Program-made: the position numbers and the translations under genes
Assembly: GCF_032854445.1 (NCBI RefSeq)
Contig: NC_088295.1
Coordinates: forward strand, 32,082,510-32,146,509
Reading direction: 5' to 3'
DNA length: 64,000 nt
Source of the DNA: Liolophura sinensis
Taxonomy: Eukaryota
Shown here: one piece after another, positions 1 to 64,000 of the stretch
How the letters are laid out: the number at the start of each line of letters is the position of its first letter
Numbering within the stretch: position 1 is the stretch's first letter
Notes under the pieces: model-generated
Told to the model about the DNA's origin: nothing
Databases searched by the model: none
What the model saw: the letters and a program-made list of their open reading frames with translations, nothing else

Positions 1-12
1 TGCTGAGAATGA

Positions 13-483
13 TTACGCTAAAATATTTAATATGCTTACTTGAGCACCGCCTTGACAATAAACTATTGTTCTGTGATGAGCCATGTTTGTCACGCGGAAG
101 ACAGGAATAAAGCCAATCAACACGGCGACAGTCCAGATACATCCCATAGCAAGTCGAATCTTTCCCTTCGTCATAATCAATGGATATCTGAGAGGATATT
201 TTAAAGCGATGAGACAATCTAGAGCTGAAAACAGTACTGAAAAAGTAGACGCCAGTGATATCACGGTAGATTAGCATACAACCAATTCACAGCCTGGGAA
301 GGCTTTAATATATCGCCGGTTAAATATGACCTCCATAATACCGATGGTAAGTAAAGCTGCTTGTATATCATAAACTGCCATATTGATGGAGAATGCGTGA
401 TGATTTTTCCATTTACTTCCTTCCATCTGAATTAAGTAAATGTTACAAGGACCAGAAGGTTGCCAAGTGTTGCTATTGTTCAA
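13..483 (-). pseudogene. Rhodopsin-like (class A) GPCR fragment, TM2 to ECL2, running off the window start. One continuous frame carries a single in-frame TAA at 271-273.
   Basis: Minus-strand translation ...HHAFSINMAVYDIQAALLTIGIM (TM2, D2.50-like) - NRRYIKAFPGC (ECL1, Cys) - ELVVC*STVISLASTFSVLFSALDCLIAL (TM3, Cys3.25 exactly 24 residues before the D of a DRY-like DCL) - KYPLRYPL (ICL2 P..Y) - LAMGCIWTVAVLIGFIPV (TM4, W4.50, P) - TIVYCQGG (ECL2 Cys). The two listed ORFs (271..483 and 13..264) are the same frame, split only by the TAA. Confidence 0.45.
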
Positions 484-2169
484 ATTCCCTGAAAAATCAC
501 ACGTAGTGAGATTAAGGAAGTTGCACTAGTTGCCCCGGACCTGTTAAACTCAGAACTGTTTAGATCCATCCATTGACCGGTTTCAGCAAACCTACTGACG
601 TTTCGTATATCTGATTTTATCTGACCAAAATTTCTGGCTAAACTCACCTGTTATGTTTATATTTGTGCATTTTTTCGCGTGACCGGCTTTTCCCAAATAC
701 TAAATATATTTATCGTTATATTGTTCTGCCAGCATGCTTCATACAGCTGCTTCGATGAAGCGATATGATCTCCTCCTGTTTCATTGGCGCGAAATTATCA
801 GTGCAGGAAATTTTACCTATTGAACTGAATAAAAACAACCCATTTTATGCTGGTGTTATACACTAGCATTCAATTCTGCTGCGTGTTGATCCTTTTGAAA
901 TAGCGATGTCAAGATAAATCATCTTTTCGTGTAGGCAAGTTCGTGAAGCCTCTTCTAAAATGTTGATGAAATTGAAAATGATGAGGTAAGATTCATACAT
1001 GGAGAACTGAAATTTGCGCGTCAAAATGCACTCATTTGTGGGTTTTTTTCCCCATTTGTTAAGAGAGTTAAACGCATCGAAATATCACCTTTCTGCTCAC
1101 CTAAGGATTGTGACGAGTTGCTTCGAATAATCCTTTTGATGTACCATACTTCATTATTTAGCTGTATTCACTTGAACAGGTTCTTCTGTTATTTGGAATA
1201 CAACCTGGCTATGAACAAAGCTATAGAACTCGACATTTTTGTACCCCTTCGTGGCCTAAAGTTTCCTTGAGGTCATGGGTTCCGAACAGGTACTTGTACA
1301 TATTTCTGACCGTCTGCACTGTTGTTCATGTACATTGTAAGATATCGATGATTCATAGGCAGGAGAAATGCAATGTTCACGATTTAACATCGTCGCCTTC
1401 GATACAACATGCATCTTTGGCGGCATCCTCACGATTTGTATACAGATTTAAGTCATTCGCCTACATCCATTTGGTTGATGACATACGAATGTCTGTTTTG
1501 GCACCTAGATTGAGTTTCATCTTAGATGTATAAGGTTTATTGTATTAACACTGACAGTCATACATGAAAGCATGTAAGGGATTCATCGTCCGTAGTATAC
1601 GGACTATGTGGCAAGTCACTATGAAAACCAAATCTTCAAATGAGTCGTTCTCTTAGAACAATTTGTACTAAACAAATGTGTCCTCAGATCACAGTTTTGT
1701 CCAAAACACCCAGCCGTAAAGTGTCGCTCGATCCAATTCGTGCCGCCTTACAACAGAAATGTCCAGACACGACGTCACTGAATAAAATATTACACTATAC
1801 AAACCTTGTACGCAAACTCAGCACTTGACATGAATTTCCTGATCTCCAGCCTGTTCAAAACAATATCACGAGTTTTTATTCATGCTTTGATTCAAGTCCT
1901 CTATGCAGAACAAATTTACTGAAGCCATATCTAAGCATTATTCGCCTTTGTTTAGGTTGAAGTGTCCGGGCTACAGTACTGATACTTGCTTTCATATCGG
2001 TTATATATACAGTGATCTTACTTTGTTTTGATTTACATTATATACTTACAGTATTCGTTCATATCTGGAAAGAAGGTAAATCCGCGGTACACGAATTTGT
2101 TTGGATTGAAACCATATATCTACCATGGTGTAACTGTTCATTTTGAGGTTATTTGTACCATTCATCCCT

Positions 2170-2436
2170 GTTTGGCTCGAGGGGCCTCCGTGCACGGCCA
2201 AGGGGGTTAGTGTGCCATGCAATGACCCAGGAGTCTCACACCAATGCAGTCGCTGTGAGTTCAAGTCCAGCTAATGCTGGCTTCCTTTATGGTCATACGA
2301 GAGAAGATCAGCAACCTGTGGATGGTCGTGAGTTTTCCTCGGGCACTGTCCACTTTCCTCCCATCACAATGCTAGCCGCCGTCGTGTTAAGAAAATATTT
2401 TTGAGTATGGCGTACAAAAAGTAAACAAATAAATGT
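2170..2436 (+). mobile_element. tRNA-derived SINE, near full-length copy
   Basis: tRNA-like head with B-box 'gagttcaagtcc', conserved core 'cctcccatcacaatgctagccgccgtcgt', tail 'gagtatggcgtacaaaaagtaaacaaataaat'. Homologous to copies at 18344, 21455, 28575, 42193 and 57468. Confidence 0.7.
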
Positions 2437-2504
2437 TTGCGCCTTGCTTTGATGACGTCATATTTGCACTAGTGGTTTTTGTTTTTATTGACTTGATTTT
2501 GATT

Positions 2505-2645
2505 GTTGCTTAACGCCATACTCAAAGAATTTCCAATTACACGCTGGATTTTATGGGTGGCGGAAACCAGAATGTCTGGGGTAAACCACTTTTGCATGTT
2601 ACCCACTAATTTCCTCACGTGATATATACACACCGATATGGCGTA
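2505..2645 (-). mobile_element. SINE fragment (3' half), same family
   Basis: Reverse complement matches the 'ccacccataaaatccagcg...attctttgagtatggcgttaagcaac' core and tail. Confidence 0.5.
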
Positions 2646-2789
2646 ACACAAGTGGTGTTTAGAGAATGGTAGACTCAGTTAATGGTCACGCATGTCCTGT
2701 CCAAGGCCGGTTTTGAAACAGCACCTCTTGCGTACTAATGATTTTAAGGCAGGCACCTTTAACTACTCGGCCACAGTCCGCTCCTTGTT

Positions 2790-3240
2790 TTGATAAAATC
2801 TTATCTACTGTGTGGGCCCTTGTTTGGATTAAAGTCATATCTGCTATATTGGTCCTTCTTTTGATTAAAGTCATGTCTACTGGGTTTGTCCTTCTTTCTA
2901 TTAAAGTCATATCTACTGTGTTGGTCCTTCTTTTGATTGAACATATCTACAGCGTTAATCGTTTTTATTGAAGTCAAATCTAGTTTATGTAGGCCTTTCT
3001 TTTACTGAAATCTTATCTGTAATGTGTTGGTCTTCTACTTGATTTATGTATGTATTTGTTTGATTAGTGTTTTACTAAGTACCCCCTTTTGATTGAAGTC
3101 ATATTTTTCCTGTGTTGGTTCTTCTTTGAAGTCGTATCCATACTGTGTTGGTCTTTCTTTGATTGAAGTCATATATACTGCGTTGGTTCATCTTTTACCT
3201 CGTTTTAATTGAAGTCATATCTACTGTCTTTATAATACAT
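2790..3240. repeat. Imperfect tandem repeat, ~38-bp unit (ttgattaaagtcatatctactgtgttggtccttctt)
   Basis: Visible periodic reiteration of 'ttgattgaagtcatatctactg...ggtccttctt' with degenerate copies. Confidence 0.6.
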
Positions 3241-3334
3241 GTTTTCACTGAAGTTTCACTGATCTAGAGTGTTGATCCTTATGGTTGTTTCATAGCTTTT
3301 ATAGGTTTGATTGATTTATTTCGTTTATGAACTT

Positions 3335-3470
3335 TACTATTGTTTAACGCCATACTCAAGAATGTTTCTCTCACTCTCAGAATGGCGGTCAAATTTTGTG
3401 GGTGAAAGAAATTTGAGTGTTCGATGTAAATCACGGACCTTTGGCAAGTTAACCATGACCTTTGCCATGT
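3335..3470 (-). mobile_element. SINE fragment, same family
   Basis: 'taacgccatactcaagaatgtttctc...gaatggcggtcaaat' is the reverse complement of the SINE tail and core. Confidence 0.45.
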
Positions 3471-3582
3471 GTGACGAACATTCTAAACAAGTACTGTTGA
3501 CGGCTTATTGTCAGCAAAGCCCCACGAACCTTGAGAGCTTAGGAATCCACAAAGTCGATGTATATAAGTGTTTTAATTGAAG

Positions 3583-3830
3583 CCTTATCCAGATTAATGG
3601 TCATTGCATGGGCTGATAGCGCTTACCAGATGTATATACATACACTCCATGAAAACAATGACTCCTTATATCTTATTCAGATAATTGGTCATTGCATGGG
3701 TTGATAGCACTTGCCAGATGTATATATACATACACTCCACGAAAACAATGACTCCTTATGTCTTATTCAGATAATTGGTCATTGCATGGGCTGATAGCGC
3801 TTACCAGATGTATATACAGAAAGGGTAAAT
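3583..3830. repeat. Tandem repeat, ~82-bp unit x3
   Basis: 'cagataattggtcattgcatgggctgatagcgcttaccagatgtatatacatacactccatgaaaacaatgactcctta' repeated three times. Confidence 0.8.
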
Positions 3831-5694
3831 GTAAATGCCCACAGCCCAATGGACAGATAAGTATTATTGAAGCCTGTATAGCGATGTAATTATATCGGTG
3901 AATGCGAACCTTAATCGCTGAGGTTTGGTACAGAAAGAACATGAAACCGGAATGGACTTACACACTGGTAAAATTTAGGAAAGTAGCGATTTTACATACA
4001 TAATTTTAAAAACACAGCGTCTTACATGGACAAATGTAAACGATCAGATTTTTGGATGGAGAGTGGGATATAGACCTACCCATACCTGAACATGTTTATT
4101 GACTGTTACTATCGCAATGTAAAAGATTATTATTTCAAGAAAAAATACCTTAGGGCATCTTATAAATGTGGACTGTTTACTATAAAAGATAAACATATAA
4201 AATATAACTGCTGAACGTTAACTAGAAACAAATTCTAATAGTACAGTTGACAATAACTGTGAAAATGAGTTCTTGGTGTGACAGTGTTGTCTTTGAGGTA
4301 GTACAGCCACCGGCGGCTTTCAATACACATCAAAGTGAATTTCCATTTTACCTGCCTGCAAATAGTAAGTTCATCATACCATGTTATGTGAAGCCTGCCA
4401 CAGTACTGCTTGACGCACCAAGCATTTGCATGCATACATGTATAGTTAAAGAGGCTACATACCGAAGAATATTGGTTACAGACATTAAAGTATAATTTCG
4501 TTAAACTTGTTTGTTTCATACAAAGAATATTATTGTTGGTTGGTTTGTTTATTTATTTTCGTTTTTGATTTTGTTCAGTTTTTGTTTTCTCTTTGATATG
4601 CAGACACACTAGTAATTTACGTGCAAATACTATACAAAGGAATTAAAGTCGACTCATAAACTGCAGCTCCGTCCTTGCAGTCGTGTGCATCCAGAGCGGA
4701 AGCGTGGGCTAAAAGTGAGAATGAAGTTCAAAAGATGTCGACAAGCTACGTTTCGGGATGCCATTCTATGGATTTTCCATCCTCGTACGATAAATTCCAC
4801 AAAGCCGACTACAGTGAAAATTTAATAACTCTTTACGATGGTTAGTTTGAAGTACTGGAAGTTAACAGTTGGAAACTTTTGTCTCAACACTTTAATTTCC
4901 AAAGCCCCAAAATGAGCTTTAAGATAATATTTCAAATTTTGAGTTACATATATGTGAGAAACGGCTTTGTGAAATTGGCCGTCGCATATTGAATTATATA
5001 ATTATTACCATTGTAGTACTATATATATCGGAGATTTGCTGCATGAATTTTTCCGGGAAGTTACAATTTAGGATAAACTGAAAAAATTATTTTAAAATGG
5101 GCATGTCAATAATGGTGTACAAACCTCTAGGCCTCTTTTCCCTGTTATTCGAAGTCGGGTCATACCAAAGATTTTAAAAATGGCACTTGTTGCTGCCTCG
5201 TCAGAATAAAGAGGTTAGACCAAGACAGGTTGGCCCGGTGTCAGTATAATGTGACTGGGTGGTTTGTCATGTCTGGTATTTTCGGCATTATACTTTGGCG
5301 ACATGGAATCTCTCTGCCACCAGAAAACACAGTATATGTACACACACCTAATGACTCCTCGTCGTCATATGACTGAAACTTTGTTATCGTCAACGACCGT
5401 AGCAAGAAACTCCACTCGATTGACTGACGACACCGTTAAGTGCTGGTGGAATAAGTAGCATTTTGTTTATCAAGCTGTGCACTAAATGATGGATTCCCAT
5501 CTAGTTTTGATGTGCCATCAAGTTAAGGCAATGAAAGCCACTTGGATACCGAGATTTATAGATCAAGTGGTATTGGCAATTGGATCTGTTTAATGAAATT
5601 ATGTTTCGATACTATAGAGTTTAGGGATTCCCTATGATGCAATTTCTCTAAATACGACATCCCACGATCTGTATCCCCTTTCATCAAACAAATT

Positions 5695-6656
5695 TTGGAT
5701 ATCTTGGGCGAAATCTTTGACGATAGTAACCTAGATCTGGACGCTGAAGACATTGCTAAGCAGATGCTATGGTTTAATGAGCATATTCCCCTCAATATGA
5801 ACACCATGTTTTGGAAGGCCTGGTATAAGGCAGGCATTAAATATATGCATCGATTATTTAATGAGAATGGTATGCTTTATTTGCCAGATCAGTAATATAC
5901 AATGTATGGCATTTCCGTTGAGGATAACTTATCGTAGTTTACGGCACGCCATACAAGACAGGGAAATAACAAATGGTTTCGCTGTCTGTTTTCAGCGTAA
6001 AACTCACAAGGTTTTACAGTTAAAATGTAATTAAAATTAAAAAACATATACTGGCATCGTGTTTCAAAACTTGCCAAAGAACCAGCTGGGTTGAGTAGAT
6101 GGAAGAGTGAATTCATGGTAGACGATGCCTTATTGACAAACAGCTGTGTATTTTTTAACAAAACCTGTAAAATTAGTAAACTTAGGACTTCCACTTAAAG
6201 TTGTTATATATTACTATGCAAGAAATTTCGGTTTATGATTAATCAGGTTGATAGCCCTTTTGTACGGAATGCGGTGACACAGACACTTCATGTCTTCATG
6301 TCTTCTACCATTGTCCAATAAAATGCATACTTTGAAAAAAACTTGAAGAATGGTGGAAAACTGAGATAGAAGAGATAGAATGTTTAAATAAATGTGCTAT
6401 TATACTGGAGGCAGTACTATACAATAAAAATTCCCTTTTGACTTATTGTATATTACTAGGGAAGTGGTTCATACACAAATGTAACATTGAGGGTAAAGAA
6501 CCGATTTTCAAATCTTTTCTATACGAAATAAAAAATAATCTTAACCTTGAAAATTATATACATGTGAAAAATAATGGAATTTTTGACGACTTTCCAGAAA
6601 AATGGCCACAAGTATGTACATCACTTGAAAGTAGGCTTCATTTACAAGAGGCATGA
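5695..6656 (+). mobile_element. Non-LTR retrotransposon (CR1/L2-like) ORF2 C-terminal fragment, degraded
   Basis: ORF 5695..5895 '...HIPLNMNTMFWKAWYKAGIKYMHRLFNENGMLYL' matches the conserved post-RT motif of CR1/L2-type LINEs (F.WK.WY.KGI.Y..DL..ENG.FL). ORF 6438..6656 continues in another frame. Confidence 0.35.
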
Positions 6657-7392
6657 GTCACTTGATGTTTTTTCAATCTATATTGTAAGTTAATGGGTTC
6701 TACATGCGGGGGTATCTTTATTCATTTGTCAAGTGTGTATTCTAAACATGTTGGTATCATTGTCATTGGTGACCTGTAAAATGTAAAAGAGAATCAAGAT
6801 GAGCTTGTGAAGAAAAAAAAGTAGCAGTTTGTTGTCAGTTACCCGGTCATTTGGTTTGATCATGTACACACGAAATTACACCTAAGCTTGCATGTTTCCA
6901 AATTTATACATGTAACTATATGTCTAGAGTGTGTACAACTTGATTCTAATCAAAACCTGAAAACAATTTTATTGATGAATGCTGATTAAGTAGTTCCCAG
7001 GGAGGACACTTTGATGAGGTTAAGCCAAAACAAGCCTACCTGTGTCTCACAGGCGCGCCAGAGGTAAGCTTGTCTGTTGGTGGCAGTGATGTAAAGCGAA
7101 TTGCAAAGAGCTATGCGCTGTAAGGAGATATGGTGGTTGAAGATGAGGGTTTCTTAGGGGATTCCCCTCCAATCATATACCTGTGAGGCTCCCGTGGAGA
7201 GGGTTACGGTTTACGAAGAATCATAAATTACATGTACCTCACAGATAAACTTTCAGTGAGTGAAGTTTCTCACACGTGATACCGTTGCGTTTTAAATTTT
7301 TGACGATGTAATGTATTACACGTTTGGTTACGAGCCGGGATTAAGATTGATATATCCTAATCCCATCATCATGTTACTTGTTAATGTCAAGG

Positions 7393-7430
7393 TCACGTGA
7401 TAATGCGGATGTCACGTGATGAACGCACAT
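7393..7430. promoter_or_regulatory. Pair of palindromic E-boxes (tcacgtga) 20 bp apart
   Basis: 'ggtcacgtgataatgcggatgtcacgtgatg'; about 2.8 kb upstream of the PARP4-like ATG. Function is speculative. Confidence 0.15.
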
Positions 7431-10272
7431 CACCCAAAACACAACCGTGAACTCACCGTGGTGACACAAACTTCGTTGGTCCCCTTGTCGTTTGCGGAAG
7501 GTTTCGATGGTGGCATGCAAGTCTGTCATCTCATTCTGCAGTACTGTGTAAGTAAAATACCAGTGGTTGAGTTCATGATGTGAAAAGTAACGTCAAACGT
7601 AAACTTTATAGGCCTTTAAACGGAGATGTTTAATCTGTGTTGTTGTTGTATTCCACTTTGACACTTGCCTTACACTTAGCCCTACTGTATAGCTCTACCT
7701 GAAGGTAGGTACTGTACTGACTGTGAAATAATATCGGAGCGAAGGTGTCGTCATGCAGAACTACCTTACACTTCGGCATAAGCTTATACATGCCCAATAC
7801 CGCACACTTCAGAGTAAAATCAAATAGGATTGCCTTAGACTTCTGTGCTTTTTTGTCACTTACCCTGGTACCGGTATGCAAAAAATTTCGTTTAATTCCT
7901 GTTTAAATAAAATGTGATTGCCTACTGTTACTAGTACTAGCTAGAGCAGGAGAGATTGGTTGTGCTGTATACGATATGCATTAAGAGAAGGAATAGTAAC
8001 CCTTCAGATCATTGTTGCTTATATATTTAAAAATAGCTCCTGGACTTCCTGGTTTCATGCCCAGCAGGCCCTAGTCTATTCAAATTCAAATTCGACCGAC
8101 CGGGTTTGGATAGTGTTTGATTATTACTACATCATGGGCATAGGATATGATCAGGATGCGCATATCATATGGTACCATATTATGAGCATATGATGACCGT
8201 ATAATTTTACTACATACATACATAATTGTGCATTTTGCTACAATAGCCATAACTGTGAAGCTCTACAACCCTTTCAGCACGTTTCAGTGATAATCAAATG
8301 TGAAACAGTATTGAAATCCATGAGGGTACACCTGTAGAATTTGTCAGTAAAAGTGCATCCAGTTTTGGTTTCTGTCTATGTAGGCTTACCCTTTACAATC
8401 ACATGACAAAGTCAGCATGAAATCCCTACAATAGTGTAACTATTGTCACGTCTGCAGATTGTCTACAGTAGTGAAGTGACACAACATCATTCGCCTATGT
8501 TCCTACTTTGTACTGGTGTAGAAGTTTAACATCTACATTGTATTATATGTCCTTGGCGTTTACATGCTTTTATCAGAATAGTCCCAAACAGTAGGCTACA
8601 AGCACCAATCCTTTTCACACATGCAAACATGCGAATATGCTGAAGAGTTACCTTAGACTCGAATTTTTTTGAACATTTTTGAGCAGGCAAAAGTATTTGT
8701 CATTACACAAAGACACGATGTATTTGCTGCCAGTAAGTTCATAACAAAGACATCATGAATATTGCGAAATTCTGATCAGCAGGATGGCAGGATGGCATGA
8801 TGATATGCATATGATGTTGGGCCCACCATTATGACCATGAGCGGACGATCGTGTCAGGATACCAGTAGAGAGTAATTTGTTTATTTGATTGGTGTTTTTA
8901 CATGTGCGCATGAGCATGGGATATTTGGCTAGGATCCTGCTTTACCATTGGCCAATGCATAGGTTTTTTGGTCTTACTTGGCTGCTACCACCACCTATAA
9001 TCTGGACAAACAACAGAAATTAATAAATTTGTTTCTAGTGCACTGGTTATTACTTTCATACAATGAAAGATACATGCAAAGACCTCTCCACCCTTACCAC
9101 AAAGGAAACATTACACTGCATTGAAAGCTTCCTAACAGCATGGAATATGGAGGTATCCTGTCCAGGGCATCACAGAAGTATGGCTAACAAGGAGATAAAT
9201 ATTAACAGATTTCAGAATCAAACTAAAACCAAAAAGAATTCAACTCATTAGGATTCCAGTCTGAATCTGCCTGGCTAGAGGATCATGCCTCCGTATGCAC
9301 TTGCGGCTGTTAAGAAGATTTTTTGTTATACATCCTGAACAGCATAAAGCAACCAAAGCAAACAAACAAAACCAGAATTCTTCATACACAGCATGACATA
9401 CAGCAAGAAAAGAAAGAAAGCAAAGCTTATAAAGCAACACCCAGTACAGCTGAACAGGCAAAACAAATCAACTAAATAATACATAACACCAAATGAAAGT
9501 CAGGTAAGCATACAGTGAGGTCTTTGTGATCAGTCTGTCGTGACATATGGACAACATGCCTCATCTGAATTACCTACCCTGTCACATGACAGCTGCTGTG
9601 ACGCAACATGAGATAAGTTTTCGAGCTGTACAACTGCGAGAAGCTGGACCTGGCATACTGAATTAGGCCTGTTCAGTACATTCATGTGTACATGTACATA
9701 CCAGTTTTGTCATAACTGTGGCAACTGTAGGCCTATGCCAGGCTGCAGAAAAACATTTAGAGTTTCAGGTTTTAAATGAAGTATGTGTTTTTCAGCTTAG
9801 GTAGAGTATACACATTTGATGGAGTTTACTGAAGCTGTATATTTGTTGTACATGTACAATATCGTACATGTATTTTCATTAAGGTTTTTTTAAAATTTCT
9901 TTTGAATGGCCTAAAAAAATTATATAGCATTTATCCTTGGCTTTTCAAATCAGTTTACAAAATTAAAATAGATCTTAAAGGTAGGTCTTCAACCAGCTTA
10001 TATCAAATTATTTTTTATTTGTCCATGTATCAGTACATGTACACATATCATCAAGAAGTTTCCTACATGGAACTTCACAAAAATACCAGAGATTCACTTT
10101 ACAATAAAAGGAATCATTCATGTATTTGTTTAGAACATATCTCTTTGGATGTAAATGTGAATTGTAATATGTGGACAAACTTTGAACAGATTTCGAAATC
10201 ATGCAATTTGCCATTTAGTTGAGCTATAATAAGTAATCAGGATTTATGTTGATTTTGTTTCAGGAGTGAAAC

Positions 10273-10437
10273 ATGAAGATTGCAGCAGAAGAAATGATAC
10301 CCGAGATGCTCTCGGTATTTGAAGGTCTCAAAGTCGTATTTGAGCTAGACTCTAATGTTCGATATAAACAGAAGACTGCTCTCAAAGAACTCGTTATTAA
10401 AAATGGAGGTGTTGTGTCTTACATTCTTACCAAACAG
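10273..10437 (+). CDS. PARP4: PARP4-like exon 1 (start codon; BRCT N-terminal part)
   Basis: MKIAAEEMIPEMLSVFEGLKVVFELDSNVRYKQKTALKELVIKNGGVVSYILTKQ aligns to human PARP4 N-terminus (..IFANCIFCLKVKYLPQQQKKKLQTDIKENGGKFSFSLNPQ). Donor cag|gtgagg. An acceptor (tttcag) lies 11 nt upstream of the ATG, implying an upstream 5'UTR exon. Confidence 0.85.
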
Positions 10438-10796
10438 GTGAGGTGTATGAGAGTCATTAACTTGTCCAATATCATGCTGTTAATGTGTATATTACAGTAT
10501 GTGTTGTTTCTAATCATGAAAGTGGCTAACACATGTTCACATTTAAGCATTTAAGGTAGTGATGACCATAATTTAACTGGTCAAGAAAGGATACCAGTTA
10601 TATTATTATATTATTGAATACACGTCAACCTCATTGTTCAAGGTTGTGATCGAACCAGCACTTAACCATCTAAGCCAGCAAGGCCACAGTAATGCTTCAA
10701 AAATGTTCTAAAGTATATGTGTGGGGCATTAAAGGGTGAAAAACACTACTTTAAAAAAAGAAAGTATGAATGTGTATGATGTTGTTGTTGTTGACA

Positions 10797-10987
10797 GTGC
10801 TCTTACCTGGTTGTCAGCAGTAAGGAGAAGGCCCAGTCTTACAGGTGTCAGACAGCCAGCAAGTATGGCGTCCCCTGTTGTCCTCGTGAACTTCCTGCAG
10901 GACTCTGTCAAAGCTGGAAAACTTCAAGACTTTCGAAAATATCTTGTCATAAAAGAGGACTTAAAGATTTCAGACGATAAAATCAAA
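10797..10987 (+). CDS. PARP4: PARP4-like exon 2 (BRCT), with an apparent +1 frameshift at the cccc run 10871-10874
   Basis: Frame A: CSYLVVSSKEKAQSYRCQTASKYGVP. After removing one C: VVLVNFLQDSVKAGKLQDFRKYLVIKEDLKISDDKIKG. Together these align to human CTHIILDNADVLSQYQLNSIQKNHVHIANPDFIWKSIREKRLLDVKNY. Acceptor ttgacag|, donor aaag|gtttga. Confidence 0.75.
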
Positions 10988-11670
10988 GGTTTGAATATAA
11001 ACCTTATGTCATCTTAGATTTGCAACATACAGTCAGTGTTCTGAAATTATCGCAGTTTTAGTCCTGTTTTAGTTGTAGTAAGGATTACTGTATGTGTAAA
11101 GAGGTAGGGCTTCAGAATCATCACTGATTGGCTGCTGTACAAGATAAGTTTAAATAGTTACTGTTGATTTATTTGATGTGCACTCAAGTGTGACCAATGT
11201 TACACAGTTTAACTGAGTCAACAGAACTCAGCCAGTCCCTGTCAGTCTTGTATCCTTCTAAAGAGAAATATATGTGATGACAGTTTAATCAGAACAGTTT
11301 TAAATATGTTTTTTCACCTTCTTCAACTTACATGCAGTAAAGTTTAATATCTCATATTCACCTTTTACACACACTGTCATTGTTGACACCCAGTGAGTGT
11401 TATGAAAACAATGCCCATACTTTGGTGACATGAACTATCATGCCACAAGAAGACATACTATATATACACACACCGAGTGACACCTCCTCATCACATAGTA
11501 TTGAAAAATTGTTAAGTATGATGTTAAACTCAAGTGTACTTGTATACATATTTTGTTATGTCAATGGAATATGCCAGTGTCTCCATATCAAGTATGACTT
11601 ACCATTCTGCAGACATACGTAAACATACATGTTAGATGATGTAGTACATTGCTCCAGTTCATTTTTTCAG

Positions 11671-11813
11671 AGTCTCCAAAAAGCCTGAGGATTCAGCGCC
11701 ATCAGGAAGAAGACATTTGTGATATCAGTTCCAAAGTGTGGGATCAGAATGACAAGAATAAACCACAGTTTGAGGAAGAATCGTTTGAATTGGCAAAGTG
11801 TGCAGTGTTTCAG
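11671..11813 (+). CDS. PARP4: PARP4-like exon 3
   Basis: (E)SPKSLRIQRHQEEDICDISSKVWDQNDKNKPQFEEESFELAKCAVFQ, compare human ...PQDFEVAKYNTLEKV. tttttcag| acceptor and cag|gtattg donor; phase consistent with exon 2. Confidence 0.7.
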
Positions 11814-12063
11814 GTATTGTGTTACAGTACCTATAAACACACATGTTTTTGTTATTAAAATTATTATTATTGAAAGTATCAGTGTTGGAAAATAAGCCCT
11901 AGCTAATTTACACTACATTTTCGACCTATTTGATTTAAAATGTTTGATTCATGTATCTGTCTTGTCTTACCTGATAAGCTGTAACATACTTGTAATGTTT
12001 GAAGATGGCATTTTGAATTTTAGCTTTATAAATTTCCTGCTCCTTTTATTTTCTCCTCAAAAG

Positions 12064-12189
12064 GCCAAGCAGAACATAATATATGTGTTTGAAATCCATG
12101 CATCCAAAAAGCAAGAGGTGATAAGAGGTCAAGAGGTGACAAAGATTGATCATCCAAGATTCAGGCTGTTTTCTCAACAGTATTCACAG
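12064..12189 (+). CDS. PARP4: PARP4-like exon 4
   Basis: AKQNIIYVFEIHASKKQEVIRGQEVTKIDHPRFRLFSQQYSQ; ctcctcaaaag| acceptor, cacag|gtactt donor; phase 0-0. Confidence 0.6.
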
Positions 12190-12554
12190 GTACTTAATCT
12201 TTAAGTTTTCTTTGGAGTGCTTTGTATCGTATTTGGATGCACAAGAAGCAGACCTGAACAGACATTTATTGCACCTACACATACAACATGCCTGTGAAAC
12301 AGATGTGGTATTTTTGAGGTTTCAGTGAAAAAACAATGTGAACCAAAAATACATGTATTGTGGACTTTATCAAACCTTTATCAAACATTCAGACTACATG
12401 GACATATATGTATACTGTAGTCAATGTTTATTTGTACAAGACTACAACCAAATCCAAAATAACCAAGTTCTCACCCTCTTCTCCAGATCATGGGCATTTG
12501 TATGATTACCATGTTGCTTACCGTGCAGTCTCTTACTGTAGAGTTCCATTTATT

Positions 12555-14135
12555 ACTATGTAGGCTAACTTAAACGATAATGTATTACTACCACATCCAA
12601 TGGTTATCCTGCCATTTCCAGTTAGGGCTAAGGTAAACCATAATGCATTACTACCACATCCAATGGTATCCTGCCATTTCCAGTTAGGGCTAATGTAAAC
12701 AATAATGCATTACTACCACATCCAATGGTTATCCTGCCATTTCCAGTTAGGGCTAATGTAAACTATAATGAATTACTACCACATCCAAAGGTTATCCTGC
12801 CATTTCCAGTTAGGGCTAATGTAAACCATAATGCATTACTACCACATCCAATGGTTATTCAGCCATTTCCAGTTAGGGCTAATGTAAACCATAATGCATT
12901 ACTACCACATCCAGTGGTTATTCAGCCATTTCCAGTTAGGGCTAATGTAAACAATAATGCATTACTACCACATCCAATGGTTATCCTGCCATTTCCAGTT
13001 AGGGCTAATGCAAACCATAATGCATTACTATCACATCCAGTGGTTATCCTGCCATTTCCAGTTAGGGCTAATGTAAACAATAATGCATAACTACCACATC
13101 CAAAGGTTATCCTGCCATTTCCAGTTAGGGCTAATGTAAACAATAATGCATTACTACCAGATCCAAAGGTTATCCTGCCATTTCCAGTTAGGGCTAATGC
13201 AAACCATAATGCATTACTACCACATCCAAAGGTTATCCTGCCATTTCCAGTTAGGGCTAATGTAAACCATAATGCATTACTACCACATCCAATGGTTATC
13301 CTGCCATTTCCAGTTAGGGCTAATGTAAACAATAATGCATTACTACCACATCCAATGGTTATCCTGCCATTTCCAGTTAGGGCTAATGTAAACCATAATG
13401 CGTTACTACCACATCCAAAGGTTATCCTGCCATTTCCAGTTAGGGCTAATGTAAACCATAATGCGTTACTACCACATCCAAAGGTTATTCAGCCATTTCC
13501 AGTTAGGGCTAATGTAAACCATAATGCGTTACTACCACATCCAAAGGTTATTCAGCCATTTCCAGTTAGGGCTAATGTAATCTATAATGAATTACTACCA
13601 CATCCAATGGTTATCCTGCCATTTCCAGTTTCGGTTAATGTAAACCATAATGCATTACTACCACATCCAATGGTTATCCTGCCATTTCCAGTTAGGGCTA
13701 ATGTAAACCATGATGCATTACTACCACATCCAAAGGTTATCCTGCCATTTCCAGTTAGGGCTAATGTAAACCATAATGCATTACTACCACATCCAATGGT
13801 TATCCTGCCATTTCCAGTTAGGGCTAATGTAAACAATAATGCATTACTACCACATCCAATGGTTATCCTGCCATTTCCAGTTAGGGCTAATGTAAACCAT
13901 AATGCATTACTACCACATCCAATGGTTATCCTGCCATTTCCAGTTAGGGCTATTGTAAACCATAATGCATTACTACCACATCCAAAGGTTATCCTGCCAT
14001 TTCCAGTTAGGGCTAATGTAAACCATAATGCATTACTACCACATCCAGTGGTTATCCTGCCATTTTCAGTTAGGGCCAATGTAAACCATGATGCAGTACT
14101 ACCACATCCAATGGTTATCATGCCATTCAAATGAC
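12555..14135. repeat. Minisatellite, 60-bp unit x ~26, in PARP4 intron 4
   Basis: 'attactaccacatccaatggttatcctgccatttccagttagggctaatgtaaaccataatgc' reiterated. The 60-bp periodicity creates spurious long ORFs on both strands. Confidence 0.95.
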
Positions 14136-14260
14136 AAAATCTTTTAATTTGATGAGATGGTATAAACTGCTGCAAACTACACTTTCGGGTATATGAATTT
14201 TTTCATATACATATATAATAAAGAGAAATAAATCACGACAGGTTTTACCTTCATTTGCAG

Positions 14261-14425
14261 GGAAAGACACAGAATATTAAATACGTATTCAGTAATTCTG
14301 CTGATAAAATTGTGGAAGCATACACACAGCAGTGTGAAGAAGTGCAGAAGAAATATAATGCTGAGAGAGTACAGAACATTCAGCAGGTTCCCCTGGAAGC
14401 ATTGGGAACACGTCAGTTTAGAAAG
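14261..14425 (+). CDS. PARP4: PARP4-like exon 5
   Basis: GKTQNIKYVFSNSADKIVEAYTQQCEEVQKKYNAERVQNIQQVPLEALGTRQFRK, compare human RRQFAIKKTSEDASEYFENYIEELKKQGF...; tttgcag| and aag|gtagga. Confidence 0.7.
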
Positions 14426-15012
14426 GTAGGATCACGCCATAGACACCTGCAGTATACAAGTATGTACAGAGATAGCTGCATTATTCCTTATATGATTGAT
14501 GGTTTGATTGAGTTGTTTAATGGGTAGATTCCTTGAATAACAGGTTATGGTATTACATTGTCCATCATTAGTACATGTGTGCCCATGTGTGTAACCTTTT
14601 CAGCAGTTGCACTATACATGTATATACATAGAACCACTCTAATTAGAGTTTTAAACTGGACATATTTAGGCATGTGTAATTTGTTTACTGAAAATGAATC
14701 CTGATTGCAAAATCTTACGCCCCTTTTTTAGCACGTGGAATTTTCATGTTGTCAACACTGTATCTGCAGAACTCCTTCATGTGGAGTTTTTCATCTGGAT
14801 ATGCTTATGCACTGTCCATTGGCCCAGAAGCATAATGAAACTTGATTTGAGTGTGTGTCTTTGCTGATCATTGAAAGATCATACATAACATACCATAGTA
14901 CCGTAGTTCTTTCAGTTTGTCGAAAAATTTGGGTTCATTCGAGAAATACATTGTATTTGTTGATGTAGAAATGCGAGAAACATAACTGATCTGTAAATGG
15001 TTCTGTTTTCAG

Positions 15013-15150
15013 GTGTATCGAGAGAAAATGGTCACTGAAACCATCCCTGATCCTAGGGTGCTCACCCTTGTTAAGCAGGTGTGGGAGGAGGCTGTTGGAC
15101 ATCTGGGGCAAATCCTCACTGTACCTGTGGACAAGATTAAAATGGAACAG
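15013..15150 (+). CDS. PARP4: PARP4-like exon 6
   Basis: VYREKMVTETIPDPRVLTLVKQVWEEAVGHLGQILTVPVDKIKMEQ, compare human EVMNSSTLSQEVSDLVEMIWAEALGHLEHMLLKPVNRISLNDVSKAEG. Confidence 0.85.
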
Positions 15151-15344
15151 GTACATGCCTGAGTTAATTTGAAATGCTCTTTTTATACACCGTTATTTAC
15201 AGGTTTCAGTTTGGTTTGTCTGTTTGTCCATCTCTCCCTGTGAACAATGCATTTGCGGTCTGTTTGCTTCAGATCAGCTTATCCTTTTTAGTAGGCAGGC
15301 TTTGTGTAGGCAAGTGTGAATTAGGACTGAAAATAGGATTTTAT

Positions 15345-15775
15345 AATGCCTGGTCATACCGTTGCATGTACATGTAGTGATTTTGTATTGCCTGGTCATA
15401 CCGTTGCATGTACATGTAGTGATTTTTGTATTGCCTGGTCATACCGTTGCATGTACATGTAGTGATTTTGTATTGCCTGGTCATACCGTTGCATGTACAT
15501 GTAGTGATTTTTGTATTGCCTGGTCATACCGTTGCATGTACATGTAGTGATTTTTGTATTGCCTGGTCATACCGTTGCATGTACATGTAGTGATTTTGTA
15601 TTGCCTGGTCATACCGTTGCATGTACATGTAGTGATTTTGTATTGCCTGGTCATACCGTTGCATGTACATGTAGTGATTTTGTATTGCCTGGTCATACCG
15701 TTGCATGTACATGTAGTGATTTTTGTATTGCCTGGTCATACCGTTGCATGTACATGTAGTGATTTTGTATTTGGG
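15345..15775. repeat. Minisatellite, 42-43-bp unit x ~10, in intron 6
   Basis: 'ttgcctggtcataccgttgcatgtacatgtagtgattttgta' reiterated. Confidence 0.95.
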
Positions 15776-16615
15776 ATCATACTGAGATGAACTGGGTGAT
15801 ACAGGTTTTTTCAATCAAAGTTCTGATTTCCCGAGTAGTGGAGTAAAAGTCACAGTTAAGCTCCAATAAGGTGATCACAGTAGACGTCTTCATATTTGGT
15901 ATGTTCTTACATATTGAAGTGAACTACAGTGTAGGTTTTAATTTAATCTGGGGCATTTGCAATCAAATTCTGTTATAATGGAGTTGAAGAAGGTGCGTTC
16001 CAGTGATGTCATCCCTGAAATCAAACCAGTCCAGATTTTATCTCTGGTATGCAGGTTTATGTTGAACTGAACTAGGCTTCAATTTAAAACAAAGGTAAGA
16101 AAATAGCTGTGGAATATTTTTGAATCTAACTTCTGAGAAAGTGGCGAGTCAGTGTTTTAGCTAAAACTTTTGAAGCTGGTTTGATCAAATTTCAGCTGAT
16201 TATTAATAACTGAAACATTGTACTTAACAATTTTTCAGTCATATGACGACGAAGGAATCCTTAGAGTTCATGTAATGTGCTTCCTTGTTGCAGGATGGAT
16301 TTCCACCACTCTTTTATATACTGCTGCTTCACTGAAATGGCTTACCATTACCATTTCCAAGTAAGCCCCCCCTGCTGGAGCCATTATACTGATACGGGTT
16401 AACCAGTCATTGCACTATTCCCTTCTTGCTGCACGCCAAGCGAGGAAGTTACAACTTCCTCTTTTGATGTCTTATGTCTGACTCTACCCAGGATCAGGAT
16501 TGAAACAGACGCTCTATCATGAATAGTATTACGGAAATGAAGAAGTTCATACCCAGAAACCAACTGGTGGATATAGTTAGATTTATTAACTATGACTGTG
16601 TAAATCTACTGACAG

Positions 16616-16786
16616 GTGGAGAAGGCAGAAGGAGTGTTATTACAGATAAAGGAGGCACTTGAAGGTCAATCCAGTGCTAAGGATTTGGAGAACCTCAGTT
16701 CTCAATTTTATGAAGCCTTGGCGCATGTGAATCCAGTAACTATTACAAACAAGCTTATCCTGTGCAGGAAGAAAGACCTTTGTCAG
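16616..16786 (+). CDS. PARP4: PARP4-like exon 7
   Basis: VEKAEGVLLQIKEALEGQSSAKDLENLSSQFYEALAHVNPVTITNKLILCRKKDLCQ, compare human VSKAEGILLLVKAALKNGETAEQLQKMMTEFYRLIPHK...LLAKKADLCQ. Confidence 0.85.
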
Positions 16787-17081
16787 GTACGTGAACCATG
16801 CCTCTATATATATGTGAGCAGCTACCCTTTAAGGAACAAGCACGTACATTAAGGTATACACGTAGCTTAAATGTATTTAGTAATGTTATTAAGTGTATTT
16901 AGCTGTTTGCGTATCTTATTATTAAAATGTTTTCTTTTTCGTAAAAATTGTATTTTGTGCGGGAAGCGCAAGTAAATGTGTGGGATTATGCATGCATGCA
17001 ACATTACATTGAAATCATGTAAAATCAGCACAATGGCTTGAATGTTATGTAATTATGATACATGTTCCTTGTTATTTGTAG

Positions 17082-17242
17082 TTAATCCGGGACATGACAG
17101 CAGTAGGGGAGACAACCCACTGGCAGAGACATCCCTCAGAAGTAGCCACGTACAAAGCTCTACGTTGTTCTCTGGAATACATGAAGACAACTGATTTAGA
17201 CTTTGAAACTGTCTCCAGTTTAGTTAAGGACAGTCTCACAAG
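17082..17242 (+). CDS. PARP4: PARP4-like exon 8
   Basis: LIRDMTAVGETTHWQRHPSEVATYKALRCSLEYMKTTDLDFETVSSLVKDSLT, compare human LIRDMVNVCETNLSKPNPPSLAKYRALRCKIEHVEQNTEEF; ends phase 2. Confidence 0.85.
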
Positions 17243-18343
17243 GTAAGTCAGTTTTAAGGGTCGTGTGTCGAAAATTTGTATGTACATGTTTTTGATCTGG
17301 AATCAAGACATATGGTAAATGACCTAAAGTTTCGCCCTGGACTAGGAAAGTGTATCCCAGGATTCATTGCATTGGTTGTGGCTGTTAATGACTGAGCGCA
17401 GTGGGAGAACATCAGGGGTGGTCAGGGGATTATACTGACCGTACAAGAATGTAATAAACAAGTCCACGCTTCACTGAAGAGTTAGTCCATGTTCCTACCA
17501 CAAACATTTCATGTTTTCCTCAGCTTTAATCATAATAGTTTTAGTCCTCTGGCGACATGTTAATCACGTCTGGGGAACAACCATACACAGGAAATCATAA
17601 AAAATCTTGTTTATAAAGTTAGTGACGGTGTTGTGCCAACTCTAATGTGATAACTCAAACAAGTCCTGTCTCCTGATATGCCGGACTCGTACACAAGTGG
17701 TAAAAGTAAATCCTGGTAGTTTTCGAAAACCTTGCATGGAGTATGTTTTCTGTGTTTAATGGAGGTTCCCGATAAAAAAACACGGAAAAGGAACCTTTCT
17801 GCAATAGGATGACAATTCTGACTGTAAAGAAACAAAATGTGCGTGTAGACTGACATACGAAATTGGAATTACCTGGACACGAGAAGCTGCTAGTCAAGAA
17901 ACCTGCAAAACTTACTGTCAGTGACTTGACCCCATATAGTGAGGATTAGCAACCACAGCTGCTAAAAAGTGCCATTCAGAGGGTGAGGGATCTCTTCTCT
18001 CATTTTGCCGCTATCTCAGATTGTGCGGAAATAAACAACATTAACTCACGTGTGAAACTTCGTTTACTGTAGATGTTTTGTGTTATAAGGAGGGGCATGT
18101 CATATGATGCAGTTCAGCATGTGACATGTTGGAATACAGCCATGTCTTTGAGATGGATCTTTTTGGAATACTGTTCAAAGTGTATCCTTTTTTTTTGTCT
18201 TGTTTGTAAGACAAAAGCACTACATGTCTTGGAGAGGACTTGTATTCCACCAATGTGACTTGCATATCTGTTCCTCACACATGAGAAAGTTTAATTGTCA
18301 GTGACTTTCCGAGGGTTTATACCCCAGTTACATTGGTTTATTT

Positions 18344-18599
18344 ATTAGATTGGTGTTTTCCGCCCTACTCGAGGATATTTCACGTATACGATGGCGGCCA
18401 GCATTATGGTGGGAGGAAACCAGGCAGAACCCGGAGGAAACGCACAGTCATCTGTAGATTGCTGGCACACCTTCCCACTTACAAGCAAAGAGGAAACCAG
18501 CATGAGCTGGACTTGAACTCACAGCAACCATGTTGCTGAGAGGCAAGCTGCCCTTTAACCTGCCCTAACGTGCTAACCAACTGAGCTACGTAGGCCCCC
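18344..18599 (-). mobile_element. tRNA-derived SINE, full-length copy in intron 8
   Basis: Reverse complement begins 'gggggcctacgtagctcagttggttagcacgttagggcagg' (A-box tagctcagttgg) and contains B-box 'gagttcaagtcc', core 'cctcccaccataatgctggccgccatcgtatacgtgaaatatcctcgagtagg' and tail 'aacaccaatctaataaataaa'. Confidence 0.8.
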
Positions 18600-18856
18600 T
18601 GCATTGGCATACTCCACGTATAAAACACACTACCATTGTAAAAGTTAAACCTGTTCGAATGTGGAATTGGACAGTGATAAAAAAAAAATAAATGTATGAA
18701 CAATGAAATGTCACGCATAATGTCTGAGACAAATGGAAATAGAAAACCATACCATACTGCATCTTATTTGTGACTTTATCTGCTAGGTTAGGATAATACT
18801 TCTTCCTATTTTTTCACAACCAACCTAATGGCCCTGATGTCTTCCTTCTCCTTCAG

Positions 18857-18994
18857 ACAAGACAGAATGGAAATCGTAAATATCTTCACAGTCCAGCGAC
18901 CAATGGAAGAAGAGATGTTCAGACATGACCTATCCCCCAAGAAACTGCTCTTTCATGCCTCCAGCTTCTCACGTTTTCTTGGAATACTCTCAAG
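18857..18994 (+). CDS. PARP4: PARP4-like exon 9 (PARP catalytic domain, His of H-Y-E)
   Basis: (R)QDRMEIVNIFTVQRPMEEEMFRHDLSPKKLLFHASSFSRFLGILS, compare human VDVLQIFRVGRVNETTEFLSKLGNVRPLLHGSPVQNIVGILCRG. Confidence 0.85.
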
Positions 18995-19736
18995 GTGAAA
19001 ATAATTTTGTTCATTTAGTACTTTTTTCAACACTCTCTTGCGGATCTTTATGAGAACAATCTTGGTCCACTACAAGAAAATGAATAAATGATACATTGTT
19101 TGAACCTCAAAAGTCCTGACCATTCCATGGGTTGCTATTTAAACAGTTTATTAACACGTGTAACCCTAAACGACCTAATATTTCGCCCACAAAACTGCAT
19201 TTTTAGAGGCAAATAAATGTCACAAATTATTATTTTTAGTGCCGAAACTTACAATTTTCCAGTAGAATATTATCCCATGTCCCAAGCAGACCTCAAAGCA
19301 ATAGAACTCTCAGAATCTGGAAAAAATGGGCAAGTTAGTCATGGATGGAATTTACGGTCATTTTATGGTATGTAGTGAAAGAAAAGTGGCCTGTCCATAC
19401 ACTTATGAAGCATTCCAGTTCACCAACACTGAAAAGGGCTGATTTATTTGTACATTAAAAGTAATTTAAGAATGAGTACTGTATTGTATGGCATATATAT
19501 TATAAGTGGCATTTCACAATAAGCTTCATTACAATACATGCCGGCTGTTTTCAGTTATACGTTAAAAAATGTGAAAGAATTAGGTTGATTAATTTTTTTA
19601 CTTATAAGTTTCTGTTTTTCTTCAGTATATTTAAACCGTCATTGTTGATTATCTTCATAATTGTGCAGTAGTTCTGTGTTAAAGTGAACAAAACAACCAT
19701 CCCCACTAAGCATGAATGCATTTGATCCTGTTGCAG

Positions 19737-19835
19737 AGGTCTTCTGTTGCCCAAGCTTGTGGTGAATGAGTATGGGGGAAGTAGGTCGGACCCTGGTAAC
19801 CTGGGTTATGGCATTTACTTTGCTGAATCAGCCAG
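19737..19835 (+). CDS. PARP4: PARP4-like exon 10 (catalytic Tyr)
   Basis: (R)GLLLPKLVVNEYGGSRSDPGNLGYGIYFAESA, compare human GLLLPKVVEDRGVQRTDVGNLGSGIYFSDSLS. Confidence 0.9.
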
Positions 19836-20266
19836 GTATGTGTAATGAAAGTTTCAGAAACCAATCAGAAAGTGCCAGAATATTTTGATCCAGATAATGG
19901 TAATGACACTATCCCATGTTTCCCATTAGAGTTCAATCATTTTTTAATCAAAAAATCTACTCCCCTTATTGTTTTCTTTTTAAATTACATGAAGGGAAAT
20001 TATATGGTTGAAGTGTTACTAGATTCTGTTCATTTGAATAATGAAGACGGAGACAATAGATTTCTTACATATGTTTGTATATTCTCAGCTAGGTCCTCTC
20101 CTATATCTAAACCAAAAAAGTTGTGGACACCTATTGATTTCATTTACTTCTCAATTAAATATACTTTACAGAGAATTACTGCTACATGTTTAAGCTGTTT
20201 GGGTAGAAGTTTTCCATGAACTGTGAGGCTTGTTTTAGCATCTTCACATCTCTACCTCCATTTCAG

Positions 20267-20450
20267 CGTGAGCTGTGCATACTCTGGAGTGAGTCAGTCT
20301 CGTGGGACTCGCTTCATGCTGATAACAGAGGTGGCCCTGGGAGAGAGTTGCAAGTTCTACACTCAGCAACCTGATCTCACTGCGCCACCCCCGGGCTATG
20401 ATAGTGTACATGGGGTAGCTCACTCACCTCAACAACCCTCCTTCTTCAAG
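20267..20450 (+). CDS. PARP4: PARP4-like exon 11
   Basis: VSCAYSGVSQSRGTRFMLITEVALGESCKFYTQQPDLTAPPPGYDSVHGVAHSPQQPSFFK, compare human YSHPGETDGTRLLLICDVALGKCMDLHEKDFSLTEAPPGYDSVHGVSQ. Confidence 0.9.
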
Positions 20451-20714
20451 GTACGGACCGACATTTACAGATATACATGTACATGCACTTTTGTTTAAGC
20501 ATCCATTCGCTTCAGTCATGTCTATATTACATGTAGGTGTCCTCAGCCTGTTACTGTTTATTTCATTTGAATGAGTGTAGGGTAATATAGACTTGTTGTG
20601 GAGTGTGGGGTTAGGGTGGGTCGGAGTATCGCAGCTATTGCAAATTTGCACTTGTTTGGTATGGGGTCTATAAGCCACAATTAGAAGAATATCTCGTTTA
20701 CTTTTCTTTTCCAG

Positions 20715-20874
20715 AATGATGAATTTGCCATATATCAGAGTAACCAACAGAAGCTGAGGTACCTGATCGAGTTCACTTTACCTGGGGACAAGCCACTGCC
20801 TGCACCACTACAGCTCACCAGAAGTGTGAAATCACCAGACTTTGAGCACCTGGATTTCTCTGACATCATGGCAG
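20715..20874 (+). CDS. PARP4: PARP4-like exon 12 (catalytic Glu)
   Basis: NDEFAIYQSNQQKLRYLIEFTLPGDKPLPAPLQLTRSVKSPDFEHLDFSDIMA, compare human DDEFVVYKTNQVKMKYIIKFSMPGDQ. Confidence 0.85.
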
Positions 20875-21454
20875 GTATGGGGTAATGTTCCATCAGCTCA
20901 CCCATCCATCATGTTTGCCATCATGCAAATATAAGGATTTTCTGCCTCTACGGTAGTTATTGAATGAACTTTTTGAAAAGCAGATATTTTGTATTCGTAT
21001 GGCATTTTGTTATTTCACTTAGGCCACACCAATTAAAATTTTTGTTTTGACAAGCTGAATAAATCTTCTCTCTATGTCGGAGGGTATGAAAATAAAACTG
21101 AAAAACCACCTACACTGTAGCTCATCACATTTGTGGTAACTGTGAACTGTCCCAACATATTTATGTGATCCGAAAGCCTAGGAAAACTATAAAATCACAA
21201 AAAACATTAAAGATTGTACAGAATAAAAAGTTGGGTTTTCAATTTTATTTTTATTTCGTTTTTGGATTTTCTGTTGTTGGCTTGCCTGTGAAACATAAAA
21301 TAAAATTGGTGTAGCCTGAACTCTAAGGAGGGACACACCAAAAGTGTCATGGAATTATTGAGCCACAGACTAGGGAAAACTGGATTTATTTTCATTCAGT
21401 ATAAAATTTCATATGTAATAAATGTATACCTAAATGTATTATAAAATTGTGGTG

Positions 21455-21655
21455 GTGGGGAGTGAGAGTCTCTCACCAATGCAGTCAATGTGAGTTCAAG
21501 TCCACTGTATGCTGGATTCTTCTTTGGCTTTATGTGGGAAGGTTTGCCAGCAACCTGCAAATGGTCGTGGATTTCCTCTGGGCTTGGTCATATAAGTGAA
21601 ATATTTTTAAGTACAGCATAAAACACCAATCAAAGAATTAAAATAAATACTATAA
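21455..21655 (+). mobile_element. SINE copy (5'-truncated) in intron 12
   Basis: 'ctcaccaatgcagtcaatgtgagttcaagtcc...' followed by tail 'gtgaaatatttttaagtacagcataaaacaccaatcaaagaat'. Confidence 0.6.
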
Positions 21656-21926
21656 GATGGTTTTGGAGAACTAGGAAAAGGTATGATACTGAAAGTTTTG
21701 CACTAAAAAATGGTTCCATATGATCATGAGTGATGGAGAGTGATGTGGGCTGTGTCTAAGGATTGGGGATCTCTTCCTCATAGTGGTCTTTTAAGCATTC
21801 ACGTTTTGAAAGAAATATTTTGATGGTTATTTAAAGAAGTGGATTAAGCTGAAATAAAAAAAAAATGGAAAACATGTTTGTAGTAGATTTTTAAAGTTGT
21901 TTGGGATTGTGCATGAATTGCTTTCA

Positions 21927-22057
21927 GATGTGACACGTGTCCAGAGTAAGGAAGACCCATTGAGTAAAGTGACCAGTGGACTAGTGAGTTCTGGGGATTC
22001 GTCTGTCCCCCTCAAATCGGTCCATATCAGGGCACGTCTCCTCGACATGGCTGCTCA
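21927..22057 (+). CDS. PARP4: PARP4-like exon 13
   Basis: (D)VTRVQSKEDPLSKVTSGLVSSGDSSVPLKSVHIRARLLDMAAQ, compare human GNLVPLEDVHIKGRIIDTVAQ. Confidence 0.8.
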
Positions 22058-22084
22058 GGTACATGTAATGCTGATTTGTCTCAT

Positions 22085-22790
22085 CATGTTTGTACAATGT
22101 AGGATTGTGGTGCTGTAAAGGAATTTGGTTTGCTCAGTTTATACTGATCAGGCTAGTATGATTGTGGCGCTGTAAAGGAATTTGGTTTGCTCAGTTTATA
22201 CCAATCAGGCTAGTGGGATTGTGGCACTGTAAAGGAATTTGGTTTGCTCAGTTTATACTGATCAGGCTAGTGGGATTGTGGTGCTGTAAAGGAATTTGGT
22301 TTGCTCAGTTTATACCGATCAGGCTACTGGGATTGTGGCGCTGTAAAGGAATTTGGTTTGCTCAGTTTATACTGATCAGGCTAGTAGGGTTGTGGCGCTG
22401 TAAAGGAATTTGGTTTGCTCAGTTTATACCGATCAGGCTAGTAGGGTTGTGGCGCTGTAAAGGAATTTGGTTTGCTCAGTTTATACTGATCAGGCTAGTG
22501 GGATTGTGGCGCTGTAAAGGAATTTGGTTTGCTCAGTTTATACCGATCAGGCTAGTGGGGTTGTGGCACTGTAAAGGAATTTGGTTTGCTCAGTTTATAC
22601 TGATCAGGCTAGTATGATTGTGGCGCTGTAAAGGAATTTGGTTTGCTCAGTTTATACTGATCAGGCTAGTAGGGTTGTGGCACTGTAAAGGAATTTGGTT
22701 TGCTCAGTTTATACCGATCAGGCTAGTATGATTGTGGCGCTGTAAAGGAATTTGGTTTGCTCAGTTTATACCAATCAGGCTAGGATTGTG
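22085..22790. repeat. Minisatellite, 58-bp unit x ~12, in intron 13
   Basis: 'ggattgtggcgctgtaaaggaatttggtttgctcagtttataccgatcaggctagtgg' reiterated. Confidence 0.95.
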
Positions 22791-23124
22791 GTGCTAAGGT
22801 TTGACATGTTTGTACTGCTAGTAGAATTGTACTGCTAATGTAGACTTGCTCATTTTGTTATGTACTGTAAACTTAACTTGGTATACAACAAGTAAGCAAT
22901 AAATTTCCCATTCCCATAAGTTTTTGTCCCATTTTAACCATTGTCAACAAAATTATGACTGTTTTTGTCTTGTGGTCGTTTTTGACATACTATACATATT
23001 TAATATTCTGATGGCTGAAACTGGCAAGGGACATGTATTGCCAAAAAACTTAGTTTAACAACAAAGTGTAACACCTTTTAATTAAGACACCTGTGTACAT
23101 ATATACTGTGATTATTAAACACAG

Positions 23125-23349
23125 GTGGTTGTTCTACAAGAGTACAGTAATGACCTGAACACAGCCATCGAGGCCAAGTATGTGTTTCCACTGGATGACC
23201 TGGCTGCTGTCTGCGGGTTTGAGGCCTTCATTAACGGTAAACACATTGTGGGGGAGGTGAAGGAGAAGGCTACAGCCCACAGGGAGTATAAGGAGGCTGT
23301 TAGTGCTGGTCATGGGGCATACTTAATGGACCAGGATGAAGAGACACCT
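23125..23349 (+). CDS. PARP4: PARP4-like exon 14 (VIT domain start)
   Basis: VVVLQEYSNDLNTAIEAKYVFPLDDLAAVCGFEAFINGKHIVGEVKEKATAHREYKEAVSAGHGAYLMDQDEETP, compare human VIVFQTYTNKSHVPIEAKYIFPLDDKAAVCGFEAFINGKHIVGEIKEKEEAQQEYLEAVTQGHGAYLMSQDAP. Confidence 0.95.
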
Positions 23350-23994
23350 GTGAGTTGAATTTAAGGCATGGTATCACATTCCTGAGGCTAAACCACTTTT
23401 GAAATGAAGTCCATGTTTGCCAGTTAGACACACCTAACAAAATCGTGTCTAGAGAAACTCAATTTAGGTGTGTGCTGATCAAATTCCTGGTCTTTTGTAA
23501 GGGATGTGATCACCACAAAAACAAAGATGACAGCCTGAATTTAATCCACAACTGTTTGGCTGGTAAATTCTTTTAATTTGAGGAAATTTGAGTTAATTGT
23601 TTTACATGTTTCAACCATATTGACATCATTTGAATGTGAGTGAATTATTTTTGTGTACAGTACATGTATCTTACATCCATAAGATATACGCAGTTGTTAA
23701 TAAATAAATAACGCAATGAAATAAATAAACATTGATTAAATGAATAAGGAATAAAAATAAACTCCAGTCAAACAAACAAATATTTTATTAGGAGATAAAT
23801 AATAGGTTATCTATTATTATCTTTTTTAAAGGTTGGTGGTTCACCCCACAGACTCAGGTCTCCACCAGCCATAAAAACTGACTACCATCACCTAAGTGAA
23901 ATATTCTTGAATAAAGCATTAAGAAACAGTCAGATATATGAATCATTAATTGTAGTAGTGGAAGGTGAATCTGATGTCTGTGCTTGTTGTCCAG

Positions 23995-24159
23995 GATGTG
24001 TTCACAGTTAGTGTTGGGAATCTGCCCCCAAAGGCCAGTGTTCTTATCAAGATCACCTATGTGGCAGAGCTGCTGACAGAGGAGGGACTGATCAGCTTCA
24101 GTCTTCCTGGTAGTGTGGCGCCATGGAAACGAGACTCCGCCCTTGACCAGACTACACAG
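23995..24159 (+). CDS. PARP4: PARP4-like exon 15 (VIT)
   Basis: DVFTVSVGNLPPKASVLIKITYVAELLTEEGLISFSLPGSVAPWKRDSALDQTTQ, compare human DVFTVSVGNLPPKAKVLIKITYITELSILGTVGVFFMPATVAPWQQDKAL. Confidence 0.95.
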
Positions 24160-24776
24160 GTGAGGACGAAAACTTACTGACCAGGATCCGTGTCTCTAAA
24201 CTACAGTAAATGAATTGTAATTTCGTGAAAGTTTTCACCCTGCTGTGGGAGCTGTAGTACATAAGAGTGATTAGTTGGTGAGCAGTCATATGACTTAAGC
24301 TAATAATGAATTTATTTTTGAATTTTAATACTCCTAATCACCCAATGTTTTATGTGATTTTCTAGTTGGTAAAGCTTCTTTAAAATAGTAGATGATTTAC
24401 TGTACATATACGTTAAACGTGCATGATGTGCCTAAATATAGCTCATCATACAAATCAGATACAAGTTGAGTGATAAAATCATGGGGAGTAATAGGTCTAT
24501 TCGTGTTGTTACATTGCATGAAATACAACAGTGGGGTCTGTGATTCAGGATTGGTCACTTCACCATGCTTGTGTTATTAACTAAATCCTCACCCTATTGG
24601 ACCTCTAAAGCACTTTTCCCCATGGAATTTATGCCTACATTAATATTAAAATAGCCTTTAAATGAAAATGTATTCATGTTGAAACATTGTAGCTCGACAC
24701 TGTTGACATATTATGTCAGATGTACATACATGTACACATCTGAAAATTATGTTTTTGTGATCTTGGCTTTTTTCAG

Positions 24777-24899
24777 ACAGCTGTGGATACACTGAAGGTG
24801 GACTCTAACATTGGTCAGAACACCAGTCTCCAGATCTCCGTGAACATGCCCTTTGACATCAGGTTTATCGAGTCACCCACGCACAGGCTGAAGAAAAAG
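24777..24899 (+). CDS. PARP4: PARP4-like exon 16 (VIT)
   Basis: TAVDTLKVDSNIGQNTSLQISVNMPFDIRFIESPTHRLKKK, compare human DTVEKICIKEIGTKQSFSLTMSIEMPYVIEFIFSDTHELKQK. Confidence 0.85.
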
Positions 24900-25079
24900 G
24901 TATGTAGGTAGATATGTGCATATATGTACTACATTGTACATATTCAGGGAGTGATGGCCACTAAGTTTGTGTTTTGAACAGAGATTACTCTGCTCAAATA
25001 GTTTTATGGAAAAGCATTATTTTAAAGCTTTTATGTACTTATGAAAGTTTTTACAGGCAAAAGTTTTGGTGAAATACAG

Positions 25080-25253
25080 TATGTAAGCTATGATTTTTGG
25101 TCTGATTTACTACAGACTACAGCCTCCAGAGCAGTACTGGAGTTAGAGAAGAACCAAACACTTGAGGGTGGTTTTCAGCTCCTGATTGGCCTGTCAGAGA
25201 TTCATGTACCACGGATGTGGGTTGAGGAACACCCGGACAATGAGGACAGTCAG
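25080..25253 (+). CDS. PARP4: PARP4-like exon 17 (VIT end)
   Basis: YVSYDFWSDLLQTTASRAVLELEKNQTLEGGFQLLIGLSEIHVPRMWVEEHPDNEDSQ, compare human ...SSGFSLHIGLSAAYLPRMWVEKHPEKESE. The acceptor atacag| at 25079 was chosen because the stronger tttacag| at 25056 gives a stop in phase 0. Confidence 0.75.
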
Positions 25254-25282
25254 GTAATCATAGTTGTCTCCCCCTTCCTGTG

Positions 25283-25625
25283 ATGACCAGGCCAGATTGA
25301 CCCTGTACTGATGTTCATAAAGTCAAGTGGACCTGAGTTGGAGCTGTTCCTTTTTGCAGAAGAATTGTTGCAAGTGTTCAAGTTACTTTCATGGTACCAT
25401 TGGAACAAGGCATCCTTATGTAATATATTTAAAATAAAATTTCATCCATAACTCACTTACTCTTTTTTCCTGATTCTGAGAGTTCTGTGGGTCTTGAAAA
25501 GGTTCTTTCACGTTTCATTGCAAGGTAAGATGATATCCATCTGGAAAGATGTTACCAAAAGTAATATTTTATTTGTTTATTTATTTCATAAATGGCAAAA
25601 AGTTATATCCTCCACACATCACACA
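25283..25625 (+). repeat. Dispersed repeat family B (~330 bp) in intron 17
   Basis: Near-identical copy at 35925-36250 and a partial copy at 57290-57430 (tggaacaaggcatcct.atgtaat.tattt.a.ataaaatttcatccat.act.acttact..ttttcctgattctgagagttct.tgg.tcttgaaaaggt...gatgatat.ca.ctggaaa.atgttaccaaaagta.tattttatttatttattt). Confidence 0.7.
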
Positions 25626-25758
25626 TACATGTCTGTATGTACTTATTTCCTTATTTTTTTCTTTTAGTACAGTCATCATATCATCATCAGGATATAATGT
25701 TACCATATTTCATAATGTTTGATTATCTTGATATTTACTGTATTTTTCTCGATTTCAG

Positions 25759-25945
25759 GCATGCATGCTAACATTTTACCCAGAGATTGATAGTGGAAAG
25801 TCAGGAGCATCCAAGACTGTCTTCCTTCTTGACATGTCTAACTCCATGAAAGAGAAAGCTGCTAAAGACGCTGTGACTCTGCTTGTCATGTTGCTCAACC
25901 AGCTCAACAAAAATACTCACTTCAATGTGATTGTCTTTGGAACTG
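25759..25945 (+). CDS. PARP4: PARP4-like exon 18 (vWA domain, MIDAS D.S.S)
   Basis: ACMLTFYPEIDSGKSGASKTVFLLDMSNSMKEKAAKDAVTLLVMLLNQLNKNTHFNVIVFGT(G), compare human ACMLVFQPDLDVDLPDLASESEVIICLDCSSSMEGVTFLQAKQIALHALSLVGEKQKVNIIQFGTG. Confidence 0.9.
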
Positions 25946-26836
25946 GTAAAAAAAAAATTTTTCCACTTAATAGCTCTTTATTTTGACTGACATTTCATAA
26001 ACACTGTATTATGATTTAGACTGTTTTGAAACCTGACCATTGCAGTAAGAGAACATATGTGATGTATAAAGGAAAGAGTTACTATACATTAGGCCATCAG
26101 TGAATTTAGTTGGTGGTACATTCCAGAGTTTCTTCTGTGCTGTGCTGTGCTGGTGTTTAAATGTGCATCTAATATTTTGAAACCAGCCAAGAAGATTGCA
26201 TGTTATGAGATAACTAACTTATAGGATGCTTTTGTAATATACATAATTAATATAGTTCATACTGGAATGATGCCCTTCAGGCAAACTATATATACTGCTG
26301 ACAGCTTGGGTAATTCCAGTAAAAATATAAGTTTTTTTGATGTGACTATGTAACAATCGTTGATATGATCTTTTGTCTGCCCATTCCCCTCCCCTTGCTT
26401 TACAAATGCCCCTGTCTGGGTTGTGTACATCATTGTCTTCCGATGTAACCCAATCTGGCTTGTGGGGAAGATATGTGAAAACTAATTAAGTAGGACTGTT
26501 TAAGAAGACCCACGCTTTGTTATATCACTTTTGTTATGATCTAATTAACTTTTGAAAAATATTACTGTATTTGTATATATTTTCTTAAATATACAGAAAT
26601 TCTTCATAACTTGTTCCTTGTACACATGTGTTAACAATTTTTATCATCCATGTGGTGACTGTATAAAGACTGTATATTGGTGGGGGGGGGGGCATATATG
26701 ATGATTTGTAAACACCTGGCACACAATCTAGTATTTTATTTATAGTGGTGTGTCAGTAGATTAATTTGTAAATTTGGAATTTAGTAAATTAAAGGCTTGA
26801 TGTTTCGTTACTGAGCAGTGTGGTTTTTGTCTTTAG

Positions 26837-26910
26837 ACTCAGAAGAGGTGTTCAGTGACTATCAACCAGTTACCAAAACCAGCATACAGGCTGTACTCAA
26901 ATTTCTCAAG
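26837..26910 (+). CDS. PARP4: PARP4-like exon 19 (vWA)
   Basis: (D)SEEVFSDYQPVTKTSIQAVLKFLK, compare human YKELFSYPKHITSNTMAAEFIMSA; phase closes the carry from exon 18. Confidence 0.7.
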
Positions 26911-27329
26911 GTTTGTATATAAAAAACTAAATGGAAAAGCTTTGAAGGAAAAGGGTAACACAGGGTCATATACAAGAAGATTTTGATACCTTTCACTGGT
27001 GGCCAAATTACAGCATATCCTAACAAGGCAAAAATTGTGGAGAATATTGTCCGATAATTTTTTAAAAAATTCCTTATATTCATAGAAACTGACTGTAGAA
27101 AGATTTATCGGTAACATCAAAACTTTAATTTGGTATAGGACATTAAGTTAAGGTTTTTGATGGTCTGGAAATAGTTTCACCCAAACTAGCCTACTAAAAG
27201 GGTGTCCAAAGGAAAAATCTGTATTTAGCACGGTAGCACATCGCATCATGAAAGAATTTACTATCAAAATAATTTATACTATCTCCCTATGCTGGTATGT
27301 CTTATTCTTTTTTGCTCTCCATTACACAG

Positions 27330-27520
27330 GAGAAGGTAACCAAAACTATGGGAGGAACAAACTTATATCACCCCCTCCATACCCTCCTGCTTCTTCAACC
27401 AACAAGTACCCCCCTCAATGTCCTCTTGATATCAGATGGCCATATCAACAATGAGGAGGTGATATTGTCTGATCTGATGATTAACTCTACTTCCCTTAGG
27501 CTCTTCACTGTCGGAGTCAG
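27330..27520 (+). CDS. PARP4: PARP4-like exon 20 (vWA)
   Basis: EKVTKTMGGTNLYHPLHTLLLLQPTSTPLNVLLISDGHINNEEVILSDLMINSTSLRLFTVGV, compare human TPTMGNTDFWKTLRYLSLLYPARGSRNILLVSDGHLQDESLTLQLVKRSRPHTRLFACGIG. Confidence 0.9.
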
Positions 27521-27976
27521 GTTTGTACATTTAGTAGTGAAAAATGTAGAGATTATTTCAGTTTGTTAGTTTGCTCAAAAATACCATTGTATACATGTGA
27601 ATGAATGATAAATACAGGAACGCTATTCATGCCATCTCAGGATGATCACTAAAGCACACCACAGTACATCAGTACAAAGTCATGGCATATGGGCCTGTAA
27701 TGTGTCTCGGTCATTGATAAGCAAACTTTAGGCATGATATACCAGGCCTATAAAGTTGATGACATTGCTCAGGTTGACCAAACATAATAACCTTTTTCTT
27801 TTTGTAGAATATCTCTGTACTTGTTTTTTTAAAGTATGTGTATGTAAGTCCATAGTGACCCAGTATATGAAACTAGTAAGGATTTCAGTTAAAATTGTAT
27901 GTGTGGATTTGAAAATGTTGTGCATGTTGTATTTTACAAGAATACAGGGGTGATTAATTCTGTTGTTTTCCACCAG

Positions 27977-28076
27977 TGATTCAGCTAACAGGCACAGATT
28001 AAGGTCTCTGGCAAGAATTGGAAGTGGCTGCTTTGAATTCTTCGACAGCAAATTGAAGTCTAAGTGGGGTGCAAAG
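27977..28076 (+). CDS. PARP4: PARP4-like exon 21 (vWA end)
   Basis: (S)DSANRHRLRSLARIGSGCFEFFDSKLKSKWGAK, compare human STANRHVLRILSQCGAGVFEYFNAKSKHSWRK. Confidence 0.9.
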
Positions 28077-28214
28077 GTGTGTAAAAGTTGTGTCAAAGTT
28101 GAAGCATATTTATATTGTCAGACATCTGATTTTTCAGGTTTCTCTTGGTACTAAAAGCATGAAGCAAAACTGTCATAAAAAAATCTCATAATTTGCTATA
28201 CCTTTGATTTATAG

Positions 28215-28385
28215 GTGAAGTCTGTATTGTACAGAGTGTCACAGCCCAGCCTCACCTCAGTGCATGTGGAGTGGCACCAGTATGATAACAACCCCCAACC
28301 TCCCATCCAGGCTCCCCGACAAATCATGTCTCTCTTCACGGGAACACGGCAGGTTGTCTACGGATTTGTCTCAAATTGCCAAATG
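28215..28385 (+). CDS. PARP4: PARP4-like exon 22
   Basis: VKSVLYRVSQPSLTSVHVEWHQYDNNPQPPIQAPRQIMSLFTGTRQVVYGFVSNCQM, compare human QIEDQMTRLCSPSCHSVSVKWQQLNPDAPEALQAPAQVPSLFRNDRLLVYGFIPHCTQ. Confidence 0.85.
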
Positions 28386-28574
28386 GTAAATGAAGCAAAT
28401 TTATCGTCAGTGCACACACAACTGATCCTGTGTGAAATGTCATGTACATGTATTTTAGATTTGTGCTGGGACAGGCATTGAAGAAAGGGTTAAAACATCC
28501 TCCGTCTCACCACAATCATCCTCCCTCTTCCAATAAGCATGTGTGAAGTTTGCTCCCACTAGGGTTTAAATCAG

Positions 28575-28797
28575 GGGGTGTGTGAGGAACTCCACCAATG
28601 CAGTCGCTGTGAGTTCAAGTCCAGACGCTGGCTTCCTCTCCGGCCATACGTGGGAAGGTCAGGCAGCAACCATGGTCGTGGGTTTCCCGCGGGCTCTTCC
28701 CGGTTTCCTCCCACCATAATGCTGGCCACCGTCGTATAAGTCAAATATTCTTGAGTACGGTGTCAAATACCAGTCAAATAAATAAATAAATAAATCT
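28575..28797 (+). mobile_element. SINE copy in intron 22, followed at 28798-28888 by the tail of a second copy
   Basis: 'ccaatgcagtcgctgtgagttcaagtccag...cctcccaccataatgctggccaccgtcgtataagtcaaatattcttgagtacggtgtcaaataccagtcaaataaataaataaataaatc', then 'caaagtgaaacactcttgagtacagtgttgaacagcaatcaaataagtaaag'. Confidence 0.75.
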
Positions 28798-29224
28798 GAG
28801 TTACTCCAGCTGGTCTTTGCTGTTTCATACACTTGCAAAGTGAAACACTCTTGAGTACAGTGTTGAACAGCAATCAAATAAGTAAAGAAGTACTTTTAAA
28901 TGCGTGCAGGCATAACTTAATCATTTAGCTGTTTGTTATAGTGTATTAAACATCATGCTGCATGTGTATGTTGATTAAAGAATGATTCAGTGGAAGTCAT
29001 ATCGTACAGTAGAATATTGGATCCTGACTTGATTAATATTACATCGGTTAATGATATGATCATATGTATGCTGCCATGTAGTGAAATTTTGACTCATGAT
29101 GCGTGATATTTTTGGTATAAACCATGACTGATTATTATTTGTGTTCTTGTATTTTGTCCAAAAATGGATGTTTTACATTCTGCATGTATTACAAAGGTTG
29201 ATATTTCTGATAATTGTTGTCCAG

Positions 29225-29305
29225 GCCACTTTGAAGGCTGTGGTGAACGGGGCAGAGATATCCACAGTGGTGTCATCCTCTCAACTCAGTAACACCAAAG
29301 GCACT
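29225..29305 (+). CDS. PARP4: PARP4-like exon 23
   Basis: ATLKAVVNGAEISTVVSSSQLSNTKGT, compare human ATLCALIQEKEFCTMVSTTELQKTTGT; donor act|gtgagt. Confidence 0.8.
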
Positions 29306-30135
29306 GTGAGTATCTGTATACTGTGAATAGTTAAATCAAAGGCACTGAGATCATCTGTATATTGTGAATAGTTAAATCAAAGGCACTGAGATCATCTGTA
29401 TATTGTGAATAGTTAAATCAAAGGCACTGAGATCATCTGTATATTGTGAATAGTTAAATTAAAGGCACTGAGAGCATCTTTACATTGTTAATAGTTAAAT
29501 TAAAGGCACTGTGAGCATCTGTACATTGTCAAAAGTTACACCAGAGGCACTGTGAGTATCTGTATACTGTGACTAGTAACACCAACGGCACTGAGTACAT
29601 CTGTATACTGTGAATAGTTAAATCAAAGGCACTGAGATCATCTGTATACTGTGAATAGCTAGACCAAAGGCACTGAGATCATCTTTTGTGAATAGTTAAA
29701 TTAAAGGCACTGAGAGCATCTTTACATTGTTAATAGTTAAATTAAAGGCACTGCGAGCATCTGTACATTTTCAAAAGTTACACCAGAGGCACTGTGAGTA
29801 TCTGTATACTGTGACTAGTAATCCTAAAGGCGCTGTTAGTATCTGTATACTGTGACTAGTAATCCTAAAGGCGCTGTTAGTATCTGTATACTGTGAGTAG
29901 CTACACCAATGGCACTGTTGGTATCTGTATACTGTGAAGAGCAACACCAAAGGCACTGTGAGTATCTTTATACTGTGAATAGTTGCACCAAAGGCACTGT
30001 TAGTATCTGTACACTGTGAAGAGCAACACCAAAGGCACTGTTGGTATCTATATACTGTGACTAGTAACACCAAAGGCACTGTTAGTATCTGTATACTGTG
30101 AAGAGCAACACCAAAGGCACTGTGAGTATCTGTAT
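29291..30135. repeat. Minisatellite, 41-bp unit x ~20, seeded from the exon-23 3' end plus 5' splice site
   Basis: The unit 'aaaggcactg(t)gag(t/a)atc(a)tctgtata(t/c)tgtgaatagttaaatc' starts inside exon 23. Several copies retain 'ggcactgtgagtatctg', which is the exon end plus GTGAGT donor. Confidence 0.9.
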
Positions 30136-30139
30136 TATG

Positions 30140-33100
30140 TAAATACATGCACAGTGTGGTAAGATTTACATTGTACATGTATGGCACTGTGCAGTAGATG
30201 TAGGTACATGAACAGTAAGGCAGGTATGGTACTGTGCATTAGATGTAGGTACATGAACAGTAAGGCAGGTATGGCACTGTGCAGTAGATGTAGGTACATG
30301 TACAGTAAGGCAGGTATGGTACTGTGCATTAGATGTAGGTACATGAACAGTAAGGCAGGTATGGCACTGTGTTAGAAGTATGTACATGTACAGTCAGGTA
30401 TGGCACTGTGCGTTAGATGTAGATACATGTACAGTCAGGTATGGCACTGTGCATTAGATGTAGATACATGTACAGTCAGGTATGGCACTGTGCGTTAGAT
30501 GTAGGTACATGAACAGTAAGGCAGGTATGGCACTGTGCAGTAGATGTAGGTACATGTACAGTCAGGTATGGCACTGTGCATTAGATGTAGGTACATGAAC
30601 AGTCAGGTATGGCACTGTGTTAGATGTAGGTACATATACAGTCAGGTATGGCACTGTGTTAGATGTAGGTACATGTACAGTCAGGTATGGCACTGTGCAT
30701 TAGATGTAGGTACATGAACAGTAAGGCAGGTATGGCACTGTGCAGTAGATGTAGGTACATGAACAGTAAGGCAGGTATGGCACTGTGCAGTAGATGTAGG
30801 TACATGTACAGTAAGGCAGGTATGGTACTGTGCATTAGATGTAGGTACATGAACAGTAAGGCAGGTATGGCACTGTGTTAGAAGTATGTACATGTACAGT
30901 CAGGTATGGCACTGTGCGTTAGATGTAGATACATGTACAGTCAGGTATGGCACTGTGCATTAGATGTAGGTACATGAACAGTAAGGCAGGTATGGCACTG
31001 TGTTAGAAGTATGTACATGTACAGTCAGGTATGGCACTGTGCGTTAGATGTAGATACATGTACAGTCAGGTATGGCACTGTGCATTAGATGTAGGTACAT
31101 GTACAGTCAGGTATTGCACTGTGCATTAGATGTAGGTACATGTACAGTCAGGTATGGCACTGTGTTAGATGTAGGTACATGTACAGTCAGGTATGGCACT
31201 GTGTTAGATGTAGGTACATGTACAGTCAGGTATGGCACTGTGTTAGATGTAGGTACATGTACAGTCAGGTATGGCACTGTGCATTGGATGTAGATACATG
31301 TACAGTCAGGTATGGCACTGTGCATAAGATGTAGGTACATGTACAGTCAGGTATGGCACTGTGCATTAGATGTAGGTACATGAACAGTAAGGCAGGTATG
31401 GCACTGTGCAGTAGATGTAGGTACATGAACAGTAAGGCAGGTATGGCACTGTGCATTAGATGTAGGTACATGTACAGTCAGGTATGGCACTGTGCATAAG
31501 ATGTAGGTACATGTACAGTCAGGTATGGCACTGTGCATTAGATGTAGGTACATGAACAGTAAGGCAGGTATGGTACTGTGCAGTAGATGTAGGTACATGT
31601 ACAGTAAGGCAGGTATGGTACTGTGCAGTAGATGTAGGTACATGAACAGTAAGGCAGGTATGGCACTGTGTTAGAAGTATGTACATGTACAGTCAGGTAT
31701 GGTACTGTGCATTAGATGTAGGTACATGAACAGTCAGGTATGGCACTGTGCATTAGATGTAGGTACATATACAGTCAGGTATGGCACTGTGTTAGAAGTA
31801 GGTACATGTACAGTCAGGTATGGCACTGTGCGTTAGATGTAGATACATGTACAGTCAGGTATGGCACTGTGCATTAGATGTAGGTACATGAACAGTAAGG
31901 CAGGTATGGCACTGTGTTAGAAGTATGTACATGTACAGTCAGGTATGGCACTGTGCGTTAGATGTAGATACATGTACAGTCAGGTATGGTACTGTGCATT
32001 AGATGTAGGTACATGAACAGTAAGGCAGGTATGTCACTGTGCAGTAGATGTAGGTACATGTACAGTAAGGCAGGTATGGCACTGTGCAGTAGATGTAGGT
32101 ACATGTACAGTCAGGTATGGCACTGTGTTAGAAGTAGGTACATGTACAGTCAGGTATGGCACTGTGCGTTAGATGTAGGTACATGAACAGTAAGGCAGGT
32201 ATGGCACTGTGCAGTAGATGTAGGTACATATACAGTCAGGTATGGCACTGTGTTAGAAGTAGGTACATGTACAGTCAGGTATGGCACTGTGCGTTAGATG
32301 TAGATACATGTACAGTCAGGTATGGCACTGTGCGTTAGATGTAGGTACATGAACAGTAAGGCAGGTATGGCACTGTGTTAGAAGTATGTACATGTACAGT
32401 CAGGTATGGCACTGTGCGTTAGATGTAGATACATGTACAGTCAGGTATGGCACTGTGCATTAGATGTAGATACATGTACAGTCAGGTATGGCACTGTGCG
32501 TTAGATGTAGGTACATGAACAGTAAGGCAGGTATGGCACTGTGCAGTAGATGTAGGTACATGTACAGTCAGGTATGGCACTGTGCATTAGATGTAGGTAC
32601 ATGAACAGTCAGGTATGGCACTGTGTTAGATGTAGGTACATATACAGTCAGGTATGGCACTGTGTTAGATGTAGGTACATGTACAGTCAGGTATGGCACT
32701 GTGCATTAGATGTAGGTACATGAACAGTAAGGCAGGTATGGCACTGTGCAGTAGATGTAGGTACATGAACAGTAAGGCAGGTATGGCACTGTGCAGTAGA
32801 TGTAGGTACATGTACAGTAAGGCAGGTATGGTACTGTGCATTAGATGTAGGTACATGAACAGTAAGGCAGGTATGGCACTGTGTTAGAAGTATGTACATG
32901 TACAGTCAGGTATGGCACTGTGCGTTAGATGTAGATACATGTACAGTCAGGTATGGCACTGTGCAGTAGATGTAGGTACATGTACAGTCAGGTATGGCAC
33001 TGTGTTAGAAGTAGGTACATGTACAGTCAGGTATGGCACTGTGCGTTAGATGTAGGTACATGAACAGTAAGGCAGGTATGGCACTGTGCAGTAGATGTAG

Positions 33101-34850
33101 GTACATATACAGTCAGGTATGGCACTGTGTTAGAAGTAGGTACATGTACAGTCAGGTATGGCACTGTGCGTTAGATGTAGATACATGTACAGTCAGGTAT
33201 GGCACTGTGCATTAGATGTAGGTACATGAACAGTAAGGCAGGTATGGCACTGTGCAGTAGATGTAGGTACATGAACAGTAAGGCAGGTATGGTACTGTGC
33301 ATTAGATGTAGGTACATGTACAGTCAGGTATGGCACTGTGCATTAGATGTAGGTACATATACAGTCAGGTATGGCACTGTGTTAGAAGTAGGTACATGTA
33401 CAGTCAGGTATGGCACTGTGCGTTAGATGTAGATACATGTACAGTCAGGTATGGCACTGTGCATTAGATGTAGGTACATGAACAGTAAGGCAGGTATGGC
33501 ACTGTGCAGTAGATGTAGATACATGTACAGTCAGGTATGGCACTGTGCATTAGATGTAGGTACATGTACAGTCAGGTATGGCACTGTGCATTAGATGTAG
33601 GTACATGTACAGTCAGGTATGGCACTGTGCATTAGATGTAGGTACATGTACAGTCAGGTATGGCACTGTGCATTAGATGTAGGTACATGTACAGTCAGGT
33701 ATGGCCTGTGTTAGAAGTATGTACATGTACAGTCAGGTATGGCACTGTGCGTTAGATGTAGATACATGTACAGTCAGGTATGGCACTGTGCATTAGATGT
33801 AGGTACATGTACAGTCAGGTATTGCACTGTGCATTAGATGTAGGTACATGTACAGTCAGGTATGGCTTTGTGTTAGATGTAGGCACATGTACAGTCAGGT
33901 ATGGCACTGTGTTAGATGTAGGTACATATACAGTCAGGTATGGCACTGTGTTAGATGTAGGCACATGTACAGTCAGGTATGGCACTGTGTTAGATGTAGG
34001 TACATGTACAGTCAGGTATGGCACTGTGTTAGATGTAGGTACATGTACAGTCAGGTATGGCACTGTGTTAGATGTAGGTACATGTACAGTCAGGTATGGC
34101 ACTGTGCATTAGATGTAGGTACATGTACAGTCAGGTATGGCACTGTGCATTAGATGTAGGTACATGTACAGTCAGGTATGGCCTGTGTTAGAAGTATGTA
34201 CATGTACAGTCAGGTATGGCACTGTGCGTTAGATGTAGATACATGTACAGTCAGGTATGGCACTGTGCGTTAGATGTAGGTACATGAACAGTAAGGCAGG
34301 TATGGCACTGTGCGTTAGATGTAGATACATGTACAGTCAGGTATGGCACTGTGCATTAGATGTAGGTACATGTACAGTCAGGTATTGCACTGTGCATTAG
34401 ATGTAGGTACATGTACAGTCAGGTATGGCTTTGTGTTAGATGTAGGTACATGTACAGTCAGGTATGGCACTGTGTTAGATGTAGGTACATATACAGTCAG
34501 GTATGGCACTGTGTTAGATGTAGGCACATGTACAGTCAGGTATGGCACTGTGTTAGATGTAGGTACATGTACAGTCAGGTATGGCACTGTGTTAGATGTA
34601 GGTACATATACAGTCAGGTATGGCACTGTGTTAGATGTAGGTACATGTACAGTCAGGTATGGCACTGTGCATTAGATGTAGGTACATGAACAGTAAGGCA
34701 GGTATGGCACTGTGCATTAGATGTAGGTACATGTACAGTCAGGTATGGCACTGTGCATTAGATTTAGGTACATGTACAGTCAGGTATGGCACTGTGCATT
34801 AGATGTAGATACATGTACAGTCAGGTATTGTATAAAGTTCCACTCAGTTA
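30140..34850. repeat. Large minisatellite, 41-bp unit (48-bp variant) x >100, 4.7 kb, in intron 23
   Basis: 'ggtatggcactgtgcattagatgtaggtacatgtacagtca', with a variant inserting 'gaacagtaaggca'. Higher-order blocks are visible; the core 'ggcactgtg' is shared with the exon-23-derived array. Confidence 0.95.
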
Positions 34851-35195
34851 CAGAAAGCTTTGTTGCCATTATCCTGAACATATTTCATTTTGTATCCACC
34901 CAAAAATACATAAAGAACTTGGAATAATCAAGTGAAGGTGTTATTGATAGGCTAAAAGAAAGTTAGAAATAATAAGTAACTATTTTTTAAATAAATATGA
35001 AATATTATGTTCTTAAATGCACTGAGATTCTGGAAACAGGGTTTCACCATTATTGCTTTAAAATTTTGATATCGTGGGAGTATTAAAGCAGTTATTATAT
35101 TCTATTTTGTGCAGAAAGGGAATGAAATTAATGAAAGGGTAACAGCCATATGCTTTATATAAAATTAATGACACATTTGTTGACTGTTGTTTCAG

Positions 35196-35276
35196 ATTGT
35201 TCACAAATTGACAGCCCGTGGTATTATTCGAGATTGGGAAGATGGCGTCTTGTCATTGGACAGAAACAAGCATGAG
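35196..35276 (+). CDS. PARP4: PARP4-like exon 24
   Basis: IVHKLTARGIIRDWEDGVLSLDRNKHE, compare human MIHKLAARALIRDYEDGILHENETSHE. Confidence 0.85.
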
Positions 35277-35924
35277 GTTGGCACTTTGTCTGTTTTTTTC
35301 TGTTTGCACCACTATTATTTTATGTTAATAATATGCATTAAGCAACTTTAGGGCAGTTGAATAATCAGCAGGTCTTATGTTCAAGACTTCAGGGGATCAT
35401 TTACAGTATACAGTTGATACAAGTGTTGTCCATGATTGATCATGTGCTCTAGTATGAAAAATTCGGTCTAATTCTACCTAACAAGTGACTTAGAATCACC
35501 AAAGCGAAGTTGCATTGTACTGATCCTGGGATTAGATATTGGCATTTGTGACATAAAGCAAACAATCGCGCTTGTGAGGTCATTTTATCAGTCTGACATT
35601 CTTTGAAGAATTGTCAAAGAATTTGTCTCTTCCTCCAATTTTTGTGTATCTATTTGTATGTCAGCATGGGAAAATGTGACCAAATGTCAGGGGTTTTAAA
35701 CCCAGAGTGCACCTCTTTCCTCCACCTATATACCTGACCATACTTTAGTATGTGGTGGATCTCATTATAAAACAATACAAGTTTATTGTCACTCAGCTCA
35801 CTGGCTTCTTTCGAAGTCGGAAGACTGGGATCAAACTTGGGTCAGATTATACTTGGCACTTGTTGTCACGTAGCTTGGCGCTCAAGAGCTGAACGTTTAA
35901 AGCAAGTAAACAGGAATGGTCGGC

Positions 35925-36250
35925 TTGGTGTTGGTATAATGTAACGTAGGTGTCAGAGTTGGAGCTGTTTGTTTTTGAAGAACAATTGTTTCAGTTGTTA
36001 CATTTACTATTGTGGTACTCTTGGAACAAGGCATCCTGATGTAATGTATTTGACATAAAATTTCATCCATGACTAACTTACTTATTTTTCCTGATTCTGA
36101 GAGTTCTATGGATCTTGAAAAGGTGTTTTTTCAGGTTTTCGTGAAAGGTTAGATGATATTCACCTGGAAAAATGTTACCAAAAGTAGTATTTTATTTATT
36201 TATTTATTTATTTTGTAAACAGCAAAGAGTTATGATTCTCCAGATATTAG
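35925..36250 (+). repeat. Dispersed repeat family B copy in intron 24
   Basis: About 85% identical to 25283-25625. Confidence 0.7.
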
Positions 36251-36346
36251 TGTAATGAGGATGTCTGATGTGTTCGGCATGACAATTCAGTGGTGGCAGT
36301 ATATGTACATACACCTTATGACTGCCCTCTTTGTCTTGTGTTGTAG

Positions 36347-37775
36347 GCTGATAGACTGGAGCTGAAGGAGTACATCATCAGGCTGAGTAAGGAGTACTCT
36401 ATTGTCACCCAGCTCACTGCCTTCTTTGTCTTGTGTTGTAGGCTTATAGACTGGAGCTGAAGGAGTACATCATCAGGCGGAGTAAGGAGTACTCTATTGT
36501 CACCCAGCTCACTACCTTCTTTCTCTTGTGTTGTAGGCTGATAGAGTGGAGCTGAAGGAGTACATCATCGGGCTGAGTAAGGAGTACTCTATTGTCACCC
36601 AGCTCACTACCTTCTTTGTCTTGTGTTGTAGGCTGATAGACTGGAGCTGAAGGAGTACATCATGAGGCTGAGTAAGGAGTACTCTATTGTCACCCAGCTC
36701 ACTACCTTCTTTATCTTGTGTTGTAGGCTTATAGACTGGAGCTGAAGTACATCATCAGGCGGAGTAAGGAGTACTCTGTTGTCACCCAGCTCACTACCTT
36801 CTTTGTCTTGTGTTGTAGGCTGATAGACTGGAGCTGAAAGAGTACATCATCAGGCTGAGTAAGGAGTACTCTGTTGTCACCCAGCTCACTACCTTCTTTG
36901 TCTTGTGTTGTAGGCTGATAGACTGGAGCTGAAAGAGTACATCATCAGGCTGAGTAAGGAGTACTCTATTGTCACCCAGCTCAATACCTTCTTTGTCTTG
37001 TGTTGTAGGCTGATAGACTGGAGCTGAAGGAGTACATCATCAGGCGGAGTAAGGAGTACTCTGTTGTCACCCAGTTCACTACCTTCTTTATCTTGTGTTG
37101 TAGGCTGATAGACTGGAGCTGAAGGAGTACATCATCAGGCTGAGTAAGGAGTACTCTATTGTCACCCAGCTCACTACCTTCTTTGTCTTGTGTTGTAGGC
37201 TGATAGAGTGGAGCTGAAGGAGTACATCATCAGGCTGAGTAAGGAGTACTCTATTGTCACCCAGCTCACTACCTTCTTTATCTTGTGTTGTAGGCTGATA
37301 GACTGGAGCTGAAGGAGTACATTATCGGGCTGAGTAAGGAGTACTCTATTGTCACCCAGCTCACTACCTTCTTTGTCTTGTGTTGTAGGCTGATAGACTG
37401 GAGCTGAAGGAGTACATCATCAGGCTGAGTAAGGAGTACTCTGTTGTCACCCAGCTCACTACCTTCTTTGTCTTGTGTTGTAGGCTGATAGACTGGAGCT
37501 GAAGGAGTACATTATCGGGCTGAGTAAGGAGTACTCTATTGTCACCCAGCTCACTACCTTCTTTGTCTTGTGTTGTAGGCTGATAGACTGGAGCTGAAGG
37601 AGTACATTATCGGGCTGAGTAAGGAGTACTCTATTGTCACCCAGCTCACTACCTTCTTTGTCTTGTGTTGTAGGCTTATAGACTGGAGCTGAAGGAGTAC
37701 ATCATCGGGCTGAGTAAGGAGTACTCTATTGTCACCCAGCTCACCAGCTTTGTGGCTGTGGAGGAGAGAGCAAAG
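36347..37775 (+). repeat. 95-bp tandem array x15, each unit = polypyrimidine tract + AG acceptor + first ~70 nt of exon 25. Only the last copy carries the authentic exon 3' end and donor.
   Basis: Unit 'gctgatagactggagctgaaggagtacatcatcaggctgagtaaggagtactctattgtcacccagctcactaccttctttgtcttgtgttgtag'. The final copy continues '...cagctcaccagctttgtggctgtggaggagagagcaaag|gtagga'. Confidence 0.9.
37674..37775 (+). CDS. PARP4: PARP4-like exon 25 (the one complete copy)
   Basis: AYRLELKEYIIGLSKEYSIVTQLTSFVAVEERAK, compare human QTLKSLIIKLSKENSLITQFTSFVAVEKRDENE; acceptor ttgtag|, donor aag|gtagga. Confidence 0.75.
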
Positions 37776-38091
37776 GTAGGAACACACCTGTGACTCTGCT
37801 GGGATTTTTCCCGAAATTTCATGTCTTTGGCATGATACTTGAGTTACGGCATGGGTTCCCCCTGCCACAAGAAACACAGTATATGTACACACACGTAATG
37901 ACTCCTCATTGCCATATGACTGAAAAATTGTTAAGTATGACGTTAAACCCCAAGCATACATACATATGTACATATATCCATTCATTCATTCATTCATTCA
38001 TTAATTCATTTGTATGATGATCACTTTGTCATGAATTCAGGATGATATTTTCTTTCATGTAATAATATTTGGCCTTTCTCCTTCACTGTAG

Positions 38092-38190
38092 GATGAGGCC
38101 AAAAGTGTGACGTCAGATGCTCAAATGGAGGAGCTTATTCAGGCAGAAGATGTGGATGATCTGTCCTACATAGGGTGGGAAAGATCTCCG
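38092..38190 (+). CDS. PARP4: PARP4-like exon 26
   Basis: DEAKSVTSDAQMEELIQAEDVDDLSYIGWERSP, compare human SPFPDIPKVSELIAKEDVDFLPYMSWQGEPQ. Confidence 0.75.
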
Positions 38191-38329
38191 GTAATTACTG
38201 TATCTGAGCAGTATCAAATGCACATAGCTAATACACATTACACATTACAGAACCAATGTGAACATCATATATATGTAAAATATCTGATGTGTAGCACACA
38301 GGTTCAGCCTCATGGTGGAAGGGGCAGTG

Positions 38330-38880
38330 CAAGTCAGGTGTAGTTCAGTTGTATGGGGAATTAGGGGTGGGGGTGTCAATGTAATTCAGGTGTTGTTAAG
38401 TCATATGGGGGATTGGTGGAGGGGGGGAGGCAATGTAAGTGAGGTGTAGTTCAGTTGTATGGGGGATTAGGGGTGGAGGTGTCAATGTAAGTGAGGTGTT
38501 GTTAAGTTGTATTGGGGATTGGTGGAAGGGGCAGTGCAAGTCAGGTGTAGTTCAGTTGTATGGGGAATTAGGGGTGGGGGTGTCAATGTAATTCAGGTGT
38601 TGTTAAGTCATATGGGGGATTGCTGGAGGGTGGGAGGCAATGTAAGTGAGGTGTAGTTCAGTTGTATTGGTGATTGGAGGGTCAGTGTACGTCAGGTTTA
38701 GTTAAGTTATTTGGGGGATTGGTGGGGAAGGGGACAATATAAGTCAGGTGTACTTCAGTTGTATGGTTGATTAGGGGTGGGGGGGGGGGGGCTCAGTTTA
38801 AGTCAGGTGTAGTTATGTTGTATAGTGGATTGAGGAGGGGAGAGCAATGTCAGTTAGGTGTAGTTAAGTTATATATGTAG
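38330..38880. repeat. G-rich minisatellite, ~60-bp unit, in intron 26
   Basis: 'caggtgtagttcagttgtatggggaattaggggtgggggtgtcaatgtaa(t/g)t' reiterated; G-runs gggggg, gggggggggggg. Confidence 0.9.
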
Positions 38881-39174
38881 GTTGGAGAAGGGTATAATGG
38901 CCTGTATCACACCCACGGCATGTTAAGGTGGCCACCCACAAGTTGTACATTACCACAAGCTGCATTATACAGGGTGTCTACCACCCTGCGACTCAGCTTG
39001 TTTCAAGGTAAAGCTCAGACTGCAGTGAAGGTGTTCATTTTGCTTGATTCTGAGGGTACTGTTGATCTTAAAAACGTCTTGAGATGCTGTTCTACAGTGA
39101 AATAGTGTAGATTCAACACTTTCCAGTCGTCAAGACAAACAGTGGGCAGGTTCAAACCCAGCCTTAGTCAAAGA

Positions 39175-39675
39175 ATATGTAGATTCCAGGTTAGGCAGGG
39201 TTGTTTGTCAGTTACCTGTACATGTGCCAGATTAGGCATGGTTGTTTGTTAGGTTGCAGGGGAGGCAGGGTTGTTTGTCAGGTACATGTACCAGGTGAGG
39301 TATAGTTGTGTGTCACGTACCAGGTGAGGTGTGGTGGTTTGTCAGGCTCATGTACCAGGTGAGGTATAGTTGTGTGTCATGTACCAGGTGAGGTGTGGTG
39401 GTTTGTCAGGCTCATGTACCGGGTGAGGTATAGTTGTGTGTCAAGTACCAGGTGAGGTGTGGTGGTTTGTCAGGTACATGTACCAGGTGAGGTATAGTTG
39501 TGTGTCAAGTACCAGGTGAGGTGTGGTGGTTTGTCAGGTACATGCACCAGGTGAGGTATAGTTGTGTGTCAAGTACCAGGTGAGGTGTGGTGGTTTGTCA
39601 GGCTCATGTACCAGGTGAGGTATAGTTGTGTGTCAAGTACCAGGTGAGGTGTGGTGGTTTGTCAGGCTCATGTAC
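39175..39675. repeat. Minisatellite, ~62-bp unit x ~8
   Basis: 'caggtgaggtatagttgtgtgtcaagtaccaggtgaggtgtggtggtttgtcaggctcatgtac' reiterated. Confidence 0.9.
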
Positions 39676-39910
39676 AAGTCTGATGATTTCAGTCAGCTTC
39701 AAACCAGTGTTCCTCCAGCCACAAAGCCTAACCACATTCAGATAAGTAAAATACTTATGAGTCAAAGTCTAAAGAATAATATTGGTTAGACATACTGTAT
39801 GTATATTTGTTCAGGCATGTTTCTAGGGTGACAGGTTTCAGTTTTGTCAATAAAAGTGATTTTCTTTGAACTTCGTTTATTAATGAGAGTGTGTTCTATT
39901 ATGTTTGCAG

Positions 39911-39971
39911 CTGGCTTTAGATGTGGCCGAAGACCAAGATATTTTGTCCGTGACTCAGGAGGCACTTTTTG
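39911..39971 (+). CDS. PARP4: Candidate PARP4-like exon 27
   Basis: LALDVAEDQDILSVTQEALF; tgtttgcag| acceptor, tttg|gtaaga donor, phase-consistent with exon 26. Similarity to the low-complexity human region is weak. Confidence 0.35.
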
Positions 39972-40729
39972 GTAAGATGATCATTATAGATGCTCACTGA
40001 CCATGTACACTGTTTTTGCCATGTTGTAGCATCTTGCATAGCTTCACCTGTACCTTCCATCATTTGTGTTATATATTTTAATATTTAATTGTTTAATTTT
40101 CATTGGTATTTAAATAAACCTTCAGGGTTTTATATCGCTGTACGTGCCCTTCAGTATTATTGTCGTACTCAAATAAACTTAAATCTCTCTTGCAGACAAT
40201 GCTGTCCACCAAAATTAGTGTTGTTGTTGATTCAGTATCATTTCCTGGGTATTTTGGAGAGGAATGTTGTCTCATAGCCAGAGATAATTTCACATTATTT
40301 CTTGTCCTTACCATTTTTCTTTACATGCGGAACAACTCTTAAGATTTGTGTATTGTAGATCAACCAGATTAGGGGTTTTATTTTCATGATGAGGTTATTA
40401 TTCTGACAAAATTGTATCTTTTTAGACAAGTTATATGATTTTCCCTATTCACATGCACCACCTACATTGTCACTGCTAATGGAAATTTTGTGTTGGGTCA
40501 CATCGTTTTAATTATGTAAGATTTAATGCTGATACTCAAGTGTTTCCATGTGTTTATCCAAATAAGAAATATTTTAACAGATATATGTATTGCTTGGAGA
40601 TGTGCATTAGTTTTCTTTGTGCTCATCATAGTTTTCTCAAACCATAAATGAAAATTTCATGTTATCATTTGTGTTAGCTATAACTTGAACTGTAGTTATC
40701 TTGTATGCTTTTTTTGATGTTTGAATCAG

Positions 40730-40811
40730 ATGCTGAAGTAATGTTGGACAGTTTAAGTGAAGATGAACACAAGCAGAGTTCTGTCCCTGTGCAGCAGCTC
40801 AGAGATGTTAT
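40730..40811 (+). CDS. PARP4: Candidate PARP4-like exon 28 (acidic)
   Basis: (D)AEVMLDSLSEDEHKQSSVPVQQLRDV; ttgaatcag| acceptor, at|gtgagt donor; phase fits exon 27. No strong homology. Confidence 0.2.
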
Positions 40812-41384
40812 GTGAGTTGCTACCAAATTTGGTCAAAATACCTGTTTCATTGCACAGTTATATTCTTATAAACATTGCCTTCTGTCTCACAAATTTGAAG
40901 TTGAAATGCTAAGTTTTCAATTTTTGCATTGAATAAAAGTTTATGGTAGCTTTTTTGTGAAAATAAACGATCTTTTACATTTGAATGAATCAGGGCCACT
41001 GTAACAACATGATGGTCCAAAATTAGGTGGAGCCAAAACAAATAATATTTATTATTTTATACTCACTAAACTTAAAACTTTTCACGCATGCTTGATTACT
41101 GTATCCTGTGAATGGTAAATTGACTGTTCCAATGTCTTCTTGCAGGTGTGTACGTTCAGAAGCGGCAAGTGCCGTAGTGATGGGTAAGTGGATATCAGTA
41201 ATGTCAGTTGAAATTTTAGGAGGCACTGGCAGACTTGTACACTGTATTAGAGTGAAGATTGTTAGTTTACTTTGCCTCACTCCAGGCTGTTATCTTCCAA
41301 TCAATGATGTAACGAATATTAATCTAGATCTTGCTGTTTCAGTTGCAGCCTTATACACAAAGAGCTTTGTTCACCAACTACATG

Positions 41385-42560
41385 AATCAGTGTGTGGTGT
41401 CTTGGTTAGCACCTACATGTATCAGTGTGTGGTGTCTTGGTCAGCACCTACATGTATCAGTGTGTGGTGTCTTGGTCAGCACCTACATGTATCAGTGTGT
41501 GGTGTCTTGGTCAGCACCTACATGTATCAGTGTGTGGTGCCTTGGTCAGCACCTACATGTATCAGTGTGTGGTGTGTTGGTCAGCACCTACATGTATCAG
41601 TGTGTGGTGTGTTGGTCATCACCTACATGTATCAGTGTGTGGTGTGTTGGTCAGCACCTACATGTATCAGTGTGTGGTGTGTTGGTCATCACCTACATGT
41701 ATCAGTGTGTGGTGTGTTGGTCAGCACCTACATGTATCAGTGTGTGGTGTGTTGGTCATCACCTACATGTATCAGTGTGTGATGTCTAGGTCAGCACCTA
41801 CATTTACATGTATCAGTGTGTGGTGTCTTGGTCAGCACCTACATATATCAGTGTGTGGTATCTTGGTCATCACCTACATGTATCAGTGTGTGGTGTGTTG
41901 GTCAGCACCTACATATATCAGTGTGTGGTGTGTTGGTCAGCACCTACATGTATCAGTGTGTGGTGTCTTGGTCAGCACCTACATGTATCAGTGTGTGATG
42001 TCTAGGTCAGCACCTACATTTACATGTATCAGTGTGGGGTGTGTTGGTCAGCACCTACATGTATCAGTGTGTGATGTCTAGGTCAGCACCTACATTTACA
42101 TGTATCAGTGTGTGTTGTCTTGGTCAGCACATACATTTACATGTATCAGTGTGTGATGCCTTGGTCAACACCTACTTGTATCAGTTTTTATGTATTTATT
42201 TGATTAGTGTTTTATGCTGTACTCAAGAATATTTGACTTATACGATGGTGGCCTGCATTATGATGAGAGAAAAACCCCCAGAGCCCAGGGGAAACCTGCA
42301 GGTTGCTGACAGACCTTCCCACGTAGACTTGTATCAGTGTGTGATGTCTTGGTCAGCACCTACATGTATGGTTGGGTGGTGTCTTGGTCAGCACCTACAT
42401 GTATCAGTGTACGATGTCTAGGTCAGCACCTACATGTATCTGTACAATGTCTTGGTCAGGACCTACATGTACATGTATCAGTGTGTGATGTCTAGGTCAG
42501 CACCTACATATATCATTGTGTGATGTCTTGGTCAGCACCTACATATATCAGTGTGTGATG
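41385..42560. repeat. Minisatellite, 35-bp unit x ~30, interrupted by a SINE fragment
   Basis: 'cacctacatgtatcagtgtgtggtgtcttggtcag' reiterated; produces spurious 150-220 aa ORFs. Confidence 0.95.
42193..42320 (-). mobile_element. SINE fragment inserted in the 35-bp array
   Basis: 'tatttatttgattagtgttttatgctgtactcaagaatatttgacttatacgatggtggcctgcattatgatgagag...' is the reverse complement of the SINE tail and core. Confidence 0.6.
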
Positions 42561-42954
42561 TCTAGGTCACCACCTACATGCACATGTGTCTATTTGTACC
42601 GTGCCCAAATCCTTGTGAGGATCTGTGATAATAAGTGATTGACAACATTGTTTGTGCAGTCTAATGTTCTCTGATGACCACTTGTCTTCCACCAACATGG
42701 TATGTGTCAGTTACTTGCCAAAGGTTGATGGTCTACCCAGGCATTCCAGTTCCGTCCACAAAATTTAACTATTTCATATATGATATGGGTAGAACATGAC
42801 CTGGACTTGTCAAAGTTTGTTTGTAAGCATATCACCATGAATGACTAAGTGATTAGTTAAGTGAATAGGAGACCACATTTATGAATTTAAGTATTTTCAT
42901 GTTTAAAAGAAGTTAAAACTATCATTTTTTTCTAATTAGTAAGTGAAAGTTAAA

Positions 42955-45215
42955 ATATGGTGACACATCACATGTATGAACTTGTATTCATATGTGTTAT
43001 ATACGAGACCTGTGCGAAACCTTCATAGCTAATGTATTCTTCTGTCATGTCTGTACACCATATTCTCTTGTTCTACCTTCACATCCTGTGTGCCACATTG
43101 TATGAACTTGTATTTATATGTGTTATATACGAGACCTGTGCGAAACCTTCATAGATAATGTATTCTTCTGTCATGTCTGTACACCATATTCTCTTGTTTT
43201 ACCTTCACGTGCTGTGTGCCAGATTGTATGAACTTGTATTCATATATGTTATGTACGAGACCTGTGCAAAACCTTCATAGATAATGTATTCTTCTGTCAT
43301 GTCTGTACACCATATTCTCTTGTTCTACCTTCACATGCTGTGTGCCAGATTGTATGAGCTTGTATTCATATGTGTTATGTATGAGACCTGTGCGAAACCT
43401 TCAGAGATAATGTATTCTTCTGTCATGTATGTACACCATATTCTCTTGTCCTACCTTCACATGCTGTTTGCCAGGTTGTATGAGCTTGTATTCATATGTG
43501 TTATGTATGAGACCTGTGCGAAACCTTCAGAGATAATGCATTCTTCTGTCATGTATGTACACCATATTCTCTTGTCCTACCTTCACATGCTGTGTGCCAG
43601 GTTGTATGAGCTTGTATTCATATGTGTTATGTATGAGACCTGTGCGAAACCTTCAGAGATAATGTATTCTTCTGTCATGTATGTACACCATATTCTCTTG
43701 TTCTACCTTCACGTGCTGTGTGCCAGATTGTATGAACTTGTATTCATATGTGTTATGTATGAGACCTGTGCGAAACCTTCAGAGATAATGTATTCTTCTG
43801 TCATGTATGTACACCATATTCTCTTGTTCTACCTTCACATGCTGTGTGCCAGGTTGTATGCACTTATATTTATATAGTATGTCAGATTGCATGGACTTGT
43901 ATTTGAATGTGTTATGTAGATGGCATATTCTCTTGTTCATGCATCACATGCTGTATGCCAGATTGCATTTACATGTATTTGTATGCGTTATATAAGCTGT
44001 GAGAACTGTACATGTAGGAAACTCACAGATGATGTAATTGTTCATTTAATTGTTCTAGATTACAGATTGGGAGGAGCTGGTGATGGAGATGACAAAGGTA
44101 ACTCATCGTCATCAAGTGAGGATGAGGACTACGCTCCAATACCTGATATATATAGTGAAGGTGACATTCTACATTACATGTTCTGCCATTCCTCTATGCC
44201 TCTAGATGAGATAAATATAATTATGTGTATGCATGGGCTCTTTCACTCATGGACAGGCCTAAGTCCAGCAAATAAGTTTAAACAATGGACAGGAATGACA
44301 ATTCTGCAAACACAGCATTTATTTTATTTTCCATCAAAAGTTTGACAATTATGTTCAAGCCTGCTGGCCTTCATCCTGAGAAACATTTTGTCAGTGACGA
44401 GACAGACAGTAGCAGCTAGCTATGTCGTCATCCTCCTGATATATAGACAGTGTACGGGACATAGTGGCCAGCTATGTTGGTGACATCCTCCTGATGTATA
44501 GACAGTGTACGTGACATAGCGGCCAACTATGTTCTTAGCATCCTCCTGATATATAGACAGTGTAGGGGACATAGCGGCTAACTATGTTGTTGGCATCCTC
44601 CTGATGTATAGACAGTGTATGGGACATAGAGGCTAACTATGTTGTTGGCATCCTCCCGATGTATAGACAGTGTACGGGACATAGCGGCCAACTATGTTGT
44701 TGGCATCCTCCTGATGTGTAGACAGTGTACGGGACATAGTGGCTAACTATGTTGTTGGCATCCTCCTGATGTATAGACAGTGTACGGGACATAGAGGCTA
44801 ACTATGTTGTTGGCATCCTCCCGATGTATAGACAGTGTACGGGACATAGAGGTTAACTATGTTGTTGGCATCCTCCTGTGGTATAGACAGTGTACGGGAC
44901 ATAGAGGCCAACTATGTTGTTGGCATCCTCCTGATGTATAGACAGTGTACGGGACATAGAGGCTAACTATGTTGTTGGCATCCTCCCGATGTATAGACAG
45001 TGTACGGGACATACAGGCTAACTATGTTGTTGACATCCTCCTGATGTATAGACAGTGTACGGGACATAGCGGCCAACTATGTTGTTGGCATCCTCCTGAT
45101 GTATAGACAGTGTACGGGACATAGAGGCCAACTATGTTGTTGACATCCTCCTGATGTATAGACAGTGTACGGGACGTAGAGGCTAACTATGTTGTTGACA
45201 TCCTCCTGATGTATG
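42955..45215 (+). repeat. Segmental block copy 1: 123-bp array (42955-43870) + ~480-bp unique segment + 57-bp array (44395-45215)
   Basis: 123-bp unit 'gtattcatatgtgttatgtacgagacctgtgcgaaaccttcatagctaatgtattcttctgtcatgtctgtacaccatattctcttgttctaccttcacatgctgtgtgccagattgtatgaactt'. 57-bp unit 'ggacatagcggccaactatgttgttgacatcctcctgatgtatagacagtgtacg'. Confidence 0.9.
44059..44097 (+). CDS. PARP4: Candidate PARP4 C-terminal micro-exon (copy 1 of 3)
   Basis: ITDWEELVMEMTK between ttctag| and aag|gtaact, compare human PARP4 C-terminal AVPWTELLSLQTEDG. Identical or near-identical copies at 47895-47933 and 51255-51293. Confidence 0.25.
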
Positions 45216-45349
45216 TGTGGGGATCTGTGATAATAAGGGATTAACAGCATTGTTCGTGCAATCTAATATTCGCTGATGTATTCTTCTGTCATGTCTGTAC
45301 ACCATAATTCTCTTGTTCTACCTTCACATGCTGCGTGCCAGATTGTATG

Positions 45350-46980
45350 AACTTTTATCATATACCTATGCGTGTTACCCGCCTGATACAGAGCCCCCTG
45401 ATATTTTTTCGTATCACCATCCTCTGAACATTTTGCGCGCGCGAAACTACTTTTGCACCGAGTGACCTTTCCCTGGGAAAGCCCTGCGGTCCTTGACAGG
45501 GATTTCCATGCAGACCTGACCTACTTACACGAACATGCAACTTATTCTCCCTAAATTTAAGACCCAGAAAAACTAATAAAAATTTTTCTACACTGTCTAC
45601 ATGCCAACATTATGGGCAAAAAGGTTATAATCAAATATTTTCGTCATTTTATTGTGTCATCTGCTATGTGATTTTTGGTGTCAAATTACATTCCGCCACG
45701 CTGATAGCTGTCGATGTCAAACTATATGAAAGTCCGGTAGAGGCGTACAAAGTCTACAAGGACCACAGGCCACCAAAAATGTGAACAGCCGACAATCCAT
45801 TTTACCTCGGCATCGATTACAAAAGAAAAGTTTGCAGCAATGTATGGTACAAATGCCAACCAATGGGAGAGCACACCCTAAAATCAATTATGAAAACCAT
45901 GGCAAAACGATCGAACTTACCTGGCCATTTTACAAACCACAGTGCCCGCAAAACAACATGTAACCGTCTCCATCATGCTGGCGTAGCTCCCGCAACTATC
46001 ATGCAACTCACTGGTCACAAAAATATTGCAAGTATGAATAATTACGCTGTTTTTTTCTCATAGTATGCAGGAAAAGATGAGCCACATCATTTCAAATGCA
46101 CCAAATGTCACAAAGCCTTTCGCTGCGAGCGTAACTCTTTCTCCCCAACCCAGTACATCCACAAAAATTGATGCAGCTGTCCCATCATCTTCTACAGTAC
46201 AGAATGATCTGTTTGTTTCACAGAATTTCACACACAATGTAAACCATGCCACCAGAACATGTACAACTACCGGTATTTTCCAGGGTGCATCCTTTTCAAA
46301 TTGCACGTTCCACCTCAATTTCTGCCACGGATCAGCTGCTCATTAACTTTGTTGACAAACTCTTTCAAGAACTCACAGAGACTTCAGCAAATTTATAGAA
46401 CTTTCAGTCATCCACATGCAATTAAATCACTTCTTCACTTCTAAAATTGGTGGTTGACCTGATTTAGCGCACTTTACAGCTGCTATAATCAATTTCAAAA
46501 TGCCACTTGTCAGGTTTGAGATGATGTTTATATAAACGTTACAGTTCTTGCATTCAGATAGCATCTGTGTTTTTCGAAAAGCCAGCTATACTTACTTGAT
46601 GTTGTATAAATAATATTTCCACGGTTTTTTGAGTCTTTGTTTTATTTTATTTTCTTTATTTTCATATTTTTTTTTTTACCCAATGTTTGTGTCTTCAGCG
46701 GTGGTCAACTATTTTGAAATATGCTATATTTAGAACGAAATCCATGTGCGCGTCACAGTTTGTGAGCATTATGACGGCCTGTGCACTGCCAGACACTATA
46801 CCCTAAGCAAAGTAGTCTGAAGAAATATCTGCACTTTATGACCCCCAAAGTAGTGTCAATAGAAGGTATATGATAAGTAGATTATCATCACACTGTGCTG
46901 ATCTGCATCATCCTATCTGCTCTCGTTCTCTGCGGTTGCGTTGCCGTATCGACCGAGCCCTGTGGGCGACGATTCAGATC
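45350..46980 (+). mobile_element. 1.6-kb insertion, absent from the block 2/3 junction, carrying a Crypton/DUF3504-type tyrosine-recombinase remnant
   Basis: The connector 45205-45350 is identical to 50335-50480, which in copy 2 runs straight into the 123-bp array. Here 1.6 kb of unrelated, GC-richer sequence intervenes. Confidence 0.55.
45781..46063 (+). pseudogene. Tyrosine recombinase C-terminal domain (Crypton/DUF3504-like), frameshifted
   Basis: ORF 45863..46063 '...SNLPGHFTNHSARKTTCNRLHHAGVAPATIMQLTGHKNIASMNNYA' matches the YR/DUF3504 motif (TNHS.R.T..T.L...GV....I...TGH+S......Y). The upstream ORF 45781..45963 overlaps in another frame. Confidence 0.55.
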
Positions 46981-47000
46981 AGCACAGTGTGATGATAATC
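46880..47000. repeat. Perfect 26-bp inverted repeat (hairpin stem) with a 69-nt GC-rich loop, at the right boundary of the insertion
   Basis: 46880-46905 'gattatcatcacactgtgctgatctg' is the exact reverse complement of 46975-47000 'cagatcagcacagtgtgatgataatc'. Confidence 0.85.
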
Positions 47001-50000
47001 TCTGTATTCATATGTGTTATGTACGAGACCTGTGTGAAACCTTCATAGCTAATGTATTCTTCTGTCATGTCTGTGCACCATATTCTCTTGTTCTACCTTC
47101 ACATCCTGTGTGCCAGATTGTATGAACTTGTATTCATATGTGTTATGTACGAGACCTGTGCAAAACCTTCCGAGCTAATGTATTCTTCTGTCATGTCTGT
47201 ACACCATATTCTCTTGTTTTACCTTCACATGCTGTGTGCCAGATTGTATGAACTTGTATTCATATGTGTTATGTACGAGACTTGTGCAAAACCTTCATAG
47301 CTAATGTATTCTTCTGTCATGTCTGTACACCATATTCTCTTGTTCTACCTTCACATCCTGTGTGCCAGATTGTATGAAGTTGTATTCATATGTGTTATGT
47401 ACGAGACCTGTGCGAAACCTTCATAGCTAATGTATTCTTCTGTCATGTCTGTACACCATATTCTCTTGTTCTACCTTCACATGCTGTGTGCCAGATTGTA
47501 TGAAGTTGTATTCATATGTGTTATGTACGAGACCTGTGTGAAACCTTCATAGCTAATGTATTCTTCTGTCATGTCTGTACACCATATTCTCTTGTTCTAC
47601 CTTCACATGCTGTGTGCCAGATTGTATCAGCTTGTATTTATATAAGTTGCGTATCCAGTATCCTCCAGTATACTACCTTCATATGCAGTGTGTCAGGTTG
47701 CATGGACTTGTATTTGTATGTGTTATGTAGGAACTGTAGAAAACTTTTAAAGAAGATGGCATATTCTCTTGTTCATGCATCACATGCTGTATGCCAGATT
47801 GCATTTACATGTATTTGTATGCGTTATATAAGCTGTGAGAACTGTACATGTAGGAAACTCACAGATGATGTAATTGTTCATTTAATTGTTCTAGTTCACG
47901 GATGGGGAGGAGCTGGTGATGGAGATGACAAAGGTAACTCATCGTCATCAAGTGAGGATGAGGACTACGCTCCAATACCTGATATATATAGTGAAGGTGA
48001 CATTCTACATTACATGTTCTGCCATTCCTCTATGCCTCTATGGGCTCTCTCACTCATTGACAGGTCTAAGTCTAGCAAATAAGAAGTCTAAACAATGGAC
48101 AGGAATGACAATTCTGCAAACACAGCATTTATTTTATTTTCCATCAAAATTTTGACAATCATGTTCAAGCCTGCTGGCCTTCATCCTGAGCAACATGTTG
48201 TCAGTGACGAGACAGACAGTAGCAGCTAGCTATGTCGTTGTCATCCTCCTGATATATAGACAGTGTACGGGACATAGAGGCCAGCTATGTTGGTGACATC
48301 CTCCTGATGTATAGACAGTGTACGGGACATAGCGGCCAACTATGTTGTTGGCATCCTCCTGATATATAGACAGTGTAGGGGACATAGCGGCCAACTATGT
48401 TGTTGACATCCTCCTGATGTATAGACAGTGTACGGGAGGTAGAGGCTAACTATGTTGCTGACATCCTCCTGATGTATAGACAGTGTACGGGACATAGCGG
48501 CTAACTGTGTTGTTGACATCCTCCTGATGTATAGACAGTGTACGGGACATAGTGGCTAACTATGTTGTTGACATCCTCCTGATGTATAGACAGTGTACGG
48601 GACATAGCGGCTAACTATGTTGTTGACATCCTCCTGATGTATAGACAGTGTACGGGACATAGCGGCTAACTATGTTGTTGACATCCTCCTGATGTATAGA
48701 CAGTGTACGAGACATAGCGGCTAACTATGTTGTTGACATCCTCCTGATATATAGACAGTGTACGGGACATAGCGGCCAACTATGTTGTTGACATCCTCCT
48801 GATGTATAGACAGTGTACGGGAAATAGAGGCTATGTTGTTGACACCCCCACGATGTATAGACAGTGTACAGGACATAGTGGCCGGCTATGTTGTTGGCTT
48901 CCTCCTGATGTATAGACAGTGAATGGGACATAGAGGCCAACTATGTTGTTGACATCCTCCTGATGTATAGACAGTGTACGGTACGTAGAGGCTAACTATG
49001 TTGTTGGCATCCTCCTGATATATAGACAGTGTACGGGACATAGCGGCTAACTATGTTGTTGACATCCTCCTGATGTATAGACAGTATACGGGACATAGAG
49101 GCTAACTATGTTGTTGGCATCCTCCCAATGTATAGACAGTGTATGGGACATAGAGGCTAACTATGTTGTTGGCAGCCTCCTGATGTATAGACAGTGTACG
49201 GGACATAGCGGCTAACTATGTTGTTGACATCCTCCTGATGTATAGACAGTGTATGGGACATAGAGGCTAACTATGTTGTTGGCATCCTCCTGATATATGG
49301 ACAGTGTACGGGACATAGAGGCTAACTATGTTGTTGACATCCTCCTGATGTATAGACAGTGTGCAGGACATAGAGGCTAACTATGTTGTTGGCATCGTCC
49401 TGATGTATAGACAGTGTACGGGACATAGTGGCCGGCTATGTTGTTGACATCCTCCTGATGTATAGACAGTGTACGGGACATAGCGGCTAACTATGTTGTT
49501 GACATCCTCCTGATGTATAGACAGTGTATGGGACATAGAGGCTAACTGTTGTTGGCATCCTCCTGAGGTATAGACAATGTATGGGACATAGAGGCCAACT
49601 ATGTTGTTGGCATCCTCATGATATATAGACAGTGTACGGGACATAGCGGCTAACTATGTTGTTGACATCCTCCTGATGTATAGACAGTGTACGGGACATA
49701 GCGGCTAACTATGTTGTTGACATCCTCCTGATGTATAGACAGTGTACGGGACATAGTGGCCGGCTATGTTGTTGACATCCTCCTGATGTATAGACAGTGT
49801 ACGGGACATAGCGGCTAACTATGTTGTTGACATCCTCCTGATATATAGACAGTGTACGGGACATAGAGGCTAACTATGTTGTTGACATCCTCCTGATGTA
49901 TAGACAGTGTACGGGACATAGTGGCCGGCTATGTTGTTGACATCCTCCTGATGTATAGACAGTGTACGGGACATAGCGGCTAACTATGTTGTTGACATCC

Positions 50001-50340
50001 TCCTGATATATAGACAGTGTACGGGACATAGCGGCTAACTATGTTGTTGACATCCTCCTGATATATAGACAGTGTACGGGACATAGAGGCTAACTATGTT
50101 GTTGACATCCTCCTGATGTATAGACAGTGTACCGGACATAGAGGCTAACTATGTTGTTGACATCCTCCTGATGTATAGACAGTGTACGGGACATAGCGGC
50201 TAACTATGTTGTTGGCATCCTCCTGATGTATAGACAGTGTACGGGACATAGCGGCTAACTATGTTGTTGACATCCTCTTGATATATAGACAGTGTACGGG
50301 ACATAGTGGCCGGCTATGTTGTTGGCATCCTCCTGATGTA
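46985..50340 (+). repeat. Segmental block copy 2: 123-bp array (46985-47625) + unique segment + 57-bp array (48175-50340, ~38 units)
   Basis: Same architecture and >90% identity to copy 1. Confidence 0.9.
47895..47933 (+). CDS. PARP4: Candidate micro-exon copy 2 (FTDGEELVMEMTK variant)
   Basis: ctag|ttcacggatggggaggagctggtgatggagatgacaaag|gtaact. Confidence 0.2.
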
Positions 50341-50409
50341 TGTGTGGGGATCTGTGATAATAAGGGATTAACAGCATTGTTCGTGCAATCTAATGTTCGC
50401 TGATGTATT

Positions 50410-52905
50410 TTTCTGTCATGTCTGTACACCATAATTCTCTTGTTCTACTTTCACATGCTGCGTGCCAGATTGTATGAACTTGTATTCATATGTGTTATGT
50501 ACGAGACCTGTGCGAAACCTTCATAGCTAATGTATTCTTCTGTCATGTCTGTACACCATATTCTCTTGTTTTACCTTCACATGCTGTGTGCCAGATTGTA
50601 TGAAGTTGTATTCATATGTGTTATGTACGAGACCTGTGTGAAACCTTCATAGCTAATGTATTCTTCTGTCATGTCTGTACACCATATTCTCTTGTTTTAC
50701 CTTCACATGCTGTGTGCCAGATTGTATGAAGTTGTATTCATATGTGTTATGTACGAGACCTGTGCGAAACCTTCATAGCTAATGTATTCTTCTGTCATGT
50801 CTGTACACCATATTCTCTTGTTTTACCTTCACATGCTGTGTGCCAAATTGTATGAACTTGTATTCATATGTGTTATGTACGAGACCTGTGCAAAACCTTC
50901 ATAGCTAATGTATTCTTCTGTCATGTCTGTACACCATATTCTCTTGTTCTACCTTCACATGCTGTGTGCCAGATTGTATGAGCTTGTATTTATATAAGTT
51001 GCGTATCCTCCAGTATACCCCATTATCTGGTTCTACCTTCATATGCAGTGTGTCAGGTTGCATGGACTTGTATTTGTATGTGTTATGTAGGAACTGTAGA
51101 AAACTTTTAAAGAAGATGGCATATTCTCTTGTTCATGCATCACATGCTGTATGCCAGATTGCTTTTACATGTATTTGTATGCGTTATATAAGCTGTGAGA
51201 ACTGTACATGTAGGAAACTCACAGATGATGTAATTGTTCATTTAATTGTTCTAGATTACGGATTGGGAGGAGCTGGTGATGGAGATGACAAAGGTAACTC
51301 ATCGTCATCAAGTGAGGATGAGGACTACGCTCCAATAACTGATATACATGGTGACTGTGACATTCTACATGACATGTTCTGCCTTTCCTCTATGCCTCTA
51401 GGTAAGATAAATATAATTATGTGTATGCATGGGCTCTTTCACTCATTGACAGGCCTAAGTCCAGCAAATAAGAAGTCTAAACAATGGACAGGAATGACAA
51501 TTCTGCAAACACAGCATTTATTTTATTTTCCATCAAAATTTTGACAATCATATCCAAGCCTGCTGGCCTTCATCCTGAGCAACATGTTGTCAGTGACGAG
51601 ACATACAGTAGCAGCTAGCTATGTCGTTGTCATCCTCCTGATATATAGACGGTGTACGGGACATAGTGGCCAACTATGTTGTTGACATCCTCCTGATGTA
51701 TAGACAGTGTACGGGACATAGCAGCCAACTATGTTGGTGACATCCTCCTGATGTATAGACAGTGTACGGGACATAGCGGCCAACTATGTTGTTGACATCC
51801 TCCTGATATATAGACAGTATACGGGACAGCGGCTAACTATGTTGTTGGCATCCTCCTGATGTATAGACAGTGTACGGGACATAGCGGCCAACTATGTTGT
51901 TGGCATCCTCCTGATGTATAGACAGTGTACGGGACATAGCAGCCAACTATGTTGTTGACATCCTCCTGATGTATAGACAGTGTACGGGACATAGCAGCCA
52001 ACTATGTTGGTGACATCCTCCTGATGTATAGACAGTGTACGGGACATAGCGGCTAACTATGTTGTTGACATCCTCCTGATGTATAGACAGTATACGGGAC
52101 AGCGGCTAACTATGTTGTTGGCGTCCTCCTGATGTATAGACAGTGTACAGGACATAGAGGCCAACTATGTTGTTGGCATCCTCCTTATGTATAGACAGTG
52201 TACGGGACATAGAGGCTAACTATGTTGGTGACATCCTCCTGATGTATAGACAGTGTACGGGACATAGTGGCCAACTATGTTGTTGGCATCCTCCCGATGT
52301 ATAGACAGTGTACGGGACATAGAGGCCAACTATGTTGTTGACATCCTCCTGATGTATAGACAGTGTACGGGACATAGCGGCCAACTATGTTGTTGGCATC
52401 CTCCTGATGTATAGACAGTGTACGGGACATAGCGGCCAACTATGTTGTTGACATCCTCCTGATGTATAGACAGTGTACGGGACATAGCGGCTAACTATGT
52501 TGTTGGCATCCTCCCGATGTATAGACACTGTATGGGACATATCGGCTAACTATGTTGTTGGCATCCTCCCGATGTATAGACAGTGTACGGGACATAGCGG
52601 CTAACTATGTTGTTGGCATCCTCCCGATGTATAGACAGTGTACGGGACATATCGGCTAACTATGTTGTTGGCATCCTCCCGATGTATAGACAGTGTACGG
52701 GACATAGCGGCTAACTATGTTGTTGACATCCTCCCGATGTATAGACACTGTACGGGACATATCGGCTAACTATGTTGTTGGCATCCTCCTGATGTATAGA
52801 CAGTGTACGGGACATAGCGGCTAACTATGTTGTTGACATCCCCCCAATGTATAGACAGTGTACGGGACATAGCGGCTAACTATGTTGTTGGCATCCTCCC
52901 GATGT
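50410..52905 (+). repeat. Segmental block copy 3: 123-bp array (50410-50990) + unique segment + 57-bp array (51575-52905)
   Basis: Same architecture; directly tandem to copy 2. Confidence 0.9.
51255..51293 (+). CDS. PARP4: Candidate micro-exon copy 3 (ITDWEELVMEMTK)
   Basis: ctag|attacggattgggaggagctggtgatggagatgacaaag|gtaact. Confidence 0.25.
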
Positions 52906-53641
52906 ATAGACAGTGTTCAGAGTGCATATACTGCTGCTTACTGCTGTAACTTCTTGTGTAGCGCTTACCACCTTGTTAGCTACAACTCCTGTTTACGGTT
53001 TATGCCTGTCCATCTGTTGTTAGCTTTATTTCCCATCTCAAAACTCTCAGTTGAAATCTTCAAGCAAGAACTTACTTCAGGCAATGTGTGAAACTCACCC
53101 AACAACTATACAGTTTGAAGATATAGCAATCCGCAGATGAGAGTTAAATGTTTACCTAATAAGCCTGTTCTTTATGATTCCATTTTTACATGATGCTCAT
53201 TGTATAAATAGTCCAAGAAGGTGACTGTGTCTAGTGGTGAGCCCCTCGTTCAGTCCAGAAACGCAATTGCTCCAAATATATTTAAAGAGAGTATATCGGT
53301 GAATTTTGGTGGAAAATAGATCGGTAAAAATCTGTCTGTTTGCCATTGTTTTGGAATAATCAAAATGATTACCTTTCACAAAATATTAGCCGTGTTTGCG
53401 AATGTCCTTATCACTGTGTATAGTTTAGGTATGAGTCGAATACTTACTGAAAGACAATGATGTGAGCTATTCTTGGTAAATAGAGTGATCTGATGGTGAA
53501 TATGGATTTTTCCTCCAAAAGTCTCCGGTATAGATTCTCTAAGAAAAAGCTTCCACATTTGGTGCACATGTTTTCCTTGAAGAACAGTTCTTCTGAAACA
53601 CATTATTTTAATTTTAACACTTAATATTGAATGTCTGACAG

Positions 53642-53722
53642 GTCTGAATTTATTAGGAGAGGAAGCAGAAGAAGAGGATGTGAAAGAAGAGGAAGAAAAG
53701 CATTCATTGAAAACATTTCAGA
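53642..53722 (+). CDS. Candidate acidic exon of an unassigned gene
   Basis: gtctgacag| acceptor; LNLLGEEAEEEDVKEEEEKHSLKTFQ; donor a|gtgagt. Confidence 0.2.
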
Positions 53723-54416
53723 GTGAGTGAATTATCCTTTAAATCATTAGGGAAGAACTGACCTGCAAGAATGTATGTTGTGAAGAGTATCTAAGAATCT
53801 ATTCTGTCACATCTGCCAAATTTGTACTACATGTACTTGGAGAATATAGAAACGTTGGCAGCTTACACACAATCACAATTTTTAATTTCATTATTTGATA
53901 TATGAATAAATGAATCAAGGCTCATTAAGTACTTTTCCTCAGAGTTACTCACATAAATGCTACTGGCATTATTTTGTTATTATGTGTTAACCCATTAGGT
54001 TTGTTTGGGTGTATATTGTGTTCACCTTCACATGGTTTGTATCTGTGAGTCATTAATGAGTGACCGGCCGCATTATAGTACAGTGTTATCCATACGTCTG
54101 TTAAAAATTGGTCCTGAGAGGAGTATCTTGAATTTCTGAAATCTTGTTTTACTGTTTTGGCCTCTTTACCAGGGGCTGTTATATAGGGAAGGATAAGATT
54201 GCGCTTGGCCAGTGTTAATCCCACCATAATGTCGTCATCATCATATGAAGTGCACCATTATTCAGTAGGCAGATAAACACCAATCAAATAAATAAGTAGA
54301 TATTATTAAAAAGTAAAGTTAAGCCATGAAATGAGATCAAATGTTACTTCTCAGCTGTAGCATTCCACAGCTTTACAGTATCAGTGTTTGAATTCATGCA
54401 CAGTTTGAAAAGTCTA

Positions 54417-55000
54417 AAGCCCTGTCCAGACTATCCCACATCACTCAGCTTTTGTTGAATTAACAAGATTCAACTTGAAATTGAGGCAACAGGTTGTGCC
54501 ATGTTGAGTAGTCTAGACAGGTACTTCAACTTCGTTCAGTAACACTCCTCACCATCCAAAATTGTTGAATCAAAAATGTGCATGTGTATTTTTGTCAACA
54601 AGTTGAGTCAATCAGCAAGCGTGTAAAAATAATGTGACCGCCTTAAGGCATGTGACCTGGGCAAAACAGCAGCACCACAGGCGAAAGAGAGAAACTGGTC
54701 TCATGATGAGACAGTTTCGTTGATACAGGAGTATGATATATACCCTTGCCTGTACAACACTGTCTCTATAGATTACAAAGACAGGGACAAAAGAAAATCA
54801 TTGTCTCATGCACTGGAGAGAAAGATGGAAATTTCCCTGCAATTTATTGAAAGTTTGGTGAAAAAACACAGCTCAGCACACAAGTGTTGGACAATGTTGA
54901 ACTATCTGATTTGTAGTGTGGACGGGATACTCAACTTACCTCAACAGATTCAACTTACTGTTGAGTCAACAAAAGTTGAAAGATAGCCTGGACAGGGCTT
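54417..55000 (+). mobile_element. 584-bp TIR element (MITE-like, non-autonomous DNA transposon) carrying a MADF-domain ORF
   Basis: Left end 'aagccctgtccagactatc' and right end 'gatagcctggacagggctt' form 19-bp TIRs (1 mismatch). Subterminal inverted motifs 'cttttgttgaattaacaagattcaacttg' and 'caagttgaatc...caacaaaagttg'. Confidence 0.55.
54633..54986 (+). CDS. MADF (Myb/SANT-like) domain ORF inside the TIR element; no in-frame ATG upstream
   Basis: ...KERNWSHDETVSLIQEYDIYPCLYNTVSIDYKDRDKRKSLSHALERKMEISLQFIESLVKKHSSAHKCW... fits the MADF consensus (W..E.T..LI.....P.LYD.....Y+D+..+..AW..I). Harbinger/PIF Myb-like proteins carry this domain. Confidence 0.45.
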   Translation, partial: CDRLKACDLGKTAAPQAKERNWSHDETVSLIQEYDIYPCLYNTVSIDYKDRDKRKSLSHALERKMEISLQFIESLVKKHSSAHKCWTMLNYLICSVDGILNLPQQIQLTVESTKVER

Positions 55001-55856
55001 CAAGATAAAGTAAAACACTTTGATGATTTGCTTTTAGCTCACTTGTACAAAATAGAAATGTAGCTTAGTTATGTCACTCCCTGAGCGTCAGATAGCAGGG
55101 ATGCACTGTTGAACAAAATGTTAAAAGTGGTATGTTAAAAAGTACTGCATATGTTGAGCTCAGGATTTGCACATATGTAGAGCACAATAGCATCAGAGGA
55201 ACATTCCATCGTTGATTGAGTGTGTACATATTAAATGCCGTAAATTACTGAATTCTTGTCTTGATGTATTGTGTAAACAAACTGGTATGGATGGTATCTC
55301 CAAAAGTATTTATGTACTGAGCTCAGATTTTACACACATATAGAGCACAATAACTTGAAGGGGATGTTCCATCATTGATTTGCTTATGTGTGTGCATACG
55401 TAGGGTTTTTGACACTCATTTTGCTAATCATCATATATTTGATCTCTATGATATAAATGAACTAGTCTTGAAAAATTGCCTCCAAAACCATTTAATTGAT
55501 ACAAATTAGACAATCTTTAAAACTTTTTGTAGAGCATAACCTGACCCAATCAGAAAAACGAAGTAGATTGGTAGAGGTAGATTTTTTAGAAGTTTCACAA
55601 ATGAAAATGATAGGGATTTTAAAAACATTGAGAGACAAACAAACAAACAAAAATTCCATCAAAAGTGTAATAAAACTATCTAAAAAACAATAAGAGTAAG
55701 GCCTTTTTTGCAGAGTTGATTAGGTCATATTTAAATGATAGCCTTACTCCCCAAATCACTCCATGATATATTGGAAAAGTTTTTCTTTGTTAACCCCTCA
55801 TGTAATGTAGACAGCACTGTGCGCCTGATACACAGGACTTTGCGCGTACATTACAG

Positions 55857-55947
55857 GTAATACTTCAAGCTTGGGGATGGAAGGTAGTCCTGATGAGTAC
55901 TATGAGGCTATAGATACTGATGCTGCATTCTTCCCAGATATGTACAA
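55857..55947 (+). CDS. Candidate exon with ATG at 55877 (MEGSPDEYYEAIDTDAAFFPDMY)
   Basis: ttacag| acceptor at 55856, donor caa|gtaagt; an acidic peptide of unknown affiliation. Confidence 0.2.
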
Positions 55948-56241
55948 GTAAGTTAATTATGGAAACTGTAGGTATATCACGGATGGTCTGAACTAGCTTG
56001 GTGTGCCTCCAGTTTCATTATAATGTTTTCAGGCTGTTCTTGCTCTGATTGTTATTCTTTGTAAGTATTGTTTTTGTTTTCCCAAATTTGTTTTTAGTAT
56101 TAAAGAAAAGCTTTCACTGGTAATGGTATAAACTACCAAGTAAGCTATTCCAGAATTGTTTGTCACTCTCAGCCTGTATCTGCAAGTGGTTATGATCCCT
56201 CTTTATCTCACTTTTCATCTCATCCATTTCAATTTCAAAAG

Positions 56242-56413
56242 GAGTACATGCATGAATTAATATTTGTTGACAGAAAAGAGTGCGTAGATGAAGAAGCGGT
56301 GGATGATGTACGTGCTGCTGCAGATGAGCAAAGCTGTGCTGACGTACTCATCAGCATGGCGCAAGCAATCCCAGCACGCAGCCTGTCACCAAGACGTTTC
56401 CTAACCAGCTCAG
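56242..56413 (+). CDS. Candidate exon (EYMHELIFVDRKECVDEEAVDDVRAAADEQSCADVLISMAQAIPARSLSPRRFLTSS)
   Basis: tttcaaaag| acceptor, ctcag|gtacac donor, GC-richer than the flanks. Its phase does not join the 55857 exon directly. Confidence 0.3.
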
Positions 56414-57289
56414 GTACACACAGGACATGCACTTACACGTAGTAAGATATGTGAGGAGCACTGTCCAGTTTTACGGGGCCCCTAGCTGACTTAGATGTCA
56501 TTATGCTTTCCCCTTGGATACCACTAGCTATTGACGAGCAAGGTTGGATGCTGGAATATAGCTGCTTCTTGTCGAGGGGTTTGCCCAGTATATGTTTTCA
56601 CATGAGCAGACAAGATGTCCAAAGCTCTACTCAGTTTAATCATCCCATGAAACCCTGACCCACCATCATATTTGTGAAAATTTTTTGAAAACAGTGTTGA
56701 AAGAACAGTCAGATAAATAATAAAACATGTGTAACACCATAGTCACAACGTCAGACTGTACACCAGGTAAGCTATACAAATCCGCTCGACACTGCACATC
56801 TCTGCAGAAATACAGGTATACTGATTAGACAAATGGTACATGTAACCACAGTGTAGAATGTCCCCCAAAACAGTGCACTTTTTAGAGGCTAATGAACGTC
56901 ACATTTTTCAAGAAAGAATTCTCCAAATATCTGTGCAAGATCGGTAGAATCATTAGAAACTGACAAAATGTGCAGCATAACTTTGAGGTCATTAACTGTA
57001 GAATGGTCTGTGTTGGTAAAGTGTCACCACGATAACACTGCAAGATTGCCAAAGTGCCAGTAAACCATAATCTTTGATTCATTTAACCACTCATACTTTA
57101 AGTGATCTGACAAGAACGGAGAAAAAATGTTAATTGCAAATTCAGACTATTTTGATTTTAGTTTTACCTGTGATCAACCCAGGTATGATATGCACTTCAG
57201 AAACAGCATTTTGTTGAGTGTAGCAAGATGTAAGCATTACTGGGAAAATATGGTAGATGACCGTAGCTTTGTGAGTTACTAAGTGGCAC

Positions 57290-57430
57290 ATTTTGCCTGC
57301 TTCTGAGAGTTCTATTGATTGTAATAAGGTAGTTTGAGGTTTGTTTGGCAGGTAGGGTGATATCTAGCTGGAAATGCTTGCCTTCAAAAATGTACTTTTT
57401 GGAACAAAATGTTAGATCATTTACAGTAGG
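57290..57430 (+). repeat. Partial dispersed repeat family B copy
   Basis: 'ctgcttctgagagttctattgatt...gatatctagctggaaatgcttgcc...aaaatgttag' parallels 25440-25560. Confidence 0.45.
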
Positions 57431-57467
57431 ACTTACTGATTAAAAGTCTGTGAAAAGGTATGGCATG

Positions 57468-57660
57468 TTGTTTGTTTCTATTTGATTGGTGTTTTACACC
57501 GTTCTCAAGAATATTTCACTTATTCCACAGTGGCCAGCATTATGGTGGGAGGAAACCAGTCAGAGCCCAGCAGACCAACCCGTGACCATCAGCAGGTTGC
57601 TGCAGACTTTCTCATATGTGGCCTGAGAGGAAGCCAGCATGATCTGGACCTAGCCACCGG
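57468..57660 (-). mobile_element. SINE copy (tail + core), with an oppositely oriented partial copy at 57768-57856
   Basis: 'tttgattggtgttttacaccgttctcaagaatatttcacttattccacagtggccagcattatggtgggaggaaaccag...'. Downstream, 'ttttcctcccaacataatgctgcccttgtataagtgaaatattcttgagtatggcg' lies in + orientation. Confidence 0.65.
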
Positions 57661-57879
57661 TACTATATTAACTGTTGTCTATATACATTGTATTTTTGAA
57701 AACAAAATCTGTTAAGCTTGTATTAATGCCAGTACACGTACCCCCAATAGTCATCTTCTGTTTCACCTAGCCTCTGCCCATTTTCCTCCCAACATAATGC
57801 TGCCCTTGTATAAGTGAAATATTCTTGAGTATGGCGAAAAACATCAGTCAAAGAAATATGTATATCTGCATGTTTACAT

Positions 57880-60800
57880 TAAGGTCATGCTGCAGGATAT
57901 TCACCATTATTGCCAAATAGGGTTATAGGTGTGAAAAAAGCGTCTACCTTGTGGGCGGCGAAGCGTAACCTACATACATGTACATTTGTACAGTAGGGTG
58001 GCAGGATATTCACCATCATTGCCAAATAGGGTTATAGGTGTGAAAAAAGCGTCTACCGTGTGGGCGGCGAAGCGTAACCTACATACATGTACATTTGTAC
58101 AGTAGGGTGGCAGGATATTCACCATCATTGCCAAATAGGGTTACAGGTGTGAAAAAAGCATCTACCTTGTGGGCGGTGAAGCGTAACCTACTTACATGTA
58201 CATTTGTACAGTAGGATGGCAGGATATTCACCATTATTGCCAAATAGGGTTATAGGTGTGAAAAAAGTGTCTACCTTGTGGGCGGCGAAGCGTAACCTAC
58301 ATACATGTACATTTGTACAGTAGGATGGCAGGATATTCACCATCATTGCCAAATAGGGTTATAGGTGTGAAAAAAGCGTCTACCTTGTGGGCGGCGAAGC
58401 GTAACCTACATACATGTACATTTGTACAGTAGGATGGCAGGATATTCACCATCATTGCCAAATAGGGTTATAGGTGTGAAAAAAGCGTCTACCTTGTGGG
58501 CGGCGAAGCGTAACCTACTTACATGTACATTTGTACAGTAGGATGGCAGGATATTCACCATCATTGCCAAATAGGGTTATAGGTGTGAAAAAAGCGTCTA
58601 CCTTGTGGGCGGCGAAGCGTAACCTACTTACATGTACATTTGTACAGTAGGATGGCAGGATATTCACCATCATTGCCAAATAGGGTTATAGGTGTGAAAA
58701 AAGCGTCTACCTTGTGGGCGGCGAAGCGTAACCTACTTACATGTACATTTGTACAGTAGGATGGCAGAATATTCACCATCATTGCCAAATAGGGTTATAG
58801 GTGTGAAAAAAGTGTCTACCTTGTGGGCGGCGAAGCGTAACCTACATACATGTACATTTGTACAGTAGGATGGCAGAATATTCACCATCATTGCCAAATA
58901 GGGTTATAGGTGTGAAAAAAGCGTCTACCTTGTGGGCGGCGAAGCGTAACCTACTTACATGTACATTTGTACAGTAGGATGGCAGGATATTCACCATCAT
59001 TGCCAAATAGGGTTATAGGTGTGAAAAAAGTGTCTACCTTGTGGGCGGCGAAACGTAACCTACATACATGTACATTTGTACAGTAGGATGGCAGGATATT
59101 CACCATCATTGCCAAATAGGGTTATAGGTGTGAAAAAAGCGTCTACCTTGTGGGCGGCGAAGCGTAACCTACTTACATGTACATTTGTACAGTAGGATGG
59201 CAGGATATTCACCATTATTGCCAAATAGGGTTATAGGTGTGAAAAAAGTGTCTACCTTGTGGGCGGCGAAACGTAACCTACATACATGTACATTTGTACA
59301 GTAGGATGGCAGGATATTCACCATCATTGCCAAATAGGGTTATAGGTGTGAAAAAAGCGTCTACCTTGTGGGCGGCGAAACGTAACCTACTTACATGTAC
59401 ATTTGTACAGTAGGATGGCAGGATATTCACCATCATTGCCAAATAGGGTTATAGGTGTGAAAAAAGCATCTACCTTGTGGGCGGCGAAACGTAATCTACT
59501 TACATGTACATTTGTACAGTAGGATGGCAGGATATTCACCATCATTGCCAAATAGGGTTATAGGTGTGAAAAAAGCGTCTACCTTGTGGGCGGCGAAACG
59601 TAACCTACTTACATGTACATTTGTACAGTAGGATGGCAGGATATTCACCATCATTGCCAAATAGGGTTATAGGTGTGAAAAAAGCGTCTACCTTGTGGGC
59701 GGCGAAACGTAACCTACTTACATGTACATTTGTACAGTAGGATGGCAGGATATTCACCATCATTGCCAAATAGGGTTATAGGTGTGAAAAAAGCGTCTAC
59801 CTTGTGGGCGGCGAAACGTAACCTACTTACATGTACATTTGTACAGTAGGATGGCAGGATATTCACCATCATTGCCAAATAGGGTTATAGGTGTGAAAAA
59901 AGCGTCTACCTTGTGGGCGGCGAAACGTAACCTACTTACATGTACATTTGTACAGTAGGATGGCAGGATATTCACCATCATTGCCAAATAGGGTTATAGG
60001 TGTGAAAAAAGTGTCTACCTTGTGGGCGGCGAAACGTAACCTACGTACATGTACATTTGTACAGTAGGATGGCAGGATATTCACCATCATTGCCAAATAG
60101 GGTTATAGGTGTGAAAAAAGTGTCTACCTTGTGGGCGGCGAAACGTAACCTACTTACATGTACATTTGTACAGTAGGATGGCAGGATATTCACCATCATT
60201 GCCAAATAGGGTTATAGGTGTGAAAAAAGCGTCTACCTTGTGGGCGGCGAAACGTAACCTACATACATGTACATTTGTACAGTAGGTTGGCAGGATATTC
60301 ACCATCATTGCCAAATAGGGTTACAGGTGTGAAAAAAGCATCTACCTTGTGGGCGGTGAAGCGTAACCTACTTACATGTACATTTGTACAGTAGGATGGC
60401 AGGATATTCACCATTATTGCCAAATAGGGTTATAGGTGTGAAAAAAGCGTCTACCTTGTGGGCGGCGAAGCGTAACCTACTTACATGTACATTTGTACAG
60501 TAGGATGGCAGGATATTGCCAAGTAGGGTTATTGGTGTGAAAAAAAAGTGTCTACCTTGTGGGCGGCGAAACGTAACCTACATACATGTACATTTGTACA
60601 GTAGGATGGCAGAATATTCACCATCATTGCCAAATAGGGTTATAGGTGTGAAAAAAGCGTCTACCTTGTGGGCGGCGAAGCGTAACTTACATACATGTAC
60701 ATTTGTACAGTAGGATGGCAGGATATTCACCATCATTGCCAAATAGGGTTATAGGTGTGAAAAAAGTGTCTACCTTGTGGGCGGCGAAGCGTAACTTACA

Positions 60801-61310
60801 TACATGTACATTTGTACAGTAGGATGGCAGGATATTCACCATCATTGCCAAATAGGGTTATAGGTGTGAAAAAAGCGTCTACCTTGTGGGCGGCGAAGCG
60901 TAACCTACATACATGTACATTTGTACAGTAGGATGGCAGGATATTGCAAAGTTGGGTTATAGGTGTGAAAAAAAGCGTCTACCTTGTGGGCTGTGAAGCG
61001 TCTACCTTGTGGGCTGTGAAGCGTCTACCTTGTGGGCTGTGAAGCATAACCTACATACATGTACATTTGTACAGTAGGATGGCAGGATATTCACCATCAT
61101 TGCCAAATAGGGTTATAGGTGTGAAAAAAGCGTCTACCTTGTGGGCGGCGAAGCGTAACCTACATACATGTACATTTGTACAGTAGGTTGGCAGGATATT
61201 GCAAAGTTGGGTTATAGGTGTGAAAAAAAGCGTCTACCTTGTGGGCTGTGAAGCGTCTACCTTGTGGGCTGTGAAGCATAACCTACATACATCTACATTT
61301 GTACAGTAGG
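57880..61310. repeat. Minisatellite, 109-bp unit x ~31 (3.4 kb), immediately upstream of the proline-rich exon
   Basis: 'ggcaggatattcaccatcattgccaaatagggttataggtgtgaaaaaagcgtctaccttgtgggcggcgaagcgtaacctacttacatgtacatttgtacagtaggat' reiterated. Degenerate at the 3' end (61000-61300). Confidence 0.95.
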
Positions 61311-61691
61311 ATGGCAGGATACTTTTTCAGCATTTTCAGATTATTCAGATGTATACATGGAGAACAGCATACAGTGTGTCAGTATTTGAGTGGTTTGAGG
61401 TCTTGTTCTAGCTTTGTTCAGCTTCCATACAACCTGGTTGATGCTGTACATATTAATATTGCCAATGTAACACACCTAAAAATTCAGTATCCAAGTCAGT
61501 TAATTTCATCAGGGAGGTTTTGAAAACTGAGTGTAGGTGGTTTTTGGTGATGTGACTTTTATTTTGTCTCCCTAATGGCCAAACCTATAATATGTTCAAA
61601 CTTCCATCCACCTCAGTGTGGAATCATTTGTGATTCAAGTTTTAATCATGCACAAGTCATATGTAGGACACTTTGATTTTGTGTTTTGCAG

Positions 61692-62816
61692 ATCATGAGC
61701 AGAAGAAATATGCAATATCAAAGAAAGAAAGCAGTTCATCCAGATCAAATTTTAAGGAAAGACTACAGAAAAGGGCAATAAGCACCAGGTTTGCAGATTC
61801 CAGAGAAGAGAAGCATCTGATGACAGGACAATTGGTGGACTCTTCAGCAGATAAACCATCTGCTCTAATTCCTGACAAAAACAGAGAAATACCACTCCAT
61901 GAAAAGATTGTTGAAAAACCAAAAAAGAAAATAAAAGATCTATCCGGATCAGTATTCATTCCTCTTTGCGGAAGGATGTCTTCTCCAATAAAACAAGTAG
62001 GAAAATCACCACCACCCAGCAGATTTGGAAGATCACCACCTCCACCACCACCTAGCCGATTTGAACAAGGACCACCTCCACCACCACCTAGCAGATTTGA
62101 ACCAGTTCCACCTCCACTACCTCCCAGGAGATTTAGAACAGTACCACGTCCACCACCACCTGGCAAACTTGGATCAGTACTACCGCCCCCACCGCCCAGT
62201 AAATATGGATCAGTACCACCTCCCCCACTGCCCAGTAAATCTGGATCAGTACCACCTCCCCCACCACCGAGTAGATCAGTACCACCTCCCCCACTGCCCA
62301 GTAAATCTGGATCAGTACCACCTCCCCCACTGCCCATTAAATGTGGATCAGTACCACCTCCCCCACCACCCAGTAGATCAGTGCCCCCTACCCCACCGCC
62401 CAGTAAATCTGGATCAGTAACACCTCTACTATCTACCAGTAAGATTGATTCAGCAATACCATCACCTCCACCTCCTAGCAGATTTGGATCAGCACCACCT
62501 CCTCCACCTCCTAGCAAATTTGAATCAGCACCACCTCCTCCACCTCCTAGCAAATTTGAATCAGCACCACCTCCTCCACCTCCTAGCAAAGTTAGACCAG
62601 CCCGGCTTTCCACTTTTCACAGGAGATCTCGTGAACGCAAGTCAAATGTTGTATTTCCATGTGGAAAACAATATATGCTTCAGGGGCATGCAGCTGTCTC
62701 CTCAGAACACTATTCAGAATGTGCTGAATCATTAGTTCACAGGAAGGAGTTTGGAGATGTAGTTCAGACAGTATTCCCTGGGGCAGAGGCTGTGCTTGAT
62801 AAAATGGCAGTGATAG
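61692..62816 (+). CDS. Large proline-rich exon (FH1-like poly-Pro repeats), 375 aa; gene affiliation unresolved
   Basis: ttttgcag| acceptor at 61691, donor atag|gtaaat at 62817. About 17 repeats of [GS]xPPPPPPS[KR][FSY]G. Flanked by a basic/acidic N-segment (KKESSSSRSNFKERLQKR) and a C-segment ...CGKQYMLQGHAAVSSEHYSECAESLVHRKEFGDVVQTVFPGAEAVLDKMAVI. Confidence 0.55.
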
Positions 62817-63295
62817 GTAAATACTTGGTCACACATGTTTTTCGTGCTGTTTCATCGATTTTGAAGGAACTTATGGCCATTCTCTCCTGTTATAGTTTTG
62901 AACAGTTTTCAGAACAATTTTTTTTTTGTGCAAAGTATTTTAACAGTTATTTTTAGCTCAGTTCTATGAAGTAAGGAAAGGTATTGTAAAGGGTGGGGCA
63001 GGTGGGAAGGGTCAGTGTTGGTTAAACTTTTTTAGCTCCATAGTATATGGAATGGTATGTAAATGTACCTGCTCAGATGGAAGGTTAAGCATTTTTTTAA
63101 TACAGCAATAGAAACTGTGTTACCCCCTTAACAAAGATACATGTCATGTGTATACAGGAATCTCCTCTGTCCTTCTGTCTTTAGACATGATTATGTCCAT
63201 ACATCTCCTCCCTAACTACTCAGCTAATTTTGAAGAAACTTACCATACATCTTGCCTACCATCTAAACTTGTGCATGCTTATAAAGCTTAATTAT

Positions 63296-63370
63296 TTTCA
63301 TCTGTTGTGGGTCCTCTCAGGCTGGGCTTGGTTTCCTCTCACCATAATGCTTGCCACCATTGTATATCAT
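63296..63370 (+). mobile_element. SINE fragment
   Basis: 'ggtttcctctcaccataatgcttgccaccattgtatatcatttatttatc'. Confidence 0.4.
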
Positions 63371-64000
63371 TTATTTATCGCCATATCATTTATATCATCT
63401 AGACATCTTCATGCTTAATAATAATGATATTCTGATTATTATTTATATGTTCATACATGTAGTTACCCCCATTCAGGTACCTAGCGTAATTATGCCTTTC
63501 ATGTATACATCTAAATGAGCAAGCTGAAAATATTTCATTATCGCAATGTTCAGTATGGATCCTGTATCACCTTTTGGTCCATATCTAGCAATTTTTGCTC
63601 AAGCATTCTATATTTTTTCTGGGCGTATTTGACAAATTTATAGTTTTCTTGAATGAATTTTGTCCTTCATGTATACATCGAAATGGGCAAGCTGAAAACA
63701 TTTCATTATCGCAATCTTCAGTATTTCACACGGATAATATCTGTGAATCTTTGAATAGCTAAGAATAATATCGCATGAATGACGATGTCATTCTGCTTTA
63801 TGTTGGGTTAGCTGTCAGTATTTGAACCTATGCTATCTGCCATGAACATTATGTGGTTTGATGAGCTCATCTGCTCTTATCTCGTTTCTTTGCTAGGCTG
63901 TTCCCATCTGGTTTAGCAGCTGAGCTTTTTTTATCTAGTTGAGTAGCCCAACTGTTTCCATTTGGTTTAGTAGCTCAGTCATTCCCATCGGATGCTCACC

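Follow-up and report, generated by a model that had tools for sequence, protein, structure and literature searches.

A PARP4 locus of Liolophura with introns packed with mutually unrelated tandem repeats

Introduction

Duplicated splice sites within tandem arrays have been described in human and amphioxus genes. A VNTR in intron 7 of human F7 carries duplicated splice sites that are silent: pseudo-donors identical to the authentic donor lie downstream of it, and of all these sites splicing uses the first alone (PMC1557585). In amphioxus, the arrays called "mirages" occur in the Adh3 and globin genes, and RT-PCR showed that these genes are spliced normally (PMC3087553). Regarding the protein family considered here, a 14-3-3 domain is appended in PARP4-like proteins of lancelet, sea urchin, Capsaspora and dictyostelids (Perina et al. 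2014, PMC4245714), and the MINT domain of human PARP4 comprises residues 1562–1724 (PMC12280208).

Here, a 64-kb stretch of Liolophura DNA (the window) was analysed. The locus is an ordinary invertebrate copy of PARP4, the introns of which are packed with mutually unrelated tandem repeats. On the reading of its sequence, it is very probably an invertebrate PARP4 orthologue with introns filled by local tandem arrays that would be spliced out.

Gene model and identity

Between 10273 and 40811 on the + strand, 28 exons with GT–AG sites were mapped, all 54 mapped splice sites being canonical, and no stop is encountered across 1283 codons once one base is corrected. The GT–AG model of the first 26 exons also gives an open frame, with the same one-base correction required in exon 2. 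Exon 1 (10273–10437, aa 1–55) starts with the ATG at 10273 and encodes the first part of the BRCT domain, while a second ATG at 10306 agrees with the start in most homologues. An acceptor-like tttcag lies directly 5′ of exon 1, so that a non-coding 5′ exon may exist. The remainder of BRCT is encoded by exon 2 (10798–10988, aa 56–119), which carries the frameshift discussed below, and is followed by exon 3 (11671–11813, aa 119–166), exon 4 (12064–12189, aa 167–208), which covers a WGR-like region, and exon 5 (14261–14425, aa 209–263). The helical (PARP_reg) domain begins in exon 6 (15013–15150, aa 264–309) and continues through exon 7 (16616–16786, aa 310–366) into exon 8 (17082–17242, aa 367–420), where the catalytic domain begins.

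The H-Y-E residues of the catalytic domain are distributed over three exons, i.e., the His in exon 9 (18857–18994, aa 420–466; LLFHAS at 18945–18962), the Tyr in exon 10 (19737–19835, aa 466–499; GIYFAESA at 19810–19833) and, beyond exon 11 (20267–20450, aa 499–560), which is also catalytic, the Glu in exon 12 (20715–20874, aa 561–614; NDEFAIYQ at 20715–20738). All three motifs are intact on the + strand where the earlier note had placed them, and they align with the catalytic domains of solved PARP4 structures. A linker and the beginning of the VIT domain occupy exon 13 (21928–22058, aa 614–657), the VIT core lies in exon 14 (23125–23349, aa 658–732), and the domain extends into exon 15 (23995–24159, aa 733–787). 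The core includes the motif FPLDDLAAVCGFEAFINGKHIVGE (23185–23256, +), described earlier as almost identical to human, and 23 of its 24 residues are indeed identical to mammalian PARP4. After exon 16 (24777–24899, aa 788–828) and exon 17 (25116–25253, aa 829–874), the vWA domain begins in exon 18 (25759–25945, aa 875–937) and continues through exon 19 (26837–26910, aa 937–961), which BLAST missed and which was identified from the sequence by eye, exon 20 (27330–27520, aa 962–1025) and exon 21 (27977–28076, aa 1025–1058). The following exons are exon 22 (28215–28385, aa 1059–1115), exon 23 (29225–29305, aa 1116–1142; donor CACT/GTGAGT), exon 24 (35196–35276, aa 1143–1169), exon 25 (37674–37775, aa 1170–1203) and exon 26 (38092–38190, aa 1204–1236), which carries a conserved EDVDxLSYxGWE motif and the donor TCTCCG/GTAATT.

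The predicted product matches the Pfam domains BRCT, PARP_reg, PARP, VIT and VWA. It aligns in one continuous stretch with residues 20–1215 of human PARP4 (full-length chain 11jf_P, E = 6e-245), in keeping with the colinearity to about residue 1200 proposed for exons 1–26. Among solved structures, PARP4 is the best match and the next best PARP is PARP3 (8e-22), which strongly supports PARP4 orthology. The closest named homologues, from molluscs, amphioxus, a crinoid and cnidarians, are likewise all PARP4, and the named PARP4 proteins of Lottia, Branchiostoma, oysters, Mytilus, Antedon and Nematostella align end-to-end with the product. Identity in the conserved core is about 50–52% alike to PARP4 of amphioxus, molluscs, crinoid and cnidarians, and identity to Branchiostoma PARP4 is only about 46–52%.

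C-terminal end

Exon 27 (39911–39971, aa 1237–1257) had been offered earlier as a weak candidate. It joins in phase with a newly found exon 28 (40730–40811, aa 1257–1284), and a 14-3-3-like match to nine PARP4 homologues spans the junction, with the first half of the remnant in exon 27 and the second half (DAEVMLDSLSEDEHKQSSVPVQQLRDV) in exon 28, which supports the candidate. The remnant comprises about 47 residues (the last two helices) and is too diverged to match the Pfam 14-3-3 model; its best match is the 14-3-3-like module of Branchiostoma PARP4, which keeps 95 residues (E = 7e-31). These two predicted exons thus encode a degenerate 14-3-3-like tail, an architecture already known in PARP4. 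As predicted from the sequence, the encoded order is BRCT, a WGR-like region, a helical regulatory domain, an ADP-ribosyltransferase with H-Y-E, VIT, vWA and this tail.

The description of the gene as a "vault" PARP with "all hallmark domains" goes too far, since a search of all frames of the window revealed no MINT (MVP-interaction, vault-docking) domain and since BRCT is interrupted by the frameshift in exon 2. No exons with homology were found 3′ of 40811 within the window. In invertebrate PARP4 proteins the MINT-like domain sits 700–1100 residues further on, and the gene most likely runs past exon 28 and the window end via a long disordered linker. A proline-rich open frame of 429 codons (61667–62953, +) with PPPPPPSRF/SKFG repeats is a candidate linker exon and may be part of this linker; a 36-bp array (62009–62590) lies inside the frame and is coding.

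Tandem arrays

Arrays were called with TRF at a threshold of 50, and their scores of 400–6700 agree with the earlier statement that they are far more than chance. They lie, as described before, in introns 4, 6, 13, 23, 24 and 26 and downstream. Within 10273–39971 they cover 10,651 bp, i.e., 35.9% rather than the approximately 40% first given. The count of at least 12 arrays needs those past 39971, since the interval itself contains no more than 8 distinct minisatellites plus a single (CATT)8 microsatellite; similarly, of the reported unit sizes of 35–123 bp, the 35-bp unit and a unit of about 126 bp occur only past 39971. Array cover is 51% in the 24 kb downstream and 5% in the 10 kb upstream. 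With array bases removed, introns 1–25 would be short, at 138–1614 bp.

Intron 4 holds a 63-bp array of 24.9 copies (12563–14127, 94% matches), intron 6 a 42-bp array of 10.3 copies (15337–15771, 97% matches) and intron 13 a 57-bp array of 12 copies (22099–22783) that begins 41 nt past the exon 13 donor. In intron 26, a G-rich 52/106/207-bp array (38313–38874) is followed by a 64-bp array of 7 copies (39220–39675) with two CCAG/GTGAGG donor-like motifs per unit. Downstream of exon 28 there are a 35-bp array of about 30 copies (41367–42587), interrupted by a SINE-like insertion at 42187–42325; a block (42973–45214) of a 126-bp array (42973–43875), a unique stretch and a 55-bp array (44429–45214); a second, expanded 126-bp/55-bp block (47003–52916) with 85 copies of the 55-bp unit and a 126-bp array inserted at 50399–50995; and a 3.4-kb, 109-bp array of 28 copies (57892–61277) with SINE-like fragments just before it. 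Array lengths taken from an assembly may be wrong.

Two arrays arose from duplication of exon boundaries. The first, a donor "mirage" of 21 copies of 41 bp (29290–30135, +), has as its first unit the 3′ end of exon 23 (~16 nt) together with the 5′ splice site of this exon. On base-by-base reading, the GT is lost in copies 2–5, and GTGAG is kept in five later copies, at +205, +246, +488, +652 and +816 nt. The remainder of intron 23 is filled by a 4.65-kb array of 112 copies of 41 bp (30179–34828), which has no demonstrable relation to its neighbour of equal unit length. The second, an acceptor "mirage" of 15 copies of 95 bp (36321–37744, +), has a unit that joins a polypyrimidine tract and an AG to the initial 69 nt of exon 25; in the exon itself these 69 nt belong to the last unit, and this copy alone runs into the rest of the exon. 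Read-through from any upstream acceptor copy meets a stop, just after TTFFVLCCRLIDWS.

The authentic donor of exon 23 would be selected as the first of the donor copies, and the authentic acceptor of exon 25 as the sole copy with a donor close enough downstream (102 nt) for exon definition. Intron 24 is assumed to be spliced normally. Under a first-AG scanning model, the 14 upstream acceptor copies would compete with the authentic one.

Origin of the arrays

On the preferred reading, the six introns have been lengthened by local tandem duplications that occurred independently of each other and involved unrelated units. The arrays probably arise through replication slippage or unequal exchange, and they may be tolerated because they are spliced out. 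Alternatively, the arrays could have been carried in by mobile elements, as MITE-, Helitron- or SINE-borne satellites, rather than made in place. SINE-like copies interrupt the 35-bp array and immediately precede the 109-bp array (57772–57858), and fragments of transposons, a Crypton-like recombinase (45785–46060) and a MADF domain (54633–54983), are present downstream. However, the 35-bp unit is found on both flanks of the SINE, so that the SINE must have entered a pre-existing array. The two arrays built from the gene's own exon boundaries must be local, no inverted or direct terminal repeats were found within 250 bp of the 11 arrays examined, and no sequence was found to be common to the units or shared by them with dispersed repeats, so that delivery by mobile elements is unlikely.

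It could also be that the PARP4 transcription unit is a true minisatellite hotspot in which, e.g., transcription- or splicing-linked instability seeds duplications. Array cover rises from 5% in the 10 kb upstream to 35% in the mapped gene (10273–40811); should the 429-codon frame belong to the gene, the cover between 10273 and the last codon of that frame is 43%. The coding-strand G-over-C skew of the arrays is +0.21 and +0.16 vs. +0.07 and +0.02 for non-array DNA, and two arrays begin exactly at splice sites. However, the comparison region is single, small and non-genic, the downstream 23 kb is only putatively in the gene, and outside the arrays the skew does not clearly mark a transcription unit. 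Moreover, in Solemya velum and in a second invertebrate assembly array makes up only about 4% and 2%, respectively, of the PARP4 locus, so that high cover is not inherent to PARP4 itself, and intronic minisatellites and mirages are known to abound in some genomes (PMC3087553). With 51% downstream, 5% upstream and 2–4% at other PARP4 loci, a locus-specific tendency cannot be shown from a 64-kb window, and a hotspot is doubtful.

Exon 2 frameshift

The correction in the gene model concerns a CCCC run in exon 2 (10872–10875, +), in which a single surplus C breaks the reading frame after KYGVP and before VVLVNFLQ; BRCT homology to 12 PARP4 homologues crosses the run only with one base removed. As assembled, translation ends at about 10975, ~100 nt past the run, which truncates the protein, and no alternative splice that restores the frame was found by reading the sequence. 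The gene might therefore be a recently inactivated pseudogene or null allele, disabled by the frameshift and perhaps also by decoy splice sites (14 acceptors 5′ of exon 25 and five strong donors after exon 23), in which repeats accumulate for lack of selection; in addition, the C-terminal MINT domain was not found in the 23 kb downstream. However, no other lesion is present across the 3.85 kb that code for protein, each mapped splice site is canonical, and neither the catalytic triad nor the highly conserved VIT motif is damaged. The amphioxus arrays leave splicing undisturbed, an invertebrate PARP4 would have its MINT domain far downstream, and a miscount in a 4-base homopolymer is a plausible assembly error. 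Inactivation is thus quite improbable; an assembly error or a rare allele appears likelier than long-standing pseudogenisation.

That the arrays or their lengths are themselves assembly artefacts is highly improbable: long near-identical arrays (96–98% between copies) are difficult for assembly, a mirage was mis-assembled in the amphioxus draft (PMC3087553) and the homopolymer frameshift hints at imperfect polishing, but assembly is unlikely to have created 13 different arrays that show variant structure inside and have unique flanks, so that copy numbers alone are at risk and not the existence of the arrays.

Comparison with known systems

The predicted Liolophura protein shares with human PARP4 (vault PARP; PDB 11jf/9bw6/9bw7, 8sx1) the order BRCT, WGR-like, helical domain, ART with H-Y-E, VIT and vWA, and differs in the 14-3-3-like remnant after vWA and in the frameshifted BRCT exon of the assembly. 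As in the PARP4-like proteins with an appended 14-3-3 domain (PMC4245714), the 14-3-3-like segment directly follows the vWA/EDVD region, but only about 47 residues are left, compared with the 95-residue module of the lancelet Branchiostoma.

The exon-boundary arrays are a known curiosity and no new kind of element. In amphioxus (PMC3087553), the exon–intron boundary is likewise repeated in tandem at 5′ and 3′ sites, with AG or GT in many units; the Liolophura units of 41 and 95 bp fall inside the amphioxus range of 10–160 bp, whereas the copy numbers of 21 and 15 are higher than the 2–6 of the amphioxus globin mirages. RT-PCR showed undisturbed splicing in amphioxus, and on the preferred reading the Liolophura gene would be spliced normally too. 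In the 37-bp VNTR of human F7 (PMC1557585), the first unit also spans the exon–intron boundary. In contrast to F7, the four copies beside the real donor in Liolophura are without GT, the intact pseudo-donors begin 205 nt downstream, and a mirror-image acceptor array is added in the next intron.

Identity and domain architecture of the gene

The gene at 10273-40811 on the forward strand is an orthologue of PARP4, as had been proposed for this locus. In a comparison with all PDB chains, residues 31-1236 of the model aligned in one stretch with residues 20-1215 of full-length human PARP4, with colinear domains (E = 6e-245), whereas the next family, PARP3, reached 8e-22; for the catalytic module, the values were 1e-72 (PARP4) vs. 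6e-24 (PARP3). Residues 13-1234 also align with PARP4 of Branchiostoma, oyster and Lottia. A profile made from an alignment of database fragments was then used to search 1.8 billion representatives, and it returned full-length PARP4 proteins, with end-to-end alignments to PARP4 of Lottia, Branchiostoma, Saccostrea, Magallana, Potamilus, Mytilus, Biomphalaria, Antedon and Nematostella. Identity over the conserved core is about 50-52% to all of these PARP4 proteins, and no database protein more than about 52% identical to the model was found.

Pfam places a BRCT domain at residues 15-103 (BRCT_2, 2e-8, with 12 homologues aligned, only when one C is deleted at 10872-10875), PARP_reg at 300-375 (9e-8), the PARP catalytic domain at 406-580 (5e-29), VIT at 642-754, C-terminal to the catalytic domain (4e-37), and, after it, VWA (VWA_3) at 895-1046 (6e-22). 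The H-Y-E triad is present as LLFHAS, GIYFAES and NDEFAIY vs. PLLHGS, GIYFSDS and DDEFVVY of the solved human PARP4, and all four peptide motifs named in the earlier note lie at their expected places on the forward strand. The same note had claimed all hallmark domains, which holds for PARP with its triad, VIT and vWA; the MINT domain is not in the window, and the BRCT domain is frameshifted as assembled. A different gene structure was observed in three ENA assemblies (ERZ25066852, ERZ25066847 and ERZ25066855), whose PARP4 loci carry VIT and vWA in a single 1.5-kb open frame and are almost intronless, with the VIT domain 64-68% identical to that of the window gene. An actin-like piece lies 3′ on the same strand in all three, and likewise in the PARP4 models of Nematostella, Hydra, Mytilus and Magallana.

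Gene model and the frameshift in exon 2

The window has a G+C content of about 38-44% and is eukaryotic DNA. The gene model was guided by tblastn with a human PARP4 sequence, validated afterwards against PDB and database proteins, and with 120 database fragments; the human PARP4, 14-3-3, actin and ubiquitin sequences served as local BLAST guides only, and the conclusions are based on PDB and Pfam together with database proteins. Junctions were selected by phase, freedom from stops, alignment score and the quality of the sites, and four regions were read directly. The first-stage model comprised 26 exons with canonical GT-AG sites at 10273-38190, ending at exon 26 with the conserved motif EDVDxLSYxGWE, where homology to human PARP4 also ends. 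The extended model has 28 exons and 1283 residues, with every splice site GT-AG and no stop in 1283 codons once one base is corrected. The exon count of the earlier note was essentially right, and its candidate exon 27 joins exon 28 in phase. An apparent exon at approximately 40236-40290 (YFGEECCLIARDNF) was rejected, as no in-phase donor connects it with exon 28, to which exon 27 joins directly. Further 3′, a candidate exon 29 of 38 nt at 41155-41192 (+), without homology, is in phase with exon 28 and has a very good acceptor, tcttcttgcag, and donor, ATGG/GTAAGT. For annotation, the value of this work lies in a checked 28-exon PARP4 model and in a flag on exon 2, which holds a probable homopolymer error or a null allele.

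One frame runs through exon 1 and into the first half of exon 2 (ending ASKYGVP), and the second half of exon 2 continues in the next frame (VVLVNFLQDSV) with an in-phase join to exon 3, so that the protein as assembled would end at about 10975. Removal of one C from CCCC at 10872-10875 leaves the BRCT domain unbroken relative to 12 homologues. Rescue of the frame by a 38-nt mini-intron was rejected, since such an intron is too short and of the wrong length class (38 mod 3 = 2). A unitary pseudogene would carry several independent disabling changes; here, there is one frameshift, with no further stops and with splice sites all GT-AG. Because the 3.85 kb of coding sequence carry no lesion other than this frameshift, an old pseudogene is considered less likely than an assembly error or a rare allele.

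A putative 14-3-3-like tail and the 3′ part of the gene

Exon 27 (39911-39971), a weak candidate in the earlier note, has good splice sites, with its donor at the end coordinate proposed there, and it joins a new exon, exon 28 (40730-40811), in phase. The spliced peptide, LALDVAEDQDILSVTQEALF and DAEVMLDSLSEDEHKQSSVPVQQLRDV on the two sides of the junction, matches the 14-3-3-like module after vWA in nine PARP4 homologues, and the match spans the junction (E 1e-4 to 0.04 in a small database); the matches include Branchiostoma PARP4 (1e-4), dictyostelids, a euglenozoan and several other eukaryotes. The Pfam 14-3-3 model does not detect the 47-residue peptide, suggesting that the module is degenerate here. 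Judged by these alignments, exons 27-28 appear to encode a degenerate 14-3-3-like module. In PARP4 outside the vertebrates, vWA is commonly followed by 14-3-3, actin (residues 1-70) or ubiquitin modules, and appended modules at this position have been described previously (Perina et al. 2014, PMC4245714). Exon 27 also has an actin-like reading in a different frame (AGFRCGRRPRYF, E = 2), which was discarded because that frame does not fit the phase of exons 26 and 28.

No homologue module was found in the window beyond this point: actin, ubiquitin and 14-3-3 modules and the homologue regions following 14-3-3 gave no match past 40811, and tblastn with 21 homologue C-terminal regions gave none past 40806. 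In human PARP4, the MINT domain (residues 1562-1724) docks the protein in the vault (PMC12280208). A profile of 25 PARP4 C-termini, with mollusc, chiton and nemertean sequences included, gave a best E of 0.14 over 14 residues against the six-frame open frames of the window. A lemur C-terminus used as query detected MINT-like domains at the very end of PARP4, at residues of about 1900-2350 (E 4e-9 to 6e-4), in Potamilus (a unionid bivalve), Liolophura (a chiton), Tubulanus (a nemertean) and Styela (a tunicate). Given this position in invertebrates, some 700-1100 further codons are expected; the PARP4 gene probably runs beyond the window end, and the MINT domain may lie there. The label "vault PARP" would follow from orthology, and it is yet to be earned, as no MINT domain lies in the window. 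That MINT-like domains are detectable in invertebrates stands in contrast to the PARP4-binding residues of MVP, which are conserved in vertebrates only (PMC12280208). In Solemya velum, PARP4 fragments are adjoined by an opposite-strand gene with Pfam PARP4_MVP-ID (PF26156; positions 1-9477, − strand), which may represent an additional or inverted copy of PARP4, or else a gene model that has been split.

A possible further part of the gene is a 429-codon proline-rich open frame at 61667-62953 (+), whose PPPPPPS(R/K)(F/S)G repeats derive from a 36-bp tandem array at 62009-62590. This frame has no homologue and no Pfam domain, and its local BLAST match to the PPPP-rich PARP4 linkers of Mytilus and Tubulanus is one of composition only. 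On balance, we lean towards reading it as a PARP4 linker exon.

Tandem arrays and neighbouring elements

Tandem Repeats Finder (TRF) identified 23 separate arrays, which make up 36.6% of the window. Within 10273-39971 they cover 10,651 bp, or 35.9%, somewhat below the roughly 40% of the locus first estimated, while the intron positions assigned at that time stand. In-gene arrays occur only in introns 4 (63-bp units), 6 (42-bp), 13 (57-bp), 23 (two 41-bp arrays), 24 (95-bp) and 26 (52- and 64-bp), plus (CATT)8 in intron 25; apart from arrays, the 25 introns between exons 1-26 measure 138-1614 bp. Array cover is 5% on the 5′ side of the gene and 51% on the 3′ side of 39971. The PARP4 loci of Solemya velum (about 4% array) and of another invertebrate assembly (about 2%) indicate that the array load is not a property of PARP4 as such; it may be peculiar to this locus, the tendency suggested in the earlier note, or general to this genome.

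No significant similarity was found between any of the 63-, 42-, 57-, 41-, 41-, 95-, 52- and 64-bp units, and no unit is common between arrays except in a duplicated block of 126/55 bp; kinship of the two 41-bp arrays of intron 23 could not be shown, since the best rotation gave 17/41 identities, equal to the shuffled mean. A satellite borne by a transposon (MITE/Helitron) would be expected to show terminal inverted repeats, target-site duplications or a shared dispersed unit, none of which was seen, and the flanks of 11 arrays gave no match above shuffled controls in a search for terminal inverted or direct repeats. What the arrays do have is a G-over-C skew on the coding strand; the GC/AT skew of non-array DNA was too weak to serve as a marker of transcription-unit extent. 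In non-array DNA, the near-palindrome ACATGTA / TACATGTA is found 1.5 times per kb, at about 7 times the frequency expected from composition, and it is also part of 5 of the 15 array units (42-, 41-, 64-, 35- and 109-bp).

Two in-gene arrays have further peculiarities. The 63-bp array at 12644-14131 (+) is open in one frame (148 + 347 codons, with the 21-residue repeat LPHPMVILPFPVRANVNHNAL) and could fool a gene predictor; exons 4 and 5 on either side of it show contiguous homology, and it is thus not coding. In the intron 26 array at 39220-39675, each 64-bp unit holds two near-consensus 5′ splice-site motifs (CCAG/GTGAGG) with no exon adjoining, which may reflect an old mirage, i.e., a duplicated exon boundary, or chance.

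On the 3′ side of exon 28, SINE-like copies, a fragment of a Crypton-like recombinase and a MADF domain are interspersed among the arrays. The 35-bp array (41367-42587) is split by a SINE-like copy at 42187-42325 (−), so the array is older than the insertion. Other copies of this family, 77-84% identical, lie at 2235-2434, 28590-28787, 57479-57649 and 57772-57858, and on the opposite strand at 18337-18528 and 21489-21582; three copies are in PARP4 introns. The blocks at 42973-45214 and 47003-52916 form a higher-order duplication, each made up of a 126-bp array, unique sequence and a 55-bp array. The two unique stretches (43829-44204 and 47673-48040) share 91.5% identity, and both contain an acidic open frame rich in serine (GAGDGDDKGNSSSSSEDEDYAPIPDIYSEGD), a possible linker exon of PARP4. 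Between the two blocks lies the Crypton-like tyrosine recombinase fragment (45785-46060, +; Phage_integrase 1e-11, DUF3504 1e-4). The open frame with a MADF DNA-binding domain (54633-54983, +; 2.6e-5) may derive from a transposon or be a small gene of its own, and the 109-bp array (57892-61277) extends over 3.4 kb. The upstream neighbour is a GPCR-like open frame of the rhodopsin family (16-270, −; Pfam 7tm_1, 1.3e-7), which runs off the window start. Open frames at 5638-6653 (+) resemble, by eye, the C-terminal tail of a non-LTR retrotransposon ORF2, with no Pfam match. An Rfam scan of the whole window gave no match.

Arrays spanning exon boundaries

Two of the in-gene arrays span exon boundaries. 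The donor array (41 bp × 21, 29290-30135) starts inside exon 23, and its first unit combines the final 16 nt of that exon with the donor CACT/GTGAGT and is followed by 20 more copies. Copies 2-5 have GA instead of GT, and five later copies, at +205 to +816 nt (29510, 29551, 29793, 29957 and 30121), retain GTGAG. The acceptor array (95 bp × 15, 36321-37744) repeats a unit made of a pyrimidine tract, AG and the first 69 nt of exon 25 (ADRLELKEYIIRLSKEYSIVTQLT). The authentic 3′ splice site belongs to the last unit, unit 15, which alone continues into SFVAVEER and a donor; 95 is not a multiple of 3, and reading on from any upstream acceptor copy (36347 to 37579) leads to a stop. In both arrays, the unit thus comprises exon sequence plus a splice site, with an end copy as the authentic boundary, and both are mirages in this sense. 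Arrays with real splice signals may mislead gene predictors, which could choose any of 15 acceptors or 6 strong donors.

By analogy with known cases, the duplicated splice sites would be silent and the mRNA normal. In human F7, the intron 7 VNTR spans the exon 7 donor, and the most upstream site is chosen while the pseudo-sites are silent (PMC1557585). In amphioxus, the "mirage" minisatellites of Adh3 and globin cover both 5′ and 3′ boundaries and are length-unstable, with splicing undisturbed by RT-PCR (PMC3087553). In the window gene, the first exon 23 donor would be used because it is the most upstream, and the last exon 25 acceptor because it is the sole copy paired with a donor 102 nt away, as expected from exon definition. 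Mirage arrays bear on how the spliceosome chooses among identical copies and on intron gain by duplication, and one gene with both donor and acceptor cases would test both directions, given transcripts.

A bolder reading is that mirage-type junction duplication, described so far in cephalochordates, is active in another lineage and concentrated in one transcription unit (10.3 to >63 kb, 43% array); we consider this very improbable. If true, it would speak for a mechanism, coupled to transcription or splicing, by which tandem duplications are seeded at splice sites or close to them. The locus, with its 20 pseudo-donors and 14 pseudo-acceptors, would then offer a natural test bed both for the choice of splice sites and for the gain of introns from duplicated boundaries. 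All components of the locus are of kinds already described, namely a PARP4 orthologue, its putative 14-3-3-type appendage, intronic minisatellites and mirages, and the boundary-spanning arrays are further examples of a rare and already named phenomenon, alongside the amphioxus mirages and the F7 VNTR.

Follow-up and report, generated by a model that had tools for sequence, protein, structure and literature searches.

PARP4, also known as vPARP, vault poly(ADP-ribose) polymerase or ARTD4, is conserved from sponges and cnidarians through vertebrates, and in mammals its C-terminal third binds the major vault protein. Invertebrate PARP4 proteins, for example those of Mytilus edulis (CAG2205451.1), Magallana gigas (K1PUC2), Branchiostoma lanceolatum (CAH1248284.1) and Lottia gigantea (XP_009055955.1), share their domain order with the gene described here and are colinear with it over 1,190 residues, but overall identity is only 42-47% and our gene, as assembled, has a surplus base in exon 2. 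Gene models that are tagged LOW QUALITY PROTEIN by RefSeq, such as the PARP4-like protein XP_061177422.1 from Saccostrea echinata, are comparable in that a single frame-breaking indel interrupts an otherwise intact conserved gene, and as in those models homology fixes the position and the sign of the correction in our sequence; we do not claim that the site itself is shared. Genes decoded by programmed +1 frameshifting (antizyme OAZ, bacterial prfB, and Ty1, EST3 and ABP140 from yeast) are alike in that a +1 shift is required and that P-site re-pairing from CCC to CCU is possible, but the site analysed here differs from them in having no conserved shift, no A-site stop or hungry codon and no downstream stimulatory structure.

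With orthologues supplying the anchors, and GT..AG pairs chosen for compatible phase, we modelled a PARP4-like gene on the + strand of the 64-kb stretch of DNA under analysis (hereafter the window), which is AT-rich (GC ~0.39) and in which the gene runs from ~10.3 kb to past 38 kb. The model comprises 25 exons (10273 to 37775) separated by 24 introns of 138-5,890 nt, all of them GT-AG with good consensus flanks, and once a single C is removed its 1,201 codons contain no stop. Exon 1 (10273..10437) opens with the start ATG, closes with ...VSYILTKQ, supplies the first BRCT half (MKIAAEEMIPEMLSVFEGLKVVFELDSNVRYKQKTALKELVIKNGGVVSYILTKQ) and exits in phase 0 (CAG/gtgagg; here and below a slash marks the splice site); it is supported by tblastn with the N-termini of Mytilus, oyster and amphioxus, and the intron between exons 1 and 2 occupies the same position in bird and scallop genes. 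Exon 3 (11671..11813, acceptor cattttttcag/AG), which contains the conserved FE(L/V)AK motif, must be entered in phase 1 (G/AG TCT CCA AAA, encoding ESPK). Exons 4-26 (12064..38211) are intact, with GT-AG introns and consistent phases, and encode the PARP_reg, PARP catalytic, VIT and VWA domains. Exon 26 (38092-38211) lies beyond the 25-exon model, and there is another conserved piece at 40729-40806. On the 3' side of exon 26 we found weak matches only, namely to 40729-40806 and to a proline-rich open frame at 61673-62956; the C-terminal region is poorly conserved, and the gene may extend beyond the end of the window. The proline-rich frame (+ strand, 427 aa, with the repeats SPPPPPPSRF and SKSGSVPPPP) has a weak match to a sea-urchin PARP4-like protein and could be a low-complexity C-terminal PARP4 exon, in which case the gene would exceed 52 kb. 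Rfam and tRNA scans of the whole window found nothing.

In the corrected protein the domains follow the order BRCT, PARP_reg, PARP, VIT and VWA, with Pfam scores of 32.7 bits for the helical regulatory region PARP_reg (PF02877), 101.7 bits for PARP (PF00644, profile positions 3-197 of 199), 127.4 bits for VIT (1-111 of 111), and 73.6 and 42.7 bits for VWA_3 and VWA, respectively. The motifs carrying the catalytic H, Y and E residues (LLFHASS, GIYFAES and NDEFAIY) are present and align with LLHGSS, GIYFSDS and DDEFVVY of the orthologues. Residues 13-1202 of the model align to residues ~1-1,200 of full-length PARP4 from freshwater mussel, oysters, Mytilus, amphioxus, Biomphalaria, crinoid, sea urchin, Nematostella, Hydra and sponge at 41-47% identity, and they align in the same way to PARP4 of a fish. 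The closest relatives are molluscs, amphioxus and crinoid (42-47%). A fish origin, to which the AT-rich composition and the PARP4 matches had pointed, was rejected since molluscs, amphioxus, echinoderms and cnidarians match best and fish score lower; the organism is an invertebrate. Identity to the Lottia fragment is 52%, and identity to the orthologues over the N-terminal 400 residues is 30-36%, the best match in a HMMER scan of 1.84 billion representatives reaching 36%. The PARP4-like assignment in the initial annotation thus holds on domain order, full-length colinearity and best matches, which are all PARP4, and we take the predicted protein to identify the gene as a PARP4 (vault PARP) orthologue. 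It adds to the sampling of this family a lineage without a relative above ~50% identity in current protein collections.

The reading frame is broken in exon 2 (10798..10988, + strand; acceptor ttgttgacag/TGC, donor AAAG/gtttga), which encodes the second half of the BRCT domain and is 191 nt long as assembled, compared to the 3n+1 (190 nt) required by the gene structure. Homology is confined to frame 0 from 10798 to 10875 (CSYLVV...KYGVP; CSYLVVSSKEKAQSYRCQTASKYGVP) and to frame +1 from 10877 to 10988. Read from the C run, the latter frame gives VVLVNFLQDSVKAGKL..., and from the GTT at 10877 it gives VVLVNFLQDSVKAGKLQDFRKYLVIKEDLKISDDKIK followed by a leftover G at 10988, which completes the first codon of exon 3 (the E of ESP). 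Frame 0 fails to supply phase 1; after CSYLVVSSKEKAQSYRCQTASKYGVP it continues into unrelated sequence (CCPRELPAGLCQSWKTSRLSKISCHKRGLKDFRR) and encounters a TAA stop at 10978-10980, the 116th codon from the ATG, with at least 24 exon junctions downstream of it, where translation of a literal mRNA would terminate after 115 codons. The surplus base falls within 10872-10876 (CCCCT), in or adjoining the proline codon of the conserved KYG-V-P-V-V motif, and deleting any single base of this interval yields GTC CCY GTT, that is V P V. The local four-C words are GGCGTCCCCTGTTGTCC and CAAGTATGGCGTCCCCTGTTGTCCTCGTGAA, and their three-C counterparts are GGCGTCCCTGTTGTCC and CAAGTATGGCGTCCCTGTTGTCCTCGTGAA. 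The initial annotation had correctly seen a run of four Cs but had placed it at 10871-10874, which reads TCCC; the run occupies 10872-10875. These data show that the assembled exon 2 carries exactly one base too many (CCCC for CCC, or CCCCT for CCCC or CCCT), and the frame break is an ordinary one-base lesion rather than a new biological mechanism.

Profile searches across the break gave the same answer. With the exon as read, Pfam BRCT_2 scored 19.0 bits (profile 2-55 of 86), and with one base removed it scored 38.9 bits (2-85 of 86) and Pfam BRCT scored 31.5 bits. In a profile HMM built from 15 orthologous N-termini, with the window sequence left out, the corrected peptide scored 106.7 bits compared to 81.3 bits as read, and the upstream part by itself scored 80.8 bits. 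When the downstream peptide was shuffled 200 times, the mean was 81.6 bits (sd 2.2, maximum 90.1); the correction gains 25 bits, more than 11 sd over the shuffles. The motif KYG[VL]PV[VIL] spans the break without a gap in 13/13 aligned orthologues (for example KYGVPVVTSDFVTKSVEAGFLL in Hydra and KYGLPVISPDFIHDSVEKQKLL in Solemya, compared to KYGVP/VVLVNFLQDSVKAGKLQ in the window, where the slash marks the break), indicating that one base is surplus rather than two bases lost. Pfam, the orthologue HMM and the alignment therefore bear out the original observation that both halves of exon 2 are BRCT-like in different frames, and removal of one C restores both the domain and the phase-1 exit that exon 3 needs.

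Genomic exons from two other species are unbroken at the site and do not have the extra base. The homologous exon of the tinamou Crypturellus soui starts with the same Cys codon in phase 0 (ttttag/TGT ACA CAT), runs uninterrupted for 196 nt and exits in phase 1 (TGT G/gtaagt), and the site reads CTC CCT GTA GTA. In the scallop Pecten maximus the exon is 205 nt long and likewise uninterrupted, with phase 0 at its entry and phase 1 at its exit (ACT G/gtaaat), and the site reads GTG CCT GTG TTG. The introns bordering the BRCT exon agree between these two PARP4 genes and ours in position and phase, and our site, GTC CCC T GTT GTC, corresponds to the bird and scallop pattern NTN CCT GTN plus one C.

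If the four-C sequence were correct, full-length protein could be made by a lineage-specific +1 slip, programmed or tolerated, in a metazoan PARP gene: the proline tRNA would slip from CCC to CCU at CCC-U, yielding ...KYGVP-VVLVNF.... CCC-N sequences are known +1-prone sites in bacteria and yeast whose proline tRNA is undermodified, and such a slip of the P-site tRNA on C-CCC-U would give exactly the conserved protein. The shift is not conserved, however, since the tinamou and scallop exons and all 13 orthologous proteins are single-frame; the A-site codon in frame 0, UGU, is a sense codon and not a rare one, as it supplies 7 of the 14 Cys codons of the modelled gene; and the 113 nt downstream fold at -19.2 kcal/mol, indistinguishable from the shuffle mean of -19.27 (z = 0.02). 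To our knowledge there is no case of programmed frameshifting in PARP4, and we regard +1 slippage at this site, whether programmed or tolerated, as extremely improbable. Transcriptional slippage was rejected since a run of four Cs is far shorter than those known to cause it.

To see whether splicing could rescue the frame, we enumerated every internal GT/GC..AG removal in exon 2 together with its other possible acceptors and donors. An internal AG at 10899-10900, downstream of the surplus base, opens an exon at 10901 (TCCTCGTGAACTTCCTGCAG/GAC) that joins exon 1 in frame to exon 3 and lacks 34 BRCT residues, and a second in-frame AG at ~10855-10856 (exon start given as 10856) likewise connects the phase-0 exit of exon 1 with the phase-1 entry of exon 3. 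The claim in the initial annotation that no alternative acceptor rescues the frame is thus over-stated, both junctions being stop-free from exon 1 through exon 3. The domain is not rescued along with the frame: the two acceptors delete 19-34 core BRCT residues, and the BRCT core is lost. In an acceptor matrix derived from the 25 acceptors of this gene, the 10901 site scores 6.8, compared to 3.0 for the exon-2 acceptor, and ranks in the 96th percentile among all AGs between 10 and 40 kb. A real insertion that is bypassed by splicing exon 1 to 10901 or 10856, giving a PARP4 without most of the second BRCT half, would be consistent with these scores, but the matrix comes from 25 sites only, the 10901 site lies 103 nt inside a conserved exon that lacks an AG at that place in both bird and scallop, and the product would lack 34 conserved BRCT residues; we therefore consider such a bypass unlikely. 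Micro-introns within exon 2 were rejected: a stop-free exit in phase 1 results from 63 GT/GC..AG combinations, but every one of them costs 13-157 nt of conserved BRCT sequence, their donors are poor, and in length they fall far short of the real introns (138-5,890 nt). We also rejected an ATG at 10865-10867, which lies in the +1 frame just 5' of the C run (MASPVVLVNF..., with A at -3 and G at +4), as a start for the downstream frame, as its product would be missing the N-terminal 78 residues and several ATGs lie upstream; this ATG is most likely incidental, arising from the codons AAG TAT GGC.

The initial annotation had offered two alternatives, an assembly error or a real disabling mutation, and these are the correct ones to weigh. 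We consider it most likely, at a probability of roughly one half, that the surplus base is an error in the consensus sequence. A short C run would have been over-called by one base in a long-read assembly, and the real gene would have three Cs and make a normal PARP4 with BRCT, PARP, VIT and VWA domains. The window is gap-free and its minisatellite arrays, over 20 kb in sum, are fully resolved, implying a long-read assembly, and the residual errors of such assemblies are typically one-base indels in homopolymers. The LOW QUALITY PROTEIN tag on the PARP4-like model of another mollusc (Saccostrea echinata, above) indicates that corrections of this kind are routine in this family. On the other hand, ~7.6 kb of minisatellite copies are in perfect register without a net indel, which suggests good consensus quality locally and sets an upper limit of ~4e-4 per base on indel errors, whose true rate may be far lower; this limit is too loose to choose between error and variant. 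Consensus errors usually concentrate in longer homopolymers of 5-6 nt, but 0/14 coding homopolymers of that length are frameshifted and only this C run, four bases instead of three, is affected.

Only somewhat less probable is a true germline insertion of one base, by which the reference haplotype would carry a loss-of-function allele of PARP4 that is young, probably segregating and perhaps heterozygous. The given sequence does have four Cs, local accuracy looks high from the tandem copies in register and the unshifted longer coding homopolymers, and natural small insertions arise most often by duplication of one base of a short run. The transcript of such an allele, with its premature stop in the second of 26 or more exons, would probably undergo nonsense-mediated decay or else encode a fragment of 115 residues. 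The single lesion in 3.6 kb of coding sequence is compatible with an error or with a very young lesion: at an estimated ~0.15-0.2 disabling changes per neutral substitution, a second lesion is expected after ~0.15% neutral divergence, and the insertion, if real, must be very young. The lack of a second lesion fits such a recent event, and it led us to reject an old (fixed) pseudogene, given also that 24/24 introns are GT-AG and that the 1,201 codons are free of stops after the fix. In this respect the initial annotation, which called the gene otherwise intact, was accurate, as 25 exons and 24 GT-AG introns contain no second stop or frameshift. Mice are described as tolerating the loss of PARP4 (Liu et al., 2004, as cited in PMC9404506), the deficient animals having no obvious developmental defect (PMC9404506), so nulls can persist and a true null is not far-fetched, particularly in an invertebrate with high polymorphism. 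Against a null allele, vertebrates share this gene with sponges and cnidarians, it is intact here save for one base, and there is no sign of relaxed constraint anywhere in the window; for most long-read assemblies, moreover, an error is likelier than a variant where a conserved gene shows a lone homopolymer indel.

We searched for an independent copy of the locus, from the same species or a close relative, and found none in two word-indexed protein searches, which returned nothing above 76% local identity and no match to the N-terminal query. An exact-sequence look-up of twelve open frames of the window, the ones across the site among them, returned no match, and neither a DNA pattern that allowed three or four Cs nor a peptide-based scan had a match in metagenome contigs. 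In annotation, the locus is best treated as a PARP4 orthologue in which one base is corrected at 10872-10876, and it should not be split into two genes, nor termed a pseudogene without read support. Should the extra C be real, the individual carries a null allele of vault PARP, or an allele without BRCT if an internal acceptor is used; a null allele would match the mild phenotype of PARP4 loss in mice and would be unsurprising.

Tandem repeats account for more than 20 kb of the 64-kb window, in ~20 gap-free arrays with periods of 35-255 bp and mostly 0-1% indels, and two of them include exon sequence of the PARP4 gene. A 41-bp minisatellite of ~130 copies (29294-30135 and 30179-34828) makes up nearly all of intron 23 (5.9 kb); it starts within exon 23, and its unit consists of the end of that exon plus the donor (ACCAAAGGCACT/GTGAGC), so that intron 23 contains more than 100 donor-like copies. 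The strong GC skew at 30-34 kb is due to this array. Similarly, the unit of a 95-bp array with 15 copies (36321-37775) consists of the 3' splice site and the first ~69 nt of exon 25 (TTGTGTTGTAG/GCTGATAGACTGGAGCTGAAGGAG...); the last copy is the real exon 25 (37674-37775), preceded by 14 decoy acceptors, and since 95 is not divisible by 3 the copies lie in rotating frames. Intron 4 harbors a 63-bp minisatellite with 25 copies (12563-14127) that is free of stops on both strands, and the resulting open frames of 347 aa (+) and 197 aa (-) are almost certainly non-coding. At the end of exon 18 (25940-25965), an A10 T5 run follows the donor (ACTG/GTAAAAAAAAAATTTTT), and read-through past this exon looks like coding sequence (GTGKKKIFP) and leads tblastn astray; the next true exon lies at 26843-26910. 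Farther downstream, three copies of a segment (~43920-44345, 47516-48082 and 50966-51544) are spaced ~3.5 kb apart, bordered by 126-bp and 55-bp arrays, and have in common an open frame with an acidic, Ser-rich stretch (...GNSSSSSEDEDYAPIPDIYSEGDILHYMF...); they may be duplicated C-terminal exons of PARP4 or a repeat element.

Outside the window, the ENA metagenome scaffold ERZ28563591 (32 kb) contains an intronless PARP4-like gene encoding BRCT, PARP and VIT domains (792 aa), followed by a separate VWA gene. This scaffold presumably derives from a protist or a fungus-like eukaryote in which the PARP4 architecture is split over two adjacent genes.

Follow-up and report, generated by a model that had tools for sequence, protein, structure and literature searches.

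A minisatellite family that probably arose at an exon-intron junction of PARP4 in Liolophura sinensis

Minisatellites whose first monomer lies across an exon-intron boundary form a class of repeats that is already described (PMC1557585, PMC3087553, PMC3902484). In intron 7 of the human F7 gene, a 37-bp VNTR of 5-9 copies, each made of 4 nt of exon and 33 nt of intron, places identical donors one behind the other, and experiments demonstrated that only the most upstream of them is used (Borensztajn et al. 2006, PMC1557585). According to the same paper, boundary-spanning minisatellites also reiterate the donors of human IFI6 (6-16) intron 2, with 25 pseudo-sites, and of CBS intron 13, while in human LMNB2 and PDGF intron 4, where 10-18 repeats with units of 81-100 bp reiterate the donor, the authentic site alone is used (PMC1557585). 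In amphioxus, repeats of this kind were called “mirages” and occur in Adh3, in the globins BflGb6 and BflGb9, in troponin C and in PGBD5; they reportedly leave splicing normal, and many of their units keep splice signals (PMC3087553, PMC3902484).

The locus considered here lies in a window of 64,000 nucleotides of Liolophura sinensis DNA, the whole stretch that was analysed (Table 1). The donor-derived repeat at this locus is not a novelty in kind, since a first monomer over an exon-intron boundary is already known from the three studies cited above. The identification of the gene in an earlier note on this DNA is confirmed by the domain order BRCT, PARP regulatory, PARP catalytic, VIT and VWA (Pfam BRCT, PARP_reg, PARP, VIT and VWA on the concatenated exons) and by the best protein matches, which are PARP4 from molluscs; the PARP4 matches listed all measure ≤1,067 aa, and the closest is about 57 % identical. 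The gene is thus a PARP4 orthologue. A neighbour-joining PARP4 tree puts it beside the molluscs, a placement that is not decisive, whereas the mirages belong to amphioxus. The numbering as exon 23 and intron 23 is a plausible count, with about 20 upstream exons supported by homology and about 3 more guessed (11-14.5 kb). Minisatellites make up 36 % of the window's bases. No tRNA was found in the window, nor any Rfam family that reached the gathering score, and neither a LINE-like nor a GPCR-like ORF had a match in protein searches.

The exon that precedes the arrays ends in LSNTKGT/IVHKLTA (the slash marking the boundary), which is conserved from molluscs to vertebrates in a protein alignment that took in molluscs, a brachiopod, Trichoplax and vertebrates. 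With its final 18 nt (29288-29305), the exon also supplies the start of array 1. The conserved residues resume (IVHKLTARG...) at 35196, after ...tttcag, and this protein homology across the junction supports 29305/29306 as the boundary that would be used in the mature mRNA. Read-through of the authentic donor translates as ...NTKGTVSICIL and then stops at 29324-29326.

Table 1. Features of the PARP4 locus and its repeat arrays, in window positions (slashes mark exon-intron boundaries)
Feature	Position	Strand	Basis
PARP4 exon, 27 codons (ATLKAVVNGAEISTVVSSSQLSNTKGT), phase 0 at both ends	29225-29305	+	tblastn with mollusc and brachiopod PARP4 fragments; protein alignment
Array 1, 20.7 copies of a 41-bp unit	29288-30135	+	TRF, unit tables
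Authentic 5' splice site ACT/GTGAGT	29306-29311	+	Directly after conserved last codon
In-frame TGA, six codons beyond authentic donor	29324-29326	+	Translation; ORF list agrees
Four decoy donors, ACT/GTGAGT intact, at 29552, 29794, 29958 and 30122	29552-30127	+	
Linker between arrays, degenerate array 2-type unit without the GGCACTGTG core	30136-30178	+	Alignment to 45-mer
Array 2, about 112 units of 39, 41 or 45 bp, 30 variants, multi-unit block duplications	30179-34828	+	TRF, unit census
3' intron remainder, unique sequence, acceptor ...ttgtttcag at end	34829-35195	+	Sequence; TRF reports no array
Next PARP4 exon (IVHKLTARGIIRDWEDGVLSLDRNKHE), donor GAG/GTTGGC	35196-35276	+	tblastn, alignment, translation
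Acceptor-side array, mirroring array 1, with a 95-bp unit in 15 copies	36321-37744	+	TRF (96 % matches), sequence, tblastn, unit table
Real exon of last 95-bp copy (AYRLELKEYIIGLSKEYSIVTQLTSFVAVEERAK), donor AAG/GTAGGA	37674-37775	+	Sole copy aligning through ...TSFVAVEERAK with orthologues

The most probable reading of this locus, to which we give a probability of about 0.8, is that of a lineage-specific intronic minisatellite born at the exon-intron junction and probably devoid of function. The evidence begins with the structure of array 1, which TRF calls at 29294-30135 with a period of 41, 20.6 copies and 85 % matches. Its unit consists of 18 nt of exon end and 23 nt of intron start, and the first copy spans the real junction. 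When the units are anchored on GGC[AG]CTG, 21 of them follow each other at exact 41-bp spacing, with one unit of 37 bp, and in-register homology to the later units starts at 29288 (AGTAACACC...), 18 nt upstream of the exon end at 29305. The exon's 18 nt match distal units at 18/18 positions. Moreover, the 25-mer across the junction, AACACCAAAGGCACTGTGAGTATCT, is repeated exactly at 29943 and 30107 and with 1-2 mismatches at four more sites, where none is expected by chance; the likeness to the exon is therefore more than the fortuitous match of <10 bp against which the earlier note had cautioned. With its left edge 18 nt inside a conserved exon and its strict 41-bp phasing, the array was indeed, as that note proposed, seeded from the exon end and the GTGAGT donor. 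Among the features of a boundary minisatellite, it shows a head-to-tail arrangement, a unit in the range of about 10-100 bp and a terminal monomer across a genuine exon-intron boundary.

Blocks of a higher order are visible within the array: the group of units 5-8 is similar to that of units 11-14 (242 bp), units 17-21 show an alternating pattern (82 bp), and a 232-nt repeat recurs at an offset of 242 bp with 89 % identity. A gradient from the exon outward had been anticipated; the opposite is seen. Units 2-6 are 76-83 % identical to the junction unit and the distal units 17-21 are 88-97 % identical, so that similarity rises with distance from the exon (Spearman rho +0.61, p = 0.004). In the amphioxus mirages, too, units undergo concerted evolution with the boundary units standing apart, and here the ancestral-like state is found in units 1 and 17-21, the derived one in the interior of the array.

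In the oyster Saccostrea and the limpet Lottia, the orthologous exon has the same length of 27 codons and the same phase-0 end, and the intron that follows occupies the same phase-0 position but contains no array. It measures 216 bp in the oyster and 484 bp in the limpet, in comparison with 5,890 bp here, and this comparison of sequences qualifies the array as lineage-specific.

The sequence ACT/GTGAGT is found in units 1, 7, 13, 17 and 21 of array 1. The earlier note's at least five intact donor copies are thus borne out as units; however, one of these is the authentic donor, which leaves only four decoys, and the exact 17-mer ggcactgtgagtatctg is present in four of the five, unit 17 ending in ...tctt instead. 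The further claim that these donors keep the coding phase applies to two decoys only (offsets 246 and 816) and is in any case moot given the in-frame TGA. Because this stop lies six codons after the real donor and every decoy sits behind it, no decoy could extend the protein, and the idea that each downstream donor adds in-frame peptide has to be abandoned. Use of a downstream decoy would therefore lead only to a truncated or degraded product.

Altogether 16 of the 20 downstream copies in array 1 have lost GTGAGT, and GT is absent from the four copies closest to the exon. The corresponding positions read GAGATC or GAGAGC (7 copies), GTTAGT (4), GTTGGT (2), GAGTAC, GTGAGC and GCGAGC (1 each); copies with GTTAGT and GTTGGT may not be dead because the next donor of the gene is GTTGGC. 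Within the unit, variability is highest over columns +2 to +6 of what was once the donor (rank 1 among 41 five-column windows). This is at most suggestive of selection against decoys, as a small number of independent mutations, multiplied by block amplification, underlies the signal. GTGAGT is absent from array 2, which yet contains 107 copies of CAG/GTATGG, and these match the donor consensus at 7/9 positions, a score equal to that of the real site.

As in F7, the first monomer thus lies over the exon-intron boundary and the authentic donor is followed by copies of itself. However, the pseudo-donors of F7 are identical whereas most PARP4 decoys are mutated, and the 21 copies of the PARP4 unit (18 nt of exon and 23 nt of intron) are succeeded by a derived family with about 112 members. 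LMNB2 and PDGF, as described in the paper cited above, share the reiterated donors and differ in their units of 81-100 bp and in being vertebrate genes. The difference from IFI6 and CBS is that the four most proximal copies in PARP4 lack GT and that the stop six codons past the donor implies that no alternative isoform would be productive. The retention of splice signals in many units is common to PARP4 and the mirages.

Could the array be functional? The reiterated donors (four GTGAGT and 107 CAG/GTATGG) might recruit U1 snRNP or divert a fraction of the transcripts into stop-containing isoforms, and in this way tune PARP4 via unproductive splicing and NMD, or they might shield a long intron from premature cleavage. 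The many consensus-grade donor motifs still present would fit such a role. We nevertheless hold it to be improbable, since the four decoys nearest to the exon, the very ones that are used in IFI6 and CBS, are without GT here, the oyster and limpet orthologues do without an array, and the mirages and the pseudo-donors of F7 are silent. In addition, the units evolve like those of a neutral minisatellite, with 85-90 % identity and turnover of blocks.

Array 2 is called by TRF at 30179-34828, with a period of 41, 112 copies and 90 % matches. The earlier note had described it as a 41/48-bp family of more than 100 units; the number holds, with about 112 units, but their sizes are not 41 and 48 bp, the anchor spacings being 39 bp (n=30), 41 bp (n=38) and 45 bp (n=31). 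Blocks of 300 nt are 99 % identical at an offset of 2,006 bp. The first unit, which adjoins array 1, is the 45-bp variant, and it aligns over its full length with the junction unit, with a score of 29 compared to a shuffle mean of 11.3 (sd 2.2, z = 8.1). This homology of whole units, beyond the shared 9-mer core, upholds the proposal that the second family descends from the first. In the linker, ATGTAAATACATGCACAGT matches ATGTAGGTACATGAACAGT of the array 2 45-mer at 16/19 positions. The array 1 units closest to array 2 are those in the ancestral state, with 31-32 matches to units 1 and 7. When array 1 is compared with the consensus of the 41-bp form instead, the 9-mer alone aligns (p about 0.02); the homology becomes clear only via the 45-bp variants.

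Since arrays of 5 kb made of 90 % similar units are hard to assemble, and misassembled lancelet mirages have been reported (PMC3087553), the repeats might be real while their length and internal order are artefacts of the assembly, collapsed or inflated. This is quite improbable in view of thirty distinct unit variants in non-periodic order, long and unique block arrangements and clean flanks.

It is very unlikely that a dispersed or transposon-carried satellite landed in the intron and resembles the exon end by chance. Transposon-borne minisatellites are common in invertebrate genomes, and the window is indeed very rich in minisatellites. However, the left edge of the array lies in deeply conserved coding sequence, the 18/18 match to distal units and the exact repeats of the 25-mer, of which zero are expected by chance, speak against it, and the array edges carry neither terminal repeats nor transposon ORFs. 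The core GGCACTGTG occurs 101 times in 29300-34796 and only once elsewhere in the window, where 0.73 would be expected. A search of metagenome contigs with a 23-mer of array 2 found no match and is uninformative.

The weakest proposal, a pre-existing repeat that donated the last 18 nt of the exon and the donor by exonisation or gene conversion, can draw on the fact that identity between exon end and distal units gives no direction by itself, but is most unlikely given that the array-free oyster and limpet share the exon's length and phase-0 end and that 14 of the exon's 18 terminal positions are identical in the oyster (agtgtcacaaagggcaag/gt). The repeated 18 nt code for SNTKGT, which corresponds in the alignment to the conserved motif [ST]-x-T-[KT]-G-[KT] that closes this exon in the orthologues. 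Conservation of the exon end from molluscs as far as vertebrates means that the junction gave rise to the repeat rather than vice versa; the agreement of SNTKGT with the orthologue consensus, together with the short array-free introns at the same phase-0 site in oyster and limpet, thus bears out the derivation of repeat from exon.

A tandem duplication of the 41-bp junction segment stands at the origin of the minisatellite. In this segment, 18 nt from the 3' end of the conserved PARP4 exon are followed by the 23 nt with which the intron opens, GTGAGT included. Both arrays consist of single units and multi-unit blocks, with higher-order blocks 89-99 % identical, and probably grew by unequal exchange or slippage of units and blocks alike. 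Hairpins as the driver of slippage were considered and rejected, since units of array 1, of array 2 and of the 95-bp array, folded as DNA, showed no more structure than shuffled sequences (z +2.2, +2.1, -0.95, -1.6 and +1.7). The second family probably goes back to one unit of ancestral type that gained small indels, from 41 to 45 bp; deletions in the 45-bp form would then have given the 41- and 39-bp forms, with amplification to about 112 copies. Together, the arrays would have expanded the intron from roughly 0.4 kb to 5.9 kb. Beyond the one haplotype analysed, two look-ups of exact ORFs that cross the junction gave no record. By analogy with F7 and amphioxus, splicing most likely keeps the most upstream donor, the sole one that lies 81 nt from the exon's acceptor, and the decoys would be silent. 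Such a choice fits exon definition as well as the 5'-to-3' first-donor preference of human F7 intron 7.

Two introns downstream of array 1, the same gene contains an acceptor-side array. Its 95-bp unit is made of the last 24 nt of an intron, with the AG acceptor, and the first 71 nt of an exon. All 15 copies are matched by tblastn and have kept their acceptor intact, so that 14 decoys precede the real site, and only the last copy runs on into the rest of the exon. Upstream of the real site, the acceptor copies begin at 36347, 36442, 36537, 36632, 36727 and 36819 and then at 95-bp intervals as far as 37579. A 57-bp array at 22099-22783 was considered as a third boundary array and rejected, as it begins 41 nt past the donor of its exon (22059) and does not include it. 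The presence of donor-side and acceptor-side arrays in one gene sets PARP4 apart from the mirages, as do the much greater length of the arrays (848 bp and 4.65 kb, and 1.4 kb) and the second-generation family spawned by the donor-side array.

That boundary-spanning minisatellites are a frequent habit of this genome, beyond lancelets, and that some of their decoys are used, strikes us as doubtful. If it were true, the locus would be a natural experiment on the choice among identical splice sites, with four intact and 107 consensus-grade donors and 14 intact decoy acceptors, and it could represent a throttle on PARP4 via stop-containing isoforms or raw material for new exons and introns. As it stands, the locus reveals no new mechanism or new class of element and is probably a tidy and harmless further case of a described kind of repeat. 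Array 1 and the acceptor-side array nonetheless offer a natural test of whether, out of several identical copies, the site that adjoins the remainder of the exon prevails, and here the decoy acceptors make for a stricter test of splice choice than the known donor cases. For annotation, the locus is a warning that false exons can be called where fragments of an exon recur with their splice signals intact. Above all, it provides a clean and datable example of the birth of a minisatellite: its founding unit is recognisable thanks to the conserved coding sequence that forms part of it, and the intron's growth, from about 0.4 to 5.9 kb, can be traced over two generations of a repeat family.

On domain order and database matches, the predicted plus-strand gene that occupies most of this eukaryotic DNA (GC 39.7%, CpG observed/expected 0.38) is a PARP4 orthologue. 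Pfam, applied to the concatenated exons as located by tblastn, finds BRCT, PARP_reg, PARP, VIT and VWA in order; among database matches, PARP4 fragments of molluscs and a brachiopod rank highest, at 55-60% identity, ahead of fish and tetrapod sequences (45-50%), and a neighbour-joining tree positions the protein beside molluscs. The junction LSNTKGT|IVHKLTA can be aligned with those of oyster (LSVTKGK|MLHRLTA), Lingula (LSITKGK|ILHRLTA) and tetrapods (LQKTTGT|MLHKLTA), and in oyster and limpet the orthologous exon also has 27 codons and a phase-0 end. The intron measures 5,890 bp here as against 216 bp in oyster and 484 bp in limpet, neither of which carries a tandem array in this intron. Numbering the exon 23 would be a fair count, with about 20 upstream exons supported by homology and about 3 guessed. 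In the second BRCT exon, the homology switches frame after a cccc run (...KYGVP then VVLVNFLQDSV...), an apparent 1-base frameshift for which either a misassembled homopolymer or a genuine lesion could be responsible.

Features of the PARP4 locus and its repeats
Feature	Position	Strand	Remarks
Gene span	10275-62953	+	
Second BRCT exon	10797-10955		frame switch at ~10874-10881
PARP4 exon with array start	29225-29305	+	27 codons, reads ATLKAVVNGAEISTVVSSSQLSNTKGT
Authentic donor GTGAGT	from 29306	+	directly after exon 29225-29305
Array 1	29288-30135		21 units
In-frame TGA	29324-29326		
Exact copies of junction 25-mer	29943, 30107		
Linker	30136-30178		43 bp
Array 2	30179-34828		~112 units (TRF)
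Next conserved residues IVHKLTARG...	from 35196	+	preceded by ...tttcag
Donor after next exon	35277-35282		GAG|GTTGGC, T at +3
95-bp array	36321-37744		15 x 95 bp, 96% identity
Exon partly contained in 95-bp unit	37674-37775		
Composite module, three copies	42970-45300, 47000-50400, 50400-52900		92-94% identity
Short interspersed repeats	2147-2401, 21405-21620, 28563-28790, 18285-18540, 42208-42306, 57440-57712		
ORF fragments	45785-46060, 54633-54983		

The units of array 1, defined by the anchor GGC[AG]CTG, follow each other at exactly 41 bp with one exception of 37 bp. The first, or junction unit, reads AGTAACACCAAAGGCACT|GTGAGTATCTGTATACTGTGAAT in register, and its homology to later units begins 18 nt within the exon. 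A 25-mer crossing the junction recurs exactly twice further on, with zero copies expected by chance. Conservation among animals of the residues encoded by the 18 exonic nt makes the exon copy ancestral and array 1 its descendant, which bears out the earlier proposal that the array was seeded from the exon end and its donor. The gradient outward from the exon that the earlier note also envisaged runs the other way: units 2-6 share 76-83% identity with the junction unit and units 17-21 share 88-97% (distance from the exon versus identity, Spearman rho +0.61, p = 0.004). Units 1, 7, 13, 17, 20 and 21 form an ancestral-like cluster and interior units are derived; units 5-8 are repeated as a block, 242 bp away, as units 11-14, and units 17-21 show an 82-bp alternation. 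Boundary copies are likewise kept out of homogenisation in the amphioxus minisatellites called mirages (PMC3087553).

Array 2 consists of units of 39, 41 or 45 bp, rather than the 41 and 48 bp first described, in 30 sequence variants, with duplicated multi-unit blocks (e.g., 300 nt, 99% identity, 2,006 bp apart). Its 41-bp consensus has only the 9-mer GGCACTGTG in common with array 1 (p about 0.02). It opens, however, next to array 1, with a 45-bp variant that aligns over its full length with the junction unit (score 29, shuffle mean 11.3, sd 2.2, z = 8.1), the rows being GGCACTGTG-AGTATCTGTA--TACTGTGAATAGTAA for the junction unit and GGCACTGTGCAGTAGATGTAGGTAC-ATGAACAGTAA for the variant. The array 1 units nearest to this variant are those retaining the ancestral state, and the linker represents one degenerate unit of that type. 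By this alignment and the linker type, the entire 5.5 kb is derived from the junction segment, and the suggested descent of the second family from the first holds. GTGAGT is absent from array 2 because an inserted C or substitutions break the site; 107 copies of CAG|GTATGG match the donor consensus at 7/9 positions, equal to the real site.

In array 1 the donor position reads ACT|GTGAGT in units 1 (the authentic site), 7, 13, 17 and 21, GAGATC or GAGAGC in seven copies, GTTAGT in four, GTTGGT in two, and GAGTAC, GTGAGC and GCGAGC in one each; units 2-5, the four closest to the exon, are without GT. The former-donor columns +2 to +6 vary more than any other five-column window of the unit (rank 1/41), and the exon-derived core AAAGGCACTG is the least variable part. 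Such variability would fit selection against nearby decoy donors, with few independent mutations behind it. The donor after the next exon itself carries a T at +3, so GTTAGT and GTTGGT copies may still be competent donors. Of the decoys thought to lie in coding phase, those at offsets 246 and 816 do and the others do not; nor can any lengthen the protein with in-frame peptide, as had been supposed, since the in-frame TGA ends read-through after six codons (VSICIL*).

Two introns downstream lies a second boundary-spanning array, which mirrors array 1 on the acceptor side. Its unit joins the intron's terminal 24 nt, including the ...ttgtag acceptor, to the exon's initial 71 nt, and only the last copy extends into ...TSFVAVEERAK|gtagga. 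All upstream acceptors are intact (14/14), each of which would meet a stop 37 codons in. Tblastn with orthologues matches every copy, hence a risk of false exon calls by annotators.

Origin of the minisatellite by tandem duplication across the exon-intron junction is well supported, and the block structure suggests that the arrays would then have been enlarged by unequal exchange. Splicing would pick whichever copy is continuous with the remainder of the exon: at the donor-side array the first donor, 81 nt from its acceptor, and at the acceptor-side array the last acceptor, 102 nt from its donor. The same choice is expected under exon definition, and 50 human F7 minigene constructs, which show a 5'-to-3' first-site preference (PMC1557585), argue for the first donor by analogy; lancelet mirages, too, are reported to yield no aberrant mRNAs (PMC3087553, PMC3902484). 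No sign of function emerged: orthologues lack the arrays, single-stranded DNA folding shows no excess structure in the repeats, and Rfam and tRNA searches give no match. The arrays are probably neutral.

At least 14 tandem arrays, with units of 35-126 bp, together account for 36% of the bases in the window and for 43% of those in the gene span; so high a minisatellite content is unusual in one gene. The composite module comprises, in order, a 126-bp array, ~0.5 kb of unique sequence and a 55-bp array; the unique part includes an ORF-like piece (...GGAGDGDDKGNSSSSSEDEDYAPIPDIYSEGD), which may or may not be a repeated PARP4 exon. Outside arrays, base composition would predict 1.3 copies of the palindromic octamer TACATGTA and 13.6 each of ACATGT and TGTACA, against observed counts of 22, 54 and 51, respectively; the octamer also lies within 4/11 array consensus units, that of array 2 included. 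The short interspersed repeats, seen as recurrent pseudo-peptides (e.g., ...SHQCSRCEFKS..., ...SIMVGGNQ.EP...), probably represent intronic SINE-like elements, in which ARAGORN detects no tRNA gene. The ORF fragments, which from their translations we take to resemble a tyrosine-recombinase or DUF3504-type C-terminal domain (...LTGHKNIASMNNY) and a MADF-like domain, are likely transposon remnants within PARP4 introns.

A first monomer spanning an exon-intron boundary is described for the minisatellites of human F7, IFI6 (6-16), CBS, LMNB2 and PDGF (PMC1557585). Mirages occur at 5' and 3' boundaries in amphioxus Adh3, globins, troponin C and PGBD5 (PMC3087553, PMC3902484). The PARP4 arrays show both structural features examined for boundary-spanning minisatellites. 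They belong to an already described kind of repeat and are distinctive only in degree: by unusual array size, by a derived second-generation family, by a donor-side and an acceptor-side array in one gene and, compared with mirages, probably by a host that is not a lancelet.

Follow-up and report, generated by a model that had tools for sequence, protein, structure and literature searches.

A PARP4 orthologue and the features around it

The window (the whole 64,000-nt stretch of DNA that was analysed) contains on its forward strand the first 26 exons of a PARP4 gene, in which two splice junctions are reiterated as tandem arrays, one of 95-bp units at the acceptor of exon 25 and one of 41-bp units at the donor of exon 23 (Table 1). 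Our rebuilt model of these 26 exons has GT-AG boundaries at all junctions, compatible phases and one open frame of 1236 aa, which requires the removal of a single C at positions 10872-10875 in exon 2, and the gene is extended downstream beyond exon 26. The assignment to PARP4, already made in an earlier note on this DNA, is upheld both by the order of the Pfam domains (BRCT_2, 1.7e-8; PARP_reg, 8.4e-8; PARP, 9e-26; VIT, 2.2e-37; VWA_3, 2.2e-17) and by a colinear match of the stretch from the VIT domain to exon 26 with human PARP4 (chain 11jf_P; query 9-621 versus residues 607-1215, E = 4.8e-158), the next-best solved chains being ITIH4 and ITIH1 at about 1e-13.

Exon 25 aligns without insertion with MKKQTLKSLIIKLSKENSLITQFTSFVAVEKRDE of the human protein (PARP4 residues 1149-1182, approximately), and the brachiopod, crinoid and annelid relatives of PARP4, which are about 50% identical to a 364-aa query, likewise possess the segment that is repeated here only once. 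The gene is therefore an orthologue of PARP4, and a single copy of the segment, as in the human and invertebrate alignments, represents the conserved coding state. When a large protein collection was searched, the 364-aa query returned no relative closer than about 50% identity and no model from the same species, and a 67-aa query composed of exons 25 and 26 returned no match.

Table 1. Features of the window, with positions counted from its first letter. Outside square brackets a slash marks a splice, unit or motif boundary.
Feature	Position	Strand	Basis or remark
GPCR-like open frame	16-270	-	truncated by the window edge
Short interspersed element	~2147-2401, 18285-18536, 21405-21596, 28563-28736, 57440-57712	both	similar translated strings
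PARP4 orthologue, first 26 exons (BRCT, PARP_reg, PARP, VIT, vWA)	10273-38190	+	gene model, Pfam, human PARP4
Donor-side mirage, 41 bp x 21 units	29294-30135	+	TRF, unit register
4.6-kb satellite, 41 bp x 112	30179-34828		most of intron 23
Exon 24, 81 nt, IVHKLTARGIIRDWEDGVLSLDRNKHE	35196-35276	+	phase 0; to be spliced to one of the 15 acceptors
Acceptor-side mirage minisatellite, 95 bp x 15	36321-37744	+	TRF, register of copies, motif search
Copies 1-14, pseudo-acceptors and pseudo-exon starts	36321-37647	+	intronic (intron 24) when splicing is to the last acceptor
First of 15 A/GTAAGG donor-like sites, 40 nt into each unit	36386-36392	+	PWM, stops
Authentic exon 25, 102 nt, AYRLELKEYIIGLSKEYSIVTQLTSFVAVEERAK	37674-37775	+	sole open frame, homology, AG/GT boundaries, phase 0
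AC microhomology, right array edge	37743-37744	+	unit starts AC/T..., exon continues AC/CAGCTTTGTGG
Exon 26, 99 nt, DEAKSVTSDAQMEELIQAEDVDDLSYIGWERSP	38092-38190	+	gene model, human PARP4 alignment
Triplicated block	42973-45214, 47003-~49000, 50399-52916		92-95% identity
Crypton-like remnant	45497-46343	+	frameshifted
109-bp satellite, then 255-bp higher-order units	57892-61277		28 copies, 96% alike
427-aa ORF	61673-62956	+	proline-rich coding repeat at 62009-62590

In exon 2, which encodes the BRCT domain, the CCCC at 10872-10875 must be read as CCC, and as assembled the frame stops at a TAA; this could be an assembly error in a homopolymer or else a true null allele. A gene that is in frame only after such a correction might be a decaying pseudogene, in which arrays of splice sites would be tolerated since correct splicing had become irrelevant. 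Set against this single lesion are the other 25 exons, all of them open, and all 25 introns with GT-AG ends and compatible phases. In addition, Pfam gives good scores to the VIT and vWA domains and to the context of the catalytic H-Y-E, the VIT-vWA region matches human PARP4 over 613 residues with the E-value given above, and the coding copy of the 95-bp repeat is free of variants at conserved residues. We therefore hold a pseudogene to be very unlikely. The junctions of exons 4/5 and 20/21, once suspected of being out of phase and hence a hint of a pseudogene, close cleanly in the DNA and were dropped as candidates.

The surroundings of the gene are rich in repeats, with tandem repeats comprising 36.6% of the window. 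Downstream of exon 26, a block made of a 126-bp array, about 0.6 kb of unique sequence and a 55-bp array occurs three times, the unique part containing an acidic exon-like ORF (...SSSSSEDEDYAPIPDIYSEGDIL). Further on is an ORF of 427 aa whose coding repeat is built of PPPPPPSK/RFGS units with a period of 36 bp. It may represent a large exon of the PARP4 gene farther downstream; searches for a relative of solved structure and for an exact match in public assemblies both came back empty. The Crypton-like remnant combines a tyrosine recombinase with DUF3504 (...NHSARKTTCNRLHHAGVAPATIMQLTGHKNIASMNNY), and its relatives, which carry PF00589 and PF12012, were found among metagenome proteins only. 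At the left end of the window the GPCR-like frame (...LDCLIALKYPLRYPLIMTKGKIRLAMGCIWTVAVLIGFIPVF) would belong to a neighbouring gene on the opposite strand. The short interspersed element, recognised in both orientations by the similar translated strings ...IMVGGNQ.EP... and ...SQCEFKS..., probably represents a SINE. No intact tRNA was detected in the window by ARAGORN, and an Rfam search gave 0 matches.

An array of reiterated acceptors

TRF reports the acceptor-side repeat as a single array with a period of 95, 15.0 copies, 96% matches, hardly any indels and a score of 2603. Every unit consists of the last 26 nt of intron 24, i.e. the polypyrimidine tract and AG (cttctttgtcttgtgttgtag, followed across the boundary by GCT[G/T]ATAGA), and of the first 69 nt of exon 25, which encode A[D/Y]RLELKEYII[R/G]LSKEYS[I/V]VTQL. 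Anchoring of the copies on the junction motif places the pseudo-exon starts of copies 1-14 at 36347, 36442, 36537, 36632, 36727, 36819, 36914, 37009, 37104, 37199, 37294, 37389, 37484 and 37579, and the exon start of copy 15 at 37674. The spacing is 95 bp throughout with one exception of 92 bp, a GAG codon being missing from copy 5. A 30-nt junction pattern was matched 15 times, in all cases within the array, and not once in 100 shuffles.

The exon part of copy 15 is the first 69 nt of authentic exon 25, and in this copy alone the sequence continues past the repeat into ...TSFVAVEERAK/gtagga (DNA ACCAGCTTTGTGGCTGTGGAGGAGAGAGCAAAG/gtaggaac), that is, through the remainder of the exon to a GT donor. 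Beyond the 2-bp AC at the array edges there is a looser CTTTGT...TGTG similarity. These results agree with the earlier note in its description of 15 diverged 95-bp copies derived from an intron/exon junction, in its numbering of the exon (the 25th of the rebuilt model) and in its claim that only the last copy has a donor. The span that it gave, on the other hand, covers the DNA between the start of the first pseudo-exon and the end of the real exon but leaves out the beginning of the repeat, which lies 26 nt earlier, at 36321.

Minisatellites that span an exon-intron boundary have been called 'mirages', a name that goes back to those of the lancelet Adh3 gene (Canestro et al. 2002, as cited in PMC3087553). 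The 95-bp array has a head-to-tail unit of minisatellite size, a reiterated boundary, and an edge copy that is the only one contiguous with coding exon; in structure, then, it is a mirage, and hence of a kind that is known and has had a name since 2002.

Our genomic evidence on the array comes from one haplotype and one window, and the 1-bp frameshift in exon 2 implies that errors of sequence or copy number may be present in the assembly. Could the array itself, or its copy number, be an artefact? At least one homopolymer indel, that of exon 2, is likely in the assembly, and a mirage is described as 'aberrantly assembled' in the draft of a lancelet genome (PMC3087553). Collapse or expansion during assembly would not, however, produce 13 variable positions and an indel distributed as a mosaic, and the period is exact, the flanks are unique, an array of 1.4 kb fits within a single long read, and similar arrays occupy 37% of the window. 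An assembly artefact is, to our minds, very unlikely.

Splice signals and reading frames

Scoring of each AG by a splice-site model, as the earlier note had advised, was performed with position weight matrices (PWMs) trained on the junctions of the PARP4 gene itself, the donor matrix being built from 26 sites only. All 15 array acceptors score between 8.6 and 10.0 bits, as compared with a mean of 6.2 for the real acceptors of the gene (sd 3.6, leave-one-out) and a 99th percentile of 8.6 bits for intronic AGs. Since all 15 score alike, sequence alone cannot separate the real site from the decoys. Copies 2-15 do not possess the native branch-point-like CTTAT (at -29) and have instead a CTCAC at -26, a putative branch point that exon-derived sequence forms where two units meet.

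The acceptors differ in what follows them. Joining exon 24 to any one of acceptors 1-14 gives ...TQLTTFFVLCCRLIDWS and then a stop (TGA) after 37 codons, and an open frame from exon 24 is obtained through acceptor 15 only; the 14 upstream copies are, as had been claimed, decoys with no partner donor. Two further uses of the repeat were considered and rejected: coding use on either strand, for which the longest stop-free stretches are 37 aa (+) and 81 aa (-), and recursive splicing, given that each array AG is followed by GC and not GT.

With regard to the cryptic GTAAGG donors proposed in the earlier note, the motif is indeed present in every copy, but its scores of -5.5 or -3.4 bits fall below those of all 26 real donors (0.7-11.6 bits), mainly because the exonic AG is missing, and they are indicative only, as the training set is small and the lack of this AG is heavily penalised. 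The last GTAAGG site of the array (37713/4) falls inside authentic exon 25, where its use as a donor would destroy the conserved TSFVAVE segment, and this weighs more heavily against the proposal than the scores do.

The further suggestion of exon reiteration, by which multiple units would be spliced as coding exons to give PARP4 isoforms with a repeated peptide, could appeal to the acceptor and the GTAAGG motif present in each unit. The 95-nt unit is not a multiple of 3, however, and read-through meets a TGA; the 40-nt micro-exons that the GTAAGG sites define shift the frame and run into a TGA in the second copy; no GT at an in-frame offset was found within the 95-bp units; and the segment is single in the orthologues. 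Exon reiteration is thereby refuted at the sequence level, and we would give it next to no chance.

A second array at the donor of exon 23

Two exons upstream of the 95-bp array lies a donor-side counterpart, so that exon 24 has decoy arrays on both sides. Its 41-bp unit comprises the last 13 nt or so of exon 23, the 5' splice site and about 27 nt of intron 23, and the first unit is the real junction of exon 23 (29225-29305; ...AACACCAAAGGCACT/gtgagtatctgtatactgtgaatagttaa). The GT is kept in 11 of the 20 downstream copies and lost in 9 (GAGATC), and four of the 20 are identical to the real donor, ACT/GTGAGT. With 85% identity among its units, this array is by that measure older than the 95-bp array.

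Most of intron 23 is taken up by the 4.6-kb satellite, which also has 104 GG[CT]ACT/GT sites. It shares with the donor-side mirage the 41-bp period and a 9-mer core (GGCACTGTG), a similarity equalled by 7 of 500 shuffles; this faintly hints that the two may have arisen together from the exon-23 junction.

A systematic search found reiteration at exactly 2 of the 51 junctions in the gene. With founder units of the six arrays in the gene span placed at random, approximately 0.91 junction-spanning arrays are expected versus the 2 observed (P(>=2) = 0.23), and the presence of two arrays therefore needs only a high local birth rate of minisatellites.

The position of exon 24 between decoys invites a functional reading, in which decoy acceptors, and with them the donor copies that follow exon 23, would act as a splicing throttle that diverts transcripts to nonsense-mediated decay, PARP4 output being set by array length, or the inclusion of exon 24 being regulated. 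In keeping with such a role, the decoy acceptors match the real one in strength, a premature stop lies behind each of them, exon 24 has arrays on either side, and its 81 nt preserve the frame if it is skipped. Yet aberrant mRNAs were not detectable by RT-PCR in published mirages, the pseudo-donors of the human F7 gene (see below) are silent, two junction-spanning arrays are near the chance expectation, and constraint on the copies is not seen. We regard a throttle as quite improbable.

Evolution of the copies

The 95-bp copies differ at 13 variable columns and by one 3-bp deletion, with a mean pairwise difference of 3.8%. The intron part has a diversity of 0.037 and the exon part one of 0.039, and seven of the nine exon-part variants are nonsynonymous (the other two synonymous), not counting one codon deletion. 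L13R, found in decoy copies 2, 5 and 8, alters a residue that is invariant across the orthologues, whereas the changes of the coding copy (D>Y and R>G) are at positions that vary among orthologues. The equal diversity of the two parts, the excess of nonsynonymous variants and L13R argue that the decoys are drifting in the manner of non-coding DNA, with signs of constraint in the last copy alone.

Non-adjacent copies have variants in common in a mosaic fashion, no difference separates copies 13 and 14, and adjacent copies differ from one another as much (3.4) as distant ones (3.2-3.4). Copy 1, and in part copy 2, retains private ancestral intron bases. Such a mosaic together with divergent edge copies is typical of minisatellite turnover, and would be the trace of repeated unequal exchange.

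The Y and G of the coding copy also occur in decoy copies. Although speculative, and in our estimation unlikely, it is conceivable that decoy copies exchange sequence with the coding copy and that unequal exchange may place any unit last. If this were true, the decoy variants D/Y, L/V, I/M, R/G, L/R, I/V and L/F and the loss of a Glu could reach codons 1-23 of exon 25, and this segment of PARP4 would be unusually polymorphic.

Proposed origin and consequences

Taken together, we consider it likely (with a probability of roughly 80%) that the array is a tolerated, probably neutral mirage minisatellite, and that productive mRNA is made via the last acceptor. The anatomy, the identity of the gene, the frame consequences, the equal strength of the acceptors and the freedom of the copies from coding constraint were computed here; how the array was founded, that its last acceptor is the one used and that it is neutral are what we infer.

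In the origin that we propose, a 95-bp segment made up of 26 nt of intron and 69 nt of exon would have been tandemly duplicated at the 2-bp AC microhomology, either by slippage or by microhomology-mediated duplication, which would fit the similarity of the edges. Amplification to 15 copies and partial homogenisation, by unequal exchange or slippage, would have followed in genomic surroundings exceptionally rich in intronic minisatellites. The array sets 14 additional acceptors of the same strength ahead of the real one. Productive PARP4 mRNA requires that exon 24 be joined to the acceptor at 37674, which is most likely selected by exon definition, as it alone has a GT donor within 102 nt, while transcripts from any upstream acceptor would contain the premature TGA and become targets for nonsense-mediated decay. 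The array is most likely without adaptive function, a tolerated by-product of minisatellite turnover.

The array is a large natural case of 15 acceptors with the same branch-point-like motif, polypyrimidine tract, AG and first 69 exon bases. Should PARP4 be expressed normally, the spliceosome would have to skip 14 perfect acceptors that are transcribed earlier, and such skipping, if true, would favour downstream context (exon definition) over first-come or 5'->3' scanning. Along with the donor-side array, the locus would also be a natural 15-fold test of 3' splice-site choice in a setting where sequence gives no guidance. There is a lesson for annotation as well, in that boundary arrays in minisatellite-rich genomes may mislead gene predictors or be mis-assembled.

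Comparison with known systems

The array reveals no new kind of element. Besides Adh3, mirages are carried by the lancelet globin genes BflGb6 and BflGb9 (PMC3087553) and by TnC and PGBD5 (PMC3902484); for all cases named so far the host is a cephalochordate. Published mirages occur at 5' and 3' exon boundaries alike, with units of 10-160 bp, and their genes give normal mRNA by RT-PCR and show length instability and concerted evolution (PMC3087553, PMC3902484). In BflGb6 the 3-6 units, each of 150-160 bp, run from the 3' end of an intron into the beginning of exon 2 (PMC3087553). The 95-bp unit of PARP4 spans a boundary and reiterates a splice signal in the same manner, with exactly the layout of BflGb6; both types of boundary are affected here, by one array each; the units of 95 and 41 bp are within the range of 10-160 bp; and the divergent edge copies may reflect a similar concerted evolution. 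Different from the lancelet mirages are the host gene, which is new, and the nature of the evidence, which here is genomic sequence alone, as are the copy numbers of 15 and 21 in place of the 3-6 of BflGb6. If the host is not a lancelet, the two arrays would be the first reported pair of mirages beyond the cephalochordates.

The 41-bp array after exon 23 has a direct match in intron 7 of human F7, where the junction of exon 7 with intron 7 lies inside the first unit of a 37-bp VNTR (Borensztajn et al. 2006, PMC1557585), just as that of exon 23 does here, with pseudo-donors following it. The F7 repeat presents 5-9 identical donors of which only the most upstream is used, by 5'->3' scanning (PMC1557585). 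In contrast to F7, with its reiterated donor and productive first copy, the 95-bp array reiterates the acceptor, and its productive site would be the last of 15, so that the scanning logic of F7 cannot explain the choice made there; if the upstream copies are skipped as proposed, the array would be the mirror image of F7. In experiments with duplicated acceptors, as cited in PMC1557585, the 'proximal' copy was used in one laboratory and the opposite was found in another, and use of the 15th among identical acceptors is therefore not trivially expected.

Lastly, the array may be compared with the gain of introns by tandem duplication of a segment containing AG/GT (the Rogers model; Hellsten et al. 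2011, PMC3265369). Both involve a tandem duplication within a gene that doubles splice signals, the extra copy being removed as intron. In the Rogers model, however, the duplication is exonic and yields a new intron, whereas the 95-bp array lengthens an existing intron and creates no new intron position.

Follow-up and report, generated by a model that had tools for sequence, protein, structure and literature searches.

The locus raises the question of what kind of DNA interrupts a satellite array between the first two copies of a composite repeat block, and whether the tyrosine recombinase (YR) sequence found within it has any part in its movement. The window, meaning the whole 64-kb stretch of DNA that was analysed, is animal nuclear DNA with a GC content of about 39%. 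A PARP4-like gene with BRCT, PARP, VIT and VWA exons, whose closest database matches reach 50-80% identity in short stretches, occupies approximately 10.3-28.4 kb on the + strand, and from 29 kb on the window is dominated by satellite arrays. Within 42.9-52.9 kb, a composite block is present three times. Each copy combines a 126-bp satellite with unique DNA of about 570 bp, a further satellite of 55 bp and a connector, and the unique segments show 87-91% mutual identity. A first-pass annotation had regarded the segment between block copies 1 and 2 as an insertion, had recognized in it the remnant of a Crypton/DUF3504-type recombinase, and had implied that the whole is a Crypton with a hairpin as its own terminus. 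The analysis presented here points to a different assignment. With a probability of roughly 0.6, the segment is a non-autonomous rolling-circle element of the Helitron2/Helentron type (HLE2 in HELIANO terminology) carrying a captured Crypton-type pseudogene fragment, of which one copy is known here.

The inserted nature of the segment is readily apparent from the comparison with its paralogous empty site, and the earlier claim is borne out in this respect. When the 150 bp preceding the segment (45205-45354) are fused to the 150 bp following it (47004-47153), the flank chimera aligns to 50332-50631 of the same window with 97.3% identity and zero gaps, which leaves 1649 bp extra at 45355-47003. 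Because the empty site at about 50481 aligns gap-free over the junction, neither a target-site duplication (TSD) nor a deletion is present: no base of the target satellite unit was lost and none was duplicated. The left part of the broken 126-bp unit, ending in ...GTATGAACTT, lies at 45272-45354, and the 126-bp array resumes at 47004-47643, starting with GTATTCATATG... (the coordinates of all features refer to the + strand). The empty site, TGTATGAACT^T^GTATTCATA, occupies 50471-50490 with its TT at 50480-50481; read as AACT^T^GTATT, it is compatible with both a T/T and a T/G insertion. The boundaries are thus ambiguous by 1 nt, the element being 45355-47003 for a T/G cut or 45354-47002 for a T/T cut. 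Its ends read TTATC... and ...ATCTCT and the target reads CTT/GT, with TTTT at the 5' boundary and a single T at the 3' one. The microhomology between element and target amounts to 1 nt only, and direct repeats at the element ends do not exceed 1 nt.

Both ends of the inserted segment are structured. The 13-nt 5' repeat, TTATCATATACCT (45355-45367), is the perfect inverse of the 3' repeat, AGGTATATGATAA, at 46864-46876; it lies 0-1 nt from the 5' end and coincides with the left boundary mapped independently from the empty site, the first nucleotide of the element being a T. The 3' repeat is located 2 nt upstream of a 3'-terminal stem-loop of 123 nt (46879-47001), which itself ends 2 nt before the 3' boundary. 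The first-pass annotation had described both features, and its reading of them needs correction in detail: the inverted copy of the left end does stand just before the hairpin, at 46864-46876 rather than 46862-46874, and the hairpin at the right boundary has the 69-nt loop reported, while its perfect stem measures 27 bp and not 26. The stem is formed by 46879-46905 and 46975-47001, extends to 34 nt if two mismatches are allowed, and encloses a GC-rich loop at 46906-46974 whose central 55 nt have a GC fraction of 0.62.

Folding calculations confirm the strength of this structure. As ssDNA, the hairpin gives z-scores of -7.1 for the + strand and -8.4 for the - strand; as RNA, the check that had been proposed earlier, the values for the two strands are -11.1 and -9.3, and none of the shuffled controls folds as well. 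Because hairpin stability shows no strand asymmetry, it favours neither a function as RNA nor either of the two DNA strands. In Rfam, the only match is to MIR1515, a plant miRNA-like family; its 31 bits lie well below the gathering score of 140 and reflect a generic hairpin shape. A tRNA search gave none. The inverted repeat does not belong to the borders of the satellite arrays, since the equivalent border in block copy 2 is without it and the hairpin arm is absent from the rest of the window. Among the folds of the first 34-69 nt, no significant one takes in the 5' repeat, so that a 5' hairpin or inverted repeat involving it is not predicted. When 40 nt from the 5' end and 164 nt from the 3' end are joined into a mini-element, the ssDNA fold consists of a 13-bp panhandle, 2 nt, the hairpin and a 2-nt 3' tail, with a z-score of -9.0. 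This model suggests that the 5' and 3' termini would adjoin in a displaced single strand.

The significance of the terminal arrangement depends on the length of its parts. A minimal signature, defined as an 11-nt repeat beside a 9-bp hairpin, occurs about 0.8 times per shuffled window, and the real window yields this element alone. As such a minimal signature is common by chance, the case depends on the two lengths, 13 nt and 27 bp, and on the match of these features to the independently mapped ends. For a perfect inverted copy of the 13-nt 5' tip within the last 200 nt, our own arithmetic gives an expectation of about 1e-5, the ends having been mapped independently. This value also bears on the view that no transposition took place and that the segment is filler or ectopic DNA captured in a double-strand break of the satellite, or the remnant of a segmental rearrangement. 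Such an origin would be in keeping with the 1-nt junction microhomology and with the single copy in the data examined. It is nevertheless very improbable, because both boundaries match a specific architecture of inverted repeat and hairpin, in which the 13-mer alone would arise by chance with the frequency just given, and because the junction is clean, with no target bases lost.

Both the 13-nt repeat pair and the hairpin arms have the heptamer TTATCAT at their outer ends, and these sites make up four of its nine occurrences in the 64 kb. The shared heptamer suggests that a single protein may recognize all of these ends. It could also be taken to indicate two members of one superfamily lying side by side, namely a TIR element of 1.5 kb (45355-46876) next to a separate foldback element or MITE of 123 bp (46879-47001), the hairpin being of MITE size with long perfect arms. 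Two neighbours of this kind are, in our estimate, improbable. The two parts are separated by only 2 nt, the composite stops exactly at the satellite break, both parts are missing together at the empty site, and two independent hits at one spot are less parsimonious. Furthermore, a TSD is seen neither around the single parts nor around the composite, and this speaks against DDE cut-and-paste elements. The suggestion that the hairpin is an unrelated foldback element is most probably incorrect.

Several known classes can be set aside on the same structural grounds. A DDE-type TIR transposon or MITE was rejected, as neither the whole nor its sub-parts show a TSD and the right 13-nt repeat lies 127 nt internal to the end. 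Spy-type PIF relatives, which produce no TSD, insert between AAA and TTT, a target that is not present here. Replitrons, considered as a further candidate, have terminal direct repeats and were rejected for this reason. With canonical Helitrons (HLE1), the element has in common a structure of rolling-circle type, a pseudogene cargo, a 3' hairpin as presumed termination signal and the absence of a TSD; it differs from them in having terminal inverted repeats, and on neither strand does it show a 5'-TC, a 3'-CTRR or an insertion between A and T, so that this class was rejected as well.

The layout corresponds instead to that of Helitron2/Helentron elements. Helitron2 elements have asymmetric TIRs of 8-15 bp, the 5' one lying 0-2 bp from the end and the 5' nucleotide being a T, with the 3' TIR placed immediately upstream of the 3' hairpin (PMC3627910); Helitron2/Helentron elements are defined by a short TIR located at the 5' tip and a partner directly before the 3' stem-loop (PMC3627910, PMC4067079, PMC11417382). 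Helentrons and HINEs, among them DINE-1, were described by Thomas et al. with subTIRs of 12-15 bp, a 3' palindrome and a TT target that is left unmodified (PMC4067079). The present element has a perfect 13-nt pair, within the 8-16 nt expected of asymmetric TIRs. Its 5' repeat falls inside the expected 0-4 nt from the terminus and begins with T, its 3' repeat stands just upstream of a 3' stem-loop, with a gap of 2 nt and a stem-loop of atypical size, and its target is neither duplicated nor modified. Insertion between T and T, with two or more Ts at each boundary, is a further feature of the class; the present target admits the T/G reading equally, and of the two boundaries only the 5' one shows several Ts. 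One feature of the class is missing, namely the 5' hairpin or inverted repeat that accompanies the 5' repeat in Helitron2 and DINE-1 and that is absent in mite HINEs as well. Collectively, these observations argue for membership in HLE2, and the hairpin, which had been proposed earlier as a possible YR recombination site, is better accounted for as part of this architecture.

The likeness is closest to HINEs such as Drosophila DINE-1, mite HINE-Mo and oyster Cg_HINE. These elements, like the present one, have one repeat copy at the 5' tip and the other ahead of the 3' stem-loop, a 5' T, a T-rich or TT-compatible target, no TSD and no coding capacity of their own; they may also harbour gene fragments that are no longer functional, and they occur in association with satellite arrays. 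In HINEs, captured pieces of genes that contain stop codons and frameshifts are sometimes found (PMC4067079). In bivalves, elements of the Helentron/HINE type are abundant and satellite-associated, and in the oyster the Cg_HINEs have the same modules and lie within and next to satellite-like arrays (PMC7492417). In contrast, the 3' stem-loop of the present element, with 123 nt and a stem of 27-34 bp, far exceeds the 5-10 bp palindromes of HINE/HLE2 elements, and its 3' repeat lies 127 nt from the 3' end as compared with 20-60 nt, a displacement that follows from the large stem-loop. The run of Ts that marks the 3' boundary of HINEs is lacking; unlike typical HINEs, the element also lacks a 5' inverted repeat or hairpin, and its interior contains neither a microsatellite nor a tandem-repeat core. 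Finally, its cargo is a piece of another transposon's recombinase, which distinguishes it from the HINEs used for comparison. The insertion event is of an ordinary kind, and the element, if assigned to HLE2, adds to a known class, its 3' stem-loop being unusually long.

The coding content of the element is limited to the C-terminal approximately 60% of a Crypton-type YR, which is present in sense orientation at 45680-46346 and was delimited by Pfam, tblastn and translations. This fragment takes up about 650 of the 1649 bp, with a 5' module of 325 bp on one side and an AT-rich 3' module of 517 bp on the other. For the non-coding sequence between the 5' repeat and the fragment (45368-45679), neither homology nor an Rfam match was detected. 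The 3' non-coding module (46347-46863, GC 0.35) contains a weak tandem repeat and a T-rich tract at 46634-46680, and shows no protein homology. The frameshifted recombinase remnant noticed earlier is substantiated by a profile search: the conceptual translation, joined over the frameshift, matches Pfam Phage_integrase with an E-value of 1.9e-11 (44.5 bits, cut-off 27.1) and DUF3504 with an E-value of 1.2e-8 (35.7 bits, cut-off 29.7). The match covers only positions 74-166 of the 172 in the profile, so that the first 73 or so positions of the catalytic domain are missing.

Comparison with homologues gives the same picture. In tblastn searches with twelve of them, a single-frame match is confined to 45680-46051 and begins at homologue residue 18-150 or thereabouts, depending on the completeness of the homologue, and at 132-151 in the two longest (P0001, P0002). 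Homology resumes in a second frame and continues to about 46343, the joined translation covering 89% of the query. The N-terminal half of the YR, including Arg-I, is found neither in the insert nor elsewhere in the window, even at E<=50. An in-frame TGA is located at 45782-45784, a position occupied by Cys in two of the closest homologues, and the frameshift falls in a run of seven Ts at 46050-46056. Taken together, the TGA, the frameshift and the missing N-terminal half indicate that the fragment is dead as a gene. The fragment nevertheless keeps the HxxR motif in the form HSAR, the second His within GHKN and the nucleophilic Tyr within NNYA. Domesticated DUF3504 genes are without the catalytic tetrad (PMC3212892), and the conservation of HxxR, GH and Tyr thus points to an active Crypton-type YR, and not to a domesticated DUF3504 gene, as the source.

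The best relatives of the YR, each annotated with Phage_integrase and DUF3504, measure 279-364 aa and share 41-56% identity with it, and a weaker match was found in the clam Mya arenaria. On the contigs that encode the homologues (L001-L007, L010-L012), similarity is confined to the coding region, at 65-71% nucleotide identity, and nothing is shared in the end modules. The exact products of the two ORFs of the insert have no database record.

The retained motifs bring the element close to CryptonA, whose coding region, like DUF3504 genes, is homologous to the fragment over Phage_integrase and DUF3504, the HxxR, His and Tyr being kept as in active Crypton YRs and unlike in domesticated DUF3504 genes. 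It could be considered that the segment arose by internal deletion from a Crypton-like YR transposon, is itself non-autonomous, and has structured termini that represent the recombination site of the YR. The sense-oriented YR is, after all, the sole recognizable coding content; Cryptons, too, insert without a TSD, and non-autonomous Cryptons formed by internal deletion are known (PMC3212892). Certain Crypton families have no described termini (PMC13465315). By our own reasoning, if the element were circularized and the hairpin extruded, the 13-nt repeats would come to lie opposite one another in an arrangement resembling a lox site.

We consider this derivation unlikely, and the structure of the ends is what weighs against it. 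Fungal and oomycete Cryptons have direct repeats of 4-6 bp (PMC3212892, PMC13465315), and here no direct repeat or core of 4-6 bp is common to the ends and the target, the 1-nt microhomology being all that they share. The spacer of 129 nt between the 13-nt repeats does not fit a YR core site. For the insect Crypton CryptonI-1_RPro and its derivative, examined in 50 copies, neither direct nor inverted terminal repeats were found, nor were they found in any animal Crypton examined (PMC3212892). The element, by contrast, combines a 13-nt TIR with a terminal hairpin, where a Crypton would have short direct repeats or no terminal repeats and no TIR. A complete YR with the R-H-R-Y tetrad is also lacking, as the Arg-I region is absent and the frame is broken by the TGA and the frameshift. 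From CryptonA, the element therefore differs by the loss of the N-terminal half, by its disablement, by its TIRs and hairpin and by the absence of terminal direct repeats. The YR piece is moreover internal and 5'-truncated, which does not agree with the earlier implication of a Crypton ending in its own hairpin, and the HLE2 architecture already accounts for asymmetric repeats with a 3' hairpin. Distant YR relatives on longer contigs show no comparable ends, a comparison that is uninformative as the inverted repeats there cannot be interpreted.

Precedents exist for a Crypton YR residing in an element whose ends and mobility belong to another system. MarCry-1_FO carries a Crypton YR sequence inside a Mariner element with a TA TSD and 16-bp TIRs (PMC3212892), and in the Fanzor element MCi-2A a Crypton YR lies inside an unclassified carrier with TSDs of 11-12 bp (PMC3627910). 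Both of these carriers generate TSDs, whereas the present one appears to be of HLE2 type and generates none. A related view holds that the ends do belong to the YR, either because the element is a deletion derivative of an undescribed Crypton-like lineage or because it is a Helentron-Crypton chimera with an autonomous form that encodes the YR. This appears quite doubtful. If true, the element would be the first of Crypton type with defined structured termini, and the 13-nt pair with the long terminal hairpin would represent a recombination or termination site.

For the favoured HLE2 element with a captured fragment, the following sequence of events can be envisaged. A Rep/helicase of the HUH Y2 kind, encoded by an autonomous Helentron at another genomic locus and acting in trans, would nick at the 5' T and then unwind the strand; no Rep/helicase was seen, judged by eye, among the window ORFs of at least 130 aa. 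In the displaced strand, the 5' tip may pair with the 3' repeat and the hairpin may stack beside the resulting panhandle, which would bring the points of cleavage and joining side by side. The combined signal of repeat and hairpin would end the unwinding, and the strand would circularize and integrate at a T-rich site, here the TT (or T/G) of the 126-bp satellite unit. The YR sequence would be a passenger, i.e., a 5'-truncated pseudogene fragment picked up by the element, with no role in its movement.

This assignment is of practical relevance for annotation, since a feature that resembles a Crypton with an odd hairpin at its end has a simpler explanation as an HLE2-type element containing a piece of a foreign recombinase; recognizing the HLE2 architecture prevents Crypton counts from being inflated. 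Should the genome confirm a family of such elements, the perfect 3' stem of 27 bp would be unusually long for HLE2, and the fold that juxtaposes the ends would illustrate how repeat and hairpin could define the point of termination and joining.

Regarding copy number, self-BLAST over the 64-kb window returns the insert alone. The hairpin arm has 0 exact matches in JGI metagenome contigs, a result that is silent on copy number because the host satellite itself is nearly absent there: a 20-mer that occurs 15 times in the 126-bp satellite of the host gave 1 isolated match as a control. Searches of viral contigs with the 3' repeat and the start of the hairpin gave two matches, both chance palindromes in AT-rich phage DNA.

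The insertion can also be placed in time relative to its surroundings. It most likely postdates the duplication of the composite block, and from sequence comparison it appears younger than the divergence of about 2.7% between block copies, the terminal repeats and the stem still being perfect. The locus thereby offers a clean, datable presence/absence insertion within a satellite higher-order repeat.

The region surrounding the studied insertion, from 42973 to 52916, is organized as a higher-order repeat in which a composite block is present three times. Each block is composed, in order, of the 126-bp satellite, approximately 570 bp of unique sequence, a 55-bp satellite and a connector of approximately 150 bp; the unique parts of the three blocks share 87-91% identity. 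Only the middle copy is broken by the insertion (45355-47003).

Outside the window, a large nested palindrome, with 28-nt outer and 49-nt inner arms, is observed at 9184-9327 of L006, a contig of metagenomic or eukaryotic origin, and is the same in the contig L007. L006 bears a distant QRICH1/DUF3504 Crypton-like gene; the palindrome lies approximately 80 bp upstream of the start of that gene, and may represent a MITE or an element end. This palindrome is relevant to the question of whether structured termini exist in some Crypton-like elements.

The left half of the window contains a PARP4-like (vault PARP) gene, whose exons are spread over 10333-28367 on the forward strand. The BRCT-like exon (10333-10437) and the PARP regulatory-like exon (16613-16735) were recognized by eye, and Pfam or database matches back the PARP catalytic exon (20313-20417), the VIT exon (23959-24075) and the VWA exons (25804-25947, 27423-27518 and 28215-28367), all on the plus strand. 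The top protein-database matches of these exons reach just 50-80% identity, over short stretches only. Two satellite arrays are located in the introns, one at 12.6-14.2 kb and the other at 22.1-22.6 kb. In the former (12644-14202), the units stay open in long ORFs of up to 347 codons on both strands, which is probably a by-product of a unit length divisible by three.

Other coding-like segments are also present. At the far left of the window, an exon-like ORF on the minus strand (103-222) matches the rhodopsin-family GPCRs, with an E value against Pfam 7tm_1 of 1.3e-7, barely over the cut-off. The plus-strand ORF at 54633-54983 contains an N-terminal fragment of the MADF DNA-binding domain (Pfam PF10545, E 2.6e-5, over the cut-off); it could be either an exon of a host gene or a fragment derived from a transposon. 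Finally, the 429-codon open frame at 61667-62953 (+), which has no match in Pfam, consists mostly of tandem 36-bp units that encode proline-rich sequence (PPPPPPSK/SRF...); on the opposite strand a Gly-rich frame is likewise open. The 429-codon frame could be a repetitive exon, or merely a satellite that is open by accident.

What the first reader, a model, noticed from the sequence alone, without database searches (positions are those of the whole stretch)
54417..55000. Compact TIR element whose entire interior encodes a MADF domain
19-bp terminal inverted repeats (aagccctgtccag[a/g]ctatc) plus symmetric subterminal motifs bound 584 bp. The interior is one ORF with a clear MADF signature (NWSHDETVSLIQEYDIYPCLYN...IDYKDRDKRK). 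MADF/Myb-like DNA-binding proteins are the second ORF of PIF/Harbinger transposons. This looks like a deletion derivative that kept only that gene: a mobilisable DNA-binding domain cassette. There is no upstream in-frame ATG, so expression would need read-through or splicing from a host exon. It lies between candidate host exons at 53.6 and 55.9 kb.
Basis: partly seen in the sequence, partly recalled or inferred. Interest (0 to 1): 0.6.

Follow-up and report, generated by a model that had tools for sequence, protein, structure and literature searches.

The report
Decayed Harbinger transposon remnant with half a MADF gene

Summary
An 18/19 inverted repeat bounds 54417-55000, TCAAC/GTTGA motifs are 13-fold enriched near both ends, and an ORF matches Pfam MADF. 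Two details are wrong. The ORF covers 60% of the element, not all of it. The MADF match covers only profile positions 1-49 of 84.

The nearest MADF relatives lie in compact TIR elements on marine-metagenome contigs. Those elements have alignable termini, an extra inner copy of the terminal motif at the same spacing, and the MADF start about 250-300 bp from one end. Some also carry a transposase-like N-terminus reading inward from the other end. They are flanked by perfect TAA or TTA duplications. A more distant relative pairs its MADF gene with a convergent DDE_Tnp_4 transposase.

In that register the window element is 54418-54999, flanked by TAA and TCA. The relatives' ATG aligns with ACA here.

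Verdict: a decayed non-autonomous PIF/Harbinger deletion derivative. The MADF piece survives only because that gene starts next to the transposon end. MADF-only Harbinger derivatives are already described. No second copy of this family was found, and the host organism was not identified. Low interest: a new member of a known kind.

The parts
54415..54417 (.). Left target-site duplication, TAA.
   Evidence: The TIR register was set by relatives: L002 reads TAA|AACCTAGTCTACAC...TAGGCT|TAA and L027 reads TTA|AGGCCCGTCTACAC...GGGCCT|TTA. In the same 14-nt register the window reads TAA|AGCCCTGTCCAGAC.
54418..54435 (+). Left terminal inverted repeat, AGCCCTGTCCAGACTATC.
   Evidence: It is 13/18 identical, by eye, to the terminus of L004/L027 (AGGCCCGTCTACACTAGC), and the two align.
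54454..54611 (.). Left subterminal region with 7 TCAAC/GTTGA repeats. These are presumed binding sites for the family's MADF protein.
   Evidence: Motif map and enrichment. The best hit in the window of an nhmmer profile built only from relatives' non-coding 5' ends is 54481-54657 (E 0.03), collinear with the profile.
54508..54523 (-). Inner inverted copy of the terminal motif (GTAGTCTAGACAGG), 87 bp inside the left end.
   Evidence: The same feature lies 81-83 bp inside the end in L001 and L005. The equivalent copy in L002 was seen only by eye.
54649..54656 (+). CATGTGAC box about 10-35 bp upstream of the former start codon. It is conserved as CAYGTG in relatives and may be a promoter element of the MADF gene.
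   Evidence: Alignment (window, L005, L030 and L002) and the L004 sequence. The function is inferred only.
54666..54668 (+). Former MADF start codon, now ACA (Thr).
   Evidence: In the alignment the window's GGGCAAAACAGCAGCA lines up with GGACAAAATGGCAGCC in L030 and GGACAAAATGGCGACT in L005.
54693..54866 (+). Remnant of the transposon's MADF gene (NWSHDETVSLIQEYDIYPCLYNTVSIDYKDRDKRK...ESLVKK). It covers the N-terminal ~58% of the domain.
   Evidence: Pfam PF10545, aa 30-76 = 54720-54860, profile 1-49/84. phmmer hits. tblastn of relatives covers 54636-54881 at most. Protein alignment.
54633..54986 (+). Whole open frame (117 codons plus stop). Its last ~40 codons are fortuitous read-through into the right end.
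54867..54895 (.). Approximate zone of the internal-deletion junction. MADF homology ends here and right-end homology begins.
   Evidence: Inferred from the limits of MADF similarity and of right-end similarity.
54896..54980 (.). Right subterminal region with 7 TCAAC/GTTGA repeats.
   Evidence: The best hit in the window of the nhmmer 3'-end profile built from relatives is 54908-54977 (E 0.053).
54913..54927 (-). Inner copy of the terminal motif (GTAGTGTGGACGGGA), 70 bp inside the right end and in the same orientation as the right TIR.
   Evidence: (D4). The same feature lies 77-78 bp inside the end in L004 and L002.
54982..54999 (-). Right terminal inverted repeat (reverse complement AGCCCTGTCCAGGCTATC).
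55000..55002 (.). Right target-site duplication, TCA. It is degenerate, matching the left TAA at 2 of 3 bases.

Best explanation

In this lineage the autonomous element appears to carry two convergent genes. A MADF (Myb-like) gene starts about 250-300 bp inside one end. A DDE transposase gene starts about 170-200 bp inside the other end. Each end has a terminal motif, a second inner copy of that motif 70-90 bp in, and a field of family-specific pentamer repeats.

A deletion removed everything from codon ~58 of the MADF gene to about 133 bp from the far end. What remains is both ends plus the 5' part of the MADF gene. That part survives only because it adjoins cis sequences the element needs.

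The copy then decayed. The start codon changed from ATG to ACA, one TIR base mismatches, and one base of the duplication changed.

If it moved as such a derivative, it did so in trans. By analogy with studied Harbinger elements, the MADF protein of an autonomous partner would bind the subterminal repeats and recruit the transposase to the ends.

Shown: the anatomy, the MADF homology and its truncation, the homology and shared architecture of the ends with elements that carry TAA/TTA duplications, and the loss of the ATG.

Inferred: the full-length ancestor in this genome, the trans-mobilisation, and the binding role of the TCAAC repeats.
For: - The TIR is 18/19 and unique in the window.
- TCAAC/GTTGA occurs 15 times against 1.1 expected, confined to the two subterminal zones.
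- MADF: Pfam E 2.6e-5, above the gathering score, but profile positions 1-49/84 only. phmmer gave 16 hits, all aligned to the MADF-matching part of the ORF.
- The nearest relatives sit in compact TIR elements. L002 reads TAA|...|TAA. L027 reads TTA|...|TTA. L004 ends ...GGGCCT|TTA. L001 and L030 have TAA at the left junction, with different flanks.
- The terminal 14 nt are in the same register, and the inner motif copies lie at the same spacing: 81-87 bp at one end and 70-78 bp at the other.
- Profiles built only from relatives' non-coding ends pick out 54481-54657 and 54908-54977 as the top hits in the whole window (E 0.03 and 0.053). Both are collinear and on the correct strand.
- L004, L027, L001, L030 and L002 carry an arginine-rich ORF on the opposite strand (…RRRRRRTEKIKRLWTKPWILQREKYGAYHSLIQELR…) that reads inward from the other end.
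- L006 pairs a related MADF gene with a convergent DDE_Tnp_4/Plant_tran gene (DDE_Tnp_4 E 2e-30).
- The deletion junctions differ between families, so such derivatives arise repeatedly.
- The ATG of relatives aligns with ACA in the window.
- Literature: PIF/Harbinger has a 3-bp TWA duplication, two genes (DDE plus MADF) and short TIRs. [quoted passage not shown] MADF-only and MITE-like derivatives are described.
Against: - The duplication here is imperfect (TAA vs TCA).
- There is only one copy in the window. No further copy was found in JGI metagenomes, where the 20 TIR matches were all single 18-23-nt chance hits. So neither copy number nor a full-length partner with these TIRs is shown.
- The non-coding homology to relatives is weak (E about 0.03-0.05 for each end).
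- The transposase-like N-terminal ORFs in the compact relatives have no Pfam match. The one database relative found is another 80-aa fragment. Their identity as Harbinger transposase N-termini therefore rests on my recollection of the motif.
- L006, the only relative with a proven DDE_Tnp_4 gene, is a distant MADF relative (39% identity, E 6.6e-4) and has no recognisable TIRs on its short contig.
Confidence: 0.85

Rival explanations
1. The element is a mobile cassette that delivers a MADF DNA-binding domain. It would be expressed by splicing or read-through from the host gene in whose intron it lies, through exonisation or incipient domestication.
For: - The frame is open for 117 codons on the same strand as the putative flanking exons.
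- MADF and Harbinger genes have been domesticated repeatedly in animals.
Against: - Only MADF profile positions 1-49/84 are present. From general knowledge of Myb/SANT-like domains, the missing C-terminal part holds the third helix, which makes the DNA contacts.
- The start codon is lost.
- No AG upstream of the ORF has a polypyrimidine tract, and no GT in the element matches GTRAGT.
- The ORF tail is subterminal repeat sequence.
- No homologous protein with this ORF as an exon was found.
Confidence: 0.04
2. A MITE of unrelated origin captured a fragment of a host MADF gene (transduplication, as in Pack-MULEs). On this reading the MADF piece says nothing about the element's superfamily.
For: - No transposase remnant lies within the element or the window.
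- MADF genes are abundant host genes in many animals.
Against: - In five related families or copies (L001/L030, L002/L003, L004/L027 and L005), the MADF start lies at the same distance from an alignable terminus and follows a conserved CAYGTG box.
- The ends themselves are weakly homologous to the window's ends.
- That pattern fits an ancestral gene of the element, not an independent capture.
Confidence: 0.05
3. A still-mobilisable MITE. The element is an intact non-autonomous Harbinger that is currently active in trans. Its coding remnant is irrelevant, but its ends are fully functional.
For: - The TIRs are 17/18 identical.
- Both inner motif copies and 14 of the 15 pentamer repeats lie in the positions conserved among relatives.
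Against: - The duplication is degenerate and the ATG is lost, which points to some age.
- No second copy was seen in 64 kb or in the metagenome scan.
- No autonomous partner is known.

This is a variant of the best explanation that differs only on present activity.
Confidence: 0.06

Closest known systems
Non-autonomous PIF/Harbinger derivatives, in particular the 'MADF-only' Harbinger-1M_cIno family of Caenorhabditis inopinata (bioRxiv 10.64898/2026.05.26.728016)
   Same: Both are TIR-bounded elements with a 3-bp TWA-type duplication. Both keep MADF-gene sequence and have lost the DDE transposase. Both are presumed to be mobilised in trans.
   Different: - The C. inopinata elements keep an intact MADF domain and ORF and are shown to be active and multi-copy.
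- Here only the first ~58 codons survive, with no start codon, and only one copy is known.
- Gene order in Caenorhabditis is described as head-to-head. In the relatives of this element the two genes are convergent.
Tourist-like MITEs / mPing-type deletion derivatives of PIF/Ping/Pong (plants)
   Same: These are short internal-deletion derivatives. They keep the ends and subterminal sequences of a two-gene PIF/Harbinger parent and insert at TAA/TTA (for the general properties; the plant examples are from my own knowledge).
   Different: - Typical MITEs are classed as lacking any recognisable coding remnant, whereas this one keeps a recognisable half-domain.
- There is no sequence relationship to the plant families.
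Compact elements on marine-metagenome contigs found here (L027/L004; L001/L030; L002/L003; L005)
   Same: - Alignable terminal 14 nt.
- An inner copy of the terminal motif at the same spacing at each end.
- Fields of pentamer repeats.
- A CAYGTG box and the MADF start about 240-320 bp from the end.
- MADF proteins 44-59% identical over the core.
   Different: - Their pentamer is CAAAC, not TCAAC.
- Most also keep a transposase-like N-terminal ORF next to the other end, which the window element has lost.
- Their duplications are perfect.
- They come from other, unidentified organisms.
Harbinger3_DR (zebrafish) and its domesticated descendants HARBI1/NAIF1
   Same: The system has two components. 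A Myb-like protein binds the transposon ends and recruits the DDE transposase (summarised).
   Different: - No detectable sequence relationship was tested or found here.
- The window element encodes neither functional component.

Membership tests
PIF/Harbinger superfamily (as a non-autonomous member) | 3-bp target-site duplication at a TWA target | tested here: inconclusive
   The window reads TAA|...|TCA, 2 of 3 bases. Homologous elements in the same register read TAA/TAA (L002) and TTA/TTA (L027), and L004 has TTA on the one side available.
PIF/Harbinger superfamily (as a non-autonomous member) | Short terminal inverted repeats | tested here: met
   18-nt TIR, 17/18 identical, unique in the window.
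PIF/Harbinger superfamily (as a non-autonomous member) | Descent from an element that encodes a DDE_Tnp_4 (PF13359) transposase | tested here: inconclusive
   - There is no transposase sequence in the element or the window.
- A distant MADF relative (P0012, L006) lies next to a convergent DDE_Tnp_4 gene, E 2e-30.
- The closer relatives carry only an N-terminal transposase-like ORF with no Pfam match.
- No full-length element with these TIRs was available.
PIF/Harbinger superfamily (as a non-autonomous member) | A second gene that encodes a Myb/SANT/MADF protein | tested here: met
   There is a remnant only: PF10545 at 24.9 bits (gathering score 22), profile positions 1-49/84. Complete genes are present in the relatives L006 and L028.
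PIF/Harbinger superfamily (as a non-autonomous member) | Multiple copies at different sites (evidence of mobility) | not testable with these tools
   The source genome is not available. There is one copy in the window and none in JGI metagenomes. Related families do occur at different sites: L001 vs L030 and L004 vs L027 have different flanks.
MADF DNA-binding domain (PF10545), as a functional domain | A complete domain of about 84 positions, including the C-terminal part | tested here: not met
   The match stops at profile position 49 of 84. Beyond ...ESLVKK the ORF has no similarity to the K-x-LR-x-x-Y segment of P0012, P0016 and P0003.
MADF DNA-binding domain (PF10545), as a functional domain | A translatable gene (start codon and reading frame) | tested here: not met
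   There is no in-frame ATG. The position of the relatives' ATG is ACA.
MITE in the strict sense (no coding remnant) | Short, TIR-bounded, no recognisable protein domain | tested here: not met
   At 582 bp with TIRs it is MITE-sized. However, a MADF remnant is recognisable. Under the scheme quoted it would be classed as 'MADF-only' rather than MITE.

The most novel reading that the evidence does not exclude
The element and its metagenomic relatives may represent a PIF/Harbinger lineage of marine animals that has not been formally described. It would have a conserved asymmetric end architecture: the terminal motif plus an inner copy in the same absolute orientation at both ends. The two genes would be convergent. 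The subterminal pentamers (TCAAC here, CAAAC in relatives) would co-vary with the MADF protein, giving a natural series for studying how MADF specificity and transposon ends co-evolve. A far less likely reading is that the truncated MADF fragment is exonised into the host gene.
Probability: 0.25. Interest if true: 0.3.

Novelty: new member of a known kind. Interest (0 to 1): 0.15.

Why it matters
It matters little by itself. It is one more dead non-autonomous DNA transposon in an intron.

It is useful for annotation. The MADF hit at 54.7 kb should be masked as a transposon remnant and not called as a host exon or gene.

The comparison also gives a working description of the ends of this Harbinger lineage: the terminal 14 nt, the inner motif copy, the pentamer fields and the TAA/TTA target. 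That description could seed a repeat-library entry. It could also help find the autonomous partner once the source genome is searched.

Tried and rejected
- A word-indexed protein search with the ORF found nothing.
- A protein search with concatenated putative host exons plus the non-repetitive parts of the 61.7-kb ORF found nothing. The organism and host gene remain unidentified.
- An exact TIR scan of JGI metagenome contigs gave 20 loci. Each had a single 18-23-nt match and no further similarity, so these are chance hits and not copies.
- A protein search with the transposase-like N-terminus of L004 found only one other 80-aa fragment (P0021, L027). It found no full-length transposase. That fragment and the one from L001 have no Pfam match.
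- An exact look-up of the 88-aa TTG-started ORF in the gene-position index found nothing on record.
- Rfam found nothing anywhere in the window.
- Searching solved structures with the ORF gave only chance-level hits.
- I considered that L028 (the full 3-exon MADF gene, with TTGAGC repeats upstream) shares the terminus. The nhmmer profile and blastn give no support, so this is only a lead.
- I considered that the MADF match ends at an exon-intron border (TTG|GTGAAA at 54858), because L002, L005, L028 and L029 have an intron near there. However, intron-less relatives align a few codons further. A deletion breakpoint just after ...SLVKK is therefore equally possible, and I could not decide between the two.
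- I considered duplications of TA (Tc1/mariner) and 8 bp (hAT). The flanks do not fit either better than TAA/TCA, and the relatives' flanks fit 3 bp.

Full report
**1. What is in the sequence**

The two arms 54417-54435 (AAGCCCTGTCCAGACTATC) and 54982-55000 are 18/19 complementary. At up to three mismatches the motif occurs only at these two places in the 64-kb window, against 0.01 expected from shuffles.

The pentamer TCAAC/GTTGA occurs 15 times within the 584 bp, against about 1.1 expected from the rest of the window. All but one copy lie in two subterminal zones, 54454-54611 and 54896-54980.

A shortened copy of the terminal motif also lies inside each end. GTAGTCTAGACAGG at 54508-54523 is inverted relative to the left terminus and 87 bp in. 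GTAGTGTGGACGGGA at 54913-54927 is direct relative to the right terminus and 70 bp in.

**2. The ORF**

Four stops precede it.

Pfam MADF_DNA_bdg matches at E 2.6e-5 and 24.9 bits, above the gathering score of 22. The match covers only aa 30-76 (54720-54860) against profile positions 1-49 of 84.

An exhaustive phmmer search of 1.8 billion representatives gave 16 hits, the best at E 1.8e-6. All align to this same part of the ORF, and every one that carries a source name or a Pfam record is MADF. tblastn of these proteins back onto the window covers 54636-54881 at most.

After ...ESLVKK the ORF no longer resembles the K-x-LR-x-x-Y segment of the full-length relatives P0012, P0016 and P0003. The last ~40 codons lie over the right subterminal repeats.

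So the MADF signature is real, but it is only the N-terminal ~58% of a domain followed by accidental read-through.

**3. Relatives and what they show**

The closest MADF relatives are short ORFs on marine or environmental metagenome contigs. Fetching those contigs shows that they lie in compact TIR elements built like the window element.

| Locus | What it shows |
|---|---|
| L002 (and L003) | Complete element: TAA\|AACCTAGTCTACAC ... GTGTAGACTAGGCT\|TAA |
| L027 | Complete element: TTA\|AGGCCCGTCTACAC ... GTGTAGACGGGCCT\|TTA |
| L004 | Second copy of the L027 family in a different flank; ends GGGCCT\|TTA |
| L001, L030 | Two copies of a third family with different left flanks, both TAA\|TGCCTAGTCTACAC |

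All share the following features:
- The first 14 nt of the terminus are in the same register as the window's AGCCCTGTCCAGAC.
- An inverted inner copy of the terminal motif lies 81-87 bp inside the MADF-side end. A direct inner copy lies 70-78 bp inside the other end.
- The subterminal zones are packed with a pentamer, CAAAC in these families (26-28 copies).
- A CAYGTG box precedes the MADF ATG, which lies about 240-320 bp from the end.

On the opposite strand, L004, L027, L001, L030 and L002 carry an arginine-rich ORF that reads inward from the other end (for example MARNKKK...RRRRRRTEKIKRLWTKPWILQREKYGAYHSLIQELR). To my knowledge this resembles the N-terminus of PIF/Harbinger transposases. 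It has no Pfam match, and the only database relative is another fragment.

A more distant MADF relative (P0012, on Logan contig L006) is followed by a convergent gene with DDE_Tnp_4 (E 2e-30) and Plant_tran domains.

L028 shows a complete three-exon MADF gene.

**4. Is the window element really homologous to these?**

Beyond the MADF similarity, I built nhmmer profiles from the relatives' non-coding 5' ends and 3' ends only, and searched the whole window on both strands.

The top hit of the 5' profile is 54481-54657 (E 0.03, profile positions 53-222). The top hit of the 3' profile is 54908-54977 (E 0.053, profile positions 73-152). Both are on the right strand and collinear with the profile. 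Each is weak alone. Together with the matching terminal register and inner-motif spacing, they make shared ancestry of the ends the simplest reading.

The alignment also places the relatives' start codon (GACAAAATGGC) opposite GGCAAAACAGC in the window. The ATG has therefore become ACA at 54666-54668.

**5. Boundaries and duplication**

In the register fixed by the relatives, the element is 54418-54999 (582 bp, TIR 17/18). It is flanked by TAA (54415-54417) and TCA (55000-55002).

A 3-bp TWA duplication, short TIRs and a DDE gene plus a MADF gene are the stated hallmarks of PIF/Harbinger. The window copy meets the duplication criterion only imperfectly. Its relatives meet it perfectly.

**6. 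Mechanism**

The best reading is an internal deletion of a two-gene Harbinger element.

The MADF gene starts next to one end and the transposase gene next to the other. Any deletion that spares the cis-required ~150-300 bp at each end therefore tends to leave the first exon or first codons of one or both genes.

The related families show this happened several times with different junctions:
- In L001 and L030 the MADF gene is cut after ...EYKDRD.
- In L004 and L027 it is cut after ...RKAAIRKLL.
- In L002 it is cut after the first intron donor.

In the window element the junction falls between about 54867 and 54895. Nothing of the transposase side remains except 133 bp of the end.

By analogy with studied Harbinger systems, the Myb-like/MADF protein binds terminal or subterminal sequences and brings in the transposase. 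The TCAAC repeats would then be binding sites for the family's own MADF protein. The change of pentamer between families (TCAAC vs CAAAC) would reflect co-evolution of protein and ends. This step is inferred, not shown.

**7.

A 'mobilisable DNA-binding cassette' is not supported. The domain is incomplete, the start codon is lost, and the ORF tail is repeat sequence.

The element also offers no convincing splice sites. Every AG upstream of the ORF follows a purine-rich stretch, and no GT matches GTRAGT.

The flanking candidate exons do have open frames with AG/GT borders. A protein search with them returned nothing, so even the intron context is only plausible.

**8. Limits**

- The organism is unidentified.
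- The window holds no other copy and no transposase.
- Copy number, a full-length partner with these TIRs and an empty site therefore remain untested.

**9. Novelty**

Non-autonomous Harbinger derivatives, including 'MADF-only' ones, are already described. This is a new member of a known kind and is of low interest.

The modestly interesting by-product is the conserved asymmetric end architecture and convergent gene order shared with several uncharacterised elements from marine metagenomes.

Noticed in passing
L002 9751-9928 (also present in L003): A second, unrelated MITE-like element is nested inside the 5' region of the related Harbinger derivative. It has a 76-nt inverted repeat at 97% complementarity with a 26-nt loop, and it sits between the CAYGTG box and the MADF ATG.
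   Followed up: no
window 55112-55380: Immediately downstream of the element, a unit of about 163 bp is duplicated in tandem. The pairs are 55155-55217 with 55318-55380 (78% identity) and 55112-55144 with 55276-55308 (73% identity). It is unrelated to the transposon.
   Followed up: no
window 12563-14127, 22099-22783, 29294-34828, 36321-37744, 41367-42185, 44429-45214, 48215-52916, 57892-60945: The window is unusually rich in long minisatellite arrays, which cover a large fraction of the 64 kb. Examples are a 41-bp unit x112, a 55-bp unit x85, a 109-bp unit x28 and a 63-bp unit x25. Most long ORFs in the window are artefacts of these arrays.
   Followed up: no
window 43920-44345, 47516-48082, 50966-51544: Three paralogous ORF-bearing segments (…MAYSLVHASHAVCQIAF…SSSSSEDEDYAPIPDIYSEGDILHYMF…) recur at about 3.5-kb spacing. 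Each lies between a 126-bp-unit array and a 55-bp-unit array, which suggests a higher-order tandem duplication.
   Followed up: no
window 61673-62956 (+): A 427-codon open frame has a long proline-rich repeat (PPPPPPSK/RFGS…, FH1- or WASP-like) flanked by non-repetitive sequence. It may be a large real exon. A protein search that included its non-repetitive parts found no homologue.
   Followed up: partly
L028 100-300: Upstream of a complete three-exon MADF gene, a JGI metagenome contig has a cluster of GCTCAAC/GTTGAGC repeats that resemble the window's TTGAGT/TCAAC repeats. It also has a possible terminus, TTA|AGCGGGTATTACAC. Profile and BLAST comparisons gave no significant support.
   Followed up: partly
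L006 1-24 and 1914-1937: The Logan contig that carries the convergent MADF and DDE_Tnp_4 genes begins with (AC)n and ends with (GT)n. This could be an assembly artefact or microsatellite-flanked ends. No TIR was recognised.
   Followed up: no
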